Source: Thermoprotei archaeon
Lineage (GTDB): Archaea; Thermoproteota; Thermoprotei_A; Sulfolobales; Acidilobaceae
Assembly (NCBI GenBank): GCA_029335875.2
Contig: JARJMZ020000004.1
Coordinates: 22,649 to 86,648, forward strand
Direction: 5' to 3'
Length of the DNA: 64,000 nt
Positions within the stretch are counted from its first letter, which is position 1; each line of letters starts with the position of its first letter. Positions 1-64,000 of the stretch are shown in pieces. A program made the position numbers and the translations under genes. The notes beneath the pieces were generated by a model. The model worked only from the letters and a program-made list of their open reading frames with translations. It was not told the DNA's origin and ran no database searches.

Positions 1-1
1 C

Positions 2-163
2 GAGCTTTTCAATGTGGAGACCGGGGAGCCTACTAAGGGCTTAGCTAAGGAGCCGTTGATGAAGCTTAGTGTGGAGGCTAGGGGTGGCGAGGTTTTCGTT
101 GAAGTCCCCGGGAGTGATGTCTTGGAGAGGATTGTGGATCTAACTAGGCCCAAATCTCCATGA
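2..163 (+). CDS. 3' end of an unidentified CDS running in from upstream of the window
   Basis: Open frame from position 2 (ELFNVETGEPTKGLAKEPLMKLSVEARGGEVFVEVPGSDVLERIVDLTRPKSP) ending at TGA 161-163. No family recognised. Confidence 0.3.
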   Translation, partial: ELFNVETGEPTKGLAKEPLMKLSVEARGGEVFVEVPGSDVLERIVDLTRPKSP

Positions 164-251
164 ATTGAGTGCAGGCTCTATTTTCAATTGCCTGGAGGAG
201 GTTTATACCTCTTAAGCCCCTCACGTAAATTTCAGGAGCGGGGTTTAGGGT

Positions 252-551
252 TTGAGTCTTAAACTTGAGTTTAGAGAGTTGGGGCTGTGTTCCAGGTGTT
301 CAGCCCCTATAGAATACTCTTATACCCTCTCGGGCCCCGAGGATGGCGGTAGTGTCAGGGTTTTCCTTACTGTAGACTGTGGGGTTTGCGGTTTCAAGGA
401 GTCTAAGAACATGGTTTTCCCCCTTAACGCTCTATATTCTATAAGGTACATGTTTCACCCTACTGTTAAGATATTCCTTGAGAAGGTTAGGCTCGCAGCT
501 GAGCTTAAGAAGTCTGAGGAGGTTAAGGTCGTAGCTGGGGCTCAGGGTTGA
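252..551 (+). CDS. hypothetical small protein with a CxxC...CxxC zinc-ribbon signature
   Basis: 99-aa ORF from the track. It has CSRC and CGVC pairs about 26 residues apart. Its stop overlaps the start of the next small ORF (TTGA). Confidence 0.4.
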   Translation: MSLKLEFRELGLCSRCSAPIEYSYTLSGPEDGGSVRVFLTVDCGVCGFKESKNMVFPLNALYSIRYMFHPTVKIFLEKVRLAAELKKSEEVKVVAGAQG

Positions 552-697
552 CTAGGTGGCGTCTAGCGTGCTTGGAGTGCGGCAGGGAATGGTTTCTAGA
601 GGCTAGCTACGACCTTTCCGAGATGCGGAAACTCTACCACTACTGCAAGTTCTGTCGTAGGAACACGTTTCACGACATACTAGGTAAGGAAGATTAG
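548..697 (+). CDS. hypothetical 49-aa zinc-ribbon protein (not in the ORF track)
   Basis: Manual translation from TTG 548: LTRWRLACLECGREWFLEASYDLSEMRKLYHYCKFCRRNTFHDILGKED, stop TAG 695-697. It contains two CxxC pairs. Confidence 0.4.
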   Translation: MTRWRLACLECGREWFLEASYDLSEMRKLYHYCKFCRRNTFHDILGKED

Positions 698-792
698 GGT
701 ACTTTTGGGGTTTTAAGGTTTAGTGTCGTAGTGGAGGGGGTCTAGGGCTCCTTAAACCCTATAACCTAATTAGCCCCGGGAATCCTACATGT

Positions 793-1770
793 ATGTTGGG
801 AGTGAGGGTGATGGGAGAGAAGAGGACTCTTAAAGACTTGACAGACCTCCCCGGCGTGGGGCCGGCGACAGCTCAGAGGCTTGTAGAGGCTGGATACACT
901 ACTATAGAGGCTGTAGCTGTAGCCACACCCCACGAGCTTTCTGCTGTGGCTAACCTACCTATAACCCAGGCCACTAAAATAATAGAGGCGGCTAGGGAAG
1001 CCCTGGATATTAAGATAAAAACAGCCATAGACCTTAAGAAGGAGAGCCTGGTTAGGAAGAAGATAACCACAGGCAGCAGGAACCTAGACGAGCTCCTGGG
1101 AGGGGGCGTGGAAACTAAAAACATAACAGAGTTCTTCGGGGAGTATGGAACGGGTAAAACACAGCTCTGCCACCAGCTAGCTGTCAACGTTCAACTCCCC
1201 GAGGATAAGGGAGGCCTAGAGGCTAAGGCCGTCTACATTGATAGCGAGGGCACATTCAGGTGGGAGAGGATAGAGCAGATGGCTCAAGGCGTGGGCTTAG
1301 ACCCTGACAAGGTCATGGAAAACATTTACTGGGTTAGGGCGATAAACAGCCACCATCAAATGGCTGTCGTAGAGAAACTCTTCGAACTAATAGCAAGGGA
1401 AAACATAAAACTAATAGTAGTAGACTCGCTCACAGGACACTTTAGAGCAGAGTTTCCCGGGAGAGAAAGCCTAGCTGTAAGACAACAACTACTCAACAAA
1501 CACCTACACCAGCTAATGAGAATAGCAGAAGTATATAACGTGGCAGTAGCAGTTACAAACCAGGTCATGGCTAGGCCAGACATATTCTTCGGAGACCCCA
1601 CAGCAGCCGTAGGAGGACATGTAGTAGCACACGCCCCAGGGATTAGAGTACAACTGAGAAAAAGCAGGGGAAACAAGAGGATAGCCAGAATAGTGGACGC
1701 CCCACACCTACCAGAAGGGGAAACAGTATTCGCAATATCAGAGTATGGAATAAGAGACGCGGAACCCTAA
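793..1770 (+). CDS. radA: DNA repair and recombination protein RadA
   Basis: N-terminal HhH ([13 protein letters not shown]), Walker [10 protein letters not shown], and Walker B-like LIVVDSL. Length is typical for archaeal RadA. The true start is probably ATG 811 (MGEKR...). Confidence 0.95.
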
Positions 1771-1819
1771 ACACAGCCCTAAAACCTCCCAATATAATGA
1801 AACCCGCCTAGGGACAAGA

Positions 1820-2058
1820 GTAGCCGCCGGAACCCAATACCATAGGTTTCCCCCGTGGCTCCGGCTTCCTCCTCAGCCCATTGAGGGCTCCATAGGCTGA
1901 CACCACTGGGGCCGCCTCGTGTTCGCCTCTCACTGTCAATAATTGAGGCAGACATAGCGGGGGGCCTTAAAATAACTCTAAGCTTCCATTTCACATTAAT
2001 GCCTCTAAGTAACCGTGTTAACAGAATACCTTAGAGATTTTACTCTAGAGAACACTCC
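1820..2058 (-). repeat. interspersed element copy A (about 239 bp)
   Basis: In reverse complement it aligns with copies B-G. The shared 5' end is TCTAGAGTAAAATCTCT. It carries the TTAGAGGCAT...TGTGAAATGGAAGCTTAGAGTT module, the GC-rich core GAGGCGGCCCCAG...GGAGCCCTCAATGGGCTG, and the 3' end GGTTCCGGCGGC. The 71-aa track ORF 1779..1994 lies inside it. Confidence 0.85.
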
Positions 2059-2238
2059 TTCTTAAAGGGCCTCAGCCTGGAGTCTTGCGGGCCTATGGGG
2101 TTTGAGGGGGCGGGTCCTCTAAAGCCCCTCTTTTCCTTTCTTGGGCGGGTTTTGGAGGTACTGCTCTTCTTCTCTCATTTAAACGGCTCCATTAGTTGTT
2201 TTAAAGTTTTCAGCTAAGTTCAAGCTGGGTGTTACGGG

Positions 2239-2766
2239 TTGGGTAAACTCTATACTAGGAGTGGCGATGACGGGTACACTTATGGGAAGCCGGGCCTTAG
2301 AATGCCTAAGAGTCACCCTCTCATAGAGTTTTACGGCTCTCTAGATGAGGCTAACTCGATGATAGGGCTTGCCAGGAGCCTTCTTAGGAGCGTCACATCG
2401 GACTATGAGGATGATTTGAGGCGGATCCAGAGGCTAGTCTTCAGGATAGGGTTTAGCGTCACATCAGGCAACCTAAAAGTTTCGGATGAGGATGTTAGAA
2501 GGTTAGAGGAGATCACAGACAAGTACTATGATAAGCCCTTAGAGGGTTTCATACTCCCCGGAGGCCCCCCGGGGGCCGCCGCGCTCCACGTAGCTAGGGC
2601 TGTTGTGAGGAGGGCTGAGAGGAGGCTCGTAGTCTTAAAGCTTGAAGGTGAAAACATCAATGATATCCTAGTGAAGGCTCTCAACAGGCTTAGCGACGCC
2701 CTCTTCGCAATGGCTTTAAACGCTTCTAGAAAAACAGGCTACGAGCCTGAGCCCGCCACTTTCTAG
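2239..2766 (+). CDS. ATP:cob(I)alamin adenosyltransferase, PduO type
   Basis: N-terminal YTRSGDDGYT motif and an all-helical body of about 175 aa, typical of the PduO/MMAB family. Start codon is TTG. Confidence 0.8.
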   Translation: MGKLYTRSGDDGYTYGKPGLRMPKSHPLIEFYGSLDEANSMIGLARSLLRSVTSDYEDDLRRIQRLVFRIGFSVTSGNLKVSDEDVRRLEEITDKYYDKPLEGFILPGGPPGAAALHVARAVVRRAERRLVVLKLEGENINDILVKALNRLSDALFAMALNASRKTGYEPEPATF

Positions 2767-3065
2767 CCCCCTTTAGAGTTGAACCATAAACTGTAGCTGC
2801 CTGGAGTTTAGGTAACCAGCTGTACATCGAGTTTGACGTGTCCTCCCCCGGACTATTTGCTCCACAGAGCGTGGCGGGCGTTGTGATGAGCGTGAGCATC
2901 CTGGTATTTGGCTGCGAGCGCCTGAAACTGTGAGAACTCTGCGTGGGGAGGCGTTAGGCTTGTAATTGGAGTTTTTCCCTGAGGTGATGGGGGAGTATAT
3001 ACTGGTTTAGACGAACAATTTTAAGGTTCTCATGATATGTTCTTCCCTATCGAGGTGCTGCCCTA

Positions 3066-3407
3066 GTGGATATTGTGGGGGCTCTTAGGGTTTCGCTGGG
3101 TCTTACTATAGCGGCTTACCTTGGGTTTAATTTTATAGCCATGTATTTGAGTTTGCTGCCTACGTTCCTCTATATTGAGAACTTCTTCTGGGCTCTAGCC
3201 TATTTTATAGCCCTTTACTCTTCCTTTAGGGGGTTTTTATGGCCTTCTCTCCTCGTATCTTCTTTTAACGCCGGCAGGGTCTCAGACGCTATTATAACAT
3301 CTGGGGGGTCGCTCCACGCCTTGGCCCTAGAGCATACGCCTTTATTCGCCCTCCTCATCCTTGTAATGGCCTTATCCGCAGCCTCCATGGTGAGGAGGTG
3401 TGGCTAG
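3066..3407 (+). CDS. hypothetical integral membrane protein
   Basis: 113-aa ORF with about four hydrophobic segments. No family recognised. Confidence 0.4.
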   Translation: MDIVGALRVSLGLTIAAYLGFNFIAMYLSLLPTFLYIENFFWALAYFIALYSSFRGFLWPSLLVSSFNAGRVSDAIITSGGSLHALALEHTPLFALLILVMALSAASMVRRCG

Positions 3408-4551
3408 GCCTGGCAGGCTGGAGCTCCTTGTAATGGCTTTTGTGGGGTTCGCCGGGATACTGGACACTTCGTTCATGATACCTGTAATAGCGCTCTACGC
3501 TAAAAGCCTGGGAGCCAGTGAGGCTGAAGCCGGGTTCATAGCAGGCTTTTATAGCATGGTGGCTATACCAGCCAGCGTAGTAGCTGGGATCCTCGTGGAT
3601 AGGATGGGTAGGAAGAGGATGCTCGTGGCAGGCCTCCTGTGGGACGCTGTGTCTGTGTTCCTGTACTCTGTAGTGGTTAGCAGCTCCCAGCTCCTTGTTG
3701 TTAGGGGGCTCCATGCAGTGGGCGGGAGCCTAGTCTACCCGGCTTTCATAGCTAGAACTAGGGAGATTAGCGGTGAAAGGGTAGGCTACGGTATGGGCAG
3801 GCTTCTAGCCCCGGTGGCTCTAGCTATAGCATTGGGGTCTGCTAGCGCCGGCTTCCTGACATACATGCTAGGCTATAGGATCCCGTTCATCCTCCTATCC
3901 CTGATAATACTGCTGGCCGGCATCCTAGCTTTAACGCTCCCTGAGAGGCCTGAAGAGAGGAGCTGGAGGGGGCTCAGGGGGGTTGTTGAGGGGATCAGGG
4001 AAGCCGGACTCCCCGCAGCTTCAGGCCTATGGCTCATACTAGTCTTATACATAACCCTGGGGATCATAGTTGGGGGGCTGGCCACAAGCATATCTGGAGT
4101 TGTAGTGCTGGGAGAGAGGGAGGCTAGGCTCTTAACTGGCATGGGGGTCGCGGCTTCCTCCTTGGTGGCCGCTGTTTCCCTCGTGTTGAGCGGGCTAGTC
4201 TCGGATGCGAGAGGGGTTAGGCTCGTAATCCTATACTCTATAGCATTGTCAACCCTAGGCTTCATACTTCCAGCGGCTGTTCCAAGCCCTCAAACCATAC
4301 TATTAGGCTTCATAGTGTTCGGCGTAGGCCTCGGGGGCTTCCTGCTATCTAGTACTATACTAGTCACCAAAGTCTCCGCCAAGGCTAGGGGTACTGCTGT
4401 GGGGCTCCAGCAGGTTCTCAATATAGTTGGCGTGGCTGTTGGGGCTCCCATGGGGGGCCTCTTGGCAGCTATGAGCTCCTATCATGTTCTAGTAGCCGCA
4501 GCTCTAATCCCTCTCCTGGCCCTCCCAGCAATAGCTTATAGCGGCCGCTGA
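3400..4551 (+). CDS. MFS transporter
   Basis: 383 aa with about 12 predicted hydrophobic helices and the MFS loop motif DRMGRKRM after TM2. Confidence 0.8.
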   Translation: MARPGRLELLVMAFVGFAGILDTSFMIPVIALYAKSLGASEAEAGFIAGFYSMVAIPASVVAGILVDRMGRKRMLVAGLLWDAVSVFLYSVVVSSSQLLVVRGLHAVGGSLVYPAFIARTREISGERVGYGMGRLLAPVALAIALGSASAGFLTYMLGYRIPFILLSLIILLAGILALTLPERPEERSWRGLRGVVEGIREAGLPAASGLWLILVLYITLGIIVGGLATSISGVVVLGEREARLLTGMGVAASSLVAAVSLVLSGLVSDARGVRLVILYSIALSTLGFILPAAVPSPQTILLGFIVFGVGLGGFLLSSTILVTKVSAKARGTAVGLQQVLNIVGVAVGAPMGGLLAAMSSYHVLVAAALIPLLALPAIAYSGR

Positions 4552-4585
4552 ACCCCCTGGGAAGCTGGGGTTTGAGGCGGTAGCG

Positions 4586-5308
4586 TTGAGGGCTCCAGTG
4601 CACCTTAGGGAAGCTAGGCTTGGAGATGTGGCGCCTAGGGTTATAGTGTCCGGAGACCCTAGTAGGGTTGACTACTTGGCTGGACTCCTGGAAGGTGCGA
4701 GGCTTATCAACGCTTACAGGGGGCTCAGGGTTTATACTGGCAGTTTTAAGGGTGCAGCTTACACTATAGCCTCCCACGGGATTGGAGCCCCCTCAGCCTC
4801 CATAGTTGTAGAGGAGCTCATAATGCTGGGGGCTAAGGCTATAGTGAGGCTCGGGACATGCGGGTCTCTAAAGGCTGAAGTTAAACTGGGGGACATAGTT
4901 ATACCTACCGTGGCAGCACACTATTCCGGGGGCTTATACTACCAGTACATGGGGGAGCACGCCTGCCCCCCGGCAGCCCCCACCTTCGATGTCCTAAAGG
5001 AGCTCGTAGACGAGGCGTCATCGAGAAAAGCTAGGTTCCACCTGGGCCCCATAGTGTCTAGCGACGCCTTCTACGCGGAGGATCCAGGGCTTGCAAGGAG
5101 ATGGGGGGAGAGGGGGGTTTTAGCTGTTGAAATGGAGTGTTCAGCCCTCTTCACCCTAGGCCATATGAGGGGCGTCAAGACCGGGGCTATACTAGTTGTG
5201 AGCGACACTCTAATAGACGGAGGCCACGCTACTGGCGAGGAGTTGAGAGAACATATCAGGGAGTCCGCCCTCATAGCTTTAAACGCTATGGCTAAGCTAA
5301 GAGTTTAA
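4586..5308 (+). CDS. nucleoside phosphorylase, PNP/UDP family 1 (purine/uridine/MTA phosphorylase-like)
   Basis: Family-typical segments are SGDPSRV, HGIGAPSASIVVEEL, RLGTCGSL and VEMECSALF. Confidence 0.85.
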   Translation: MRAPVHLREARLGDVAPRVIVSGDPSRVDYLAGLLEGARLINAYRGLRVYTGSFKGAAYTIASHGIGAPSASIVVEELIMLGAKAIVRLGTCGSLKAEVKLGDIVIPTVAAHYSGGLYYQYMGEHACPPAAPTFDVLKELVDEASSRKARFHLGPIVSSDAFYAEDPGLARRWGERGVLAVEMECSALFTLGHMRGVKTGAILVVSDTLIDGGHATGEELREHIRESALIALNAMAKLRV

Positions 5309-5318
5309 GGGCTACCCC

Positions 5319-5483
5319 CTACTTCTTGCTCGCGAACCTTTTCTTAACCCTTAAGTTTCTACTCCTACACCTCCTACACTTAACAGCGCTTATGGGGTTC
5401 AGAGCCCCACACTTCCTGCAAACTTTCTTTAGAACAACCCTCCTTTCGAATATGGCCAGCATCTCCGGGTCCCTGAGAGCCAC
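5319..5483 (-). CDS. rpl40e: 50S ribosomal protein L40e (not in the ORF track)
   Basis: Manual translation from GTG 5483: [54 protein letters not shown]. It has the classic eL40 C4 zinc ribbon CRKCG...CRRC. The 81-aa + strand track ORF 5326..5571 is its antisense shadow. Confidence 0.85.
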
Positions 5484-5642
5484 CCCTCAATCCCTAAATG
5501 GTAAACTGTTCAATCTCAGGCTTAAATACTCTCTAACAATAGGGCTCCCCAGAGGACAGTTTAGGGTTTAAGCGTTTAACGCCCACGCCTCATGGAAAGT
5601 TTAAAGCCCAGGAAAACAGCTAGGTAAAAGGGATAAGAGAGG

Positions 5643-6200
5643 TTGGCTGGTCTCAAACTACCCCTCCACGAGGTCTGCCTCGACTCCAACAAGCTGTGCG
5701 GCTCCTGTAGACTTAAAATTGAGAAAGGCCAGGTTGAACACTGGGAGGTTAGGGTTCTCAAAGCCCTACTAGAAGCCTACCGCTCCACAGGCTCCGAGAG
5801 TAGCCTAGCCTACGAGGCTTCAACTATAGCGGGCTCAACACTCTACATAGCCCTAGAGGGGCCCCCGCTGGAGGGCTTGGAGGAAGCCCTCTCTAGAGCC
5901 CTCAGACTCAGGGGGGTCGCCAGGGTTAGAATAATATATTTCACTGGGGGCCTGAAAGGGCTCCTCGAGAAAATATTAGACCAGAAGGTGATAGCCGTAA
6001 ACAAATTCTACTCCGTAGATGGAGCGTTAACACTAAAAGTGACAGTAGAGAACAGAAACCCGGGAGCTGAAAAACTAGCTTCATCCCTACTCAAAATCAA
6101 GGTGATAACGGAAGAGTCTAAAACAGAGAGGGAAACCAGAGGGAAGCCTTTAAAGGTTAAAGTTGAAGATGTGAAGAAAACCTTAGACAAGCTGTTCTAA
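5643..6200 (+). CDS. hypothetical protein with an N-terminal Cys cluster
   Basis: 185-aa ORF with an N-terminal C-x7-C-x2-C (CLDSNKLCGSC) and a Lys/Glu-rich C-terminus. Family not recognised. Confidence 0.45.
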   Translation: MAGLKLPLHEVCLDSNKLCGSCRLKIEKGQVEHWEVRVLKALLEAYRSTGSESSLAYEASTIAGSTLYIALEGPPLEGLEEALSRALRLRGVARVRIIYFTGGLKGLLEKILDQKVIAVNKFYSVDGALTLKVTVENRNPGAEKLASSLLKIKVITEESKTERETRGKPLKVKVEDVKKTLDKLF

Positions 6201-6324
6201 AGAAGTAAACGCCGGATAACCGTTAGAAACTCAAGCCCCACTTAAACCTTCCCCATCCACATCTGCATAGGCTATCACGAGGTTAACATTCTAGAAACTT
6301 TAAGATTGCCCTGTGAGAGCATCA

Positions 6325-6930
6325 CTACAGGTTATTGTGGGTGCTTCGAGCCCCCACGATCCCCTTTTCTAGGAGTTTCCTGAGAGCTTGTCTTACAACA
6401 CGTTTTACTAGTGTGCGTGCTTCAGCGTTCTTGTAGAGTCTTATTGCCGCCCTCCTTAGGCTTCCGGCTCTCGCGACCTCTTCGAGTATTCTAGTTTCTC
6501 TCTCTGTTAGGCTGTTTTTGAGGTATTTGAGGGATATTCGGGCTATGTCTATGGGGGTTAGTCCCATGTACGGGTCTCTATGGTCTAGTTCTGTGAGTTT
6601 CCTTGTGACTTTGAGCTCTATTATTGTTACTTCCGCGTTAGGGCTTATGTCACCATAGTTGGCTTTGAGCTCTTTTATGAGCCTCTCGGCGCTTTCAAAC
6701 CCGTCAATCCTGGCATCCTCGTCGTTTAACTCTGACACTTTCTTATACCTCACTTTTACTATTCTAGCTTTACAGATGGGTCTCCCCCCGCTGTGAACTA
6801 TGACCTCCCCATGTTTTGGGATTACCCTGCCGAGTCTCACTGTAGCTTTCTTATCGCCTCTGAGGAGCATGTCAGCATATATCTCCTTGAGCATTAAGTG
6901 TCTCCCGAGGAACCTTATATTGGAGCTCAA
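6325..6930 (-). CDS. ASCH (PUA-like) domain protein with a C-terminal helix-turn-helix
   Basis: The N-terminal half resembles an ASCH domain (LLRGDKKATVRLG..., beta-rich). The C-terminal segment LTERETRILEEVARAGSLRRAAIRL looks like a LuxR/sigma70-region-4-type HTH. Confidence 0.55.
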   Translation of the reverse strand: MSSNIRFLGRHLMLKEIYADMLLRGDKKATVRLGRVIPKHGEVIVHSGGRPICKARIVKVRYKKVSELNDEDARIDGFESAERLIKELKANYGDISPNAEVTIIELKVTRKLTELDHRDPYMGLTPIDIARISLKYLKNSLTERETRILEEVARAGSLRRAAIRLYKNAEARTLVKRVVRQALRKLLEKGIVGARSTHNNL

Positions 6931-6958
6931 AACTTTAAGCCCCCCGCAGGGGGTCTAT

Positions 6959-7243
6959 TTACTCCCCATACTCGCCCATTTGATCCAGGACTAGCTCGTA
7001 GTAAGAGTCTTTCGCCTGCTCTAGCTCCTCCTCCTTCTTAACGTCTAAGCTTCTCCTCCTCGATATCACTTTGGTCGTTAGTACTTTTCGCTCTCCTTTA
7101 ACAACTGTTCTATATGCTTCTTCATCCCTTCTCTCGAGTACTTCCTCATATCCGCACCTTACACATTTAACTAAATGCGTATCTTTCCTTTTCACCGGCA
7201 TCATCACGCCTCCGCATTTAGGGCAAAACTTCATATATTGCAC
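6959..7243 (-). CDS. zinc-ribbon protein resembling the N-terminal ribbon of TFS/RpoM, with no C-terminal ribbon
   Basis: MKFCPKCGGVMMPVKRKDTHLVKCVRCGYEE matches the TFIIS/Rpb9 N-terminal Zn-ribbon pattern. The remainder is a charged tail with no second CxxC pair. Confidence 0.5.
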   Translation of the reverse strand: MQYMKFCPKCGGVMMPVKRKDTHLVKCVRCGYEEVLERRDEEAYRTVVKGERKVLTTKVISRRRSLDVKKEEELEQAKDSYYELVLDQMGEYGE

Positions 7244-7296
7244 CCCTTAGCCCATTCTAAGCTATTAACCGGAGTTTTTAAACTTAACTACGAGCG

Positions 7297-8226
7297 TTAG
7301 ACTCCTGTTTCACCGGCTCTTTTAAATACTAGAGGGTTATACCAGAGAGTTCTCCCGCCAGTCACTCTCGAGAGCCTCTCTGGGGTTCTAGCTAGAACAT
7401 TCCCCCTAAGCTTTATTGGCGCCCCACACTTGGAGCATGAGCCCCCAGTCAAGGCTGAGGCTTTAAGGATCCCCGGGACCCTGGCCATGACCACAGTATT
7501 ACAGGAGGGGCACCGTGTTTCAAGGATGTTATAGGCTTCAGAGTGCACATAAACATAGCTCAACCTCCCCCCCAAACTCTCATAGAGTCTATTAACAAGG
7601 TTCCAGCCTCCAGGGTTCTCTATGAAAACGTGGAGGGGGACGTCGAGGGCGGCCAACGCCTCCACAGTGTCTCCGAGAACCCCGACCTCAGGCTTCCACA
7701 AATACGCTACGTGCTCCACGTGAACCCCAGCCTTAGCCATAACCCTTACAGCTCTTAAAAGCCTCTCTCTAGCTTCACTAAACCCTGTTAGGATAGAGTG
7801 GTCCTCTGTAACGGCGAAATCCAAAGCTTCAAGCCCGGCTAAATCAGCAACCCCATGAATCCTAGCCCCCACCATCAAGCCGGCACCGTTTAAAGCCCCC
7901 CGGAACTCCTCTAGACTCAGGGACCCCAAGGGTTCAAACCCGTCTAGCACCACGACGCTCGGCTTCCACATTTTAACAGTATGCCTTAACACCCTAGCAT
8001 CTAGGGGGACCCCGGGGTAAACCTCGGGCCCCCTCATCCACTCGCAAACCTCGAAAGAAGCTTCACACTCAAGGCTCTTTAAAGGCCTTACTAGAACTCT
8101 GAGGGCGGAGCCTCCAGGAGCTAGGTGGAATAGTGGGATAGCCTCAACAGTAGAGTAGCCGAGTAGGACAACGTTAATAGAGCCCAGAACCCCTCCCCCT
8201 AACCTTTTAGGAAGCCTAAAACCCAA
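7297..8226 (-). CDS. PflA/AmrS-like radical-SAM-fold homologue lacking the CX3CX2C motif
   Basis: VEAIPLFHLAPGGSALRV resembles the IEKKPLxHFxPG segment that precedes the cluster motif in COG1180-type activases. The cluster position reads LECEASFEVCEW. A C-terminal CPSC...CSKCG ribbon is present. Confidence 0.45.
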   Translation of the reverse strand: MGFRLPKRLGGGVLGSINVVLLGYSTVEAIPLFHLAPGGSALRVLVRPLKSLECEASFEVCEWMRGPEVYPGVPLDARVLRHTVKMWKPSVVVLDGFEPLGSLSLEEFRGALNGAGLMVGARIHGVADLAGLEALDFAVTEDHSILTGFSEARERLLRAVRVMAKAGVHVEHVAYLWKPEVGVLGDTVEALAALDVPLHVFIENPGGWNLVNRLYESLGGRLSYVYVHSEAYNILETRCPSCNTVVMARVPGILKASALTGGSCSKCGAPIKLRGNVLARTPERLSRVTGGRTLWYNPLVFKRAGETGV

Positions 8227-8879
8227 AATATTGGGAGATCCCCTAAGACTAGGGCTATCGCATAGCCTATAGCTAGGTGGGCTACATAGGGGTGGCCTGG
8301 AGAAGCTACTACATAGGCTTCAGGGTCCCCCTTGGAAGCTTTCGCTACAGCGCTCCTCAAATCCTCATCAATACTGCACCCGCCCTCTACGTCTACAAGC
8401 CACCATTTAAACCCCTCGTCGCCGAGAAGCCTCCCAGCTTTAACCCTATACTTGAGCCTAGCAGCACACTTAAAGTCTAGGGAGCCGCATACTTTAAACC
8501 CTGAATAAACCTGGTAGGCGAGCCCGGGTATCACAGAGTAGAGTACGGCCAGGTAAATAAAAGGCATGAAAGACCCGGGCCTTATGGGGGCGAGAACAGA
8601 GATAAGGGCTAAAGCTAGAACATCGGCACCCCCCATCATGCAAAACCTGTACATAACGTAAACAACAGCGACAACAATAATAGACGCGAGGTAATAGACA
8701 GCTAGAACCCTGAAATCATAACCTAACACATATATGGGAACAGAAACTAGAGCCCCAGGAACCCCCGCTAAAACCCAGTAACGAGGAGTCACCTCCCTAA
8801 ACCTAACATCTAATAGAGCAGCATAACCAAGAACAACCAAGACATAAACTGCCGGAACCCACTCCAAAACACCCACCAA
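8199..8879 (-). CDS. type IV prepilin / preflagellin peptidase (A24 family)
   Basis: Polytopic membrane protein with an early Asp (LLDVRFREV) and the second catalytic motif MMGGADVLAL. Confidence 0.75.
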   Translation of the reverse strand: MVGVLEWVPAVYVLVVLGYAALLDVRFREVTPRYWVLAGVPGALVSVPIYVLGYDFRVLAVYYLASIIVVAVVYVMYRFCMMGGADVLALALISVLAPIRPGSFMPFIYLAVLYSVIPGLAYQVYSGFKVCGSLDFKCAARLKYRVKAGRLLGDEGFKWWLVDVEGGCSIDEDLRSAVAKASKGDPEAYVVASPGHPYVAHLAIGYAIALVLGDLPIFWVLGFLKG

Positions 8880-8912
8880 GCTAAACCTACCACGCTTACA
8901 GCCCTTATAAGT

Positions 8913-9142
8913 GGAGAGTAAAATCTCTAGGGTTATCTAGAGGTATTTAAGAGCATAATAATGTGAAATGGAAGCTTAGAGTTGTTTTAAGGCCCCCACG
9001 CCGTGTCTACCTCAATTATTGGCGGTCAGAGGCTGACACGAGGCGGCCCCGCGGCATCCGCCTATGGAGCCCCCAAGGGGCTGATGGGGAAGCCGGGCCT
9101 AATATCATGGGAAAACCTATGGTATTGGGTTCCGGCAACCAC
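8913..9142 (+). repeat. interspersed element copy B (about 230 bp)
   Basis: Contains AGAGTAAAATCTCT...TAGAGGTATTTAAGAGCATAATAATGTGAAATGGAAGCTTAGAGTT...GAGGCGGCCCC...GGAGCCCCCAAGGGGCTG...GGGTTCCGGCAACCAC. It has a deletion of about 17 nt in the 5' module relative to A, D and E. The track ORF 8963..9154 lies inside it. Confidence 0.85.
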
Positions 9143-9192
9143 AGGTTAGAATGAGTATTTAAAGAACTAGGTTAGTATTTAAAAATCTAGGT

Positions 9193-19169: not shown

Positions 19170-20195
19170 TTGAGGTTACGCAAGTTGAGGGTCTGGGCTT
19201 CAACTCTCGGCGGGTTCGCTAGGAGCAGGCTTGTTAGGAGGGTTTTAAGAGATTACGAGCTTGGATTAATGAGCTATGGGGATGTTGAAAAGGTTTTACT
19301 GGAAGCTTCCTCAGCAGTCATAGGGGTTCAGGTTGCTTCGGGGCTTGCCTATGTTAATGATGGGATGCTAGACTGGCACGATATTTTCAGGCCCTTCGTG
19401 GAGTCATGGCGTAACGTGACCCCCACAGGGCTCCTCAGGTTTTTCGACAACAACTTCTTCTATAGGATCCCAAGGTTCACAGGGCTCCCAGAGCCTTCCA
19501 GGCTCGTGTGGGCTCCCAGGGTTAGAAAGTTCGCTCCTATAGCTGAGCCTTCAGGGTTTAAAGTCGTCCTCCCAGGTCCCGTAACTTTCGCCCTCATGTC
19601 TTCTAATGAGAGCGGCTATTCTCTCGAGGAGCTCTCGGAGGCTATAGCTAAACTACTAGCCGGGGAGGCTAGGGCCGCTGTTGAGGCTGGAGCTTCAATG
19701 GTTCAGATAGATGAGCCCACGCTAGCAGACCCAGAGGCTTCTAGGGACTCTGCAGTCCTCGCTGCGGAACTCTCTTCTAGGATAGCCTCAGCTTCGGGCC
19801 CCGCTAAGACATTGTTAGCCTTGTATTTCGACGTGCCCAGGGCTGATGTCTACGAGGAGCTCCTCAACTCTAAAGTTCAATGTTTATCTCTCGACTTGAT
19901 CGACGCTCCTGAGAGGGCTTTGAAACTCTTAGCCTCTAAAGGTTTCGGGGGTCACTGCGCTGTCCTCGGCCTCGTCAACTCTAGGGCTGTCCACGACGAC
20001 CCCATAGATAGGCTATCCTCTATAGCTGAGGAGGCCTTGAAAGACTATGGGGGGGAGGAGGCTGGCTTAACCACCAGCACATGGCTCGACCTCATACCCT
20101 ACGATTACAGTGTTAGGAAAGCGAGGATATTAGGTTTACTCGCCGAGAAGCTAGCATATAGTAGGGCTTGGGAGCTAGTGTGGAGGGCGGGGTGA
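19170..20195 (+). CDS. MetE N-terminal-domain-like protein (non-catalytic half of split cobalamin-independent methionine synthase)
   Basis: 341 aa with a UROD/MetE-like barrel (VQIDEP) but no Zn ligands. It lies directly upstream of the catalytic metE-like gene, an arrangement known in Crenarchaeota. Confidence 0.65.
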   Translation: MRLRKLRVWASTLGGFARSRLVRRVLRDYELGLMSYGDVEKVLLEASSAVIGVQVASGLAYVNDGMLDWHDIFRPFVESWRNVTPTGLLRFFDNNFFYRIPRFTGLPEPSRLVWAPRVRKFAPIAEPSGFKVVLPGPVTFALMSSNESGYSLEELSEAIAKLLAGEARAAVEAGASMVQIDEPTLADPEASRDSAVLAAELSSRIASASGPAKTLLALYFDVPRADVYEELLNSKVQCLSLDLIDAPERALKLLASKGFGGHCAVLGLVNSRAVHDDPIDRLSSIAEEALKDYGGEEAGLTTSTWLDLIPYDYSVRKARILGLLAEKLAYSRAWELVWRAG

Positions 20196-20201
20196 GAGGC
20201 G

Positions 20202-21197
20202 TTGGCCGGCTACACTATCCCCACGAAATTCCCCACTACTATTGTGGGTAGTTATCCTAAAATGCCCCAGGCTGAGGAGGCTATAAAGAGGAGGAAATCT
20301 GGGGAGATAGGCGAGGAGGAGTTTTTAGAGCTTGTTAAGCCCGCTGTTAGGGAGGTTGTAAACGATTACCTCTGGGCTGGAGTGGATATTATAAGTGATG
20401 GGGAGCAGGCTAGGGACGACATGGTTGTATACTTCGCCGAGAGGCTTAAAGGGTACGGTAGAGGGGACTGGGTAAGGGTTTTCGATAACGTCTACTTCAA
20501 GAAGCCGATAGTTACTGGTAAGGTTGAATGGCTGAGACCCATGATACTAGACCACTGGGAGTACGCTACGAGCATAAATATGGGGAGGCCTGTTAAAGCC
20601 ATTATAACAGGCCCCTACACTATGGTTGAGTGGAGTTTCGACATACACTATGGAGATAGGAGGGAGCTTGTGCTAGACCTAGCCAGGGTCATTAGGAGGG
20701 AGCTTGAGGAGCTGGTCAGGAGGGGGGCCAAGTATGTTCAGGTAGATGAGCCGGCACTATCCACCAGGCCCTGGAGGGAGGATGCGGAGCTCCTCAAGGA
20801 AGCTTTAGACATAGTGTTTAAAGGCTTAGACGCTAAGAGGATCGTCCACATATGTTTCGGGAGGCTGGAGAGGGTTATGCCATACATATTAGACTATCCC
20901 GTAGACCAGTTCGACCTGGAAATGAAAAACAGCAACTTCAGACTACTACCTTACCTCAAAGAATACGGCTACAACAAGGAGCTAGGCTTCGGGGTAGTAG
21001 ATGTGCACACACACCAGGTGGAGAGCGTGAAGGAAATAGAAGAGGCTATAGACAAGCTCATGAAGATGGACATAGTGGGGCCGGAGAAAACATACATAAA
21101 ACCAGACTGTGGCCTGAAAAGACAGCAGAGGGAGACAGCAAGGCTAAAACTCAAAAACATGGTAGAAGCAGCTAAGAAAGCCAGAGAGAAATGGTAG
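20202..21197 (+). CDS. metE: cobalamin-independent methionine synthase, catalytic (MetE C-terminal-like) protein
   Basis: Motifs VGSYPK, ISDGEQ, VQVDEP, and the Zn ligands HICFG and PDCGL. Confidence 0.85.
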
Positions 21198-21200
21198 AAG

Positions 21201-21548
21201 CTAGAGGAGCAGGAACGTTAAAGCCACACCAATCATTAAAAGCGAAGCAGACCATGCGATAACCCTGTAGACATAGAGGAGAATTTTTAGAAAACCATTA
21301 AACCCCCCATACTTTCCATAGAGAGACTCGGCCACAATCATGACGTGGATGCACCCAACTATAACCAGGTAGTCCGCAACCAGGTCCAAGTGGATCAGAG
21401 AGCATAGGGCATACTCCCCCATCAACCCTAAGGTTAAAGTCCCTATGAGGGTCTCAGACTTCATGCAGTAGCCTGAGAGGGCTGCTAGGAACGCTAGGGG
21501 CGCCAGCAATATTCCAGTCGCAGCTACTAGGAGGGCTAGGAGGCTCAA
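21201..21548 (-). CDS. hypothetical membrane protein
   Basis: 115 aa with about four hydrophobic helices. Confidence 0.4.
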   Translation of the reverse strand: MSLLALLVAATGILLAPLAFLAALSGYCMKSETLIGTLTLGLMGEYALCSLIHLDLVADYLVIVGCIHVMIVAESLYGKYGGFNGFLKILLYVYRVIAWSASLLMIGVALTFLLL

Positions 21549-21607
21549 GGCTTGTCTCCGCTAGATTTTAAACTCTAGCCTAGTTAAATATAGGAGGGGC
21601 TACTCTT

Positions 21608-22426
21608 ATGGTTTCCCGCAGGTTTTTCATAGTGGGCCTTACAGCTTCTATACTTGCTTCCCTAGGAGTGTTTCCTGCCGTGTTCGCGGCCGCTAGAAGG
21701 TATAGGCCTAAGGGTTATACTGGCGAGGGCTATTACAGGGTTGAGGGGGGCTCTATAGAGTTGCCTATGCCCTCCCTCGACGGCCCCGTTAGCCTTGAGA
21801 AGTCCCTAGCTCATAGGAGGAGTATTAGAGAGTATACTAGCGAGCCCCTCAGGCTGGAAGAGCTCTCCCAAATACTCTGGGCTGCTTATGGCGTTAGCGA
21901 GGTTAAACACGGCTTCAAGACCGCCCCCAGCGCCGGCGCCACATATCCTTTGAACGTTTACGCCGTCATATATCCGGGGGGTGTGGTAACGTTAACCGGG
22001 GAGTTTATTGAGGGGGGCTCATACATTTACGAGCCCGAAGCCCACAGGCTCACCCTAGTCAAAAAAGGAGACATGTCAAGGGAACTGTACGGGGCGTGCC
22101 TAGAGCAGGAATGGGTGTTAGAAGCTAAAACATCCATAGTCATAACAGCAGTCTACGAGAGGACAACGAAAAGATACGGGAACAGGGGTGTTAGATATGT
22201 TTTAATAGAAGTAGGGCACGCAGGCCAAAACATATACCTTCAAGCCACAGCCCTGGGACTAGCGACAGTAGCCATAGGAGCCTTCTACGATGATAGTGTG
22301 AGAGAAATAATAGGGGCGGGCGAGGCGGAGCACCCGCTATACGTAATGCCCCTAGCGGGGCCAGCCCGCAAATACCAGATTAGAGAGGAAGAGCTTAAAG
22401 CATACATAGAGAGGCGTAGAAGGTAA
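21608..22426 (+). CDS. SagB-type dehydrogenase / nitroreductase-family protein with an N-terminal anchor
   Basis: The nitroreductase fold is marked by HRRSIREY, PSAGATYP and VGHAGQN. The N-terminus is hydrophobic. Confidence 0.7.
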   Translation: MVSRRFFIVGLTASILASLGVFPAVFAAARRYRPKGYTGEGYYRVEGGSIELPMPSLDGPVSLEKSLAHRRSIREYTSEPLRLEELSQILWAAYGVSEVKHGFKTAPSAGATYPLNVYAVIYPGGVVTLTGEFIEGGSYIYEPEAHRLTLVKKGDMSRELYGACLEQEWVLEAKTSIVITAVYERTTKRYGNRGVRYVLIEVGHAGQNIYLQATALGLATVAIGAFYDDSVREIIGAGEAEHPLYVMPLAGPARKYQIREEELKAYIERRRR

Positions 22427-22544
22427 ACCAGTAACCCCGGCGGCCGCGCGAGTGCCTTAAAGTTAATGCTCGAGGATTGAGTTTTAGGGGTGTTACTTGG
22501 GGATAGTATTATTTAAGCTTTAGACTTAGCTGGGGCTTTGGTGC

Positions 22545-22994
22545 TTGGGTTTGGCTAAATATAGGGTTGCCATAGCTGGCACCTCTGAAGGCGTAATATA
22601 CCCTGGGCATTTCGCCCATGCTGAGGTGTTTCACGTCTACGATTTTGACGGTGATAGTGGTAGTTTCGCTTTCGTGGAGGAGAGGATTAACCCTCTAGGT
22701 TCCGTTCCCGACGTTGACGTTGAAGGGGGGCATAGGCATGTAGTTGAAGGCGCTCCTCTCCGCGGGCCTGAGAAGTATGAGTGGCTTAGGAGTAATGTTC
22801 TAGGCGATGCTGATGTTGTTATTGCCGCCGATGCTTGCCAGACTAGCTACATGGTTTTCACGGGTAAAGGCGTCAGGCTCATATTCACGGATGCTGGAAT
22901 CCCCATTGAGGACCTTGTAGCCTACGTTGAGATGAAGTCTAACGAGTTTAACGATATACTGGAGAGCTACTTCGAAGAGGAGGAGTCAAGCTAG
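22545..22994 (+). CDS. NifB/NifX-superfamily (dinitrogenase FeMo-cofactor binding-like) domain protein
   Basis: About 149 aa, starting RVAIAG...GHFAHAEVFHVY, typical of this small alpha/beta domain. Assignment rests on pattern resemblance only. Confidence 0.45.
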   Translation: MGLAKYRVAIAGTSEGVIYPGHFAHAEVFHVYDFDGDSGSFAFVEERINPLGSVPDVDVEGGHRHVVEGAPLRGPEKYEWLRSNVLGDADVVIAADACQTSYMVFTGKGVRLIFTDAGIPIEDLVAYVEMKSNEFNDILESYFEEEESS

Positions 22995-24290
22995 CTCCTC
23001 CACACCCCTACCAGCACTCTCCACGCCCCTAACATACCAGGCTATCGAGGCTGCGAGGCCCAGGAGCCATAGTATTGAAGCCCAAGCTATGAAGCCTTCC
23101 GCTGACAGGAAGAGCTCAGAGTATACTGTTATAGCCCCGGCTATCCCCGTTAAACTCACCAGGAACCCTACTATGGAAGCCCTCACACCCGTAGGGAACA
23201 GCTCGCTTTGGAGCACGCTAATAGAGCCCCAAGCCCACTCTGAGAATATGAGGTTGAGGAAGAGCGCTGCGAAGAAGGCTATTAAGGCAGCAGCATTATG
23301 GAATAGAGCCACAAGCACTACAGTTGTGAAGCCCCCCAGGAACGCTAGGAGTATTGAGAGCCTCCTAACTCTATCTATTAAAGGTAGTAGGAGGAAAGCC
23401 CCAACCGAAGCGCCGAGATTAGCCACTAAAATCACCATAGGAGCCCTTTCAACCCCGAAAGTGAAACCTTTAGCGTAAGGAGTGTAGTATGCCAGCATCC
23501 CATAGGTTACATACTGCGTCACAGTCACTACAGCTAGAACGAGTATTCTGAAGGGGTATTTCGAGAAGGCCTCCCTAAGACCAATACTCTGCTCGGGGGG
23601 CAGCTCGAAGGAGATGGGGGCCTTTGAACGGGTGAACCTCCTAACAATAGCCTCAGCCTCCCCCCTCCTGCCTTTAACCGCGAGCCACCTAACACTCTCG
23701 GGAAGCGCTAGTCTCGAGAGCCCCACAACCGAAGCTGTGCCTAGAGCTGAGAGGAGTAGAAGCCTGGCTTGAACTACTGGATCCTCGTATATAAGAGCGT
23801 AAACTAGCCCGGCCCCAGCTATTAAAGCAGCCCCCATGTTCCAGAAGTTTGTAGCTATCATTAGAGCTTTACCCCTATGTGCTTTAGGGGTCAGCTCGGC
23901 CATGGCTGCGTATGCGGCGCCGAACTCCCCGCCTATGCCGAAAGTCATCACGCTCGTCAATATGAGGAATAGTAGGGGGTTCTCGTATGTGAAGAATAAT
24001 AGTATTAAGGCTCCAGCCTCTAGAGCTAGGGCCACTGTGAATACGAGCCTCCTCCCATAAACGTCGGCGAGCCTCCCTAGCGTTAGGGCTCCAAGCCACT
24101 CGGCTAGGAGGTTTACTGCTAAGACGTGTATGGCTATGTCTGGGGCTATTATATAAGCTAGTAGGGGCGCTATGCTGAACATTACCCCATCTAGGAAATA
24201 ATTTAAGGATACTATCGTGAATAGCTTCCAATGCTCTGAACCCCAGCCGGCGGAGTCTAGCAGTTCCGTGAATTTTACATGCCTGCTCAA
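22986..24290 (-). CDS. MFS transporter (sugar-porter-like)
   Basis: 434 aa with 12 hydrophobic helices and the motif GRLADVYGRR. Confidence 0.8.
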   Translation of the reverse strand: MSRHVKFTELLDSAGWGSEHWKLFTIVSLNYFLDGVMFSIAPLLAYIIAPDIAIHVLAVNLLAEWLGALTLGRLADVYGRRLVFTVALALEAGALILLFFTYENPLLFLILTSVMTFGIGGEFGAAYAAMAELTPKAHRGKALMIATNFWNMGAALIAGAGLVYALIYEDPVVQARLLLLSALGTASVVGLSRLALPESVRWLAVKGRRGEAEAIVRRFTRSKAPISFELPPEQSIGLREAFSKYPFRILVLAVVTVTQYVTYGMLAYYTPYAKGFTFGVERAPMVILVANLGASVGAFLLLPLIDRVRRLSILLAFLGGFTTVVLVALFHNAAALIAFFAALFLNLIFSEWAWGSISVLQSELFPTGVRASIVGFLVSLTGIAGAITVYSELFLSAEGFIAWASILWLLGLAASIAWYVRGVESAGRGVEELA

Positions 24291-25367
24291 GCCTCATCAG
24301 ACCCTAGATTAAAGCTTAATAACCTTGTTTATAAACTTTTCTATAACTGGGTTAAAACATTGATGTCCCCCTTAGAGTTTGTAGCCAGGCGTGTCACGCC
24401 CTACATTAGGGGCCTCATAGCTATCCAGCTTGTGGAAAGCGGGTTCAGCCAGCCTAAGGTGGCTTCCCTCCTAGGCGTCTCTCAACCCATGATATCTAAG
24501 TATTTAAAGTATGGGGCTGAGGGTATGCTTAGGAAGCTCAAGGAGGCTGGGGTCGACGAGCCCGAGGCTCTCGCCATAGCTAAGAGCCTGGCCTTGAGGC
24601 TTGCCGAGAACAAGGTTGAAGCCCTCCAAGCCCTTGCTGTCATAGAGTTTTCCCTCCTAGCCCGCGGCATCATATGTAGCGGGTATGTTAAAGCCGCCAG
24701 GCTCCCAGAGGCTTGCAAGGTGCTCAACGTCTACTATGAAACCGGAGACCCCTACATAGCTGAGGTTGAACACGCTTATAGGGAAATAGCTTCAATAAAG
24801 GGGATAAGCAGGCTGATCCCCGAAGTTGGAAGTAACATTGTAGTTATGAGGAGAGACGCTAGGAGCATAGCGGAGGCTGTAGCGTTCCCCGGGAGGATAA
24901 TTAAGATGGATGACTCCATAGTTGCTGTGGGTAGACCCTCATATGGGGGGAGCAGGTTCATGGCTACAATAGTTTTAGAGGCTTCAAGACTCTGGGGTAA
25001 ACATAGGGCCGCCATAGCTGTTAAGAGAGATGAAAAGCTCCTTAAAACATTCAAAAACCTAGGCCTAGAGGTTTGCGAGTTCACGCCCACGAGGGGCTTA
25101 GAAAGGTATTTCGAGGATTTAAGGGAAACCATGGAGGCTCGGGGAAGACCTTGCGACATCATAGACGACCGTGGGGGCCCCGGGATAGAGCCTATAACAT
25201 ATATACTAGCGCCGTCAGCGGCGGAGGCTGTGAGCATCTTGAGAGAAGCTGTTAGGATATTCTACTCCACAAGCGCGCCCTCCAAGGGCACAAGCTTTAA
25301 GGGGGCCAAGCTTAAAGCCTCTGAAATCTCCCCCCTCGACACGCCGGACTCCTCCAGGGGCCCATAA
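24279..25367 (+). CDS. HTH + ThiN-domain protein (ThiR-like thiamine regulator or ThiN thiamine-phosphate synthase)
   Basis: HTH SQPKVASLLGVSQPMISKYL is followed by a ThiN-like domain (LIPEVGSNIVV...FPGRI...GGSRFMA). The likely start is ATG 24364 (MSPLEF). The 3' end overlaps the convergent lplA-like gene by 106 nt. Confidence 0.6.
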   Translation: MPAQASSDPRLKLNNLVYKLFYNWVKTLMSPLEFVARRVTPYIRGLIAIQLVESGFSQPKVASLLGVSQPMISKYLKYGAEGMLRKLKEAGVDEPEALAIAKSLALRLAENKVEALQALAVIEFSLLARGIICSGYVKAARLPEACKVLNVYYETGDPYIAEVEHAYREIASIKGISRLIPEVGSNIVVMRRDARSIAEAVAFPGRIIKMDDSIVAVGRPSYGGSRFMATIVLEASRLWGKHRAAIAVKRDEKLLKTFKNLGLEVCEFTPTRGLERYFEDLRETMEARGRPCDIIDDRGGPGIEPITYILAPSAAEAVSILREAVRIFYSTSAPSKGTSFKGAKLKASEISPLDTPDSSRGP

Positions 25368-26026
25368 GCATACTCTAAAGCCGAGTGTAGAGCCTCTAGG
25401 GCTTCTCTCAAGTTAACCCCGGCTATGTCCATTAGGTTGCCAGGGTTATACTTAGAACCCGTAACCTCCCCTCTAAGAACCCTGTCAAGCCTAGGCTTTA
25501 TGAGGGCTTTCAAAACCTCCATGTTAGAAGCTACTAGGAGTGTTGAGTGCACAAGATAGCCTCCCCCCTTTAAAGCCGCAGCCGTCCCTGAAACTTTATA
25601 TCCGCTAACCACGACATCGTTACCGTTCTCCACGCGGGCCTCAACCCCTAAGAGTTTGAGAGCCCCCACTATGATACTTGTAGCTTCACCGTAAACCTCA
25701 TCCAGCCTCTTCATGTTGGGGGAGCTCCTTATAATCGACACGTTCAAGTTTCCATAGTCATGGTAGACTGCGCCCCCGCCACTCACCCTCCTAACCACGG
25801 GGACCCCCATTCTAGCAGCTTCCCCACACCTGACTTCCTCGCAGGGCTTCAAGCTGTAACCTATGACTATTGAGGGCGGGTTTACCCATATCCTCACAAC
25901 ATCCCCCCTCAAACCAGCCCTAACCCTCTCTAGAAGGACTTCTTCTAATGCTACGTTTACGGGCGGGCTGGGGTGGCTGTATTTTACTATTTCCACTTCT
26001 CCTCTACAGCCCCCCAGATGTTCCAC
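25262..26026 (-). CDS. lipoate-protein ligase / octanoyltransferase family protein (BPL_LplA_LipB catalytic domain), paralogue 2
   Basis: RRVSGGGAVYHD and GYKVSGTAA (the catalytic Lys position) match the LplA catalytic module. Confidence 0.7.
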   Translation of the reverse strand: MEHLGGCRGEVEIVKYSHPSPPVNVALEEVLLERVRAGLRGDVVRIWVNPPSIVIGYSLKPCEEVRCGEAARMGVPVVRRVSGGGAVYHDYGNLNVSIIRSSPNMKRLDEVYGEATSIIVGALKLLGVEARVENGNDVVVSGYKVSGTAAALKGGGYLVHSTLLVASNMEVLKALIKPRLDRVLRGEVTGSKYNPGNLMDIAGVNLREALEALHSALEYAYGPLEESGVSRGEISEALSLAPLKLVPLEGALVE

Positions 26027-26802
26027 TCGTCCCTAGAGTATTTTACTTTGTAGAGTTCCAGGGCTAGGCTGAGCTCCTCCGCTGAGAGGCTCGACTTGAA
26101 CGTGTCCCTATAACCTAGAGCCTCCATAAAACCCTCAATTAGGGCTTCAATTATGGAGCTTAGAGGGATGTCCCCAATAAGATCCCTTAAACCGCTAACA
26201 ACATCTCCAGCCCTAACGATTTCGGGGCCCCCAACATTTATTACAGAGGTGAAAACTACAGGGTCATATGATAATAGCAGGGTCCCATGCTGGAGCAAGG
26301 CCCCCCAGCTCCTCCTCTGAGCGCTCCCCGAAACCTTCCTACCCCCAACTAGAACATCGCTAGAGCCCGGGTTAACATAGCAGTAGTTGCTGGAGCCAGG
26401 CTCCCCCAAGCCCCTAACCCCAGCTTCAAGCCCGAGCCTCCTCGCCGCCAGAGCCACCCCCCATGCTATCCTGGCTGCCGACGAGGATACGTCCAGAGCG
26501 TAAAGCTCGTGGCCGCTTGAGAGGACAACGCTATAAGTCACCTCCCCTTCTTGGGGGTGTAGTAGGGCTGCCCCCCCAGTTGGCCTCCTAACAAGCTTAA
26601 ACCCCAGTCTACCTATAGCTTCTATGTTTACAGATTTCAGCGCGTCCTGCCCTCTACCTAGGCTTACCCCGCTGGGGAGCCACATGTATAGTCTTAGCGT
26701 GTCATAGTCTACCCTAGTTCTAGCCCTAGCTATAGCCTCGTCTATAGCCATGTTAAGCTGGGGATCCCTGGGGCCGTCAACTATTACCCTGAGGGGGCTC
26801 AT
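25987..26802 (-). CDS. lipoate-protein ligase / octanoyltransferase family protein, paralogue 1
   Basis: [11 protein letters not shown] and [11 protein letters not shown]...LQHGTLLL match the LplA catalytic module. Confidence 0.75.
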
Positions 26803-27667
26803 AGCCCACCGCCTTGAGGGCTGAGTAATAGGCTTCCCTAGCCTTATAAGATGTCCTAGCTAGAGGGTGGGCTACGACATACGAGAACCCCAGGCTGTAG
26901 GCTGTTTTCTCGAGTTCAGAATACTCTGCTAGCGTGTACATTTTAACTAGGGGGTAGTGTCTGGGGCTGGGCCTCAAATACTGTGAGAGAACTAGTATGT
27001 CTACGCCGGCCCCCCTCAAGTCCCTCATAGCTTCAACAACCTCCTCTAAGCTCTCCCCGAAACCTAAGAGTATTGAAGACTTGGTTACAAGCTTCGGGTT
27101 AAACTTCTTAGCGTAGCTTAAAACTTTAAGGCTCTGGTCGTAGCCAGCCCTCCAATCCCTAACCTTAGGGGTCAGCCTCCTAACAGTCTCAATGTTATGG
27201 GCTAGAACGTCTGGACCCGCCTCAACCACTGTCTTTAAAGCTTCGAGATCCCCCTGGAAATCCGGTATGAGAACCTCAACTTTAACCCCCGGGTTCACGG
27301 TTTTAACAGCCCTAATGGTTTCAGCAAAATGACCGGCACCGCCATCAGGCAGGTCATCCCTGTCGACGGAGGTTATAGTGACATAGTCTAACCCCAAGAC
27401 TCTCACAGCTTCAGCAACTCTAAGAGGCTCCAGGGGGTCTAAAGGCTTGGGCTTACCCTTCCTCACATAGCAAAACCTACAACCCCTAGTGCAAACATCG
27501 CCCATGATCATGAATGTAGCTATGCCTCCACCCCAACACTCTAAAATGTTAGGGCAAAGAGCCCCCTCACAGACAGTAGCTATGTTAAGTCCTGAGACAA
27601 GCCTGGAAACACTCAAATACCTCTCATTAATCGAAACCCTCAGCCTAACCTTCTCCATAAGCTTCAA
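26777..27667 (-). CDS. lipA: lipoyl synthase
   Basis: Radical [11 protein letters not shown] plus the LipA-specific N-terminal CX4CX5C ([12 protein letters not shown]). Confidence 0.9.
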
Positions 27668-27899
27668 CCCTCAAAAGCCCGCCTCCAGGACCAACAACAT
27701 CCCCAGGGCGAGCCAGAACCTCCCGGACAACACCCTCAACATGAGACTCTATAACGAGGACAGCCTTCTCGATCTCAACCTCAGCAACAGGCTCCCCCAC
27801 ACTAACCCTATCGCCGGGAACCTTGAAAACATTAACAACCCTGCCAACCCAGCCACCCCTCCTAGGCCAAAGCTCCTCAGGAACCCTGATAACAGCCAA
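27645..27899 (-). CDS. stand-alone lipoyl/biotinyl-attachment domain protein
   Basis: 84-aa flattened-barrel pattern [30 protein letters not shown], with the modifiable Lys in EIEKA. It is the first gene of the lipA cluster. Confidence 0.6.
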
Positions 27900-28209
27900 G
27901 ACTGAACACCTGAATCTCAGTAGAATCTTAAGCTTAAAAAGCAGCCAGCAAAAAGATCATAGTTCCCCCACGTAAAAAGCAGAAAGACCCTAAAACGGGA
28001 GGGCAAACAAAAGAAAACACGCCATCAACCTGCCAGCATATAAAGTTGCTCAAACCCAAATGACACCCCCGTGACAGCCTCTAGAATTACAGTTTCAAGG
28101 TTTTAAACTTTAGTAGCCCTAAAAAATTCATGGTGCTAAGGGTGGCCGCCGACTTTAAAAAGAGCTCTTAAGGCTTTTAAAGGAAGACGAGGAATTCAGA
28201 CACGCGATC

Positions 28210-28773
28210 TTGGGACTTATAGGCTTAGAGGAGATCCTAAAAGCCATTAAGAGCCTACAGGAGCAGGTTGCCGGTTTGCAGAAGCAGTTTGTCGTAATGC
28301 AAGAGCAGATTGCTGGCTTACAGAAACAGTTTGTCGCCTTACAGGAGCAGGTTGCCGGCCTTCAACAGCAGATGGTTAAGCTGAGTGGGACTATAGCGGC
28401 TCTTGGGATGAGGTATGGTGTTTTGACGGAGGAAGTGTTTAGGGAGGCCGTCAGGTACCTCGTGGAGGATCTGCTTAAGGCTTATAGGGTTGAAAGCTGG
28501 ACATACTACGATAAGGATGGCCGCGTGTTTAACGCACCTTCAATAGTGGATGTTGACGTTCTAGTAAGAGACGAGGAACATGTACTTGTAGAGTATAAGG
28601 CTCACATAGATAGGGGTGATGTAGCTGAACTCTTCAAAATAGGGGAGCTATATGCTGAAGTTAGAAAAGTTAAGCCTAAACTGTTAATAGTAGGCCCCAC
28701 AGCGACTTCGAGGGCCTTAAAACTAGCTGAAGAGCTTAAAGTAGATGTTAGAACTGAACACGTGTTCCAGTAG
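28210..28773 (+). CDS. coiled-coil protein with a C-terminal PD-(D/E)xK-like domain
   Basis: The N-terminus has three 14-aa repeats (QEQVAGLQKQFV-type). The C-terminal half has D...VDVLV...VLVEYK, consistent with a restriction-endonuclease-like fold. A possible 5' extension from ATG 28130 is out of frame at the A5 run 28157-28161. Confidence 0.5.
   Translation: MGLIGLEEILKAIKSLQEQVAGLQKQFVVMQEQIAGLQKQFVALQEQVAGLQQQMVKLSGTIAALGMRYGVLTEEVFREAVRYLVEDLLKAYRVESWTYYDKDGRVFNAPSIVDVDVLVRDEEHVLVEYKAHIDRGDVAELFKIGELYAEVRKVKPKLLIVGPTATSRALKLAEELKVDVRTEHVFQ
28255..28380 (+). repeat. 3 x 42-nt in-frame tandem repeat inside the CDS
   Basis: Units at 28255-28296, 28297-28338 and 28339-28380 are close variants of CTACAGGAGCAGGTTGCCGGTTTGCAGAAGCAGTTTGTCGTA. 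Confidence 0.9.
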
Positions 28774-28944
28774 GCGGGCCTTTGTTTGCTTAGGATCTGC
28801 TTGAAGCCTTAAATCCGGTTCATATCTTCATGTTTAACGTTGACTGTAGCAGTTTTAATGTGTTTTAGGAGATTACTAGGCACGGCTTAAGTTTTGAGTA
28901 TTTCTTATTTTAGCTGTCGAGTTTCAAGTTGTTTCTGGTGTCTA

Positions 28945-29637
28945 GTGTTGGCTGGTGGTAGGGTTATTGTGGCTTTAGATCCCGGGGTTGGGGAGCCTTT
29001 AAGCTATTGGCTTAACATTGTTTCCAGGCTTTGTGGTGGGGTTGCCGGGTTTAAGTTTGGGCTTCCTTTTCTTTTGAGTTATGGTGTTGATGGTGTTAGG
29101 GTTTCTAGGGGTCTTTGTGGTGACATGTTTATAGTTGATTTGAAGCTTGCCGATGTCGGTGATTTCATGGTTTCAACTGTTTCGAGGTTTATTGATTATG
29201 TTGACGGGGTTATAGCTCATGGTTTTATTGGTTTTGAGGGGGCTCTTAGGGAGTTGAAGGATTATCTTGACAGTGTTGGGGTTAAGCTTGCTATTGTAGT
29301 CTCTATGAGCCATGCTGGTAGTCTTGATGTTTTGGATGTGAACATTGATAGGCTGCTTTGGGTTGCTGATAGGGTTAGACCTTGGGGTTTGGTGGCTCCA
29401 GCTACTAGGCCTCACATTATAGGCTATGTTAGGTCTAGGGCTCCTTGGGCTAAGATATTGGCTCCTGGGGTTGGGGTTCAGGGCGTCAGGCCTGGGGATG
29501 CTCTTAGGGCTGGGGCTGACTACGAGATTATAGGTAGGGCTATAACTAGGGCTCCAGACCCCCTGAAAGCTTTACAAACTATAAATCTCGAGCACGAGAA
29601 AATTCTAGGGGGCATGGGGGTTGAACGAGTGCATTGA
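28945..29637 (+). CDS. pyrF: orotidine 5'-phosphate decarboxylase
   Basis: Motifs VIVALD, FKFG, DLKLADVG and IIGRAI. The track ORF begins at 28894, but GTG 28945 gives a canonical N-terminus. Confidence 0.85.
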   Translation: MLAGGRVIVALDPGVGEPLSYWLNIVSRLCGGVAGFKFGLPFLLSYGVDGVRVSRGLCGDMFIVDLKLADVGDFMVSTVSRFIDYVDGVIAHGFIGFEGALRELKDYLDSVGVKLAIVVSMSHAGSLDVLDVNIDRLLWVADRVRPWGLVAPATRPHIIGYVRSRAPWAKILAPGVGVQGVRPGDALRAGADYEIIGRAITRAPDPLKALQTINLEHEKILGGMGVERVH

Positions 29638-30166
29638 GCTAGCCAGGATAGTTGAATCGCGCCAGGCGCTACTCTTCGGAGAGTTCACCCTATCCTCGGG
29701 GCTTAAAAGCAACTACTACCTCGACATGAGGAGGCTCCTCGGAGACTATAAGGCTTATAGGGGGGCTCTCGAGCTCCTAGCCTCAAAGGCTGAGAGCGCC
29801 TTCAAAGATTTCGATACCGTAGTGGGGGTGGCTACAGGAGGCATACCCTGGGCTGCAGGGCTAGCCCTCATTATGGGTAAGAGCCTGGCATATGTAAGGC
29901 TGGAGAGGAAGGGCCATGGAACCCTCGGGGTTGTTGAGGGGGCCCCACCCTACGGCAAGTGCATAGTTGTTGATGACGTGGCCACCACTGGGGCTTCCCT
30001 AGAGTCTGCTGTTGAAGTTTTAAGGAGACACTGTGAAGTGGTGGGGGTTCTAGTGATAGTTGACAGGCTCCAAGGAGCTGAGGAGAGGATGAGGAAGGCT
30101 AACGTTAGGATGGAGAGCGTGGCTACTGTGGAGGAGCTTTTCGAGTGTATAAAGTCTCTAGAATAA
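29621..30166 (+). CDS. pyrE: orotate phosphoribosyltransferase
   Basis: FGEFTLSSGLKSNYYLD and the PRPP loop VVDDVATTGASL. Confidence 0.9.
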   Translation: MNECIELARIVESRQALLFGEFTLSSGLKSNYYLDMRRLLGDYKAYRGALELLASKAESAFKDFDTVVGVATGGIPWAAGLALIMGKSLAYVRLERKGHGTLGVVEGAPPYGKCIVVDDVATTGASLESAVEVLRRHCEVVGVLVIVDRLQGAEERMRKANVRMESVATVEELFECIKSLE

Positions 30167-30192
30167 ATACTGTATTCCCGGGTGTTCCGTGT

Positions 30193-30609
30193 TTAGAAGG
30201 GCTTCACCGACTGCTCTGCTCCGCACGCCTCGCACACGAGGGTCAAAGCTTTACCCCTCTTCTCCAGCCTAGTATCTATGCTGTTACATGTTGGACACCT
30301 TACATAGGACTTTTCAAACCTCTGTAGGAACTCCTCCAGGGTCTTCCTGGATATTTTGGCTGTCAACGTCAAATGGCCTGTACCCTCGTCGTAGGAGCCT
30401 CCAGTGGCCAGCTCCTTCAAGAGGTATCTTGCCACAAGCCCGGGGTCTCTTTTAAGTTTCTCGGCTATGTCCCTGAAATTCCTCACTATAACATGCTCCC
30501 CTATCCTGATCAGCTCAAGCTCCGGGAGCCTGAACTCTCCACTCTCACTCCTCGGAGGTATCTTGGAATAGAGCCTCTCCAGGAGCCTCATATAGTCTGT
30601 TTTGCTCAA
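30193..30609 (-). CDS. eif2b: translation initiation factor aIF2 beta subunit
   Basis: YMRLLERLYSKIP, a central alpha/beta domain and the C-terminal zinc ribbon CPTCNS...CEACG. Confidence 0.9.
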   Translation of the reverse strand: MSKTDYMRLLERLYSKIPPRSESGEFRLPELELIRIGEHVIVRNFRDIAEKLKRDPGLVARYLLKELATGGSYDEGTGHLTLTAKISRKTLEEFLQRFEKSYVRCPTCNSIDTRLEKRGKALTLVCEACGAEQSVKPF

Positions 30610-30697
30610 AGCAGGCCCCCTGAATAATTTAGCGGGGAACCTTTAATATATAATTAAATTTAAGCTCTAACTCCTCGATGTAGGAGGGTGTCTAAGG

Positions 30698-31648
30698 TTG
30701 GAGTACACTAACCTGGGCGGGACTGAAGTCAAGGTATCCAGGGTCGGCTTGGGGGCTTGGCAGTTTAGCGACGTGTGGGGGGTTAAAGACTATGATGTGG
30801 CTAAGTCTATAATAGCTAAAGCTCTAGAGTCAGGGGTCAACTTCATAGACACTGCCGTGGTTTACGGTAGGGGTCTAAGCGAGCAGTTCATAGGCAAAGC
30901 TCTCAGGGAGCTTAATGTTAGGAGGGATGACGTGGTAATAGCTACTAAGATACCTGGAGAATTCCTGAGCCCCCACGATGTGTTTAAGGCTGTGGAGAGG
31001 AGTCTGAGCAGGCTTCAGACGAGCTATATAGACATGCTCCTAGTACACTGGCCCCCATGCTGGCATCATATCCCAACATGTGTTTACATGAGGGCTTTAG
31101 AGAGGCTGGTAAACCTCGGCAAGGTGAATTATCTGGGGCTGAGCGACTACCCTGTGGAGCTTGTGGACGCAGCTAGGATGTGCCTATCTAGAGTGGACAT
31201 TGAAGCCCTCCAAGTCAGATTCAACCTGGCGGAGAGGTGGGCTGAGGAGGAGCACATACCTTATGCTGAGGAGAACGAGATGACCGTAATGGCGTGGAGC
31301 CCCCTAGCTAAAGGAGCTATAACCGGGAAATACAGCCTAGAAGAAGTTCAGAAACTTCAGGACTTAAGGGTTAACGAGCCCCTATTCCAACCAAGCAACT
31401 ACCCTCAAGTACTCGAGCTAGCAAGCATTGTTAAAAGTATAGCCTCGAAATACGGGAAAACCCCAGCCCAAGTAGCTTTAAACTGGCTAATATCATACAG
31501 CGACGTAATAGTCCCCATACCCGGGGCTAGAAACCCCCAACAGGTTGAGGAAAACGCCGGCTCAGTAGGGTGGAGGCTAACATACGAAGATTGGAGGGCG
31601 CTAGACGAGGCTAGCAGAAAACTTAGAATAACATATGCGACATTCTAA
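30698..31648 (+). CDS. aldo/keto reductase
   Basis: GLGAWQF, FIDTAVVYG, LLVHWP and the IPGARNPQQVEEN C-terminal motif. Confidence 0.85.
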   Translation: MEYTNLGGTEVKVSRVGLGAWQFSDVWGVKDYDVAKSIIAKALESGVNFIDTAVVYGRGLSEQFIGKALRELNVRRDDVVIATKIPGEFLSPHDVFKAVERSLSRLQTSYIDMLLVHWPPCWHHIPTCVYMRALERLVNLGKVNYLGLSDYPVELVDAARMCLSRVDIEALQVRFNLAERWAEEEHIPYAEENEMTVMAWSPLAKGAITGKYSLEEVQKLQDLRVNEPLFQPSNYPQVLELASIVKSIASKYGKTPAQVALNWLISYSDVIVPIPGARNPQQVEENAGSVGWRLTYEDWRALDEASRKLRITYATF

Positions 31649-31652
31649 CAGG

Positions 31653-31936
31653 AGAATGTTTTCCCGAGTAGAATTTTTAGGGTTTCCCCCTGGTTAACAT
31701 GGTTACTTAGAGGTATTTAAGAACATCGTGGTGTTTGTGGACTATGAGAGCTTAGAGTTGAGTTTTTAAGACTTCTCCGTTATGTGAGCCCGCTCCTATG
31801 ATTGGCCGTCGGAGGAGAGCGCAGGGAGGCCCCAGTAATGCCCGCCAATGGAGCCCCCAACGGGCCGAGGGGAAGCCGGGCCCAATACCATTAGAAAGAA
31901 CCAAAAACACTCATAACATTGGATTCCGGCGACCAC
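31653..31936 (+). repeat. interspersed element copy C (about 284 bp), left arm of an inverted pair
   Basis: Starts 5 nt after the AKR stop codon. By manual comparison, 31819-31934 is identical to the reverse complement of 34718-34833. Confidence 0.9.
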
Positions 31937-31967
31937 ACAGATAATTACCATGTTAGGCGTGCGGCTG

Positions 31968-33138
31968 TTAAGCTTTATCGGGCTGTGCTCTCATTTTCCT
32001 GTCGTTTGGTAGTAGTAGGGAGAAGAGGAATGCTAAAGCGGTCGCTGCTGCCAGGAAGATGAAGTAGTGTTTCACGCTTCCTATAAACTGGGGGGCCAGG
32101 AATAGGAGGATGACGGAGATTATCCTGCTGATGAAGCCCACGAAGCCGGTAGCGCTTCCCTGGATTTCTTTCCTATGAAATCTACCAATCCAATCCATTA
32201 TCAGCGGGTAACCCGGCATCATTAGAAGTCCTGAAGCCGCTAGGAGAATGTAAAGCGCGTAAACCTCATGGTAGCTGGAGAGGGTTAAGAAGGATATGGT
32301 TATTAGGGGGATCACGGTTCTAAGGTATATAGTCCTGGTTTCTAGCTTTGAGACTATGCTTGGAATAAGAGATATGCCTATTAGCCCGGACGCTATAGTG
32401 AGCGCTACGGCTTGACCGGCGTATCTTCCCAGACCAACTGTTTCAAGTACGGGCTGAAGCCATGTTGCCATGTTATCGAAAACAGCAATTCCAAGGCCTA
32501 GGATGAGCCCGAGCATCCATAAATCTCTTTTCCCAACGACCTCCCTCACTCTGAAACTGTAACTTGACGTGGAATATTCCTGTTTAACGAGGAGGATCCC
32601 CGAGAGGAAGAATGTGATCCCAACGAGAGAGGGCTGCACCGGGGATTATCAGCATTGCCGCCCCCCCGACAGTATATAGATAGTATCCAGCCGCTAGCGC
32701 GGATATTATTCCTAGGTACATTGAAAGGCTCAACACGGAGATCATTAGAGCCCTCCTCTCCTCGTATAATCTTGAGGCGAACGGGACGAAGCCGTTGAGG
32801 AGGAACGGTTGACCTATAGCCGCTAAAAGCTGACAGAGGAAAAGCCATGGATAGGAGTGGGGCATTAAGAGCCTTAATGACCCGCCAAGGAACGTCATGA
32901 AAGCGCCGAAAGTTAGCCAGAAGCGGAAGTTCCTGTCTAAAAGTATTCCTGAGGGAATAGTGAGGATCAAGAAGAAGAGGGGGTAGAGGACTGCCAGGTA
33001 ACCTACTAATACTGGTTGCACGCCCAAGTCTTCAGCTATACTGGTTAAAACAGGAGAGAAGGTGACCCACACATATTGCGATGTGAAGGTTATTATTATG
33101 AACCCTACTGCTAGCAGAATTTTCACTTTAATCACCAT
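31968..33138 (-). pseudogene. MFS transporter split by a frameshift
   Basis: ORF 32584..33138 encodes the N-terminal six-helix half. ORF 31968..32639 encodes the C-terminal half in another frame. They overlap around 32584-32639. Confidence 0.7.
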
Positions 33139-34506
33139 ACAGCTTTATCACAATATCCTTTACAAACTCCTCAACTGTTTTCGGGTCGAACATGTCGACA
33201 AGCAGGGGTGCGATGCTCGAATCTATCCTTCCACTCGTTAAATCTTCCAGGATACTCTCAACCGGTAGTATTTCAGCTAAGCTTCTCTTAACCCTGCTCT
33301 TCTCCGCAACCTTCCCCGCGTCTGCAACGAACTCCCCGGCCGTTTCCCTGTGGATGGGTGAGAGAGTTAAATGTATGTTCATAGGTATTGAATACTTTTC
33401 CACCTCCCTCTGGAGGTGAAAGTGCCACCCCATCCCCCTCATAGCCAGCGTGAAAGACAATAGGTCAACATCGGAGTTGAAAAGACTTAAAATAGGTGAT
33501 TCAACTGGGGCTACACTCTTAAAACCCAGAGGCTTCAAACCCTTAAGTATAGCCTCCCTCGCCTCTAGCACGCTCTTAGATAACCTCAGGTAGCCTTCTT
33601 CGCCTAAAAACTTTACTACGGCGAACGCGGAAGCCAAAGGACCTACGGAACGTGAAGAGAGGACGGCAGGGTTGACGAAGACGTACCCGGGGTTTTGGAC
33701 GTCAACAAACATTGATTCCTTCTTCAACTCCGCCGACCGGAATAAAACTGTGGAGGCACCTTTTGGAGTATAACCGTATTTATGGAGGTCCGCGGAGATA
33801 GATGTAACCCCATCTACTCGGAAATCGAAAAGCTCCACCCTTTCGCCTAGCTTCTCGAAAAACGGTAGGATGAAGCCTCCGAGGCAGGCGTCAACGTGAA
33901 GGGGTGTCCCCTCATCTACTGCTACATCAGCGATCTCCCTAACCGGGTCTATAGTGCCAAAAGGCCAGTTAGGGGCTGAGACCGCTATTAACGCTGTTTT
34001 ATCGCTTACCGACTCTTTAAGGCTCTCAACGTCGGCTTTTAGTTTCTCGTCTATATCGAAGTGTCTGATTTTCATTCCAAGGTAATGAGCTGCTTTCGCG
34101 AAGGAAGGGTGAATGGTGAAAGGCGCTAGAACCTCGGGAACCACATTCTTGCCCCTCTGCTTCCAGAAATAGTTCCTGGCAGATAGAACTGCAAGCATTA
34201 TGCTTTCAGTCCCTCCATAAGTGAAGGTCCCGTAGGTGTTCTCCCCATGGAGCAGCTTCTTCGTGAAATTTAAAACCTCTTTTTCGAAGAAGATAGCACT
34301 CCTATAAACAGTAAAGTCAAGCATGTTTTTATTGTAAAATTTCAGCAAAGCTTTCATCGCGACGTTTTTTAACTTTCTCATCCCCCGTTTCATAAATATA
34401 CGCGAAAAACTTCCCGGAAACGAGCACGTCCAGTTTTTCAGCCTCACTTAAAAGCTTGTCGATTTCAAGCTCTTTGTTTTTCAGATTCGCCTGATAAGGA
34501 GGTCAA
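33128..34506 (-). pseudogene. PLP-dependent group II decarboxylase with a frameshifted N-terminus
   Basis: The body has the PLP lysine motif SISADLHKYGY. The conserved N-terminal segment (NLKNKELEIDKLLSEAEKLDVLVSGKFFAYIYETGDEKVKK) lies in a different frame from the 33128..34447 ORF. A TTG at 34506 preceded by GGGAGGT lies in a third frame. Both apparent shifts are at A-runs. Confidence 0.6.
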
Positions 34507-34715
34507 CTTTTTCTTTTACCTCCCAAATTTCAAGATCCTAAAACTTATATAATTGTAGCCTTGAGAAGCGTTCTAACAGTTTCAATAGCATACTAGAGCG
34601 TGATAAGAGAGAGGAAAGCAGGCTAAAATGAGCACTTCACATGTGGATTAAACTGCAAGCCTCCTATTAGCTATCAGAATGTCACATACGTTATTTTAAG
34701 CCTCCTACTAGCCTC

Positions 34716-34989
34716 GCGGTCGCCGGAATCCAATGTTATGAGTGTTTTTGGTTCTTTCTAATGGTATTGGGCCCGGCTTCCCCTCGGCCCGTTGGGGGCT
34801 CCATTGGCGGGCATTACTGGGGCCTCCCTGCGCCCGCCTCCGATGGCCAATCATGGGGGTGGGCTCGTATAGCGGGGGAGCCTTAAAATATCTCTAAGTC
34901 TTCATAGTTCACATTATTATGTCTTTAAATGCCTCTAAGTAGCCATGTTAGCAGGGAAACACCAGAGATTTTACTCTAGAAAACATTCT
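34716..34989 (-). repeat. interspersed element copy D (about 274 bp), right arm of the inverted pair
   Basis: The reverse complement aligns end to end with C. The 3' 116 nt are identical to C. Confidence 0.9.
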
Positions 34990-35243
34990 AACGCGGTAAG
35001 GTGTGTTTCCACGTTTCTCCATGAATAGCGGGAAATCGCCTGTAGCGTGTTTTTAAGCTCTCTGCTTGCCAGTAATCTGGGTTGAAGTTAGAAATGTGCT
35101 ATTATGGTTTTTAAAGATGAAGAGTTAAATTAAATGTGTAACATTATTTTAAATATTTAGGTATCGTTTATATTTAAATGGCGCTTTATAATAAAAATAT
35201 TACCCTAGCCTGAAATTCATTATATTGAAGGAGGTGCTCGGGC

Positions 35244-36173
35244 TTGATATCTATAATTGGAGTTGGGAGGGTTGGGACTGCCACCGCTCTTATAGCTCTT
35301 CTTAGGGGCTTGGATAATAAGATAGTTCTCGTTGATATTGTGCCGGGGCTTGCTCAAGGGGAGGCTCTAGACCTCGGTCATGCAGCTTCAATCCTCGGCA
35401 TTGATGTTGATATTGTTGGTACTGAGGATTTCAGCGCCATAAAGGGGAGTGACATAGTTCTAGTTACCGCCGGTAAGCCTAGGAAGCCTGGGATGACTAG
35501 GGAGCAGCTTCTAGCAGATAATGCTGCTATAACCGCTGACATAGCTTCTAAGATTAAACAGTACGCCCCAGACTCCACGGTTATAATGACGACTAACCCT
35601 CTAGACGCCATGGTCTACGTCATGTATAAGAAGCTCGGGTTCCCGAGGGAGAGGGTTATAGGGTTTAGCGGTGTCCTAGATTCCGCCAGGCTCGCATACT
35701 ACGCTTCTAAGAAGCTTAAAGTGAGCCCCTCCTCGATAAACCCGGTAGTCATAGGTATGCATGGGGAGGCCATGTTCCCCGTGCCTAGGCTATCAACAGT
35801 AGCCGGGGTCCCGCTAACACAGCTAATGTCCAAGAGCAGTGTAGAGGAAGTGGTTAAAGAAACAGTACAAGCTGGAGCCGTAATAACAAAACTCAGGGGC
35901 TACAGCAGCAACTACGCCCCAGGGGCAGGCATGGTCCTCATGGCTGAGGCTGTCAAGAGAGACTCTAAGAAAACTTTCATAGCAAGCATATACCTAGACG
36001 GGGAATACGGGCTCAGAGACGTCGTAGCAGAGATCCCCGTAGTCATCGGAAGAGGGGGCGTAGAGAAAGTAATAGAACTCCCGCTAGACGAGGAGGAGAG
36101 ACTGGGATTCCTAAAGAGCGTTGAAGCCGTAAAAGCCCTCATAGACGCGCTGCCAGAAGAATATAAGAAGTAA
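35244..36173 (+). CDS. mdh: malate dehydrogenase (LDH-like family)
   Basis: Rossmann motif ISIIGVGRVGTA, GKPRKPGMTREQL (substrate Arg), TNPLD and IGMHGE. Confidence 0.88.
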   Translation: MISIIGVGRVGTATALIALLRGLDNKIVLVDIVPGLAQGEALDLGHAASILGIDVDIVGTEDFSAIKGSDIVLVTAGKPRKPGMTREQLLADNAAITADIASKIKQYAPDSTVIMTTNPLDAMVYVMYKKLGFPRERVIGFSGVLDSARLAYYASKKLKVSPSSINPVVIGMHGEAMFPVPRLSTVAGVPLTQLMSKSSVEEVVKETVQAGAVITKLRGYSSNYAPGAGMVLMAEAVKRDSKKTFIASIYLDGEYGLRDVVAEIPVVIGRGGVEKVIELPLDEEERLGFLKSVEAVKALIDALPEEYKK

Positions 36174-36368
36174 CAAGCACACGCTCGGAGACCCTCCATA
36201 AACCCAAGTTTCTCCTTTTTAACACAACTTTTTAACTCAAACTCTCCTTTGGCTGAGAGATTTCTCTCGATGTTACTTTACTTCTCTTGGAGAGCTCGGC
36301 CCCTCTAATACTACGGGTTATAGTGTGGTTCTTTCCCGTTTCCCGAGTAGTATGTTGGTATGTTTTGT

Positions 36369-37322
36369 TCACTTAGGGGGGTTTTGAAGCTGTGAGGCGA
36401 CTATGAGGGTCCACGGCTCGCTGGGTAGGGGCCACATTACTAGGACCTCTACTGATAGGGGTTCTCGCGAGACTATTCTGGGGGTTTCTATTCTGCCTAG
36501 TAGTATGTCGATGAGGCTGACTTCCTTCCTAATAGTTCTTGCTGGGGCGTCTTCCGGTAGTCGTGCGAGTTCTCTGGCTCTTTTTATGGCGTCTTCTAAG
36601 GTGCCTACAGTGTCTATTAGGCCTAGTTCTTTAGCTTTCCCTCCCGGGTATACGGAGGCTCTAAGTATTTCGTTCCAGTCTCTGATCTTTTCCCCTCTAT
36701 GTTCTCTAACTTTAGAGGCGAAAACACCGGCAACCTCGTTTATGAAGCTCTGGATCACACTTAGATCATCTTCTGTAAGGTTCCTGTAGGGGCTCCCCAC
36801 ATCCTTTAGGTCCCCGCTCTTAACTATGGTAACGTTTATGCCGAGCTTCTCATAGAGCCCCCTTAGGTTTACTAGAACGGCAACAGCCCCAACAGAGCCT
36901 ACGAGGGCTGTAGGATGGGCTATAATCTCTTTTGCAGGTAGGGTCACAAGGTATCCTCCCGAAGTCCCGTATCCCGTTATGTAAGCCACTAAAACCCTAT
37001 CCCTAGCCAGCTCTTTAACGATCTCGTAAACCTCGAAAGCAGCAGCAGTACCGCCGGGACTGTTAACAACTAAAACCACAGCCCTGGCCGCCGGGTCACC
37101 CCTAACAATGTCCACCAGCTCCTTAAAATCCCTAGGAGTTAAAGCACCGCCTAGAAGGGGCTTCTCGTAATCAATGACACCTTGAAGCTCCAAAACAGCA
37201 ACATATGGAACCCCGGGCGCCGGAGCAGTCCAAATAAGGGCAGCCCCTATAGAGGCTAACAGTATCAGCGATGAGAGGGCTAAAGCAAAAACCACAACTA
37301 AAACAACCCTACGCCTAGGCAT
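36369..37322 (-). CDS. sppA: signal peptide peptidase SppA (S49 family, 36K type)
   Basis: N-terminal anchor, VVLVVNSPGGTAAA and the GTSGGY serine motif region. Confidence 0.82.
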   Translation of the reverse strand: MPRRRVVLVVVFALALSSLILLASIGAALIWTAPAPGVPYVAVLELQGVIDYEKPLLGGALTPRDFKELVDIVRGDPAARAVVLVVNSPGGTAAAFEVYEIVKELARDRVLVAYITGYGTSGGYLVTLPAKEIIAHPTALVGSVGAVAVLVNLRGLYEKLGINVTIVKSGDLKDVGSPYRNLTEDDLSVIQSFINEVAGVFASKVREHRGEKIRDWNEILRASVYPGGKAKELGLIDTVGTLEDAIKRARELARLPEDAPARTIRKEVSLIDILLGRIETPRIVSREPLSVEVLVMWPLPSEPWTLIVASQLQNPPK

Positions 37323-37649
37323 GACAGTCCTAACCCTTAAGTAAATGTTGAAGCTCGGACTTTATATCGCCTAATTATTTGTATACACCCTCACGCCCAG
37401 CAGCTCTAAACATTTTAAGCAGGCGTAAATCACCACTGCTTACCGCAGCCTGCGAGCGTCAGCGAAGGGACCCCTAAACCCGAAGGCTCCAGAACAGTAT
37501 CCCCTTAGATAATACCTTCAGGCTCAACGCTCACCTTTCAGCCTGGATTCTCCCCGTTAAACCTCCTAGCACTCGATAAGTAGACCCGCCATTAACGTTT
37601 AAAGCCTTAAAAAGAGCCTGTATAACCTAGTGGATATACGGGGTCGCGT

Positions 37650-37727
37650 GGCCCGGGTAGCTCAGCCGGATAGAGCGCCGGGCTGTGGACCCGGAGGTCC
37701 CGGGTTCAAATCCCGGCCCGGGCCCCA
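37650..37727 (+). tRNA. tRNA-His (GTG) with encoded G-1 and CCA
   Basis: Folded by hand. Acceptor is G-1 + GCCCGGG/CCCGGGC with discriminator C. D stem is GCTC/GAGC. Anticodon stem is CCGGG/CCCGG with loop CTGTGGA. T arm is CCGGG-TTCAAAT-CCCGG. CCA is encoded. Confidence 0.92.
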
Positions 37728-37814
37728 CGCTTCTGCACGTTTACTTTCCTGTTTCCACTTCTCATTCTCTATATTTAACTTTCAGCCCCACTTTATCGGC
37801 TTGGTGGTTTTAGC

Positions 37815-38678
37815 TTGGTTGATGTTAGGGTTGTTGATGCGACTCCGCAGGCTTTCGGTTTCAGCTCTGTATATCTAGTTGGCGGCTCCAAGGGTTACGC
37901 TATGATAGATGCCGGGCCTTCCAACGGCTCTAGCAAGGTTCTCGATTATGTTAGAAGTGCTGGTTTGAGGGTTTGCTGCATAATCTTGACTCACATACAC
38001 GTAGACCATGGCGGGGCAGCAGGGGTTTTCTCGAGAGAGCTTGGCGCCCCGGTCTACGTGCACCCTAGGGGTGCTAGGCACGTTGTAGACCCCAGCGTGC
38101 TCTGGGAGCAGTCTAGGCAAGCCCTGGGGCCTGTGGCTGACTACTATGGCAGGCCCGTTCCAGTCGAGGAGTCTATGGTTAGAGTTGCGGGGGACGGTGA
38201 CACTATAGATTTGGGAGGGGCTACTTTAAAAATAATATACACTCCAGGGCACGCCAGCCACCACATGAGTGTCTTCTTAGTAGAAGAGGGTATAATGTTC
38301 ACGGGAGACTCGGGGGGCGTGGTGATAGAGGGGGAGGTTAAAGCCCCAACAACACCTTACCCCTTTAAGCCAAAACCATACCTGGAGAGCATAGATAGAA
38401 TGCTGAGAGAGAACGTGAGGAAAGCAGCCCTAGCACACTACGGGCTAGCAGACGAGGGGGCACAATACCTCAGATGGCACGCTGAAGAAGTCAGAAACTG
38501 GCTTGACGAAATAGTGAAACTAGTATCACTAGGGGTAAGCGACCCGCTTAAAATAGCGGAGGAGCTAACATACAGGAATAGGAACGCGAAGACCGCAGCA
38601 AACTCTAGAATATCACACCTATACTATAACAGTGTAATGGGAATGGCTAGAGCGGTGTTGGAAGGCGAGTGGCCATAA
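37815..38678 (+). CDS. MBL-fold metallo-hydrolase
   Basis: The THIHVDHGG metal motif is present, with downstream His/Asp ligands (PGHASHH, GDSGG). Confidence 0.8.
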   Translation: MVDVRVVDATPQAFGFSSVYLVGGSKGYAMIDAGPSNGSSKVLDYVRSAGLRVCCIILTHIHVDHGGAAGVFSRELGAPVYVHPRGARHVVDPSVLWEQSRQALGPVADYYGRPVPVEESMVRVAGDGDTIDLGGATLKIIYTPGHASHHMSVFLVEEGIMFTGDSGGVVIEGEVKAPTTPYPFKPKPYLESIDRMLRENVRKAALAHYGLADEGAQYLRWHAEEVRNWLDEIVKLVSLGVSDPLKIAEELTYRNRNAKTAANSRISHLYYNSVMGMARAVLEGEWP

Positions 38679-38739
38679 GCGTCTTTAAACATGCTCCAGC
38701 CAGCGGGTCCTAACATGCAAAGCCTTTCCAGCGTTTAGC

Positions 38740-38964
38740 CTACAATGTCCTCCAGAGTTTTCCACCGCTCCTTAGGGCGTCCTGGTTTCTAACCCATTTC
38801 ATCATGAAACGTTTATAACATTCGTTGCTACAGAAGACCCATGGTGTGCTGTTGACGCAGCAAGTCTTAACTATTACAGGCTGCCCTCTTAGAATCCTCC
38901 CGCACCCGGTGCACCTTATAGCTATCACGTTATCTGCTTTCAGCTGGAACGGCAACTTTCTCAC
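38740..38964 (-). CDS. small TRASH / FCS-type zinc-finger protein
   Basis: CTGCGR...[10 protein letters not shown] matches the FCS/TRASH pattern. 74 aa. Confidence 0.5.
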
Positions 38965-39730
38965 CCTTCAGGTCTTCAACTATGATTTCAGCCACCCTCT
39001 TACCGCTCATTAGCATGCCGCCGAATATGGGGCCCATTCTAGGTAGCCCGTAAACAGCGCATGCAGCTATACCTGTAACATAGAGGCCCGGGGCTACCCT
39101 CCCAGCATGCTTCACTACAAGCTTCTCAGACTCTTCCGAGTACGCTGACTTCTCCCCGGCTAAGGTTATACCTAGCTCAGGTATTTTCCTCGCAGCCACA
39201 GATATGACTTCAGCATCGTGCCCTGTGGCGTCCACTACGGCCTTAGCCTCAGTGTACAGGGGGTCGACGTGCATGCCACTCATCTGGATCGGAGTCCAGA
39301 TCCAGAGGATCCCCGCCACTCTTAAGGGGTCGACCCTATATATAACGTCGTCGACGTGAACGCCCAGAAATATCCTAGCCCCGGCGTCTATAGCCTTAGA
39401 CGCTAGCTTAGCTATCAAAACGGCCGGGTCAACAGTGTAAACCCCATACTCTGAAGGTTCATACTTAACGCCGAACTCTTCGAGAATAGGCAAAGCCTCA
39501 TCTTGAAAAGCTATCCTAGGAAGCATGTTACCGCCGGGCCCTATACCTCCCCCGAAAGAGAACCTGCGCTCAAAAACTACAACCTTCAAGCCCCGCATAG
39601 CTAAATAATAGGAGGCGGTTAGCCCGGAAGGCCCGGCACCAACTATAGCAACGTCGACCTCAGATATTTCATCTAAATCTCTCAAAGCACTCTTAATAAT
39701 AGCCCTTCCAATACTGCTTTCTCTAGGCAA
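38930..39730 (-). CDS. thi4: thiazole synthase Thi4 family protein
   Basis: FAD-binding [18 protein letters not shown] and overall Thi4 / ribose-1,5-bisphosphate-isomerase-like pattern. 266 aa. Confidence 0.88.
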
Positions 39731-39908
39731 TTAAAACCACCAGACTATAAACCATAATTCCATAGTATTTAATTCTATAGTAAACCTGGTTATTAAATTA
39801 AACCGAAACGCTAGCGTCAGCTTCACTGTTTCACGCCACGTAAGCCTCAAGAATTAGACGCACATCTGAGGCCTCTCTTAGCTATGAGTTTATAAGCGTG
39901 GGTATGAG

Positions 39909-40157
39909 ATTGTTGCCGAAACCCAATTCCATGATTTTAGGCCCGGCTCCCCCTCAGCCCCTTGGGGGCTACATTGGCTGGCATTACTGGGGCCTCCCTG
40001 CGCTCTCCTCCAACTACCAATCATAGGAGCGGGCTCACATAGCGTGGAAGCCTTAAAATAACTTTAAGCTTCCATTTCACATTATTATGTCCTTAAATGC
40101 CTCTAAGCAGCCATGTTAGCAGGGAAACACCAGAGATTTTACTCTAGAAGACAGTCT
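39909..40157 (-). repeat. interspersed element copy E (about 249 bp)
   Basis: The reverse complement aligns with C, D and G (CTTCTAGAGTAAAATCTCTGGTGTTTCCCTGCTAACATGGCTGCTTAGAGGCATTTAAGG...GGGAGGCCCCAGTAATGCC...). Its 5' end lies 17 nt from the pus10 start codon. Confidence 0.88.
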
Positions 40158-40174
40158 TTTAATGGGGGGTTTGT

Positions 40175-41458
40175 GTGGATTTCGTGTTTAAGGCTTTGGG
40201 GGTTTTGAGGGAGAGGCCTTTATGTGATAGGTGTCTTGGCAGGTTTTTTGCTAGGCTTGGTTATGGGTGGTCTAATCTTGATAGGGGTTCTGCTATTAAG
40301 AGGGTTATAGTTATGTATTATCATTGGAGGGTTAAGTCTGGCGATAGGGGTGCTTTGGAGGAGTTCCTCTCTGTAGCCCCTAATATTGGGGTTGAGGCCT
40401 CAGGGCTTTATAGGCTCCTTACGGGGGGAGATCTCGGGGCTAGACCTTGCTCTATTTGTGGTGGTGTCCTTGAGAGTTTCCTCGACAAGGTTGCCGGCGA
40501 TGTTGCGGGGCTTTTGAGGGTTTATGGTGTTAGGAGGTTTATCATAGGGGTTAAGCCTAGCGGCGATATCCTGGGTGTTGAGGAGGAGATAGCTTCTAAA
40601 CATTCCCTAGACGGGTGGGAGTCTATTAAGAACGAGATTAAGAGGGAGGTTGGTAAGAGGGTTGAATCTCTGGGGTTCACAGCGGACTTCACGAGCCCCG
40701 AGGCTATGGTTATTATAGGGTTCCCCGGCGGCGGGCTCGAAATTATAGTTAATAGCCTAATCCTGGCGGGCAGGTATTGGAAGAGGGGGAGGCTCGTAAG
40801 CCAAGCATACTGGCCTAGTTTCGAGGGTGCAAAGTACTACTCTATAGAAGAGGCCCTCACACCCCTCCTAAGGATCGCTGAAGGCGAGAGCATAGTCTTC
40901 CACGCTGCGGGGAGGGAGGATGTGGATGCTAGGATGCTCGGCACCGGGAGGCCTGTCCTGGTTGAAGTTAAAGCTCCGAGGGTTAGGGAGCTGGAATTCT
41001 CCGAGGTCGAGAGGGCTGTCCAGGAGGCTTCCAAAGGCCTCGTTGCCTTCAAGTTTGAAGGCTACGCTAACAGGAGCATGGTTAAGGTTTACAAGGAGGA
41101 AGCCACTGTTAAGAGTAAAGTCTATAAAGCTCTCATAGCTGTAAGGGGTGGCATAGAAGAGGGGGAGCTGGCAAGGCTTGAAGAAGCTCTAAGAGGGGCG
41201 GCAATAACTCAGAGGACCCCCCTGAGAATACTGCGTAGGAAGAAGGACATTACAAGGGCTAAGAAAGTCTACGAGGTTAAATGTAGAATCCTAGGCGGAC
41301 CCCTCATAGAATGCCTAATAAAAGCCTCTGGAGGACTCTACGTTAAAGAACTTATAAGCGGGGATAACGGGAGAACAAGGCCCAGCTTCACAGAAATACT
41401 AGGCAGGGAAGCCTCATGCCTCGAACTCGACGTGCTACTAGTCACCCCTATAAGCTAA
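40175..41458 (+). CDS. pus10: tRNA pseudouridine synthase Pus10
   Basis: N-terminal Zn module LCDRCLGRFFARLG...CSICGG, a THUMP-like middle and a C-terminal catalytic domain with a GREDVDARMLGTGRP-type motif. Confidence 0.85.
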   Translation: MDFVFKALGVLRERPLCDRCLGRFFARLGYGWSNLDRGSAIKRVIVMYYHWRVKSGDRGALEEFLSVAPNIGVEASGLYRLLTGGDLGARPCSICGGVLESFLDKVAGDVAGLLRVYGVRRFIIGVKPSGDILGVEEEIASKHSLDGWESIKNEIKREVGKRVESLGFTADFTSPEAMVIIGFPGGGLEIIVNSLILAGRYWKRGRLVSQAYWPSFEGAKYYSIEEALTPLLRIAEGESIVFHAAGREDVDARMLGTGRPVLVEVKAPRVRELEFSEVERAVQEASKGLVAFKFEGYANRSMVKVYKEEATVKSKVYKALIAVRGGIEEGELARLEEALRGAAITQRTPLRILRRKKDITRAKKVYEVKCRILGGPLIECLIKASGGLYVKELISGDNGRTRPSFTEILGREASCLELDVLLVTPIS

Positions 41459-42100
41459 TATCGCTCGGAGCTCCTCATAGAAGAACCTTCTAAAGCCCAG
41501 CCTCTCAACTTTAAAGCCCAGCTTTAAAGCTAAAGCCCCGGAATCCACGGGTGACAAGGTAGAGTACACAGTCAAAACCTCCCTCGAGACGTTGAAAGCC
41601 TCTAGGAGAAGCTCGTACATGAGCCCGGAGCCGCTCCAAGCATACTCAACCCACTCTAAACAATCTCGGGGCTCTCGAGGAGGCTCTCCAGGGAGGTAGG
41701 GAGGGTTTAAAATGACCAGGTCCCACGAGCTTTCCAGGCATGAGAGCCCAAAACACCTTACAACGTGAACTTCCGGGGGCAGGTTTCTCCTCGAAAGCTC
41801 CACAGCGTAGGGTGATATATCTATGGCTGCGAGGACCGGGGGTTTGAAGAGCTTGTAGGCTGCTAGGGCCAGGATCCCGGTCCCGGAGCCCACGTCTACG
41901 ATCCTATCATAGGCTTTGCCTTGGCTTTTAAGTTTCATGAGGGCTTCTATGAGGAGCCACGTGTCGTCTGAGGGGTTGTATACGCAGGGGTGAAGCTCTA
42001 GGGTTAATGTTCCGGCGGATCCCAGGCTTACTTGTAAAATTCTAGGAGCCTCTCCAGGTCTTCCACTGTTAACTCTTTCACTCTCTTCTCTTTGAGCCAT
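41438..42100 (-). CDS. class I SAM-dependent methyltransferase, HemK/PrmC (Mtq2)-like
   Basis: SAM motif VDVGSGTGILA and the N5-glutamine/N6-adenine motif NPPY (ILNPPYLPG). The annotated N-terminus overlaps ksgA by 73 nt, so the true start may be internal. Confidence 0.72.
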   Translation of the reverse strand: MAQREESERVNSGRPGEAPRILQVSLGSAGTLTLELHPCVYNPSDDTWLLIEALMKLKSQGKAYDRIVDVGSGTGILALAAYKLFKPPVLAAIDISPYAVELSRRNLPPEVHVVRCFGLSCLESSWDLVILNPPYLPGEPPREPRDCLEWVEYAWSGSGLMYELLLEAFNVSREVLTVYSTLSPVDSGALALKLGFKVERLGFRRFFYEELRAILAYRGD

Positions 42101-42849
42101 TCTAGGCCCCCTTCAACTCCCAGGCATTTAGAGGCCATTTTAGAGGCTTTCTTATTCCTCCCAGAGAAGAGGCATCTTGAGAGTTCCTCGAAAGCATCAT
42201 CCCCCTCTCTCCACTCTCTGATCCTTGAGAGTTCCACGACAGCACCGTGAACTTCAGGCTGGGGGTAATAGTAGCTTCTAGGTATAACCCCCACTATTCT
42301 AGCTTTGAAGTACCTCTCCACTAGTAGTGTGAGCCTCCCGTAATCGGGGCTTCCAGGCTCCGCTATCATCCTGGAGGCCAGCTCCCTCTGAACTCCCAGA
42401 ACCGCATAGGCTATGTTATTGTTCTCCGCCACAGCCCTCAAAATAACGCTTGAAAGGCTGTAGGGGGTATTAGAATACAAAACTTTAAGGCTCGTAGACC
42501 TAGAATGGTCGACCCCATCGCCCACAACAACAGCAACATTCTCCGGAGCTACCCCCGACAAGTGCTCTGCTAGACTCCTATCAACCTCCACGGCAACTAT
42601 CCTAGAAGCCAAGCCTGCAGCGTGGAGAGTGAGGGCTCCAAGACCCGGGCCTACCTCCATCATATCACTGTAGGGAGCCCTGGAGAGAGGCTCTAGGAAG
42701 AACTCAAGCCCCCTAGGGTCTACTAGAAAATGCTGCCCCAAGGATTCCCTAGGCTTTACCCCCAGCCTCTCAAGATTCTCTAAAGTCCACTCTAAAAGAC
42801 TCCTCCGCGTGAACGTCAAGCTGATAGCGAAGCACCCGCCCCACGCCAT
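42028..42849 (-). CDS. ksgA: 16S rRNA dimethyladenosine transferase (KsgA/Dim1)
   Basis: LGQHFLVD, EVGPGLGALT and SNTPYSLSS motifs. Confidence 0.9.
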   Translation of the reverse strand: MAWGGCFAISLTFTRRSLLEWTLENLERLGVKPRESLGQHFLVDPRGLEFFLEPLSRAPYSDMMEVGPGLGALTLHAAGLASRIVAVEVDRSLAEHLSGVAPENVAVVVGDGVDHSRSTSLKVLYSNTPYSLSSVILRAVAENNNIAYAVLGVQRELASRMIAEPGSPDYGRLTLLVERYFKARIVGVIPRSYYYPQPEVHGAVVELSRIREWREGDDAFEELSRCLFSGRNKKASKMASKCLGVEGGLEWLKEKRVKELTVEDLERLLEFYK

Positions 42850-42922
42850 ATTTCAGGGTTTAAGAGTTTAAATAAATATTCGACCACACTATGAAACCAT
42901 CCAAAAGGACTTGAACTTTTAG

Positions 42923-42958
42923 ATTAAGGGGATTCAATAAATTAAGGGGATTCAATAA
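42923..42958. repeat. perfect 2 x 18-nt tandem duplication in the ksgA upstream intergenic region
   Basis: ATTAAGGGGATTCAATAA occurs at 42923-42940 and again at 42941-42958. Confidence 0.9.
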
Positions 42959-42995
42959 ACCCAAAGCCCTTAACGGGGAAGGCTGCACGCCCCCA

Positions 42996-43916
42996 CTAGG
43001 AGCTGCGCAGCTCAGAACTTTTCCTGAAGTATGCTCTCTTGACTTTGCTGAGATAGTCTAAGTATGGAGAGTCGGGGCTCGAAGGCTCTATGAAGAGGTA
43101 GTATCTAGCCTCCCCCCTTATCTCCTCAGATATCTTCTCAGCTAGGGCTGTTAGGGGGTCTATTTTGAGGACCTTCTTGACCTCCTCGAAGCTCTCGAAA
43201 GGCTTCTGCCTCCTCCTCTCGAGGAATGCTGAGAGTACTTTTTTGCCTACTCCTTTGAAGAGTTCGAGGGTGTGGAGTCTCACGTTTATAGCGTCGGCTA
43301 TGTTGAAGAACTCGACGTATATGCGTTCATCTGTTTTTATAATGGCTTTCACCGCTTCCGTAAGATTGCTCTTAGCTATGTCTGTTAGCTCCCCATATTT
43401 GAGGGGGCTCGGGGGGACCACTAGTATTGATGGTGGGAGGCCTTTATCCTCAGCTATCCTGGAGAGCTCGAGGGGGGAGTCTACGAGTAGGGCCCAGCCC
43501 CCCTCCTCCTGTATTGCGGTCTTCAGGGATTCAAGGCCCCACTTATCTAGGGGTGTGAGGGGGTAGCAGTACACGATTTTCTCAGGGCCTGGGAGGCACG
43601 CTAGGACCACCACACTCTTCTTAACCTTCTGGCCCTTCCAGTCAATAGGCTGTATTATTGTTCTCAGGACGCTCCTAGCGAGGGTGACCCTCTGGAGAAC
43701 CTCTACATCACCAAGGGGTATGCCATCTATTAGAGTGAACCTCCTGACCCCTATAGCTTGAGCTATAGGCCTATCCTTATGCTCTTTATGGGGGTCGTTG
43801 TAAAGACCCTGGGGGATATAATCTATGATAATCCCCTCAACCTCAACAGCCGCCGGGTGCTGGGACCTTAACCCCTGCGGCCTCCCAGGCCCCCTCTCAA
43901 AGCCCTCTGACTCCAA
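42996..43916 (-). CDS. DUF655/COG1491-type predicted nucleic-acid-binding protein
   Basis: It sits in the conserved archaeal neighbourhood rpoF-rpl21e-COG1491-ksgA. The N-terminal OB-like region and C-terminal HhH-like region (LHTLELFKGVGKK) fit this family. Confidence 0.65.
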   Translation of the reverse strand: MESEGFERGPGRPQGLRSQHPAAVEVEGIIIDYIPQGLYNDPHKEHKDRPIAQAIGVRRFTLIDGIPLGDVEVLQRVTLARSVLRTIIQPIDWKGQKVKKSVVVLACLPGPEKIVYCYPLTPLDKWGLESLKTAIQEEGGWALLVDSPLELSRIAEDKGLPPSILVVPPSPLKYGELTDIAKSNLTEAVKAIIKTDERIYVEFFNIADAINVRLHTLELFKGVGKKVLSAFLERRRQKPFESFEEVKKVLKIDPLTALAEKISEEIRGEARYYLFIEPSSPDSPYLDYLSKVKRAYFRKSSELRSS

Positions 43917-43985
43917 ATTTTAACCCACCGCCAGCTCCATATAAGATATTATTTAGGTGAATGCTTAAATTTAAAAAACCTCGCC

Positions 43986-44327
43986 CTAACTGGAACAAAA
44001 GCTCCTAAGTATAGATAGGATATTATCGATGAGCTCTGGGTCTAATTTCATCTCCTTCTTCATTGAAAGTATAGATCTAACCTCGCCCTCAGTCTGGGGG
44101 CACACGTTGAGGAGGTTAACTATTACGTCATCGCTTAAACCCAGCTTAGACAAGCTCTCGAAAGCCCTTCTAGCCTCCTCCCCGCTCTTGGAGGCGTGTA
44201 GTAGGAAGTAGTTCCAAGTCCTCTCATGTACCTCCCCTATCCTGTCATGGCCTTCCATCCTCGACTTTAAAGCTTCTCTAGCCTCGTAAACTGTTAGGTA
44301 TCTCTTCCTTATAATGCGCCTGTCCAA
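43986..44327 (-). CDS. rpoF: DNA-directed RNA polymerase subunit F (Rpo4)
   Basis: 113-aa helical protein immediately downstream of rpl21e. The HRDC-like C-terminus (LSKLGLSDDVIVNLLNVCPQT) is as in Rpo4. Confidence 0.72.
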   Translation of the reverse strand: MDRRIIRKRYLTVYEAREALKSRMEGHDRIGEVHERTWNYFLLHASKSGEEARRAFESLSKLGLSDDVIVNLLNVCPQTEGEVRSILSMKKEMKLDPELIDNILSILRSFCSS

Positions 44328-44346
44328 GGATCCCCCTCCGAGGCCC

Positions 44347-44658
44347 CTAGTTGGAGCTTTGCTGTTTTAGGGGTTTGAGGTGGACTGGTGACACGTAAAG
44401 GATCTTCCTCTTCTCTCCGAGGTATACTTCCACCTCGTAGGCTTCCCCCCTCCTACCTGTTATTGTGCCTGTGAGCCCATGGTACCTCCTATGGGGCATG
44501 GCCTTGTGGTAGCTGGAGTTTATCACTATAGCCACTTTATCCCCTACATTATACTCTCTCAAGAGGGAGCTCAGCCTCGGGATCGACCCTTTCTCTCTAA
44601 CGTTTTTCCTTAGGAGCTTCCTAGTCCTATTCCTATACCCTCTAGGCGCCTTAACCAT
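44347..44658 (-). CDS. rpl21e: 50S ribosomal protein L21e
   Basis: MVKAPRGYRNRTRKLL... with an SH3-like core (GDKVAIVINSS). Confidence 0.9.
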   Translation of the reverse strand: MVKAPRGYRNRTRKLLRKNVREKGSIPRLSSLLREYNVGDKVAIVINSSYHKAMPHRRYHGLTGTITGRRGEAYEVEVYLGEKRKILYVSPVHLKPLKQQSSN

Positions 44659-44768
44659 AGATTTACACCCTGAGGCTTCAGGTTTCCCTCACACCTATTA
44701 TATTTTAATAGTCTCCAGCTGGAAGTTTCACTTGGAGCGCTTACTCAGAGCTTAACGGTGGGCTTGAA

Positions 44769-45503
44769 ATGGATAAGTTAAGGCTCATCCTCGTGGGTGT
44801 TGAGGGGGCTGTTAATATGGGGATGATAGCTAGGCTCGCGGAGAACTTCTCAGTAGACGAGTTTTACCTTGTCAGCCCGGTGGCTAGCATCGATGAAGCT
44901 CTAGAATACGCCGCTAGGGCTGCAGACAGGCTCCTAGGGGCCCGCATAGTCTCGAGTCTAGATGAGGCTCTCGAGGGGGTTAGCCTATCCATATGCACTT
45001 CAGCCTCAGCCTCGGGAGAAGACGTTCTGAGGATACCCGTGAAGCCTCATGAGGCAGCCGAGCTGGCAGCATCCGTGAAAGGCACTGTAGCCCTAGTTAT
45101 GGGGAGGGAGAGCGTTGGCCTCACGAGGCTAGAGATTAGCAAGTGCACCCTACTGGCAACAATAGAGGCTAGCCCTAAATACCCGGAGCTCAACCTCTCA
45201 AACGCCACCGCCATAATGCTATATGAACTCTTCAAAGTAAGAGGAAAACCACATTACGCGGAAGAACCGGCAGACCCAAACCTCATATGGCTCATAGAAG
45301 CATACGCTAGATCCCTAGCGGAACTCCTGATAGCTGATAAAAGGAGGGTTGAGGAAGTAGCCCTAGCCTTTAGAAGGGTCGCAGCCAAGAACATAGTCCA
45401 CAGGAAAGAAGCGGAGAACATAGTGTTAATCCTATCTAAAGCCTGCAGGAGGCTGGGCGAGTGCAGGATAGAAACTCCAGCACAAACTAGAGAGTCAAGT
45501 TAG
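44769..45503 (+). CDS. SpoU/TrmH-family RNA 2'-O-methyltransferase (aTrmJ-like)
   Basis: LILVGVEGAVNMGMIARLAENF and the SPOUT knot motifs LVMGRESVGL and LNLSNATAIMLYE. Confidence 0.8.
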   Translation: MDKLRLILVGVEGAVNMGMIARLAENFSVDEFYLVSPVASIDEALEYAARAADRLLGARIVSSLDEALEGVSLSICTSASASGEDVLRIPVKPHEAAELAASVKGTVALVMGRESVGLTRLEISKCTLLATIEASPKYPELNLSNATAIMLYELFKVRGKPHYAEEPADPNLIWLIEAYARSLAELLIADKRRVEEVALAFRRVAAKNIVHRKEAENIVLILSKACRRLGECRIETPAQTRESS

Positions 45504-45860
45504 AGAGCGTTCCACCATTTCTTCACTAGCGGAGTTAACCCTACTCCCCCCCATTTCGAGGAACGTGGGGCTTTATAGGGGCTAACGCTACGGGCCAACG
45601 GTCTCCACTATTAATATCTATCATCCTCTGCATAGCGGGCTGCTGGGGTTCGAGTTCCCCTTATTGTTTAAACATTTATACAGCTCGGTTTACAGGGAGG
45701 CTTTAAAGTTGTATTATGGTGTTACAGGTTGCAGGCGGCGACTCTGGGTGTGGGGGGTTATGGGTATTAATGCGGCTTCCACTCGGTCCACGGTGTTTAA
45801 AGGCTGGCGCATATGTAGAGTATATAAGACCTAGTATTTTACTGTTTCCTGGGGGTTCGC

Positions 45861-46298
45861 TTGGCTTTAGAGCTTAGGCCTGAGTGGAAGAAGTTTAGGT
45901 ATAGGGGTAGGAGTTTGGAGGAGCTTATGAAGATGCCCCTTTCGGAGCTAGCTAAGCTTCTACCTTCTAAGCAGAGGAGGAGGCTTTTGAGGGGGTTTAC
46001 GCCAGCCCAGCAGATACTTTTAAGGAAAATTAGGAGGGCTAGGAGGCAGGCTGCTGAGAAGGGTCTTGATAAGGTTCCTGTAATCAAGACTAGGGTTAGG
46101 GATATGATCATACTCCCTGAGATGGTTGGGTTAACCATAGCAGTCCATAATGGTAAAGAGTATGTGCCTGTGAGGATAGCTCCTGAAATGATAGGACACT
46201 ATCTTGGAGAGTTCGCCCCTACTTGTAGGGCTGTCCAGCATGGGGAGCCCGGGTTAAAGGCTACTAAGAGCAGCCTCCACCTCTCGGGCCAGAAGTGA
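45861..46298 (+). CDS. rps19: 30S ribosomal protein S19 (uS19)
   Basis: [14 protein letters not shown]...[12 protein letters not shown]...[16 protein letters not shown]-like TATATAAG lies at 45821-45828, upstream of the TTG start. Confidence 0.9.
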
Positions 46299-46307
46299 GG
46301 GTGTTGA

Positions 46308-46784
46308 GTGTTGCCTGAGTGGAGCTATTCTCTCAAATTTAGGGATGAGGCTAGCATAGCTAAAGCTATGATGTGGGATGTTCCTGTTCACCCCAAAGTT
46401 ATGAGGGAGGTGTGCGAAGCGGTAAGGGGCATGAAGGTTAAGGAAGCTAAAGAATACCTGAAGAGGGTTGTCGATAAAGTTGAGCCCGTCCCCTTCAGGA
46501 GAGCTCACCGTAAACAAGCCCATAAGAGGGGCCTCGCAGACAAGTGGGGCTGGCCTGCGGGGAGGTATCCAGTGAAGGCTGCTAGATACCTTTTAAAACT
46601 ATTGGATAACGTTGAGAATAACGCTGAAGTTAAGGGCCTCGATGTAGAGAGGATTAAGATAATACACATAGCCTCCCATAAGGGCCTCACGATTAAAAGG
46701 TGGATGCCGAGGGCTTTCGGGAGGGCGACTCCAAGGTTTAGAGTTACCAGCCACGTGGAAATCGTAGTCTCGGAGGGTGAATAG
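46308..46784 (+). CDS. rpl22: 50S ribosomal protein L22 (uL22)
   Basis: Position after S19 and family pattern (VPFRRAHRKQAHK..., HIASHKG...RAFGRATP). Confidence 0.88.
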   Translation: MLPEWSYSLKFRDEASIAKAMMWDVPVHPKVMREVCEAVRGMKVKEAKEYLKRVVDKVEPVPFRRAHRKQAHKRGLADKWGWPAGRYPVKAARYLLKLLDNVENNAEVKGLDVERIKIIHIASHKGLTIKRWMPRAFGRATPRFRVTSHVEIVVSEGE

Positions 46785-46810
46785 CTCTGACTAAGATTAA
46801 GAAGTATTTC

Positions 46811-47530
46811 TTGAGCCAGTCCATCCTGAGGGTTAAGGTTGACGAGTATCTGGCCCACAACTTCTACGAGGCAGGCTATAGTGGGGTTCACATTGTTAAG
46901 ACAGCTTTAGGCGTTAGAGTGCACATTTACGCTGAAAGGCCAGCTTTAATAATAGGGAGGAGGGGCTCAACAATAAGGGATCTCCAAAAGATATTCGCAA
47001 CAGTTTTCGGCATGGACAACCCGCAGATAACAGTGAGCCAGCAGGAGAACCCCGAGCTTGACGCTAGGATCCAGGCTTTCAGGATTGTTAGGCTCATAGA
47101 GAGGGGCTTCCACTTCAGGCGCGTCGCGTTCGCAGTGCTTAGGAGGATAATGGCTAATGGGGCTTTAGGCGTGGAAATAACTGTTAGCGGTAAGCTGGTG
47201 GCTGAGAGGTCTAGGTTTGAAAAGTATAGGGAGGGTAGGGTTTACAAGGCGGGCCATGTTGTTGACGAGCTCGTGGATAAGGCTGTAGCCTATGCGAGAC
47301 TCCCTAAGGGCATTATAGGGGTTGAAGTTTTAATAGTGAAGCCTGGAACCCCTCCAGACCATGTTAGGGTTAGAGAGGCTGGTGAGGTTAAAGAGTTCGT
47401 GGCCAAGGTTAGAGAGGAGGTTGCAGCCAAAGGCTTCAAAGCCCCGGAGTTCGAGGAGCTGGAGGGGGTGCTGGAGGAGGCTGAGGAGATAGAGCTGGAG
47501 GAGGTTGATGAGGTTGGCTCCCAAACATAA
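46811..47530 (+). CDS. rps3: 30S ribosomal protein S3 (uS3)
   Basis: KH domain IIGRRGSTIRDLQ and an acidic C-terminal tail. The S3-like frame is open back to 46778 (IALTKIKKYF...) with no canonical start codon there, so the start is uncertain. Confidence 0.88.
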   Translation: MSQSILRVKVDEYLAHNFYEAGYSGVHIVKTALGVRVHIYAERPALIIGRRGSTIRDLQKIFATVFGMDNPQITVSQQENPELDARIQAFRIVRLIERGFHFRRVAFAVLRRIMANGALGVEITVSGKLVAERSRFEKYREGRVYKAGHVVDELVDKAVAYARLPKGIIGVEVLIVKPGTPPDHVRVREAGEVKEFVAKVREEVAAKGFKAPEFEELEGVLEEAEEIELEEVDEVGSQT

Positions 47531-47729
47531 AGTCAGGGCTAGGGATTTAAGAAACATGAAGCCCGAGGAGAGGGAGAAGATGTTGGAAGAGTTCACCCAG
47601 GAGCTGGTAAAGTTGAAGTATCAAGCTTCCATAAGCACGTTGAAAACCCCGGGGAGGCTTAGGGAGCTCAAGAGGAATGTTGCGAGGATCTTAACAGTAA
47701 TGGGGGAGGAGGCTAGGGGCGGAAAGTAG
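47508..47729 (+). CDS. rpl29: 50S ribosomal protein L29 (uL29)
   Basis: ARDLRNMKPEEREKMLEEFTQELVKLKYQ...ARILTV. Confidence 0.85.
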   Translation: MRLAPKHKVRARDLRNMKPEEREKMLEEFTQELVKLKYQASISTLKTPGRLRELKRNVARILTVMGEEARGGK

Positions 47730-47731
47730 AG

Positions 47732-48031
47732 TTGAGGATTTCGAAGTTTAACGTTTTATGCCACGAGCTAATAGGCTTAAAGGCTAGAATCCTCAGCCAC
47801 CCCGACCCGAGCTTGAGGGGGGTTGAGGGGGTTATAGTGTGGGAGTCCCCGAGGGCTATCCAAATGGACTTGGGCTCTAGGAGGATTACAGTACTTAAGC
47901 CTGGCTCTACACTCTTACTTCAGATGCCTGAAGGTGAATGGGTTAGAGTTAAGGGTGACGAGCTCTTGGGCGGCCCCTTCGACAGGGCTAGGAGAATGGT
48001 TAGGGGTGAGGGGTGTAGTGCCGGCTTTTAA
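47732..48031 (+). CDS. rnp1: RNase P protein component 1 (Rpp29/Pop4)
   Basis: ELIGLKARILSHPDPSLRGVEGVIVWESPRAI Sm-like barrel. It sits in the canonical position between L29 and S17. Confidence 0.85.
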   Translation: MRISKFNVLCHELIGLKARILSHPDPSLRGVEGVIVWESPRAIQMDLGSRRITVLKPGSTLLLQMPEGEWVRVKGDELLGGPFDRARRMVRGEGCSAGF

Positions 48032-48359
48032 GCTGGTTAAAAATTTGAAAGTGCCGGGTGTTGAGGCTCCGAGGGAAGCGTGTAAAGACCCTAACTGCCC
48101 GTGGCATGGGACTTTGAAGGTTAGAGGGCTGATTCTTGAGGGTCTGGTTGAGAAGGCTAGGGCTAAGAAGATGGCTGTTGTTAGGCACGAGTACCTATAC
48201 TATTCTGAGAAGTATATGAGGTATGAGAGGAGGATGAGCAGGATACACGTCCACGTCCCCGAATGTATAAGAGTGGAGCCCGGCCAGAAAGTGGTCATAG
48301 GAGAGTGTAGGCCCATAGCTAAAACCGTTAAATTCGTCGTGCTAGGCGTCAAGGGGTAG
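48006..48359 (+). CDS. rps17: 30S ribosomal protein S17 (uS17)
   Basis: CKDPNCPWHGTLKVRG...VVIGECRPIAKTVKFVVL. The track ORF starts at 47934 inside rnp1. GTG 48006 or 48018 is a more plausible start. Confidence 0.85.
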   Translation: MRGVVPAFKLVKNLKVPGVEAPREACKDPNCPWHGTLKVRGLILEGLVEKARAKKMAVVRHEYLYYSEKYMRYERRMSRIHVHVPECIRVEPGQKVVIGECRPIAKTVKFVVLGVKG

Positions 48360-48365
48360 GGGGCT

Positions 48366-48788
48366 ATGGCGGGCAAGAGGAAGTATTCGATAACAGCTCC
48401 TAGGGGTAAGGTCAACGAGGGGCTCCAGGTAGGTAGTTATGTTACTGTAGCCGATAATAGTGGGGCTAGGGAGGCTATGATCATAAACGTCCCCCTAATA
48501 AAGACTAGGCTTAGGAGAGTCCCCTTCGCCGGCATTGGGGACCTAGTCATCGTCTCGGTCAAGAAGGGGACGCCGCAACTCAGAAAACAGGTTGTATACG
48601 CTGTAGTTATCAGGCAGAGGAGGCCCTTCAAGAGGCCTGACGGGGTCTGGGTCTCCTTCGAGGATAACGCTGTCATCCTAGTGAACCCCGACGGCACCCC
48701 TAGAGCTAGCGAGATTAGGGGGCCGGTAGCTAGGGAAGCTGCTGAAAGGTGGCCTAAAGTGGCTAAACTAGCCACGATTATAGTCTAG
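48366..48788 (+). CDS. rpl14: 50S ribosomal protein L14 (uL14)
   Basis: VADNSGAREAMII...VVIRQRRPFKRPDG...FEDNAVILV. Confidence 0.92.
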   Translation: MAGKRKYSITAPRGKVNEGLQVGSYVTVADNSGAREAMIINVPLIKTRLRRVPFAGIGDLVIVSVKKGTPQLRKQVVYAVVIRQRRPFKRPDGVWVSFEDNAVILVNPDGTPRASEIRGPVAREAAERWPKVAKLATIIV

Positions 48789-48797
48789 GTGGTGCTC

Positions 48798-49259
48798 ATG
48801 GCGAAGCTCACAGCTAGCAGACAGCCTAGGAAGCAGAGGCTCGCACTCCTAGAAGCGCCTTTGCACGCGAGGCAGAAGCTCATGGCAGCCCCTCTGAGCC
48901 CGGAGCTTAGGGAGAAATATGGGGTTAAGAACATGCCGGTGAGGAAGGGAGATAAGGTTAGGATATTGAGGGGGGACTTTAAGGGTCGTGAGGGCTCTGT
49001 GGTTAGAGTTGATTTGAGGAAGCTTAGAATATATGTTGACGGCGTCACCGTCAAGAAGCTAGATGGGACGCCCAGGTTCGTCCCCATACATCCGTCTAAG
49101 GTCATGATAGTCTCTTTAAGCCTTAAGGATAAGAGGAGGAGGGCTATAATAGAGAGGAGGACGGGGGCAGAGGTTAAGGAGGAGGCTGGGGAGGTTAAGC
49201 CTGAAACTGTTCGAGAGACTCCTGAGGCTTCCACTGGAGGGGGTGCTGCGAGTGGGTAA
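48798..49259 (+). CDS. rpl24: 50S ribosomal protein L24 (uL24)
   Basis: KOW motif [22 protein letters not shown] charged C-terminal extension is present. Confidence 0.88.
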
Positions 49260-49260
49260 A

Positions 49261-50013
49261 ATGGGTGGTAGTAGGCATCTCAAGGCTTTAACAGCCCCGG
49301 AGTTCTGGCCCATACTTAGGAAAGAGTATAAGTGGACTGTAAAGCCTAGGCCCGGCCCCCACTCTGCGAACGCGAGTATACCGCTACTTTTAATAGTGAG
49401 GGATGTCCTAGGGTATGCTCTCACAGCTAGAGAGGCTAGGAGGCTTATAGCTGAAGGTCATTTTAAGGTTGACGGTGCTGTTAGAAAGGATTATAAGTTC
49501 CCCGTAGGCTTCATGGATGTTATAGAGATACCTAAGACAGGCGAGATTTACAGGATGCTGCCTTACCCTGTGAAGTTCTTCAAGCTCGAGCCTATATCCG
49601 TTAATGAGGCTAAGGTGAAGCCCCTCAGGATAGAGGGTAAGACTACGGTTAAGGGGGGGCACTTACAGCTCAACCTCTTCGACGGCAGGAACGTGATCGT
49701 TAAAGTTAAAGACCCGAGAAACCCTGTCGAGGACGTTTACGAGACCATGGGAACCCTAATAGTGACCATACCAGAGTTGGAGATTAAAAGCTACATAGGC
49801 TTAGGGGAGGGTAAGATAGCGATAGTCGTTGGGGGGAAGGCTGTAGGCAGGGTTGGCGTTATTAAATCCATAACATGGGGTTGGAGGAGGGAGTCTACAG
49901 TGGTCACGCTTGAAGACTCTAGGGGCAGCATTTTCCAGACGAGCCTCAACTACGTTTACGTGATAGGCGAGGATAAGCCTCTAATAAAACTACCTGAGGG
50001 TGCGTGGAAGTGA
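49261..50013 (+). CDS. rps4e: 30S ribosomal protein S4e (eS4)
   Basis: MGGSRHLKALTAPEFWPI...PGPH... followed by S4 and KOW domains. Confidence 0.92.
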   Translation: MGGSRHLKALTAPEFWPILRKEYKWTVKPRPGPHSANASIPLLLIVRDVLGYALTAREARRLIAEGHFKVDGAVRKDYKFPVGFMDVIEIPKTGEIYRMLPYPVKFFKLEPISVNEAKVKPLRIEGKTTVKGGHLQLNLFDGRNVIVKVKDPRNPVEDVYETMGTLIVTIPELEIKSYIGLGEGKIAIVVGGKAVGRVGVIKSITWGWRRESTVVTLEDSRGSIFQTSLNYVYVIGEDKPLIKLPEGAWK

Positions 50014-50567
50014 GCGCCCTAACCCCTGAGGTTGTCGAGAGGATACTAGAGGAGTGGAAGAGGCAGCCTATGAGGAGGCCTAGAATATCTAAAGTAACCC
50101 TCAACATGGGGATAGGGCAGGGCGGCGAGAAGCTCGCTAAAGCCTTGAAGGTTCTAGAACAGCTTACTGGGCGGAAGCCCGTCCCTAGGAGGGCTAGGAA
50201 AACCATAAGGGACTTCGGCGTGAGGAAGGGGGAGAATATAGGGGCTATAGTTACTTTGAGGGGTGAGGATGCTGTTAACGTTCTAAGGAAAACCCTTGAG
50301 GCCGTAGGCTATAGGATTAAAGCCTCAAGCCTTGACAATTATGGGAACGTGTGTTTCGGCATACCGGAGCATATTCAAATACCGGGGATGAAGTATGACC
50401 CGGAGATAGGCATATTCGGCTTAGACGTATGCATAACAATCCAGAGGCCGGGCTACAGGGTGGCTTTGAGGAGGAGGGCTAAGAGGAGGATCCCGGAGAG
50501 GCATAGGGTTACGAGGGAGGAGGCTATGGTGTTTTTAAGCCAGACCCTTAAAATAGTATTTACATAG
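50004..50567 (+). CDS. rpl5: 50S ribosomal protein L5 (uL5)
   Basis: ISKVTLNMGIGQGG...RKTIRDFGVRKGE...VTLRG. Confidence 0.92.
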   Translation: MEVSALTPEVVERILEEWKRQPMRRPRISKVTLNMGIGQGGEKLAKALKVLEQLTGRKPVPRRARKTIRDFGVRKGENIGAIVTLRGEDAVNVLRKTLEAVGYRIKASSLDNYGNVCFGIPEHIQIPGMKYDPEIGIFGLDVCITIQRPGYRVALRRRAKRRIPERHRVTREEAMVFLSQTLKIVFT

Positions 50568-50580
50568 GGGGTGCCTGGGG

Positions 50581-50745
50581 CTGGCTAAATTTAAACCTCC
50601 AAAACCCAAGACTATGGGCAGAGGAGCTCAGAAATGTCAGAGGTGCGGCACGAGGGATGCTGTTATACAAAAGTACGACTTATACCTTTGCAGGCAGTGC
50701 TTCAGGGAAATAGCTTACGCTTTAAACTTCAGGAAATACTCCTAG
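50581..50745 (+). CDS. rps14: 30S ribosomal protein S14 type Z (uS14), not in the ORF track
   Basis: Manual translation: (L)AKFKPPKPKTMGRGAQKCQRCGTRDAVIQKYDLYLCRQCFREIAYALNFRKYS, stop TAG 50743-50745, with a C4 zinc motif. The full-length form would need CTG 50581 as its start. The only canonical in-frame start is ATG 50614. Confidence 0.85.
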   Translation: MAKFKPPKPKTMGRGAQKCQRCGTRDAVIQKYDLYLCRQCFREIAYALNFRKYS

Positions 50746-50756
50746 GGTGAAGACAG

Positions 50757-51158
50757 ATGGTTATGATGGACACCCTCTCTAACGCCCTCGCAACCATAAA
50801 GAACTGTGAGATGAGAGGTAAAAGGGAAGCCCTAATAATGCCAGCCTCAAAGCTAATAGCCGAAGTCTTAAGAGTAGTACAGAAAGAAGGGTACATAGGG
50901 GACTTCGAGTACATAGACGATGGGAGATGGGGGAAATTCAGGGTACAACTCTTGGGGAGGATAAACAACATAGGAGTAATAAAGCCTAGGACATCGGTCA
51001 AATACGTGGAACTAGTGAAACTACCAGAAAACCTGAGAAAATACCTGGCAAGCAGAGACATGGGAATACTAATACTAACAACAAACCAGGGAGTAATGTC
51101 CCACAAAGAAGCCATAGCCAGAAAAATAGGAGGAATAGCAATCGCATACGTATACTAA
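50757..51158 (+). CDS. rps8: 30S ribosomal protein S8 (uS8)
   Basis: [19 protein letters not shown]...[17 protein letters not shown]...GGIAIAYVY. Confidence 0.92.
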
Positions 51159-51227
51159 ACCTTAAAAACAAACCCCACAAAAACCAGTTTAACCCCTTAT
51201 AAACCCTACACGCCTAAGTAAACTTGT

Positions 51228-51505
51228 GGTGGGTGCCCCCCAAGCATCCGCGCGGACACGCTAACCCCAACCCGAGGGGACTAAACCCGCGGACGCAATA
51301 AGGGGGGTATAGAGTAGCAGAGGAAACCATAAAAGCCCAAGAGAAGGCAAACCTCAGGGAGACCCCTGAGGTAAACGCCTCTCAAGGGCTCTAAGGTTTC
51401 CCCTGCCACTCTACACCCCTCTAAAGCGCCCGCGAGCTTAGCCCCCTCACCGGGCCCGGGGGTGAAGGTTAGCGTGTTTCTAGAAATGCTTGAGGGGCAC
51501 CCGCC
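51228..51505. ncRNA. GC-rich nested-palindrome element; candidate structured ncRNA of unknown class (strand unresolved)
   Basis: A terminal 20-bp helix (GGTGGGTGCCCCCCAAGCAT / ATGCTTGAGGGGCACCCGCC) encloses three hairpins. One of them is a near-perfect hairpin of about 120 nt (51302-51420). There is no ORF. TTATAAA at 51197-51203 lies about 25-31 nt upstream of the + strand 5' end. Confidence 0.45.
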
Positions 51506-51531
51506 TCCTATAGAATCATTACATAAAATTT

Positions 51532-51652
51532 AGACTATTTTCTAGAGTATAATCTCTGGAGTTTCTTGGTTAACATGGTTGCTTGGAGACATTGAGGCTA
51601 GGGGAAGCCGGGCCCAATACCATGGTGTTGGGTTCTGGCGCCGTTTCTCAGC
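51532..51652 (+). repeat. interspersed element copy F: 121-bp internal-deletion derivative
   Basis: The 5' module (AGACTATTTTCTAGAGTATAATCTCTGGAGTTTCTTGGTTAACATGGTTGCTTGGAGACATTGAGG) joins directly to the 3' part (CTAGGGGAAGCCGGGCCCAATACCATGGTGTTGGGTTCTGGCGCC). Confidence 0.8.
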
Positions 51653-51659
51653 CTCCTTT

Positions 51660-52973
51660 TTACCACATTGTTAGGAATATTATTAGGCTTATAACATAGT
51701 GGATTATTAGGCTTACTATGGTGAATGGTATCGTGATTTTCATCCACTCGTGCCACACTACTTTTCTTCCTAGGGCTTTCTCAGCTAGTACTAGTGATAG
51801 GTATAGTGCTGGGGCTCCAGCTATTGTCGCGTTGCTCCCTAGGGTTCCAGACCATACTGTGGCCCAGAGGTGTGGCCATGGGTCTATGCCGTGCTCTGTT
51901 GCCGCTTGTTTTAGTGTTACGAGTGTTGTGAGTATTATGGCGTCGTGCTCTATTACAGTTGATAGGGATGCTACGATCCAGTATGTCATTGTGTAGGATG
52001 TTGCTAGCGGCCCCGCTAAATACCCTGATAGGGTTGCTGCGACACTACCTATCCAGCCTCCTATTTCGAGCCCTTTAACTAGGCTGAATAGTGAAGCGTA
52101 GAATATGACGACTTTCCACTCCATGTCTCTAAGCACTTCCTCGAAGCTTGGTATCCTGTTGAGCCTTATTCTTAGGATTTCGAGGGTTAAAGCTGTAGCT
52201 ATAGCCGTGGACATAGATATGGCTCCTAGGGGGACGTTGCCGAGCATTGGCCTTATAGACGCTAAGGCTATGAACACTAGGAACCCGGCTATCGAGCACG
52301 CCGCCGTCACCCTATCCACTTCAGGCTTCTCCAGGTTTAAACCGGATAGAGGCACGTTGCGCAGCCCCCCAAACCATATGCGGTAGAATATGGCTAACGT
52401 CAGGATATACGATAGTGTTAAGAGGAGGAAACTGCCCGGGACCCCCCTAAACCATATGAAATCCAGGAACTCAGCCCCCGCAACACTATGGAGCATCTGA
52501 GGCGGCAAGTCCCCTAGAAGGAGGGCTGTACCCATGTAGTTAGCCGCTAAACCCACAATCATGGCTGCGATTAGGGGGTTTTGCCTAAGTTTTCTAGCAG
52601 TTTCAACAGCTAGACCTCCGAAGAGTAGTATTACGAGGACATTATCCACAAACATCGTTACGAAAGCGGCCATTAAAGTTATTGTTAGAAGGAGCTGGCC
52701 GTAGCTCGCAGACCTCTCGACAGCCAGGTACACGAGATACTCCGGGACCCTCGACTTTGAAAGGTAGCCGGAGAGAGTCCACATACCTATGAGTATCATT
52801 ATAACATTCCAGTCTACAGCCTTAAACGCGTCAACAAAAGTATAGTTTTCCGAGAGAACAGCTAAAACTACGACCCCCGCTAAAGCTATAAGACCCCTCT
52901 CCAAAGGGGCAAATATTATAGCTAATATTGTCATCAAAACTATTGCTAACGAAACATAATCCACCACTGACAC
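51660..52973 (-). CDS. ArsB/NhaD-superfamily (SLC13/CitMHS-like) ion transporter
   Basis: 437-aa polytopic protein with two homologous halves and family-like segments. Substrate unknown. Confidence 0.65.
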   Translation of the reverse strand: MSVVDYVSLAIVLMTILAIIFAPLERGLIALAGVVVLAVLSENYTFVDAFKAVDWNVIMILIGMWTLSGYLSKSRVPEYLVYLAVERSASYGQLLLTITLMAAFVTMFVDNVLVILLFGGLAVETARKLRQNPLIAAMIVGLAANYMGTALLLGDLPPQMLHSVAGAEFLDFIWFRGVPGSFLLLTLSYILTLAIFYRIWFGGLRNVPLSGLNLEKPEVDRVTAACSIAGFLVFIALASIRPMLGNVPLGAISMSTAIATALTLEILRIRLNRIPSFEEVLRDMEWKVVIFYASLFSLVKGLEIGGWIGSVAATLSGYLAGPLATSYTMTYWIVASLSTVIEHDAIILTTLVTLKQAATEHGIDPWPHLWATVWSGTLGSNATIAGAPALYLSLVLAEKALGRKVVWHEWMKITIPFTIVSLIIHYVISLIIFLTMW

Positions 52974-53038
52974 CTAAATTCCAATTAAAATGCGGCGTTC
53001 ACCCCCTAAAAGCTTAACCTAGAATATCGTGGAAAACC

Positions 53039-53398
53039 TCACGCTTCAACACTCAAAACCCTATCTCCGGCATCCCCAAACCTGGAACTATGAAGTATCT
53101 ATCGTCAAGTTCAGGATCTAACGCTAAACAGTATATGAGAACATCAGGGCGTTAAACCCCCCCACAAACTCCACCCCTTACTTTAATAATAGAGGCTACA
53201 ACAACCTTCCCAGACCCCCTAGCTTTAGCCTCCCTCACAGCAAACCCCACGGTTTTACCGGTGGCTGGCATAGGGTTAACAACTATAACTGCCCCCCTTC
53301 AAGCCTTAGGCGCTCTCAGATAGAAAACGTCCATTGAAACGCCGCCTACATCCTCCCCCCTCTTAGCAGCTATTAGAGCTATAGGAGCACCTCTATAT
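53039..53398 (-). pseudogene. upp: uracil phosphoribosyltransferase remnant (5'-truncated, two in-frame stops, one frameshift)
   Basis: Manual translation: ...IALIAAKRGEDVGGVSMDVFYLRAPKA*RGAVIVVNPMPATGKTVGFAVREAKARGSGKVVVASIIKVRGGVCGGV*RPDVLIYCLALDPELDDRYFIVPGLG. A 1-nt loss in a G-run then shifts the frame before the (D)AGDR motif. It aligns with the C-terminal half or so of E. coli Upp as I recall it. The N-terminal part is absent, and homology stops at the edge of copy G. Confidence 0.75.
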
Positions 53399-53667
53399 AG
53401 ACTGTTTTCTAGAGTGAAATCTTTGGGGTCTTTTGGTTAACATGCCGGTATAATGCGGTGCCCGAGGGCTATGAGAATTTAGGGTTTAATTTTCAGTGTC
53501 CCCTAATTTTACTAGCGGCGAGCCCGCCCCTATGATTGGCAGTTGGAGGCGGGGGCAGGGCGGCCCCAGTAATGCCCGCCTATGGAGCCTCCAATGGGCT
53601 GGGGGCCGGAGCCTAAAACCATAGGAAAGAAACAAAAACACCCACGGCATTAGGTTCCGGCGTCCAC
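53399..53667 (+). repeat. interspersed element copy G (about 269 bp)
   Basis: AGACTGTTTTCTAGAGTGAAATCTTTGG...GGGCGGCCCCAGTAATGCCCGCCTATGGAGCCTCCAATGGGCTGGGGGCCGGAGCC...GGTTCCGGCGTCCAC. This is the most diverged full-length copy. Confidence 0.85.
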
Positions 53668-53944
53668 AACCTGGAATTTCTCAAGGAGGCCTAGAGATGG
53701 CCTAGAACGCCGGCAAGCGGGGGGCTCTGGAAGATCTGAAACCCTAACATTAAGAGGGGTCTCAACGCGGCAGGACTCTATCCCAGTCTCTAGGGACTTT
53801 AATAGTGAGTATTGTGCCCGCCACCCTCATAAAACCTCTAAAATCCCTAATCCCGCTATTCTTATCTTCCGGGAACGGCGGGCGGTTCTTCGGGTGTTGC
53901 GTGCGGTCGTGTTATTGATTTAATAGGTGTGGTTAAGGATTTTT

Positions 53945-55396
53945 ATGTTGGTGTTAGCGATAGTGTTTCCTAGAGACTTCCTGTTCGGGTTCTCGGAGTC
54001 TGGTTTCCAGTTTGAAATGGGCTTCAAGGGCTCTGAGGATCCTAATAGTGACTGGTGGGTTTGGGTTCGCGACTTTGAGAACGTTATTAGCGGTGTTGTG
54101 AGCGGGGACTTGCCGGAGGATGGTGTTGGCTACTGGGACCTCTACTCTGCAGATCACGAGCTGGCCGCTAGGCTTGGGATGAACTGTGCTAGGATCGGCG
54201 TTGAATGGAGTAGGATATTTCCCAGGCCCACATATGATGTTAGGGTTGACGTGGAGAGGGATGAGGGGGGTAATATAACCTCTATAGGCGTTGACTATAG
54301 AGCTTTAGAGGAGCTGGACAGGGTCGCCAGTAGGGAGGCTGTGGGACGCTATCGTAGTATCCTGGGCGATTGGAGGAGTAGAGGCGGCATAGTCATAGTT
54401 AACCTTAACCATTTCACTCTACCTTTATGGCTCCACGACCCGGTAGCTGTTAGGAGGCAGGGGCCCGGCAGGGCTCCTTCAGGGTGGCTTAGCAGCTCTG
54501 CGGTCGTAGAGTTCGCCAAGTACGCTTCCTACATAGCCTGGAAGTTCGACGACCTCGCAGATTATTATAGTACTTTAAACGAGCCCACTATAATCTATAT
54601 TGCCGGGTACCTCAACGTCAAATCAGGGTTCCCCCCCGGGTATATTAGCTTCGACGCCGCCAGGGAAGCGGCTAAGAACCTGGCTGAGGCTCACGCGAGA
54701 GCCTACGAGGCTATTAAGAGGATATCAAAGAAGCCTGTGGGCTTAATAAACGCTACTACGGCCGTGGAGCCCATAAGCCCCGACCACGCTGAGCTAGCCG
54801 AGATAGCCAGCTCCATAATCAACTACCCCATCCTAGACGCTGTGACCACGGGAAAGTCTATGATTATAGGGGAAAGGAGAGACCTAGCTGGTAAGCTGGA
54901 CTGGATCGGCGTCAACTACTATAGTAGGACTGTAATCAAACCAGACACCCCACCTTTAGGGTTCAAACTAGTGGAAGGCTACGGGTTCAACTGCGGCGGG
55001 GTAACATCGCTAGCAGGCAGGCGCTGCAGCGATTTCGGCTGGGAGGTTTACCCGGAGGGGTTATACAAGGTTTTACTGGAAGTGTGGAGGAGGTATGGGC
55101 TTGAAATTATAGTCACCGAGAACGGAGTAGCAGACAAAGAGGATATCATTAGGCCCGGGTTCATCGCCTCACATATGGCTATGACAGCTAAAGCTCTGGA
55201 GGAGGGGGTCAAAGTTAAAGGATACCTACACTGGGCCTTAACGGATAACTACGAGTGGGCTCAAGGGTTCAGGATGAGGTTCGGCCTAGCTAAGGTGGAC
55301 TATGAGAGTAAAAAGAGGAAGCTAAGACCCAGCTCTCTAATATTTAAGGAGATAGCGGAAAACAGGGGAATCCCAGGCGAGCTAGAGTATGTTTAA
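53945..55396 (+). CDS. GH1 beta-glycosidase
   Basis: FPRDFLFGFSESGFQFEMG, the acid/base TLNEP and the nucleophile VTENGVAD. The start is uncertain (ATG 53945 or GTG 53963). Confidence 0.9.
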   Translation: MLVLAIVFPRDFLFGFSESGFQFEMGFKGSEDPNSDWWVWVRDFENVISGVVSGDLPEDGVGYWDLYSADHELAARLGMNCARIGVEWSRIFPRPTYDVRVDVERDEGGNITSIGVDYRALEELDRVASREAVGRYRSILGDWRSRGGIVIVNLNHFTLPLWLHDPVAVRRQGPGRAPSGWLSSSAVVEFAKYASYIAWKFDDLADYYSTLNEPTIIYIAGYLNVKSGFPPGYISFDAAREAAKNLAEAHARAYEAIKRISKKPVGLINATTAVEPISPDHAELAEIASSIINYPILDAVTTGKSMIIGERRDLAGKLDWIGVNYYSRTVIKPDTPPLGFKLVEGYGFNCGGVTSLAGRRCSDFGWEVYPEGLYKVLLEVWRRYGLEIIVTENGVADKEDIIRPGFIASHMAMTAKALEEGVKVKGYLHWALTDNYEWAQGFRMRFGLAKVDYESKKRKLRPSSLIFKEIAENRGIPGELEYV

Positions 55397-55419
55397 TAGC
55401 ATATTTCGTTTACCGCATG

Positions 55420-56757
55420 CTAAACCCTGCGGGCCCTATCTTCTAAAGTCCTAATTAGTTTAACGTGATCGCTATGGTATGTTTTAATTAAAGGCAGCCA
55501 AAACAGGGCGCATATAGTCCAAGCTAATGTAGCTGTTGTTAAAGCGTAATAGTATGAGTATGTTTCCTCTACACCCATACTCTTGTAGGCTACTATAATG
55601 AAGCCTCCAAGGAAGGGGGCTATAGATGCTCCTATTCTATTAGTTATATTGAATATAGCGTAGACAGTAGCTCTATGTTCTGGTAGGGTAGTCTCGCTTA
55701 TAATGGATGTAACGTTAGGGCCGGCCCAAGCTACTGGGATGAAAGTTATGAAAGCGAACATCATCAGGGGCAGTAAAGCCTTCCAGCTAGCGTCCCCATA
55801 GGGGTAATTGTAGCTTATTAGGGCTAACGTGAGGATCATTCCACTAACTATTCCCGTAATAGATATGTATACTCTAGAGTTGAAAACCCCCCTACCTTTC
55901 AAAACGTCTGATAGCAAGCCTCCCATAAGCGTGCCGGTAAGAACCCCTAAACCAGCCGCCATGACTACTAGTGTGCCAGCAGACTCCGGGAGCCCCCATA
56001 TAACGTTCATGAACGTTACAGACCAGAACACTATTACACCCCAGGGTACTGTTCCTGGTATACCTTGGAGAAATAGGAATACTATTGTGTATGTTCTCCT
56101 AAGCTCTCCTAACAGTTCTCGGACCTTAATCTTATACTCATAACTATAGCCTGTCTCATAAAGCCTCCTAATTTCAGGCTCCGCCATGCCTAACTTTACG
56201 TTCCCAAGAGCTACATATATTAGGGGAGCTATTAGTATCAGAGGTGCCGACGTGACTATAAAGGGGACCCTCCAATTCTCCCTAGCGAAGACGCCAGCAA
56301 GAAGCATCCCCCCTAAGACACCTAAGCCTATAGATAACGCTGCGACCCCGTAAACCATTCCTCTACGCTCCCTCGGCGTTATATCTGCTAATATGGAGTT
56401 GAGGAGGGGGTAGCTCCCGAAAATCCCTACGCCGCTAAGGGTCCTAGCTATTAGAAGCTCATAGTAGTTTCTAGCTAAGGCTGTTAAAAGTGTGGGTATA
56501 GCGCCCATTAATATTGTAGCCGCAAACAAGAGCCTTCTATCAAACTTATCGCCCAGGTAACCCCAAATTATTGACGATAAAGAGCCCACAATTACAGGCA
56601 TGAAGCCTAGAAGGCCTGCGTAGAGCTCCCAAGACTCTCCCCCTATTATCATGCCCTCCTCTCTTAGGGTTAATATTAGAGGGACTAGGAGGTTCTGCTC
56701 GGAGTTTAGAATAGCTACGCCAACCATCATTATTAAAATGACGAGTATCGTGGTCAA
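55420..56757 (-). CDS. MFS transporter
   Basis: 445 aa, 12 helices, and GDKFDRRLL after TM2. Confidence 0.8.
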   Translation of the reverse strand: MTTILVILIMMVGVAILNSEQNLLVPLILTLREEGMIIGGESWELYAGLLGFMPVIVGSLSSIIWGYLGDKFDRRLLFAATILMGAIPTLLTALARNYYELLIARTLSGVGIFGSYPLLNSILADITPRERRGMVYGVAALSIGLGVLGGMLLAGVFARENWRVPFIVTSAPLILIAPLIYVALGNVKLGMAEPEIRRLYETGYSYEYKIKVRELLGELRRTYTIVFLFLQGIPGTVPWGVIVFWSVTFMNVIWGLPESAGTLVVMAAGLGVLTGTLMGGLLSDVLKGRGVFNSRVYISITGIVSGMILTLALISYNYPYGDASWKALLPLMMFAFITFIPVAWAGPNVTSIISETTLPEHRATVYAIFNITNRIGASIAPFLGGFIIVAYKSMGVEETYSYYYALTTATLAWTICALFWLPLIKTYHSDHVKLIRTLEDRARRV

Positions 56758-56855
56758 ACTTTATCCCCCCTGCCTATGTGATATTTATGAGTATTTTAAA
56801 TTTAAATTTTCCTAATTAGCAGTAAGTCTAGGAAGCCGCCGAGGCTGAAGCTACT

Positions 56856-58223
56856 ATGGTTAAGATAGCTATTATTGGCGCTGGGAGCGCTGCGTGGTCC
56901 TCTCGTATAGTGGTGGACCTCATACTCACCCCTAGTCTTTACGGTAGCGAGGTTGCCTTGATGGACATAGATGAGGATAGGCTTAACTTAATCCACGGGT
57001 TCTCCGTGAGATATACTCGGGAGTATGGCGCCAACATTAAGTTCACTAAAACCAGGGACAGGAGGGAAGCTATTAGGGATGCGGATTTCATTGTTAACGT
57101 GGCGTTAGCTAAGGGTCACGGGTTCTATGAGAGGCTTAGAGAGATTTCCGAGGCTCACGGATATTATAGGGGTATTAATAGTGTTGAGTGGAACATGGTT
57201 GCAGACTATCCTACGATATGGGGCTACTACCAGTTTAAACTAGCTTTAGACATAGCTAGGGACATAGAAGAGCTCTCTCCAGGCGCGTGGCTTATACAAA
57301 TAGCTAACCCTGTTTTTGAGCTGACGACGCTAATAAGTAGGGAGACTAAGGTTAAAACTATAGGGTTATGTCACGGTCACCTAGGCTACTTGGACATGGC
57401 TAAAACTTTAGGGTTAAACCCTGAAGATGCACATGTTGAAATGATAGGTTTCAACCATGTCATATGGCTTACAAAGTTTAAGTATAAGGGTGAGGACGCC
57501 TACCCTCTCATAGACGAGTGGATAGCCGAGAAAGCTGAGGAGTACTGGGAGGAATGGAGGAAGACGCAGTGGAACCCCTTCGACATACAAATGTCCCCCG
57601 CAGCTATAGACATGTACAAGGTTTACGGTTTATTCCCCATAGGTGATACTGTAAGAGGGGGGACCTGGAAGTATCATTGGAGTTTGGAGACGAAACAGTT
57701 CTGGTACGGGCCCTCAGGAGGCCCCGACTCTGAAATAGGGCGGAACGTTTACCTAGAGTATCTTAAGATGGGGCTTAGAGAGCTTAGGGATGCCTTAGCC
57801 GACCCCTCAAAACCTTTAGCGGAGACGGTCCCGCCGGTTAAAAGCGGGGAGACGTTAGTGCCTCTTATAAACTCAATTGTAAACGATGAACCCGGCACGT
57901 ACCAGGTTAACGTTATTAACGGGGACTCAATACCGGGTATTCCCTCAGATGTGGCTGTAGAAATGCCGGCGGTAGTTGACGGTAGGGGAGTTCACAGGCT
58001 CAGCTTTAACGGGCTACCTCAGAGGATAATGAAGTACGTAATGATGCTAAGGCTTATGAGGGCTGAATGGGCCATCCAGGCGTTCAAAGAGGGGGGTAGG
58101 GATTCCCTCTTTGAATGGCTAATAATAGACCCTAGGACTAGATCCACGAGCCAGGTTAACAATGTTATAGATGCTATTCTGAAGGTGCCCGGCAACGAGG
58201 AAATGGCCAGACACTTCTCCTAA
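56856..58223 (+). CDS. GH4 family NAD-dependent glycosidase (alpha-glucosidase/alpha-galactosidase-like)
   Basis: N-terminal Rossmann motif KIAIIGAGSA, the GLCHG motif and a typical length of about 455 aa. Confidence 0.82.
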   Translation: MVKIAIIGAGSAAWSSRIVVDLILTPSLYGSEVALMDIDEDRLNLIHGFSVRYTREYGANIKFTKTRDRREAIRDADFIVNVALAKGHGFYERLREISEAHGYYRGINSVEWNMVADYPTIWGYYQFKLALDIARDIEELSPGAWLIQIANPVFELTTLISRETKVKTIGLCHGHLGYLDMAKTLGLNPEDAHVEMIGFNHVIWLTKFKYKGEDAYPLIDEWIAEKAEEYWEEWRKTQWNPFDIQMSPAAIDMYKVYGLFPIGDTVRGGTWKYHWSLETKQFWYGPSGGPDSEIGRNVYLEYLKMGLRELRDALADPSKPLAETVPPVKSGETLVPLINSIVNDEPGTYQVNVINGDSIPGIPSDVAVEMPAVVDGRGVHRLSFNGLPQRIMKYVMMLRLMRAEWAIQAFKEGGRDSLFEWLIIDPRTRSTSQVNNVIDAILKVPGNEEMARHFS

Positions 58224-59047
58224 ACCCTATCAAGGAAGGGGGTCACGTGTAGGAGCTCGGCGGGGATAACTTTAAACCCCTCAGCGTAATCCAACCCGGA
58301 AAGCTTACCGTAAAGGGTTGCATAAACACCTACAATAAACTCTATGAGAGCCCTATCTTTAAACTGACTCTCATGCTTAAGCAGAGCTTCAACTTTAACT
58401 TTAACGGTTCCACTAATATCCTGAAACACGTTAGGATTACTTGTATAATAGAGAGCTACAAATCTAGGAGTGAAAGCCTCCAACCCGCTCCTAATGTCAA
58501 CATCGTTAACGTGAGGCAGCCCGGAGAGGAGTACGGCTTCCAGGGCAGCCCTCCCAGTAATAATATGGTCGCCGTGAGCCTCGTAAGGAGCGTAAGGGTC
58601 TGGAGCTAGAACAACTGAAGGTTTGAGTTTCCTAATGTAAGTTATAATTCTACTCCTAACGCTTAAAGTGTCCGATAACTCCGCATCCCTAAAGTCAAGC
58701 CAGTAAACATCTTTCACACCTAGAAGTTTAGCCGCATCCTCCTGCTCCCTCCTCCTAATAGAGGCTAGAAGCTCCGGGTACATGTTCCTGTCTAGAGTAC
58801 CGAGCCTACCATCGGTGACAGTTAGATAATAGACCTCAGAGCCCCTAGACGTTAGAGAAGCTACTGTCCCCCCGGCTCCTAGATCGCAATCATCGGGGTG
58901 AGGCTGAACGCAGAGGAAAACTTTGTGTATCTCGAAAACCCTGCTAATATCCGGGTAGAGAAGGGAAACTATGTACCTTAAAGAATCCTCAAAAGATAAA
59001 CCCTTGACTCTATCCAGTAGATCTTCATAGACTCCCGATAAGCCCAT
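58220..59047 (-). CDS. PIG-L/LmbE-family N-acetylglucosaminyl deacetylase
   Basis: The VQPHPDDCDLGAGG zinc-binding motif is present, with downstream HGDH. Confidence 0.82.
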   Translation of the reverse strand: MGLSGVYEDLLDRVKGLSFEDSLRYIVSLLYPDISRVFEIHKVFLCVQPHPDDCDLGAGGTVASLTSRGSEVYYLTVTDGRLGTLDRNMYPELLASIRRREQEDAAKLLGVKDVYWLDFRDAELSDTLSVRSRIITYIRKLKPSVVLAPDPYAPYEAHGDHIITGRAALEAVLLSGLPHVNDVDIRSGLEAFTPRFVALYYTSNPNVFQDISGTVKVKVEALLKHESQFKDRALIEFIVGVYATLYGKLSGLDYAEGFKVIPAELLHVTPFLDRV

Positions 59048-59153
59048 ATCAAATCCCTAGGTGTTAGTCAGTGTGACATATTAAAAATTTACTTATCTTA
59101 AAATTTTAGCGGAAACGACCCTTTAACGTTTAAGGTCATGCTGGGAAGGTGTG

Positions 59154-59231
59154 TGGCGCCGCGGCCGGGATTTGAACCCGGGTCACGGGCTTGACAGGCC
59201 CGCATACTGGTCCAGGCTATACTACCGCGGC
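59154..59231 (-). tRNA. tRNA-Asp (GTC) with encoded CCA
   Basis: Hand fold of the reverse complement. Acceptor is GCCGCGG/CCGCGGC. Anticodon stem is CGGGC/GCCCG with loop CTGTCAA. T arm is CCGGG-TTCAAAT-CCCGG. Discriminator is G, followed by CCA. The D stem needs two G-U pairs. Confidence 0.88.
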
Positions 59232-59272
59232 TCCCAGTCTAGCTTATATGAGATGCCGGGGGTTTAAAGGTT

Positions 59273-60217
59273 TTAGCTCCCCCCGCCATATATCCTTTCT
59301 AGTTCTCTTATGAGCTTCCAGTTAAACTCTATTTTCTCCTCTAGAACCTTCACGTCCTCCTCTGTTATGTGGGCGAATCTTCCCTGCAGTTTTAAGTATT
59401 CTGCTAGGGGTTTCCTCCTTACTTTATCTATGTACGGCCTGCTCGGCGGGCTTATCGCTAGTTTTCCTTCACTATACTCCCACAATATCCAGGCCCCCGT
59501 CTCCACGGCTAGTTTAGCTATGTAGGCTGTCTTGTCCGAGTCGAACCTCCAGCCTGGGGGGCATGGCGAGTGTAGGTGTATTAGCTTGAGGCCCCTGATT
59601 TTAGATGCTTTCTCGAGTTTAGCGGCGAAATCTGTCGGGTATCCTACTGAGGCTGTAGCTACGTAGGGGACTTTATGCATTAACATTAGGAGGGCTATGT
59701 CTTTCCTCTCCTCAGTCTTCCCTATTACAGGGCTTGTTGTAGTCCGAGATTTCCACATTGTTGTCCCGCTAGCCTGAACCCCTGTGTTCATGTAGGCTTC
59801 ATTATCGCTAACTATAACGAGTATGTCCTCGTTCCTCACAGCAGCCCCGCTTAGGGTGGCGAAGCCTATGTCAGCGGCGCCCCCATCGCCGGACCACACA
59901 ACTACAACGCTATTAACCCCTAGAGTGTCATGGGAAGCTTTAAGGCCCGAAGCTACGGCAGCGGCTGAGGCGAAAGGAACGTGGAGTAGTGGCATGTCTA
60001 TGCCTGCCCTAGGCCAGTTACCAGCTATTATGCTCGTGCAGCCCGCCGGCACTACTAGGACAGCTTTCTCTCCTAGAACGCTGCCTACAACCCTTAATCC
60101 AATGTTGTGGGGGCAGCCCATGCACGCCGGGTTCCCGGGGAGTATGCCTTTAACCCTTGATAGTGCGAGCTTCTGGAGGCTCACCCGCCGCCCACCTCCA
60201 TCCACGGCATGTACCAT
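59273..60217 (-). CDS. 2-oxoacid:ferredoxin oxidoreductase beta (TPP-binding) subunit
   Basis: CMGCPH near the N-terminus and the TPP motif GDGGAADIG...SDNEAYMNTG. Confidence 0.88.
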   Translation of the reverse strand: MVHAVDGGGRRVSLQKLALSRVKGILPGNPACMGCPHNIGLRVVGSVLGEKAVLVVPAGCTSIIAGNWPRAGIDMPLLHVPFASAAAVASGLKASHDTLGVNSVVVVWSGDGGAADIGFATLSGAAVRNEDILVIVSDNEAYMNTGVQASGTTMWKSRTTTSPVIGKTEERKDIALLMLMHKVPYVATASVGYPTDFAAKLEKASKIRGLKLIHLHSPCPPGWRFDSDKTAYIAKLAVETGAWILWEYSEGKLAISPPSRPYIDKVRRKPLAEYLKLQGRFAHITEEDVKVLEEKIEFNWKLIRELERIYGGGS

Positions 60218-61389
60218 TCGGGCCTAGACCACCCTTCTATAGAGCCGTACTCGTACTCTTCTATGAAACCCTTTATTATACTGTAAAAGTCTTCAGGGCC
60301 CACGTCCACGCCTCCAATACCCGCTATAACGTTTTTAACGGGAACTTTGCCCCCGAGGGCTGAAGACACTTCCAACCCTAAAACCCCCCTATGGCCCATA
60401 GATACAGCCCTGTCAACGGCTAAGACAGCCTTAGCGTTCTGAGAAACCTCGCGGAGCTCCTCCCACGGGAACGGCCTGAAGAACCTAACCCTTAGAAGGC
60501 CCACATTGTAGCCTTCGCTCCTAAGCCTCTCAACAGCCTCTTTAGCATCCCCGCTCCAAGCACCCATAGCCACAACCACGTAATCAGAGTTTTTAGCGTG
60601 GAAGTCCTCTCCAAGCCCCCCATAACTTCTCAACCCGAAAACCTTCGCGTATTCAATGTCGACATCCCTGATTACAAGCCTAGACCTCTCCATAGCCCTC
60701 CACATAAGCCATCTCAACTCCATTGAAACCTCGTCGGGGCCTAGATTACCCACGGAGAAAGGCTTCCCAGGCTCTATCTTGAAAGGTAGAGGCTCCCTCG
60801 GAGGTAGCCATTCGCGTACAAGCTCCTCCTCAGGCACGTCTACAGGCTCCGCTGTATGGCTTAGGGTGAAGCCCTCCAACGCGACCATAACGGGGAGTAG
60901 CACTTTAGGGTCCTCCCCTATCTTGAAGGCCTGAACAGTCATGTCGAAAGCCTCCTGAACGCTCGAGGCGAATCCTATGATCCAGCCTGAGTCTCTAGCT
61001 GTGAGAGCGTCGTGGTGGTCGCTGTGTATGTTCCATGGGGGCCCTATTGCCCTCGTCACTACAGCCATGACAATTGGGAGCCTACTATAGGCAACCCACC
61101 AGAGCATCTCGTACATGTAGAGTAAGCCGTGGCTTGACGTTGCAGTGAAAGCTCTAGCGCCCCCAGCTGAAGCACCGTAGACTGCGGCTAGCGCCGAGTG
61201 CTCCGACTCCACCCTTATATACCTGGCTTTCATCTCCCCCCTCTCAACCATCTCAGCGATCCTCTCAACTATCACCGTCTGAGGCGTTATAGGGTATGCT
61301 GAGATCACCTGGACCCCGGAGACTTTCACGGCCTCAGCTACGGCAACGTTACCCGTCACGACTTTGCGTCTCACACTACTCACCCTCAA
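60181..61389 (-). CDS. 2-oxoacid:ferredoxin oxidoreductase alpha subunit
   Basis: GNVAVAEA...AYPITPQT...ESEHSA pattern. About 400 aa. Confidence 0.88.
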   Translation of the reverse strand: MRVSSVRRKVVTGNVAVAEAVKVSGVQVISAYPITPQTVIVERIAEMVERGEMKARYIRVESEHSALAAVYGASAGGARAFTATSSHGLLYMYEMLWWVAYSRLPIVMAVVTRAIGPPWNIHSDHHDALTARDSGWIIGFASSVQEAFDMTVQAFKIGEDPKVLLPVMVALEGFTLSHTAEPVDVPEEELVREWLPPREPLPFKIEPGKPFSVGNLGPDEVSMELRWLMWRAMERSRLVIRDVDIEYAKVFGLRSYGGLGEDFHAKNSDYVVVAMGAWSGDAKEAVERLRSEGYNVGLLRVRFFRPFPWEELREVSQNAKAVLAVDRAVSMGHRGVLGLEVSSALGGKVPVKNVIAGIGGVDVGPEDFYSIIKGFIEEYEYGSIEGWSRPEWYMPWMEVGGG

Positions 61390-61690
61390 GAATCATGTCT
61401 ATAGCTTTAGCAGGGCACACTTCAGAGCACACCCCGCAGCCCTTACAATAGTCATAGTCTACGCTGGGGATCCCCCTGAAGGGCCATATTATAGTGTTTT
61501 CGGGGCAGTAAAGCCAGCATATTCCACACTTTACACATTTACCCACACTCACCACAGGCCTGTAGAGTCTCCACATTCCAGTCTTCCCAGCGGAGCCCGG
61601 GCTGGGTTTCGCCAGGAGTTTTTCAGCGAAAGCCTTCAGGTCCTCAAAACCCTCCCTCTCAGGGTTTAGAGGCTTATAAGAGAAGCCCAT
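61376..61690 (-). CDS. 2-oxoacid:ferredoxin oxidoreductase delta subunit (2x[4Fe-4S] ferredoxin)
   Basis: CVKCGICWLYCP and CKGCGVCSEVCP. Confidence 0.88.
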   Translation of the reverse strand: MGFSYKPLNPEREGFEDLKAFAEKLLAKPSPGSAGKTGMWRLYRPVVSVGKCVKCGICWLYCPENTIIWPFRGIPSVDYDYCKGCGVCSEVCPAKAIDMILEGE

Positions 61691-61697
61691 AAAAGCT

Positions 61698-62258
61698 TCA
61701 CCCCGACACTGAATCCCACGCTATCTTAGCAGCTTCAATGTTAGCTTTAAGGAGCTCGCCCTTGAAATATTCGCTTAAAGCGCTAACAACACTCTCGAGG
61801 CTAGCTATCCTGAAAACCCTGGCCATAGCCGAGGACATAGCGGTGTTCACGAGGGGCCAACCCGCTATAACAAGGCCCAACCCTACAGCTATGGACGTGG
61901 CGTTAACATAGTACACTTCCCTCCCAGGTATCTTAGGCTTCTCAGCGGCATTAACTAGTACAGTAGAGCCTTCAGGGGCGAATTTCGAAATATCAACTAA
62001 GTCTAGAATCCTAGAGCTGAAGACAGCCACACCCTCAGGCCTCCTAACATTAGAATGCCTAGCTATAGGGCCATCGGAAACCCTGAGATAAGACTTAACT
62101 ATAGCCCCCCTCCTCTCAGCCCCAAACTCCGGTATAGCCTGGGCCCATAAACCCTCAAGGACAGCGGCAGAGGCTAGAATCCTAGAAGCAGTAACCCCAC
62201 CCTGACCTCCACGGCTGAGTATGAGAAACTCCCGCAACAAACAATGCTCCACCAACAA
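61698..62258 (-). CDS. 2-oxoacid:ferredoxin oxidoreductase gamma subunit
   Basis: SRGGQGGVTASRILA...PEFGAERRGA pattern. Gene order is gamma-delta-alpha-beta. Confidence 0.85.
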   Translation of the reverse strand: MLVEHCLLREFLILSRGGQGGVTASRILASAAVLEGLWAQAIPEFGAERRGAIVKSYLRVSDGPIARHSNVRRPEGVAVFSSRILDLVDISKFAPEGSTVLVNAAEKPKIPGREVYYVNATSIAVGLGLVIAGWPLVNTAMSSAMARVFRIASLESVVSALSEYFKGELLKANIEAAKIAWDSVSG

Positions 62259-62364
62259 TTCTTTTCCTATCTTGAAAGTTAAAAAATAAACGTTTATACG
62301 TGAAACACGAAGGCGAGCAAGGGGAAAAAGAAATTGGGAACTAAAAAGGTTGGAGGCTCAGGTG

Positions 62365-64000
62365 TCACCAGACTATATATGGAGTCTCGAACTTATGTTT
62401 CCTCCCAGTCTTGACTATGCGCGCTGGCGTGTCGTAATAGGCTTGGCCCCCGCCCACCCAGCTTTGTAGAGGCCAGTTTCCTAATGAAGGGTCTGCGAGC
62501 TCTATGGGGTTCGGCGATACACCGTTAAACCTCCACTTGTCTGGCGCCAGGCCTTTCTCATAGTATTCTGCTGGGCTCTTGGTGAACAATATTTTCTTCA
62601 CAATGTCGGGGAGGCGTTTCACGGGGTTGACTGCATCTTCAGGGATCTCAACACGCTCCGGAATCTCCTCGGCTAGGTTCTTAAGCCCGTTCACGCTCAA
62701 GTATTTAGGTTTGACCGTGACGGTTTCAGCCCACCTACCCATCCCGTAGGGTATGTATAGTACTCCTGGAGCCACGGCTGTTGACACGACCACTGGAACT
62801 TCTATTGAGCCCGCGGGGGTCTCAACCCTGACTATATCGCCCGTTTCAACGCCAAACTTAGCTGCATCCCTTGGATTTACTACCGCGAAGTTTTCGGGCG
62901 TTATCTGCTTCATCCAATAGTAGAATTGGCTCCTATGCTTAGTGAATAGGGGCCCGCTGCTGAAGATCAGGGTGAAGGGCCACTCTTCACTCTTGTAGAG
63001 TAGCCTTAGAGGCGCCCCGTGAAGCCATTTATCTTTCTTCTCCACGGCTAGGCCTAGCACGGGCGCGTATGTTGCTGGCGGGAAGTATTTGGGTCCTCCC
63101 CAGAACTTTTCCCCGGTCACACTATTCCTAGTCTTAGCTAGCTTATCGTTCCAGAACTTGAGTATCTTGTCTCCGGGCACTGAACGTTTAGATATGCCGC
63201 GCCCGTCGAAGGAGTCCACGTATCTTGTGAAGATGCCGCCCCTAGCTAAGCCGTAGGCCACATACCTCCACTCGTCCGCTGGCAGTATGTCCTTGAACTT
63301 AGCTATTGGATAGTTCCTCTCCACGAACTCAACATCCTCGCTTGGAACGTTCTCAGGTATTATTTTAAGGTCTACAGCATGTGCTGCGGCGTTAGCGTAT
63401 ACTCTCATAATGTACTCCCACAGGCAGTGCATTGGGAACCACTGACCCTCATACTTTCTACCCTTAACTCCTGGAAATGCTTTATCCCCGTAGCCCGGCA
63501 TTTTAAGGGCCTTAGCGGTGTCTATGAGGAACTCCCACATGGACGCGTATCTCGGATGCCCGTTGGGGCACACGCCTATATACTCTGTCAGAGGCATTAT
63601 GACGGGGGAGCGCCAGCCTTCAGCCCTTACTAGGCCAAGGCCGCCGGCGTACAGGAACTGGACTCCAAGGGTTCCAATCTCCAGGTATGTAGAGTCCGGC
63701 ACTATGTAGTCTGCGTATAGGTATGTCTCGTTTATGGTAGTAGTTACCCCTATGAATAGTGGGAGCTTCTTTGTATCTTTAAGTACTTCAACGAACTTGA
63801 GCCCGTAATTGGCGGATAAGACCGGGTTAGCATAGTAAAGTATAAAAGCCCCCACAGGGTATGGGTATCCCTCAGCTATGCCCGCAAATAACTCCCCATA
63901 TATCTCCTCAGGGGTGAGAGGATACCAGGGCCTCTTAGCTGGGAACGCCGCTTTGATAGCTTCCTCTCCTTTCTTACCCTCCTTCATAGCCTTCTTAACT
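62365..64000 (-). CDS. molybdopterin (DMSO-reductase-family) oxidoreductase catalytic subunit, C-terminal part; 5' end lies beyond the window
   Basis: The frame is open to the window edge. The C-terminal MopB_CT barrel pattern is VNPRDAAKFGVETGDIVRVETPAGSIEVPVVVSTAVAPGVLYIPYG. Confidence 0.7.
   Translation of the reverse strand, partial: VKKAMKEGKKGEEAIKAAFPAKRPWYPLTPEEIYGELFAGIAEGYPYPVGAFILYYANPVLSANYGLKFVEVLKDTKKLPLFIGVTTTINETYLYADYIVPDSTYLEIGTLGVQFLYAGGLGLVRAEGWRSPVIMPLTEYIGVCPNGHPRYASMWEFLIDTAKALKMPGYGDKAFPGVKGRKYEGQWFPMHCLWEYIMRVYANAAAHAVDLKIIPENVPSEDVEFVERNYPIAKFKDILPADEWRYVAYGLARGGIFTRYVDSFDGRGISKRSVPGDKILKFWNDKLAKTRNSVTGEKFWGGPKYFPPATYAPVLGLAVEKKDKWLHGAPLRLLYKSEEWPFTLIFSSGPLFTKHRSQFYYWMKQITPENFAVVNPRDAAKFGVETGDIVRVETPAGSIEVPVVVSTAVAPGVLYIPYGMGRWAETVTVKPKYLSVNGLKNLAEEIPERVEIPEDAVNPVKRLPDIVKKILFTKSPAEYYEKGLAPDKWRFNGVSPNPIELADPSLGNWPLQSWVGGGQAYYDTPARIVKTGRKHKFETPYIVW

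Follow-up and report, generated by a model that had tools for sequence, protein, structure and literature searches.

What kind of element is a non-coding sequence of roughly 110-280 bp that recurs seven times within 64 kb of an Acidilobaceae genome, and how did it get there? In the stretch analysed here, 64,000 nt in full and called the window below, BLASTN and an nhmmer profile recovered exactly seven loci (copies A to G, Table 1), each within a few bases of the place given by the original prediction, and self-BLAST of the window revealed no other repeated sequence. Copies A-E and G were recovered with nhmmer E-values between 1.6e-83 and 6.5e-62; owing to its deleted core, copy F was found as two separate matches (5e-13 and 8e-06). 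A 24-nt core pattern produced six matches against 0.00 expected. It had also been proposed that all copies are intergenic, that they share one architecture (a 5' terminus, two A/T-box modules, a GC-rich core and the 3' end GGTTCCGGCGACC) and that they possess neither terminal inverted repeats nor a conserved ORF. All of this held: intergenic position was judged against ORFs of at least 100 aa, an inverted-repeat search of copies D, B and G and an alignment of the termini found no terminal pair, and the six reading frames are broken or differ among copies.

Table 1. Coordinates of the repeat copies and associated features in the window; copy D serves as the reference for sub-features
Feature	Position	Strand	Remarks	nhmmer E-value or basis
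Copy A	1821..2054	-	Subfamily A/B	2.6e-67
Copy B	8915..9142	+	Subfamily A/B	4.5e-65
Copy C	31657..31936	+	Preceded by GAGAA (31652-31656)	4.5e-78
Copy D	34716..34985	-	Preceded by TAGAA (34986-34990)	1.6e-83
Copy E	39909..40153	-	Simple insertion between thi4 and pus10	
Copy F	51536..51645	+	Core-deleted; both hairpin-bearing ends kept	nhmmer, alignment
Copy G	53403..53667	+		6.5e-62
Solo fragment (eighth, partial)	53048..53087	+	Last ~31 nt of the element plus 9-nt flank AACCTGGAA	
5' near-terminal hairpin (copy D)	34962..34979	-	CTAGAG-TAAAAT-CTCTGG; also the first TAGAG + A/T-rich module	
Promoter-like modules 2 and 3 (copy D)	34882..34938	-	Module 2, TTAGAGGCATTTAA; module 3, TTAGAGATATTTTAAG	Sequence layout
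3' near-terminal hairpin (copy D)	34722..34777	-	Base GCCGG/CCGGC, then CCYAA/TTRGG, apex of variable length	
t	31607..31656	+	3' end of aldo-keto reductase gene, directly 5' of copy C	
t'	34659..34715	-	Inverted second copy of t, directly 3' of copy D	
Inverted gene block A/B	2059..8912		Copies A and B at its ends	BLASTN of L101 vs window; L101 gene order
Inverted gene block C/D	31937..34715		MFS transporter, decarboxylase; copies C and D at its ends	BLASTN of L103; L103 gene order

The copies are heterogeneous (66-86% identity). The division into subfamily A/B and the rest, as originally predicted, is visible, yet the copies turn out to be mosaics, D/E and C/E mosaics among them. In the alignment, copy B is 5'-truncated by its first ~12 nt and carries an internal deletion of ~20 nt, while the promoter-module region of copy G has diverged and its 5' end, core and 3' end are conserved. 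In copy A, the 5' terminus faces an inverted block and the 3' terminus adjoins the RadA side; comparison with contig L101 of a sister species set the boundary of the copy between ...GGCGGCTA and CTCTTG. Copy F lies after S8 at the end of a ribosomal-protein operon (Pfam: S8, CitMHS), which is possibly split at this point. The 9-nt flank of the solo fragment is also found directly 3' of copy G. This fragment, the 5' loss of copy B and a flanking duplication of about 50 nt at copies C and D (see below) were absent from the original prediction. Frameshifted or interrupted genes were seen beside or between copies.

Database searches gave the family no name. Neither an ORF nor a remnant of a protein family was detected in the copies (Pfam, E ≤ 10), and Pfam searches of about 45 ORFs found no tnpA or tnpB in the window. 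Rfam 15 at gathering thresholds returned two tRNAs for the window and no match for the repeat; at E ≤ 10, copies B, C and G yielded nothing meaningful, HgcC included, the few listings at E > 1 being unrelated families. No relatives of the repeat were found in the genome, metagenome and viral DNA collections scanned.

Comparison with a sister species of ~84% nucleotide identity (contigs L101 and L103) bears directly on mobility. The element is absent from all five orthologous sites inspected (A, B, C, D and E), and sister and outgroup sequence totalling about 92 kb, the outgroup contigs L106 and L107 included, yielded no copy. Positions shared by all relatives had been named in the original prediction as an argument against mobility; the empty sites point the other way and support it. 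The site of copy E reads CCATTAAAAGAG/CTCAC in L103 and CCATTAAAAGAC/TGTCTTC...CAACAAT/CTCATACC in the window (slashes mark boundaries), so that alignment of the two reveals a clean insertion with no target duplication. The promoter region contiguous in the sister species is split by copy E in the window, and the pus10 promoter is displaced. Target duplication is likewise missing from the flanks of A, B, F and G. Directly before the initial TGTTTTC, AGA(A/C) is present in five of six intact copies, the adjacent motifs being GAGAA, TAGAA, AAGAC, TAGAC and TAGAC, with GGAG at copy A; the empty site of copy E already carries AAGAG, the motif sample here being one clean empty site and one duplication boundary.

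Each end of the element bears a hairpin. The 5' hairpin begins 7 nt from the element start, and its stem is intact in every copy that has this end, with changes only to G.T pairs, being shortened in copy B and weakened in copy C. The 3' hairpin (33-57 nt) is present in seven of seven copies and stops ~6 nt short of the 3' terminus; its base is invariant, its apex varies, and one of its pairs passes through the series C-G, U.G and U-A among copies. It reaches its greatest stability in copy B (-30.3 kcal/mol) and comprises 15 bp in copy F. In a small sample, the forward strand shows ~9 stem substitutions to G.T and one to A.C, which therefore points to one strand as the structured one; forward-fold z-scores are also below reverse-fold ones in copies A and B, again a small sample. 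Only A, B and G, three of the six 3' domains, are more stable than shuffled sequences (z-scores of -2.6 to -3.8); in C, D and E the z-scores lie near 0. About three base pairs show real covariation. Of the helices originally predicted in the core, the one between CCTATGG and CCATAGG in G (7/7 pairs), corresponding to CCAATGG/CCATTAG in C and D (6/7), is a real pairing, and together with the 3' hairpin it would make a candidate pseudoknot. The AGCCC/GGGCT hairpin holds in A, B, E and G, but copies C and D have an A.C mismatch there. CGGCCCC/GGGG-AA-GCCG draws on bases also needed by GCCGG/CCGGC, the base of the 3' hairpin, which is better supported and occurs in seven of seven copies.

Because this anatomy agrees with the published description of PATEs (palindrome-associated transposable elements), we favour, at roughly even chances, the view that the family consists of lineage-specific, non-autonomous PATE elements of the single-strand IS200/IS605 type. 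Among archaeal IS families, IS200/IS605 is the most widespread (PMC13343696). PATEs were first defined in Haloquadratum walsbyi, and ends-only derivatives that have lost the core are on record for them (PMC3119063). Like those elements (PMC3119063), the present copies lack terminal inverted repeats, carry palindromes near both termini, adjoin at the 5' end a short putative targeting oligonucleotide (4-6 nt in the PATE definition), show no duplicated target at their single clean insertion, are heterogeneous and too short for a transposase, and include an ends-only deletion form, copy F. The original prediction had offered a TIR-less mobile mini-element of IS200/IS605 type or a family of structured sRNA genes; empty sister sites, the clean insertion and PATE anatomy speak for the former; for the latter the observations point both ways.

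Each unit has a small near-terminal hairpin at its left end, two to three promoter-like modules inside and a GC-rich right half closed by the long near-terminal hairpin. A Y1 (HUH) TnpA encoded elsewhere in the genome would recognise both hairpins in their top-strand form and cut the top strand out as a circle, which would then be inserted directly 3' of a short motif resembling AGA(A/C), with no target duplication. Once scattered, the copies serve as portable homology. The TAGAG+TATA layout that the internal modules share with host promoters suggests that they act as promoters, and they may transcribe the GC-rich right end out into flanking DNA, an arrangement known from the guide (omega/right-end) RNA of TnpB. 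Some features differ from haloarchaeal PATEs: the host is a crenarchaeal member of Acidilobaceae, there is no known parent IS605-type transposon, and the interior contains promoter-like modules. Others count against the assignment. The two terminal hairpins are mutually dissimilar, while in many IS200/IS605 elements they are similar; the 3' domains of C, D and E do not exceed shuffled sequences in stability; and the C/D pair is flanked by a duplication, which peel-and-paste does not make, so that an additional scenario is needed, such as a second target motif upstream. On the same side stand the lack of tnpA and tnpB among the ORFs searched in the window, the missing Rfam match, and a target motif drawn from one clean empty site and one duplication boundary. 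Classical MITEs, such as SM1-SM4 of Sulfolobus, are similarly small, non-coding, intergenic, multi-copy and mobilised in trans (putatively so here). They carry terminal inverted repeats and are regularly flanked by short target duplications; as the family shows neither, a classical MITE was rejected.

Copies A/B and C/D are inverted pairs sitting exactly at the ends of two blocks that are inverted relative to the sister species, the outgroups not fixing the polarity. At C/D, 46-57 nt of the end of a flanking gene are duplicated: t starts at the nucleotide following TAGAC (31602-31606) and has GAGAA as its last five letters, and t and t' are identical at 37 of 46 positions of their ungapped core. 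Copies C and D share a perfectly identical 3' half of 116 nt and are 60-80% identical elsewhere, and this tract therefore indicates recombination between copies. Recombination and gene conversion between inverted copies have flipped the two gene blocks. The situation resembles IS-mediated inversion in having inverted copies at both block ends and a homogenised tract between partners; it differs in that the repeats are only ~230-280 bp long and otherwise 60-80% identical, and in that part of a flanking gene is duplicated at one inversion.

These arrangements would also suit a non-autonomous derivative of some other type without terminal inverted repeats (IS91/Helitron-like rolling-circle, IS607, IS110/IS1111 or an unknown family), an alternative that we consider unlikely. 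Intrachromosomal replicative moves of such an element might create an inversion, inverted sister copies and a target duplication all at once: both inversions are bounded by inverted copies of the same subfamily, t lies against the 5' end of copy C and t' against the 3' end of copy D, as an intramolecular replicative event would lead one to expect, and a 3' hairpin near the end with a short motif at one end would also suit rolling-circle elements. Against this, the 116-nt tract and the mosaics point to homologous recombination and gene conversion, which account for the inversions with no special mechanism, the A/B inversion came without a duplication, and a stagger of 50 nt is, to our knowledge, alien to all the candidate families named. 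Targeting of the IS110 type would leave some 14 nt of conserved target beside each copy, whereas the seven sets of flanks have nothing in common beyond the 4-5-nt motif. A bridge-RNA mini-element of the IS110/IS1111 type was rejected for want of a long shared target.

Might the copies instead be primarily genes for a small structured RNA, a trans-acting transcript of ~150-165 nt with its own promoter, dispersed as a side effect of some duplication process? We regard this as rather improbable, even though several observations would fit. Promoter-like modules of host type face the GC-rich 3' domain, module 3 of copy D lying ~25 nt upstream of it, and their TAGAG+TATA layout is also found upstream of host genes, e.g., the S19 operon at 45816. 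Conservation is highest in the core and hairpins, the forward strand is dominated by G.T substitutions, both the 3' hairpin and the candidate pseudoknot show compensatory changes, and A, B and G have low fold z-scores. On the other hand, copy F retains only the two ends and has lost the entire RNA core, the z-scores of C, D and E are near 0, and no role would be left for the sharply conserved 5' terminus, which lies ~130 nt before the predicted RNA begins. Judging from the sequences, gene conversion between copies can account for much of the conservation, and the family has neither an Rfam match nor, in the collections scanned, a relative beyond one species-level lineage.

An RNA product would also fit PATE elements. 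OmegaRNAs are often encoded by PATEs (PMC10055086), and Halobacterium expresses a PATE-derived ncRNA (PMC4615843). With promoter-like modules pointing into the GC-rich right end, an omegaRNA-like transcript from that end is plausible, and the copies may be orphan guide-RNA genes used in trans. The family shares with TnpB omegaRNA/right-end RNA, sotRNAs and HgcC (PMC8612924, PMC10055086, PMC4615843; RF00062) its multi-copy nature, a structured GC-rich right end a few nucleotides before the boundary, a candidate pseudoknot and a predicted transcript running into flanking DNA at the guide position, a likeness of layout in which expression and guide use are putative. It differs in having no adjacent tnpB and no UUCA tetraloop, from HgcC also in the missing Rfam match of copies B, C and G, and in a predicted promoter that is dedicated and lies inside a protein-less element.

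Far less probable is a non-mobile origin, in which the copies would be old intergenic promoter/terminator cassettes lost by the sister lineage. The comparison covers one sister lineage, and IS200/IS605-type excision is seamless, so absence alone is no proof that an insertion never occurred; however, seven homologous copies occupy unrelated loci, the outgroups are element-free too, and copy E splits a promoter region that the sister retains intact. The least credible reading is a retroposon-like (SINE-like) element moving via RNA, with target-primed reverse transcription giving target duplications of variable length: the flanking duplication does differ between sites, measuring about 50 nt at C/D and being absent at E, copy B is 5'-truncated and promoter-like modules are internal, but archaeal promoters sit upstream of the transcription start, so a transcript from these modules would miss the 5' ~50-130 nt, which are conserved to a sharp boundary, the alignment of copies shows no 3' tail, and Pfam found no reverse transcriptase among the scanned ORFs of the window.

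Whatever their mode of transposition, the repeats have consequences for the host genome. They offer a compact natural case of 250-bp repeats remodelling a small archaeal genome, and they fragment short-read assemblies of the host organism; contigs L001, L002 and L105 all terminate within copies. We know of no such element described in Acidilobaceae. If the PATE assignment holds, a PATE-type family is present in an uncultured aerobic Acidilobaceae lineage from a hot spring, and this family, with its internal promoter modules aimed at the right-end structure, becomes a convenient test case for whether protein-less IS200/IS605 derivatives serve as stand-alone omegaRNA genes in Crenarchaeota. It is also tempting, though we think it a long shot, to see in the copies self-promoted orphan guide-RNA genes or a new kind of archaeal element, in place of passive passengers. 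Each would then transcribe its structured right end into adjacent DNA, and its movement would itself generate both flanking duplications of ~50 nt and inversions bounded by sister copies. If true, this would imply a transposition or RNA-guided rearrangement pathway undescribed for IS200/IS605.

The seven copies of the intergenic repeat (A-G) formed a clear family upon alignment. Used as a BLASTN query against the window, each copy matched the other six and nothing more, and an nhmmer profile derived from the copies recovered the same seven loci, the E-values for A-E and G lying between 1.6e-83 and 6.5e-62; copy F, owing to its missing middle, was recovered in two parts (5e-13 and 8e-06). With a degenerate 24-nt pattern for the core, 6 matches were obtained in the window vs. 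0.00 expected in shuffles, and self-comparison revealed no further repeat families within the window. All copies are located between ORFs and have no reading frame in common, their forward-frame translations yielding no Pfam match even at E<=10 and no TnpB remnant; no terminal inverted repeats (TIRs) were found either. The original prediction of an interspersed, intergenic element in seven copies, devoid of TIRs and of a conserved ORF, was thus borne out. The Rfam search that it had proposed returned only two tRNAs from the whole window at gathering thresholds and no meaningful family from copies B, C and G at E<=10. Five intergenic segments specific to the window, considered as candidate degenerate copies, did not score above shuffles, and a tandem duplication around copy G was dropped, as the 310 bp preceding it show no relation to the 250 bp that follow.

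Features of the window associated with the element family, with positions in the window where available
Feature	Position	Strand	5'-adjacent motif	Observation
Copy A		-	GGAG	
Copy B		+		truncated at 5' end
Copy C		+	GAGAA	
Copy D		-	TAGAA	
Copy E	40130-40175 (pus10 side)	-	AAGAC	21 bp upstream of pus10 start codon
Copy F		+	TAGAC	
Copy G		+	TAGAC	
GC-rich segment	2059-2175			117 bp, hairpin potential; between copy A 5' end and adenosyltransferase promoter; no sister-contig counterpart, no similarity to the family
Rejected degenerate copies	2059-2175, 2759-2993, 37336-37589, 42840-43019, 45459-45818			
Cytochrome oxidase subunit I ORF	9193 to 10281			362 aa, interrupted at 10293-10355; 554 aa in sister contig L101
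Inverted coxI piece	10293-10355			63 bp, inverted in place vs. sister
TAGAC preceding t	31602-31606			
t, reductase gene 3' end	31607-31656			
Decarboxylase-MFS gene pair	31648-35244			itself an insertion between reductase and malate dehydrogenase genes vs. outgroups L106/L107
MFS transporter	31968-33138			frameshifted vs. sister orthologue near residue 170
Decarboxylase	33128-34478			frameshifted vs. sister orthologue near residues 31-46
t', inverted second copy of t	34659-34715			
Original pus10 TATA box	near 39875			TTTATAAG
TAGAG-plus-TATA before host genes	21577, 24343, 30669, 39777, 45816			45816 precedes the S19 operon
S14 ORF	50614-50745			43 aa from first possible start, shorter than usual; may reflect an unusual start or an upstream frameshift
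End of ribosomal-protein operon	51158-51660			
Solo fragment	53048-53087			last ~31 nt of the element, then AACCTGGAA, the same 9-nt flank as after copy G, 580 bp downstream; sequences between it and G, and beyond, unrelated

A sister species, represented by two contigs (ENA ERZ6864471, ~83-86% nucleotide identity), covers positions 1-12471 and 28126-46986 of the window. No copies of the element were found in these contigs or in three more distant relatives (~92 kb in total). Copy E interrupts the thi4-pus10 spacer as a simple insertion, with no base duplicated or lost vs. the sister: in the element orientation, the empty site reads CCATTAAAAGAG/CTCACATTC, and the window reads CCATTAAAAGAC/TGTCTTCTAGAG...GGCAACAAT/CTCATACCC. 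The insertion displaced the original TATA box of pus10 by ~250 bp, and the terminal AGAGATTTTACTCT of copy E now stands at the place where pus10 would need one.

Two pairs of copies coincide with rearrangements. A 6.9-kb block is inverted vs. the sister, with copies A and B exactly at its ends (radA, then A(-)...B(+), then coxI); the sister has the order radA-peptidase...adenosyltransferase-coxI, its spacers (~100 bp and ~50 bp) are element-free, and the radA context is common to no outgroup. The inverted 63-bp piece within coxI is either a real micro-inversion accompanied by pseudogenisation or an assembly artefact. Copies C and D bound a 2.8-kb block (MFS transporter and decarboxylase genes), also inverted vs. 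the sister, with the aldo-keto reductase gene on one side and the malate dehydrogenase gene on the other. In two outgroups (L106 and L107) the reductase and dehydrogenase genes are adjacent and the block is missing, so the direction of the C/D inversion cannot be polarised. In a relative (L114, Logan SRR23854657) whose malate dehydrogenase is 95% identical, CRISPR-like repeats (ATCTCCCATAAGGGARTAGRAAG) with ~35-nt spacers (positions 1-190) lie upstream of that gene and occupy the place of copy D. Finally, the ribosomal-protein operon (S19...L5, S14, S8) ends abruptly after S8, with no L6 next. Copy F is found there, and it may mark a third rearrangement breakpoint; a citrate-transporter-family gene follows it. 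Overall, the empty sister sites, together with the resemblance to known elements discussed below, indicate that the original prediction guessed correctly in its second alternative, a non-autonomous mobile element without TIRs, and we consider the family very probably an inserted, trans-mobilised repeat.

The sister comparisons place the start of the element at TGTTTTCTAGAG and its end at ...CCGGCGACCAC, ~6 nt past a hairpin. A small 5' hairpin (CTAGAG-TAAAAT-CTCTGG) lies seven nt from the start. In the 3' hairpin, present in 7/7 copies, core-deleted F included, the base (GCCGG/CCGGC) is invariant and is followed by a second helix (CCYAA/TTRGG) and an apex of varying length, giving 33 to 57 nt overall. 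As AAGA at copy E also occurs in the empty sister site, the motif adjacent to the 5' end presumably belongs to the target and not to the element.

The surroundings of copies C and D are peculiar. Directly 5' of copy C lies t, the final ~50 nt of the reductase gene, and an inverted second copy (t') comes right after the 3' end of copy D (37/46 identity, ungapped core), t being single-copy in the sister. Undoing the inversion yields t-element-t', resembling a 50-nt target duplication. The duplicated t is bounded by two target-like motifs: it starts after TAGAC and ends with GAGAA. Use of the upstream TAGAC as an alternative cleavage or insertion site, with subsequent recombination or re-excision, could account for the duplication. 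It is here that a first rival, a TIR-less transposon of another type, possibly replicative, has to be weighed, and beside the C/D duplication stands the lack of a similar flanking duplication at any other copy. Sliding identity moreover revealed the copies to be mosaics: the 3' halves of C and D contain 116 nt of 100% identity, their 5' halves being only 60-80% identical, the 5' half of D is nearly identical to E (41-nt identical run), and the middle of C is closest to E. Such mosaicism is the signature of gene conversion and crossover, and homologous recombination between inverted copies explains the inversions. Given the 116-nt identical tract and the mosaics, replicative intramolecular transposition was downgraded as their main cause. 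Gene conversion also makes the conservation of the core a weaker argument for function.

Three forward-facing promoter-like units (YTAGAG, then an A/T-rich box) lie near +14, +58 and +103, the third preceding the GC-rich domain by ~25 nt. Several host genes have this TAGAG-plus-TATA arrangement upstream; the window contains 45 instances of the motif vs. ~12 in shuffles, 17/45 of them inside elements. With such a host-like layout, a transcript starting at the last module could plausibly run through the right end and on into the flank, and no T-rich stop is evident within the element. Host promoters in this lineage often carry TAGAG/TAGAA directly upstream of the TATA box, which may be a local BRE equivalent.

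A second rival, a pure sRNA gene family, has to be set beside the promoter-like units and the folding of the copies. Compared with dinucleotide shuffles, the 3' domains of A, B and G are more stably folded (z = -2.6, -3.8 and -2.6), and those of C, D and E are not (z near 0). Only three items count as genuine covariation: one pair of the 3' hairpin occurs as C-G, U.G and U-A; a 7-bp pairing of the core CCWATGG with the 5' arm of the 3' hairpin, a candidate pseudoknot that would form between them, shows T-A vs. A-T; and a single pair covaries in a 5' helix whose register differs between the subfamilies (A/B and the rest). Stem substitutions gave G.T on the forward strand ~9 times and A.C once, an excess in favor of structure being formed by the forward strand, whether ssDNA or RNA. 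A C/D-box or H/ACA sRNA was dropped, since the AUGAUUG and CUGA motifs are not kept across the aligned copies.

The genes flanking the copies are ordinary housekeeping ones (radA, cobalamin adenosyltransferase, cytochrome oxidase subunit I, malate dehydrogenase, thi4, pus10, the ribosomal-protein operon, pyruvate:ferredoxin oxidoreductase and others). Neither a transposase, TnpB or integrase nor a reverse transcriptase was found among ~45 window ORFs scanned; it is against this last absence, and beside the insertion of copy E, that a retroposon has to be considered. A non-mobile relic, the remaining rival, faces the empty sister site of copy E.

RadA (~76% identical to that of Aeropyrum) and malate dehydrogenase (MDM7274611.1, from a "Thermoprotei archaeon" MAG) place the host among uncultured Acidilobaceae. 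Near-identical strains occur in three SRA runs, and their contigs (L001, L002 and L105) end inside copies A and D, as expected for a multi-copy repeat. DNA pattern scans of GTDB species-representative genomes, JGI metagenomes and IMG/VR gave no matches beyond chance ones of bacterial or phage origin, each checked by means of a further motif, BLAST or nhmmer, and BLASTN against phage and plasmid collections returned none. A six-frame pseudo-protein of two copies, aimed at ORFs called in error or at overlapping 3' ends of tnpB, had no match among 5.8 billion proteins, a search in which short matches could not reach significance. Exact-protein queries with S8, S14 and Thi4 matched no record.

For the trans-mobilised repeat that we favor, palindrome-associated transposable elements (PATEs), non-autonomous derivatives of IS200/IS605, offer the closest model. 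PATEs are defined by the lack of TIRs and of target duplications, palindromes near the termini, a length too short for a transposase, a targeting sequence of 4-6 nt at the 5' end, heterogeneity among copies and core deletions leaving only the ends (PMC3119063); among archaeal IS families, IS200/IS605 is the commonest (PMC13343696). The A-G family agrees with these published traits, the 5'-adjacent motif being a candidate targeting sequence judged from the one clean empty site of copy E, except for the ~50-nt C/D duplication, which remains the main feature not fitting neatly; no parent transposon was found among the scanned window ORFs. On these grounds, we filed A-G as a new PATE-like family; the full statement, IS200/IS605 type included, is in our opinion evenly balanced. 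According to published work, PATEs "often encode omegaRNAs" that TnpB uses in trans (PMC10055086), and a PATE-derived ncRNA linked to the HgcC family is expressed in Halobacterium (PMC4615843); that the element described here makes a guide-type RNA seems rather doubtful. Overall, the sequence family is new and its kind already known, and the features worth attention are the 50-nt duplication, the inversion pairs and the putatively self-promoted right end.

What the first reader, a model, noticed from the sequence alone, without database searches (positions are those of the whole stretch)
31653..34989. Two inverted element copies with a perfect 116-bp repeat bracket a lower-GC, decaying two-gene cassette
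Copies C (+) and D (-) face each other with their 3' ends inward. Positions 31819-31934 and 34718-34833 are exact reverse complements by my comparison. That makes C and D much more similar to each other than to any other pair of copies.

The 2.8 kb between them holds an MFS transporter split by a frameshift. It also holds a PLP-dependent group II decarboxylase whose N-terminus is spread over three frames, with both apparent shifts at A-runs.

By eye this interval is more AT-rich than its surroundings. Sampled 60-nt lines run from about 32% to 52% GC. It also favours AAA, GAA and TTT codons, unlike neighbouring genes. The structure looks like a composite-transposon-like or recombination-delimited insertion of foreign DNA that is now decaying.
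Basis: partly seen in the sequence, partly recalled or inferred. Interest (0 to 1): 0.75.

Follow-up and report, generated by a model that had tools for sequence, protein, structure and literature searches.

The report
Repeat-bracketed inversion of acquired operon
Two copies of a small, undescribed non-coding repeat sit at the breakpoints of an inversion of an older, horizontally acquired decarboxylase-transporter gene pair; they did not bring those genes in. This is an ordinary kind of genome rearrangement, unusual only in how clearly its history can be read.

Summary
C (31653-~31948, +) and D (34989-34718, -) are inverted copies of a ~280-300-nt non-coding repeat with 7 copies in the window. 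Positions 31819-31934 and 34718-34833 are exact reverse complements. The MFS gene carries one frameshift and the decarboxylase two, both at A-runs. The composition claim is weak: GC is 0.471 against 0.498, and GC3 and codon choice match the neighbours.

A relative (L001, ~85% DNA identity) has AKR -> intact decarboxylase -> intact MFS -> mdh at the same site, collinear, with no element copies. Two more distant relatives have AKR next to mdh. The cassette's closest homologues (79% and 74% aa, same gene pair) are in Archaeoglobaceae. So the cassette is foreign but was there before the elements.

In the window, the segment from the last 46 bp of AKR to the MFS end is inverted. C and D lie exactly at the two breakpoints, and the AKR tail is duplicated in inverted orientation. 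That is the footprint of transposition-coupled inversion, or of two insertions followed by recombination.

A 99.4%-identical strain (L008) has the same junctions with both genes intact, so the decay is recent and strain-specific. Both arms share a substitution that differs between strains, so the arms are kept alike by gene conversion. The element family matches nothing known.

The parts
30698..31648 (+). Aldo/keto reductase gene (AKR), intact. Its last 46 nt are the duplicated target.
   Evidence: Pfam PF00248, E 3e-73. 90.8% aa identity to the L001 orthologue over the full length.
31606..31651 (+). t: the 46-nt AKR tail (..DEASRKLRITYATF*), abutting the 5' end of element C.
   Evidence: (I2).
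31653..31948 (+). Element copy C. The 5' terminus is the canonical AGAATG. The 3' end includes the ACCACA..(T)AAT tail shared with B, F and G.
   Evidence: Homology to L001 resumes at 31953.
31819..31934 (.). Left arm of the perfect 116-nt inverted repeat (gene-conversion tract).
   Evidence: Both arms changed together between this strain and L008.
31968..33138 (-). MFS transporter pseudogene. A 2-nt deletion in a (CT)n tract at 32632 splits it into ORFs of 184 and 223 aa.
   Evidence: Intact at 389-390 aa in L001 and L008. TIGR00903 at 448 bits, above its cutoff.
33128..34506 (-). Group II PLP-dependent decarboxylase pseudogene, with +A at 34481 (A4->A5) and +A at 34370 (A5->A6).
   Evidence: Intact at 458 aa in L001 and L008.
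34507..34670 (-). Native AKR-decarboxylase spacer with the presumed operon promoter, carried along by the inversion.
   Evidence: Collinear with L001 7008-7163.
34671..34716 (-). t': an inverted duplicate of the AKR tail (encodes REASRRLKITYVTF**), abutting the 3' end of element D and continuous with the native downstream spacer.
   Evidence: (I2). Local alignment score 23.5 against 5-8.5 for all other flank pairs, and 0 of 1000 shuffles reach it.
34718..34989 (-). Element copy D. The 5' terminus is canonical. The 3' end stops at GGCGACC and lacks the ACA.. tail.
   Evidence: Homology to L001 resumes at 35003.
34718..34833 (.). Right arm of the perfect 116-nt inverted repeat.
35244..36173 (+). 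Malate dehydrogenase gene, the right-hand anchor for synteny.
1822..2058 (-). Element copy A (A/B subfamily).
8916..9157 (+). Element copy B, 5'-truncated, with a long 3' hairpin.
   Evidence: Fold z-score -3.83.
39912..40157 (-). Element copy E, absent from L001. Its 5' end lies ~15 nt upstream of the Pus10 start codon.
51532..51676 (+). Element copy G, internally deleted.
53399..53682 (+). Element copy F.

Best explanation
The locus records four successive events.

1. An ancestor of this lineage and of L001 acquired a decarboxylase-MFS operon between AKR and mdh. It is a probable amino-acid decarboxylation/antiport pair, most likely from Archaeoglobaceae.

2. After the split from L001, a ~290-nt non-coding, multi-copy repeat became involved in inverting the segment from the last 46 bp of AKR to the MFS-mdh spacer. 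The repeat is MITE-like but has no terminal inverted repeats and no regular target duplication. The result is AKR-t-C(+)-[MFS<-decarboxylase<-spacer]-t'(inverted)-D(-)-mdh.

The single most likely mechanism is an intramolecular, replicative 'in trans' transposition of D from the MFS-mdh spacer into the AKR tail. One step of that kind creates the inverted copy C, the inversion and the inverted 46-bp target duplication. This step is inferred.

3. The 3' 116 nt of C and D are kept identical by ongoing gene conversion. Recombination between the arms may also flip the segment.

4. In this strain only, three slippage mutations recently inactivated both genes.

Shown: the order of events, the breakpoints, the duplication, the concerted change in the arms, and the strain-specificity of the frameshifts. 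Inferred: the enzyme and mechanism that move the element, and one step versus several.
For: Synteny:
- L001 has AKR -> decarboxylase (458 aa) -> MFS (389 aa) -> mdh, all on one strand, with no element.
- L002 and L003 have AKR directly followed by mdh.

Breakpoints:
- window 28900-31651 = L001 4262-7007
- window 31953-34562 = L001 9717-7107, inverted
- window 34663-34716 = L001 7015-6962, inverted
- window 35003-36296 = L001 9762-11055

Duplication:
- t and t' match at 37 of 46 positions.
- t lies at the outer 5' end of C and t' at the inner 3' end of D.
- t/t' divergence (80% identity) equals C/D 5'-part divergence (78%), as expected if both arose together.

Independent assemblies:
- L008 reproduces both inner junctions at 99.4% identity, with intact genes.
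- L012 reproduces the D-5'/mdh junction.

Gene conversion:
- Both arms read CACTCAT in the window and CACCCAT in L008.

Decay is real and local:
- There are 3 frame-breaking indels in the cassette and none in 19 other genes shared with L001.
- There are no coding indels in ~6.4 kb compared with other near-identical unitigs.

Horizontal transfer:
-.
Against: - A 46-bp target duplication is far longer than usual for transposases, and no other copy shows any duplication.
- D's 3' junction is truncated, lacking the ACA.. tail present in B, C, F and G. A precise transposase joint should not be truncated.
- In the 5' part D is closer to E (88%; 82 nt at 95%) than to C (78%). That fits C and D as independent insertions, or needs later conversion or copying between D and E.
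- The orientation of the interior rests on assembly across a perfect 116-nt inverted repeat. No independent contig spans an arm, because the k=31 unitigs break 37 nt inside it.
- No autonomous partner or transposase was found in the window.
Confidence: 0.7

Rival explanations
1. Stepwise origin. C inserted just after the AKR stop codon with a 46-bp staggered-cut duplication, giving AKR-t-C-t'-decarboxylase. D inserted independently and in inverse orientation in the MFS-mdh spacer. Homologous recombination between C and D then inverted the interior and left the 116-nt conversion tract.
For: - It gives the same final topology as the one-step model.
- In the 5' part C is no closer to D than to E (78% against 80%), and D-E is 88%.
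- The copies are mosaics, and conversion between arms is demonstrably active.
- A possible short duplication, TTACCGCGTT / TTACCATGTT, lies at the D-5' and C-3' flanks.
Against: - It needs three events instead of one.
- It still needs the unexplained 46-bp duplication and the truncated 3' end.
- The candidate short duplication is not significant on its own (p~0.27).
- The equal divergence of t/t' and of the C/D 5' parts would be a coincidence.
Confidence: 0.35
2. One reading: C and D form a composite-transposon-like unit that carried the foreign decarboxylase-MFS DNA into the AKR-mdh spacer.
For: - Inverted copies bracket a cassette that is absent from L002 and L003.
- The cassette's nearest homologues are in another phylum.
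Against: - L001 has the cassette at the same site, intact, without elements and in the opposite orientation.
- The bracketed segment includes 46 bp of the resident AKR gene and the native spacer.
- The elements are non-coding and ~290 nt long. Indels among copies are not multiples of three.
- There is no direct repeat around the whole unit.
Confidence: 0.03
3. Assembly or population artefact. The true or predominant arrangement is collinear (AKR-t-C-t'-decarboxylase-MFS-D(-)-mdh), or both isomers coexist and the assembler chose one. The frameshifts are consensus errors.
For: - The inner junctions are separated from the unique outer parts by a perfect 116-nt inverted repeat.
- Short-read unitigs break there.
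- All three frameshifts lie in simple-sequence tracts.
Against: - The contig runs through seven repeat copies, so the assembler had linking information.
- No coding indels occur elsewhere, in 19 genes against L001 or in 6.4 kb against near-identical unitigs.
- A 2-nt deletion is not a typical homopolymer error.
- The window holds another pseudogene made by substitutions: COX1 with three in-frame stops.
- Even if the orientation were collinear, the 46-bp duplication, the two post-cassette element insertions and the refutation of the composite-transposon idea would all stand.
Confidence: 0.15
4. The repeats are not mobile DNA but a multi-copy structured small-RNA gene family with its own TATA-like box. 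The inversion is then simply ectopic recombination between two gene copies.
For: - The sequence GGCATTTAAAGAC lies ~25 nt upstream of the conserved GC-rich core in B, C, D and E.
- Predicted helices show some G-C to A-U and G-U changes: 6 of 48 pairs have double changes.
- Copy B folds much better than shuffled sequence (z -3.83).
- All copies are intergenic.
Against: - No Rfam family matches.
- D folds no better than shuffled sequence (z -0.23).
- The TATA-like box is deleted in A, F and G.
- Copies are truncated or internally deleted (B, G).
- C, D and E are absent from the corresponding sites of L001 at ~85% identity, which indicates recent spread.
- Recombination alone cannot create the 46-bp duplication.
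Confidence: 0.15

Closest known systems
Intramolecular replicative transposition 'in trans' (IS26, Tn3-family Tn4401; He et al. 2015, PMC4471558)
   Same: - Two copies in inverted orientation bracket an inverted resident segment.
- The target sequence is duplicated in inverted orientation, with one copy at one end of one element and the other at the opposite end of the second element.
- Neither copy has its own flanking direct repeat.
   Different: - The duplication is 46 bp, not 5-8 bp.
- The element is ~290 nt and non-coding, with no terminal inverted repeats.
- One new junction is truncated.
- The copies are now only 78% identical in their 5' part.
- No transposase is known for it.
Archaeal MITEs, e.g. 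the ~260-nt MITEs of Staphylothermus marinus related to the upstream region of IS607-family one-ORF elements (PMC2678158)
   Same: - Similar size, non-coding and multi-copy, in a Desulfurococcales-type crenarchaeon.
[quoted passage not shown]
- Copies lie in intergenic DNA.
   Different: - The S. marinus repeats have inverted repeats and a recognisable parent element.
- Here there are no terminal inverted repeats, no conserved flank and no regular target duplication.
- No parent element was found.
IS200/IS605-type ends and their non-autonomous derivatives (from my own knowledge of the family)
   Same: - No terminal inverted repeats and no target duplication.
- There is a subterminal hairpin ~10 nt from the 5' end (CTAGAG-TAAAAT-CTCTGG).
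- A long hairpin closes ~7-20 nt before the 3' end.
   Different: - There is no conserved 4-5-nt target at the left flank. The flanks read TTTA, CAGG, CGTT, TAAA, ATAT and ATTT.
- The two hairpins are unrelated to each other.
- No tnpA or tnpB was found nearby, and there is no Rfam hit.
IS1634/IS1549-type elements that make long, variable direct repeats (from memory, not checked here)
   Same: A precedent for target duplications of tens to hundreds of base pairs.
   Different: Those are autonomous DDE elements with terminal inverted repeats in bacteria. Nothing links them to this element.
Amino-acid decarboxylase plus antiporter pairs (GadB/GadC-type logic)
   Same: - A group II PLP decarboxylase (PF00282) is immediately followed by a transporter gene.
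- The pair is conserved as a unit in Archaeoglobaceae.
   Different: - The substrate is unknown. The best NCBIfam hit is MfnA at 208 bits, below its cutoff of 299.
- The transporter is an MFS (TIGR00903), not an APC-family antiporter.

Membership tests
Composite transposon | Flanking units are autonomous insertion sequences that encode a transposase. | tested here: not met
   The elements are 230-300 nt. Indels among copies are not multiples of three. The only ORFs are ~51-aa antisense ORFs with no homologue.
Composite transposon | Cargo and flanking copies arrive together: relatives have either an empty site or the whole unit. | tested here: not met
   L001 has the cargo at the same site without elements.
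Composite transposon | A direct target duplication surrounds the whole unit. | tested here: not met
   The outer flanks are unrelated. The only duplication is inverted, with one copy outside C and one inside D.
MITE | Short, non-coding, multi-copy and dispersed. | tested here: met
   There are 7 copies in 64 kb, all intergenic. Unitigs of sister strains break inside copies.
MITE | Terminal inverted repeats. | tested here: not met
   The 5' end is AGA(A/C)TGTTTTCTAGAG and the 3' end is ..GGTTCCGGCGACCACA... They are not complementary.
MITE | A target-site duplication of fixed length. | tested here: not met
   No significant flanking direct repeat at any copy in situ.
MITE | An autonomous element with the same ends. 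| not testable with these tools
   No transposase among the window ORFs scanned. The rest of the genome could not be searched by DNA.
Intramolecular replicative transposition in trans | The segment between two inverted copies is inverted relative to the ancestral order. | tested here: met
   Window 31953-34716 is the reverse of L001 6962-9717. Caveat: the orientation rests on assembly across 116-nt arms.
Intramolecular replicative transposition in trans | [quoted passage not shown] | tested here: met
   t lies at the outer 5' end of C and t' at the inner 3' end of D.
Intramolecular replicative transposition in trans | The duplication length is the one characteristic of the element, and the joints are at the exact termini. 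| tested here: not met
   The duplication is 46 bp here and none is seen elsewhere. D's 3' joint lacks the ACA.. tail.
IS200/IS605-derived element | A conserved short target sequence immediately 5' of the left end. | tested here: not met
   The flanks differ among copies.
Any Rfam RNA family | A covariance-model match at the gathering score. | tested here: not met
   The whole window gives only two tRNAs. Permissive scans of D, B and F give only E>1 noise.
Invertase-driven switch (site-specific invertible segment) | An adjacent recombinase gene and short specific inverted repeats. | tested here: not met
   No recombinase among the neighbouring genes. The arms are 270-300-nt copies of a dispersed repeat.
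Group II PLP-dependent decarboxylase | A Pyridoxal_deC domain. | tested here: met
   PF00282, E 7e-21 on the window ORF. The MfnA model hits below its cutoff.

The most novel reading that the evidence does not exclude
The ~290-nt element may be a new kind of archaeal non-autonomous mobile element. The one datable insertion has three unusual features:
- one junction at the exact terminus;
- the other junction truncated;
- a 46-bp target duplication.

The element also has a structured GC-rich core and possibly its own TATA-like box. That combination is what an RNA-mediated, target-primed (SINE-like) insertion would leave if the RNA is antisense to the orientation used here. It is not what a classical cut-or-copy transposase would leave. 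No such retroelement is known in Archaea.
Probability: 0.06. Interest if true: 0.8.

Novelty: new member of a known kind. Interest (0 to 1): 0.3.

Why it matters
The locus gives a dated, step-by-step natural history of one site in an uncultured hyperthermophilic crenarchaeon:
- cross-phylum acquisition of a decarboxylase/transporter operon;
- a later inversion tied to a repeat;
- concerted evolution of the inverted arms;
- very recent gene loss in one strain.

It also corrects a tempting misreading, since inverted repeats around foreign genes do not make a composite transposon. The repeat family itself is undescribed. Its one informative junction pair (precise end, truncated end, 46-bp duplication) is the best available clue to how it moves. 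None of this changes general understanding, because repeat-bracketed inversions and gene conversion between inverted repeats are well known.

Tried and rejected
Searches for the element elsewhere found nothing useful.
- Two degenerate core patterns each match all 6 full copies in the window. They gave 0 hits in the GTDB species representatives and 0 in JGI metagenome contigs.
- A looser pattern gave 2 viral-contig hits. Neither shows any BLAST similarity to the element, so they are chance matches.
- blastn against phage and plasmid collections gave no match.
- The antisense 51-aa ORF was used as bait in the protein database and found no candidate.
- Rfam gave nothing at gathering or permissive thresholds.

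Ideas about the element that were rejected:
- tRNA-like origin: ARAGORN finds only tRNA-His and tRNA-Asp, both elsewhere.
- Protein-coding element: indels among copies break the frame.
- Target-site duplications at individual copies: none is significant.
- Template-switch inversion driven by microhomology: the t|C junction has no complementary microhomology. The 7-10-nt ACATTCT(AAC) coincidences were noted but not interpretable.

Other dead ends:
- The bacterial promoter/terminator scan does not apply to an archaeon.
- Exact-product look-ups of the AKR gene and of the last gene in the window found nothing.
- A literature search for Acidilobus repeats or MITEs found nothing relevant.
Full report
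**What is at the coordinates**

The window comes from an uncultured Acidilobaceae-type Thermoprotei MAG. Its mdh is 100% identical to a protein that a source names 'MAG: malate dehydrogenase [Thermoprotei archaeon]'.

A BLAST of 31600-31960 against the window finds seven copies of one repeat:

| Copy | Coordinates | Strand | Note |
|---|---|---|---|
| A | 2058-1822 | - | |
| B | 8916-9157 | + | 5'-truncated |
| C | 31653-~31948 | + | |
| D | 34989-34718 | - | |
| E | 40157-39912 | - | |
| F | 53399-53682 | + | |
| G | 51532-51676 | + | internally deleted |

C and D face each other with their 3' ends inward. Positions 31819-31934 and 34718-34833 are exact reverse complements over 116 nt, and identity stops abruptly on both sides. 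The wider arm is 171 nt at 93%.

Between C and D, on the minus strand, lie a group II PLP decarboxylase (PF00282) and an MFS transporter split into two ORFs.

**The element**

- It is 230-300 nt long and non-coding. Indels among copies are not multiples of three, and the ~51-aa antisense ORF has no homologue.
- It has no terminal inverted repeats, no conserved flank, and no significant flanking direct repeat at any copy in situ.
- Its 5' end is AGA(A/C)TGTTTTCTAGAGTAAAATCTCTGG, with a 6-bp hairpin about 10 nt from the end.
- Most copies carry a TTTAA(A/G) box.
- A GC-rich core follows. RNAalifold predicts several helices there, and 6 of 48 pairs show double changes.
- The 3' domain is a hairpin, GCCGGGCC.AAT...ATTGG.TTCCGGC, followed by ACCACA and about 10 more nt.
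- Copy B folds far better than shuffled sequence (z -3.83). D does not (z -0.23).
- No Rfam family matches at any threshold.
- Degenerate core patterns that hit all six full copies in the window found nothing in the GTDB species representatives or in JGI metagenome contigs. There was also no match in phage or plasmid records.
- All copies are intergenic. No transposase was found among the window ORFs scanned.
- The copies are mosaics:

| Part | C-D | C-E | D-E |
|---|---|---|---|
| 5' part | 78% | 80% | 88% (82 nt at 95%) |
| 3' part | 98% | | |
| Overall | 87% | | 85% |

  A-B overall is also 85%.

**Relatives settle the history**

L001 is an ENA contig with mdh at 93% aa and DNA at about 85% identity. 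It has AKR -> decarboxylase (458 aa, intact) -> MFS (389 aa, intact) -> mdh, all on one strand, and no copy of the element in 21 kb.

L002 (mdh 88%) and L003 (mdh 80%) have AKR followed directly by mdh. The cassette was therefore inserted before the window lineage and L001 split, and before any element was there.

The decarboxylase's nearest homologues outside the lineage are Archaeoglobaceae proteins at 79% and 77% aa. After them come more Archaeoglobaceae/Geoglobus proteins and one Pyrobaculum protein at 55-70%. In Archaeoglobaceae locus L009 the decarboxylase is followed by an MFS that is 74% identical to the L001 one. DNA identity to the cassette is 73% over 2.5 kb. A second Archaeoglobaceae-type locus, L013, agrees.

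Foreign origin is thus supported by distribution and phylogenetic affinity, not by composition:
- The interior GC is 0.471 against 0.498 for the window. Equal-sized windows have sd 0.018, and the interior falls at the 8.5th percentile.
- GC3 is 0.53-0.56, inside the neighbours' range.
- AAA, GAA and TTT usage is not distinctive.
- Only 34000-35243, which is largely intergenic, is clearly AT-rich.

**The elements bracket an inversion, not the insertion**

blastn against L001 gives these blocks:

| Window | L001 | Orientation |
|---|---|---|
| 28900-31651 | 4262-7007 | same |
| 31953-34562 | 9717-7107 | inverted |
| 34663-34716 | 7015-6962 | inverted |
| 35003-36296 | 9762-11055 | same |

The inverted segment starts 46 bp inside AKR. 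It carries the native AKR-decarboxylase spacer and ends in the MFS-mdh spacer.

The AKR gene keeps its own last 46 nt (t, 31606-31651..DEASRKLRITYATF*). Those abut the canonical 5' terminus of C. A second, inverted copy (t', 34716-34671, encoding REASRRLKITYVTF**) abuts the 3' end of D and runs on into the native spacer. t and t' match at 37 of 46 positions. No shuffle and no other pair of flanks comes near that score.

The structure is AKR-t-C(+)-[inverted interior]-t'(inverted)-D(-)-mdh. [quoted passage not shown] In that pathway the segment between the element and its target is inverted and bracketed by the original and an inverted new copy. [quoted passage not shown] By that template D is the original, sitting in the MFS-mdh spacer, and C is the new copy.

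Two independent insertions, C with a 46-bp staggered-cut duplication and D elsewhere, followed by homologous recombination would give the same topology.

*For the one-step model:*
- It is more economical.
- t/t' (80% identity) and the C/D 5' parts (78%) have diverged equally.
- C's left flank (CAGG) is the only one that is not A/T-rich.

*Against the one-step model:*
- 46 bp is far longer than usual, and no other copy has a duplication.
- D's 3' joint stops at GGCGACC, lacking the ACA..TTAGRAAT tail shared by B, C, F and G.
- D's 5' part is closer to E than to C.

I cannot decide between the two models. I give the one-step version a modest edge.

**The arms are homogenised, and the decay is recent**

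L008 is a Logan unitig from SRR24762752. It is 99.4% identical to window 34754-31898. It contains D's last 37 nt, t', the spacer, both genes and C's last 37 nt, so both inner junctions are reproduced in an independent assembly. Its decarboxylase (458 aa) and MFS (390 aa) are intact.

The window differs from L008 by 13 substitutions and three indels:
- +A at 34481 (A4->A5)
- +A at 34370 (A5->A6)
- -CT at 32632 ((CT)4->(CT)3)

These three indels are exactly the three frameshifts.

In the arms, both copies read CACTCAT in the window and CACCCAT in L008. A substitution that arose after the strains diverged is therefore present in both arms of the same genome. That is direct evidence of gene conversion, and it explains the perfect 116-nt tract running to the end of homology.

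L012, from the same run, reproduces the D-5'/mdh junction at 99.65% identity.

The frameshifts are unlikely to be general assembly noise:
- None of the 19 other genes shared with L001 is frameshifted.
- The only indels in ~6.4 kb compared with near-identical unitigs are non-coding.
- Another gene in the window, COX1, is a pseudogene with three in-frame stops, one of which stands where a conserved glycine is expected.

Read-level confirmation is still needed.

**Caveat on orientation**

The perfect 116-nt tract reaches the inner end of both arms, so the orientation of the interior depends on assembly across it. No independent contig spans an arm, because the k=31 unitigs stop 37 nt inside.

If the true state were collinear, or if both isomers coexist through recombination between the arms, the remaining conclusions would still hold:
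- The cassette predates the elements.
- There is a 46-bp duplication at C.
- The arms undergo gene conversion.
- The decay is recent.

**Comparison with known systems**

This is not a composite transposon, because three defining features were tested and failed. The element works like a MITE in being short, non-coding, multi-copy and recently expanded. C, D and E are all absent from L001. It fails the MITE criteria of terminal inverted repeats and a fixed target duplication.

The nearest published analogue in related archaea is the ~260-nt repeat of Staphylothermus marinus, which is linked to IS607-family one-ORF elements (PMC2678158). That repeat has inverted repeats and a known parent.

The end architecture is subterminal hairpins with no inverted repeats and no duplication. 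That recalls IS200/IS605 derivatives, but the expected conserved left-flank target is absent.

**Verdict**

The foreign-origin and decay parts are upheld, with the qualification that the decay is specific to this strain. The rearrangement is of a known kind. The repeat family is new but only thinly characterised, with seven copies and no relatives retrievable.

Noticed in passing
window 9193-10896 (-): A cytochrome oxidase subunit I (COX1)-like gene has three in-frame stop codons (..LTAH*VLL.., ..YLE*K.., ..PQG*P..). The longest ORF covers only Pfam COX1 positions 168-436. This is a second pseudogene, made by substitutions, 33 nt from element B.
   Followed up: partly
window 40100-40180; L001 14480-14565: The 5' end of element E lies ~15 nt upstream of the Pus10 start codon. 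In L001 a TTATTAAAT box sits about 30 nt upstream of the ATG. In the window that position is taken by the element's terminal hairpin loop (reverse complement GATTTTAC). The element may therefore supply an outward TATA-like promoter.
   Followed up: partly
L004 1-200 (Logan SRR23854657, mdh 95% aa): In this closer relative the DNA upstream of the mdh promoter is not element D. It carries 25-nt repeats, ATCTCCCATAAGGGAATAGAAAGTT, spaced 58 nt apart, which looks CRISPR-like. The mdh upstream region seems to be a rearrangement hot spot.
   Followed up: partly
window 42840-43019: About 180 nt are absent from L001, where the two flanking genes abut. The stretch contains a tandem duplication, TTAAGGGGATTCAATAAA x2, and the 9-mer CGACCACAC shared with the element's 3' end, which is probably chance.
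   Followed up: no
window 45459-45818: The spacer between a SpoU-type methylase gene and rpS19 is 360 nt here and 90 nt in L001. It has no Rfam hit at gathering score, and its content is unexplained.
   Followed up: no
L006 6633-6817, L007 1667-1851, L008 ends, L012 1-27: Short-read unitigs from strains 99.4-99.8% identical to the window all end 25-190 nt inside element copies. That fits a repeat present many times in the genome.
   Followed up: partly
window 31640-31649 and 34983-34992: The 10-mer ACATTCTAAC occurs at the end of the AKR tail and again across the D-5'/flank junction on the + strand. ACATTCT is also the reverse complement of the element's first 7 nt. This could be chance or a clue to target choice.
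   Followed up: partly
window 28256-28376: Five 21-nt periodic repeats (heptad-like, ..CAGGAGCAGGTTGCCGG..) lie inside a coiled-coil protein gene and are also present in L001. This is ordinary.
   Followed up: no
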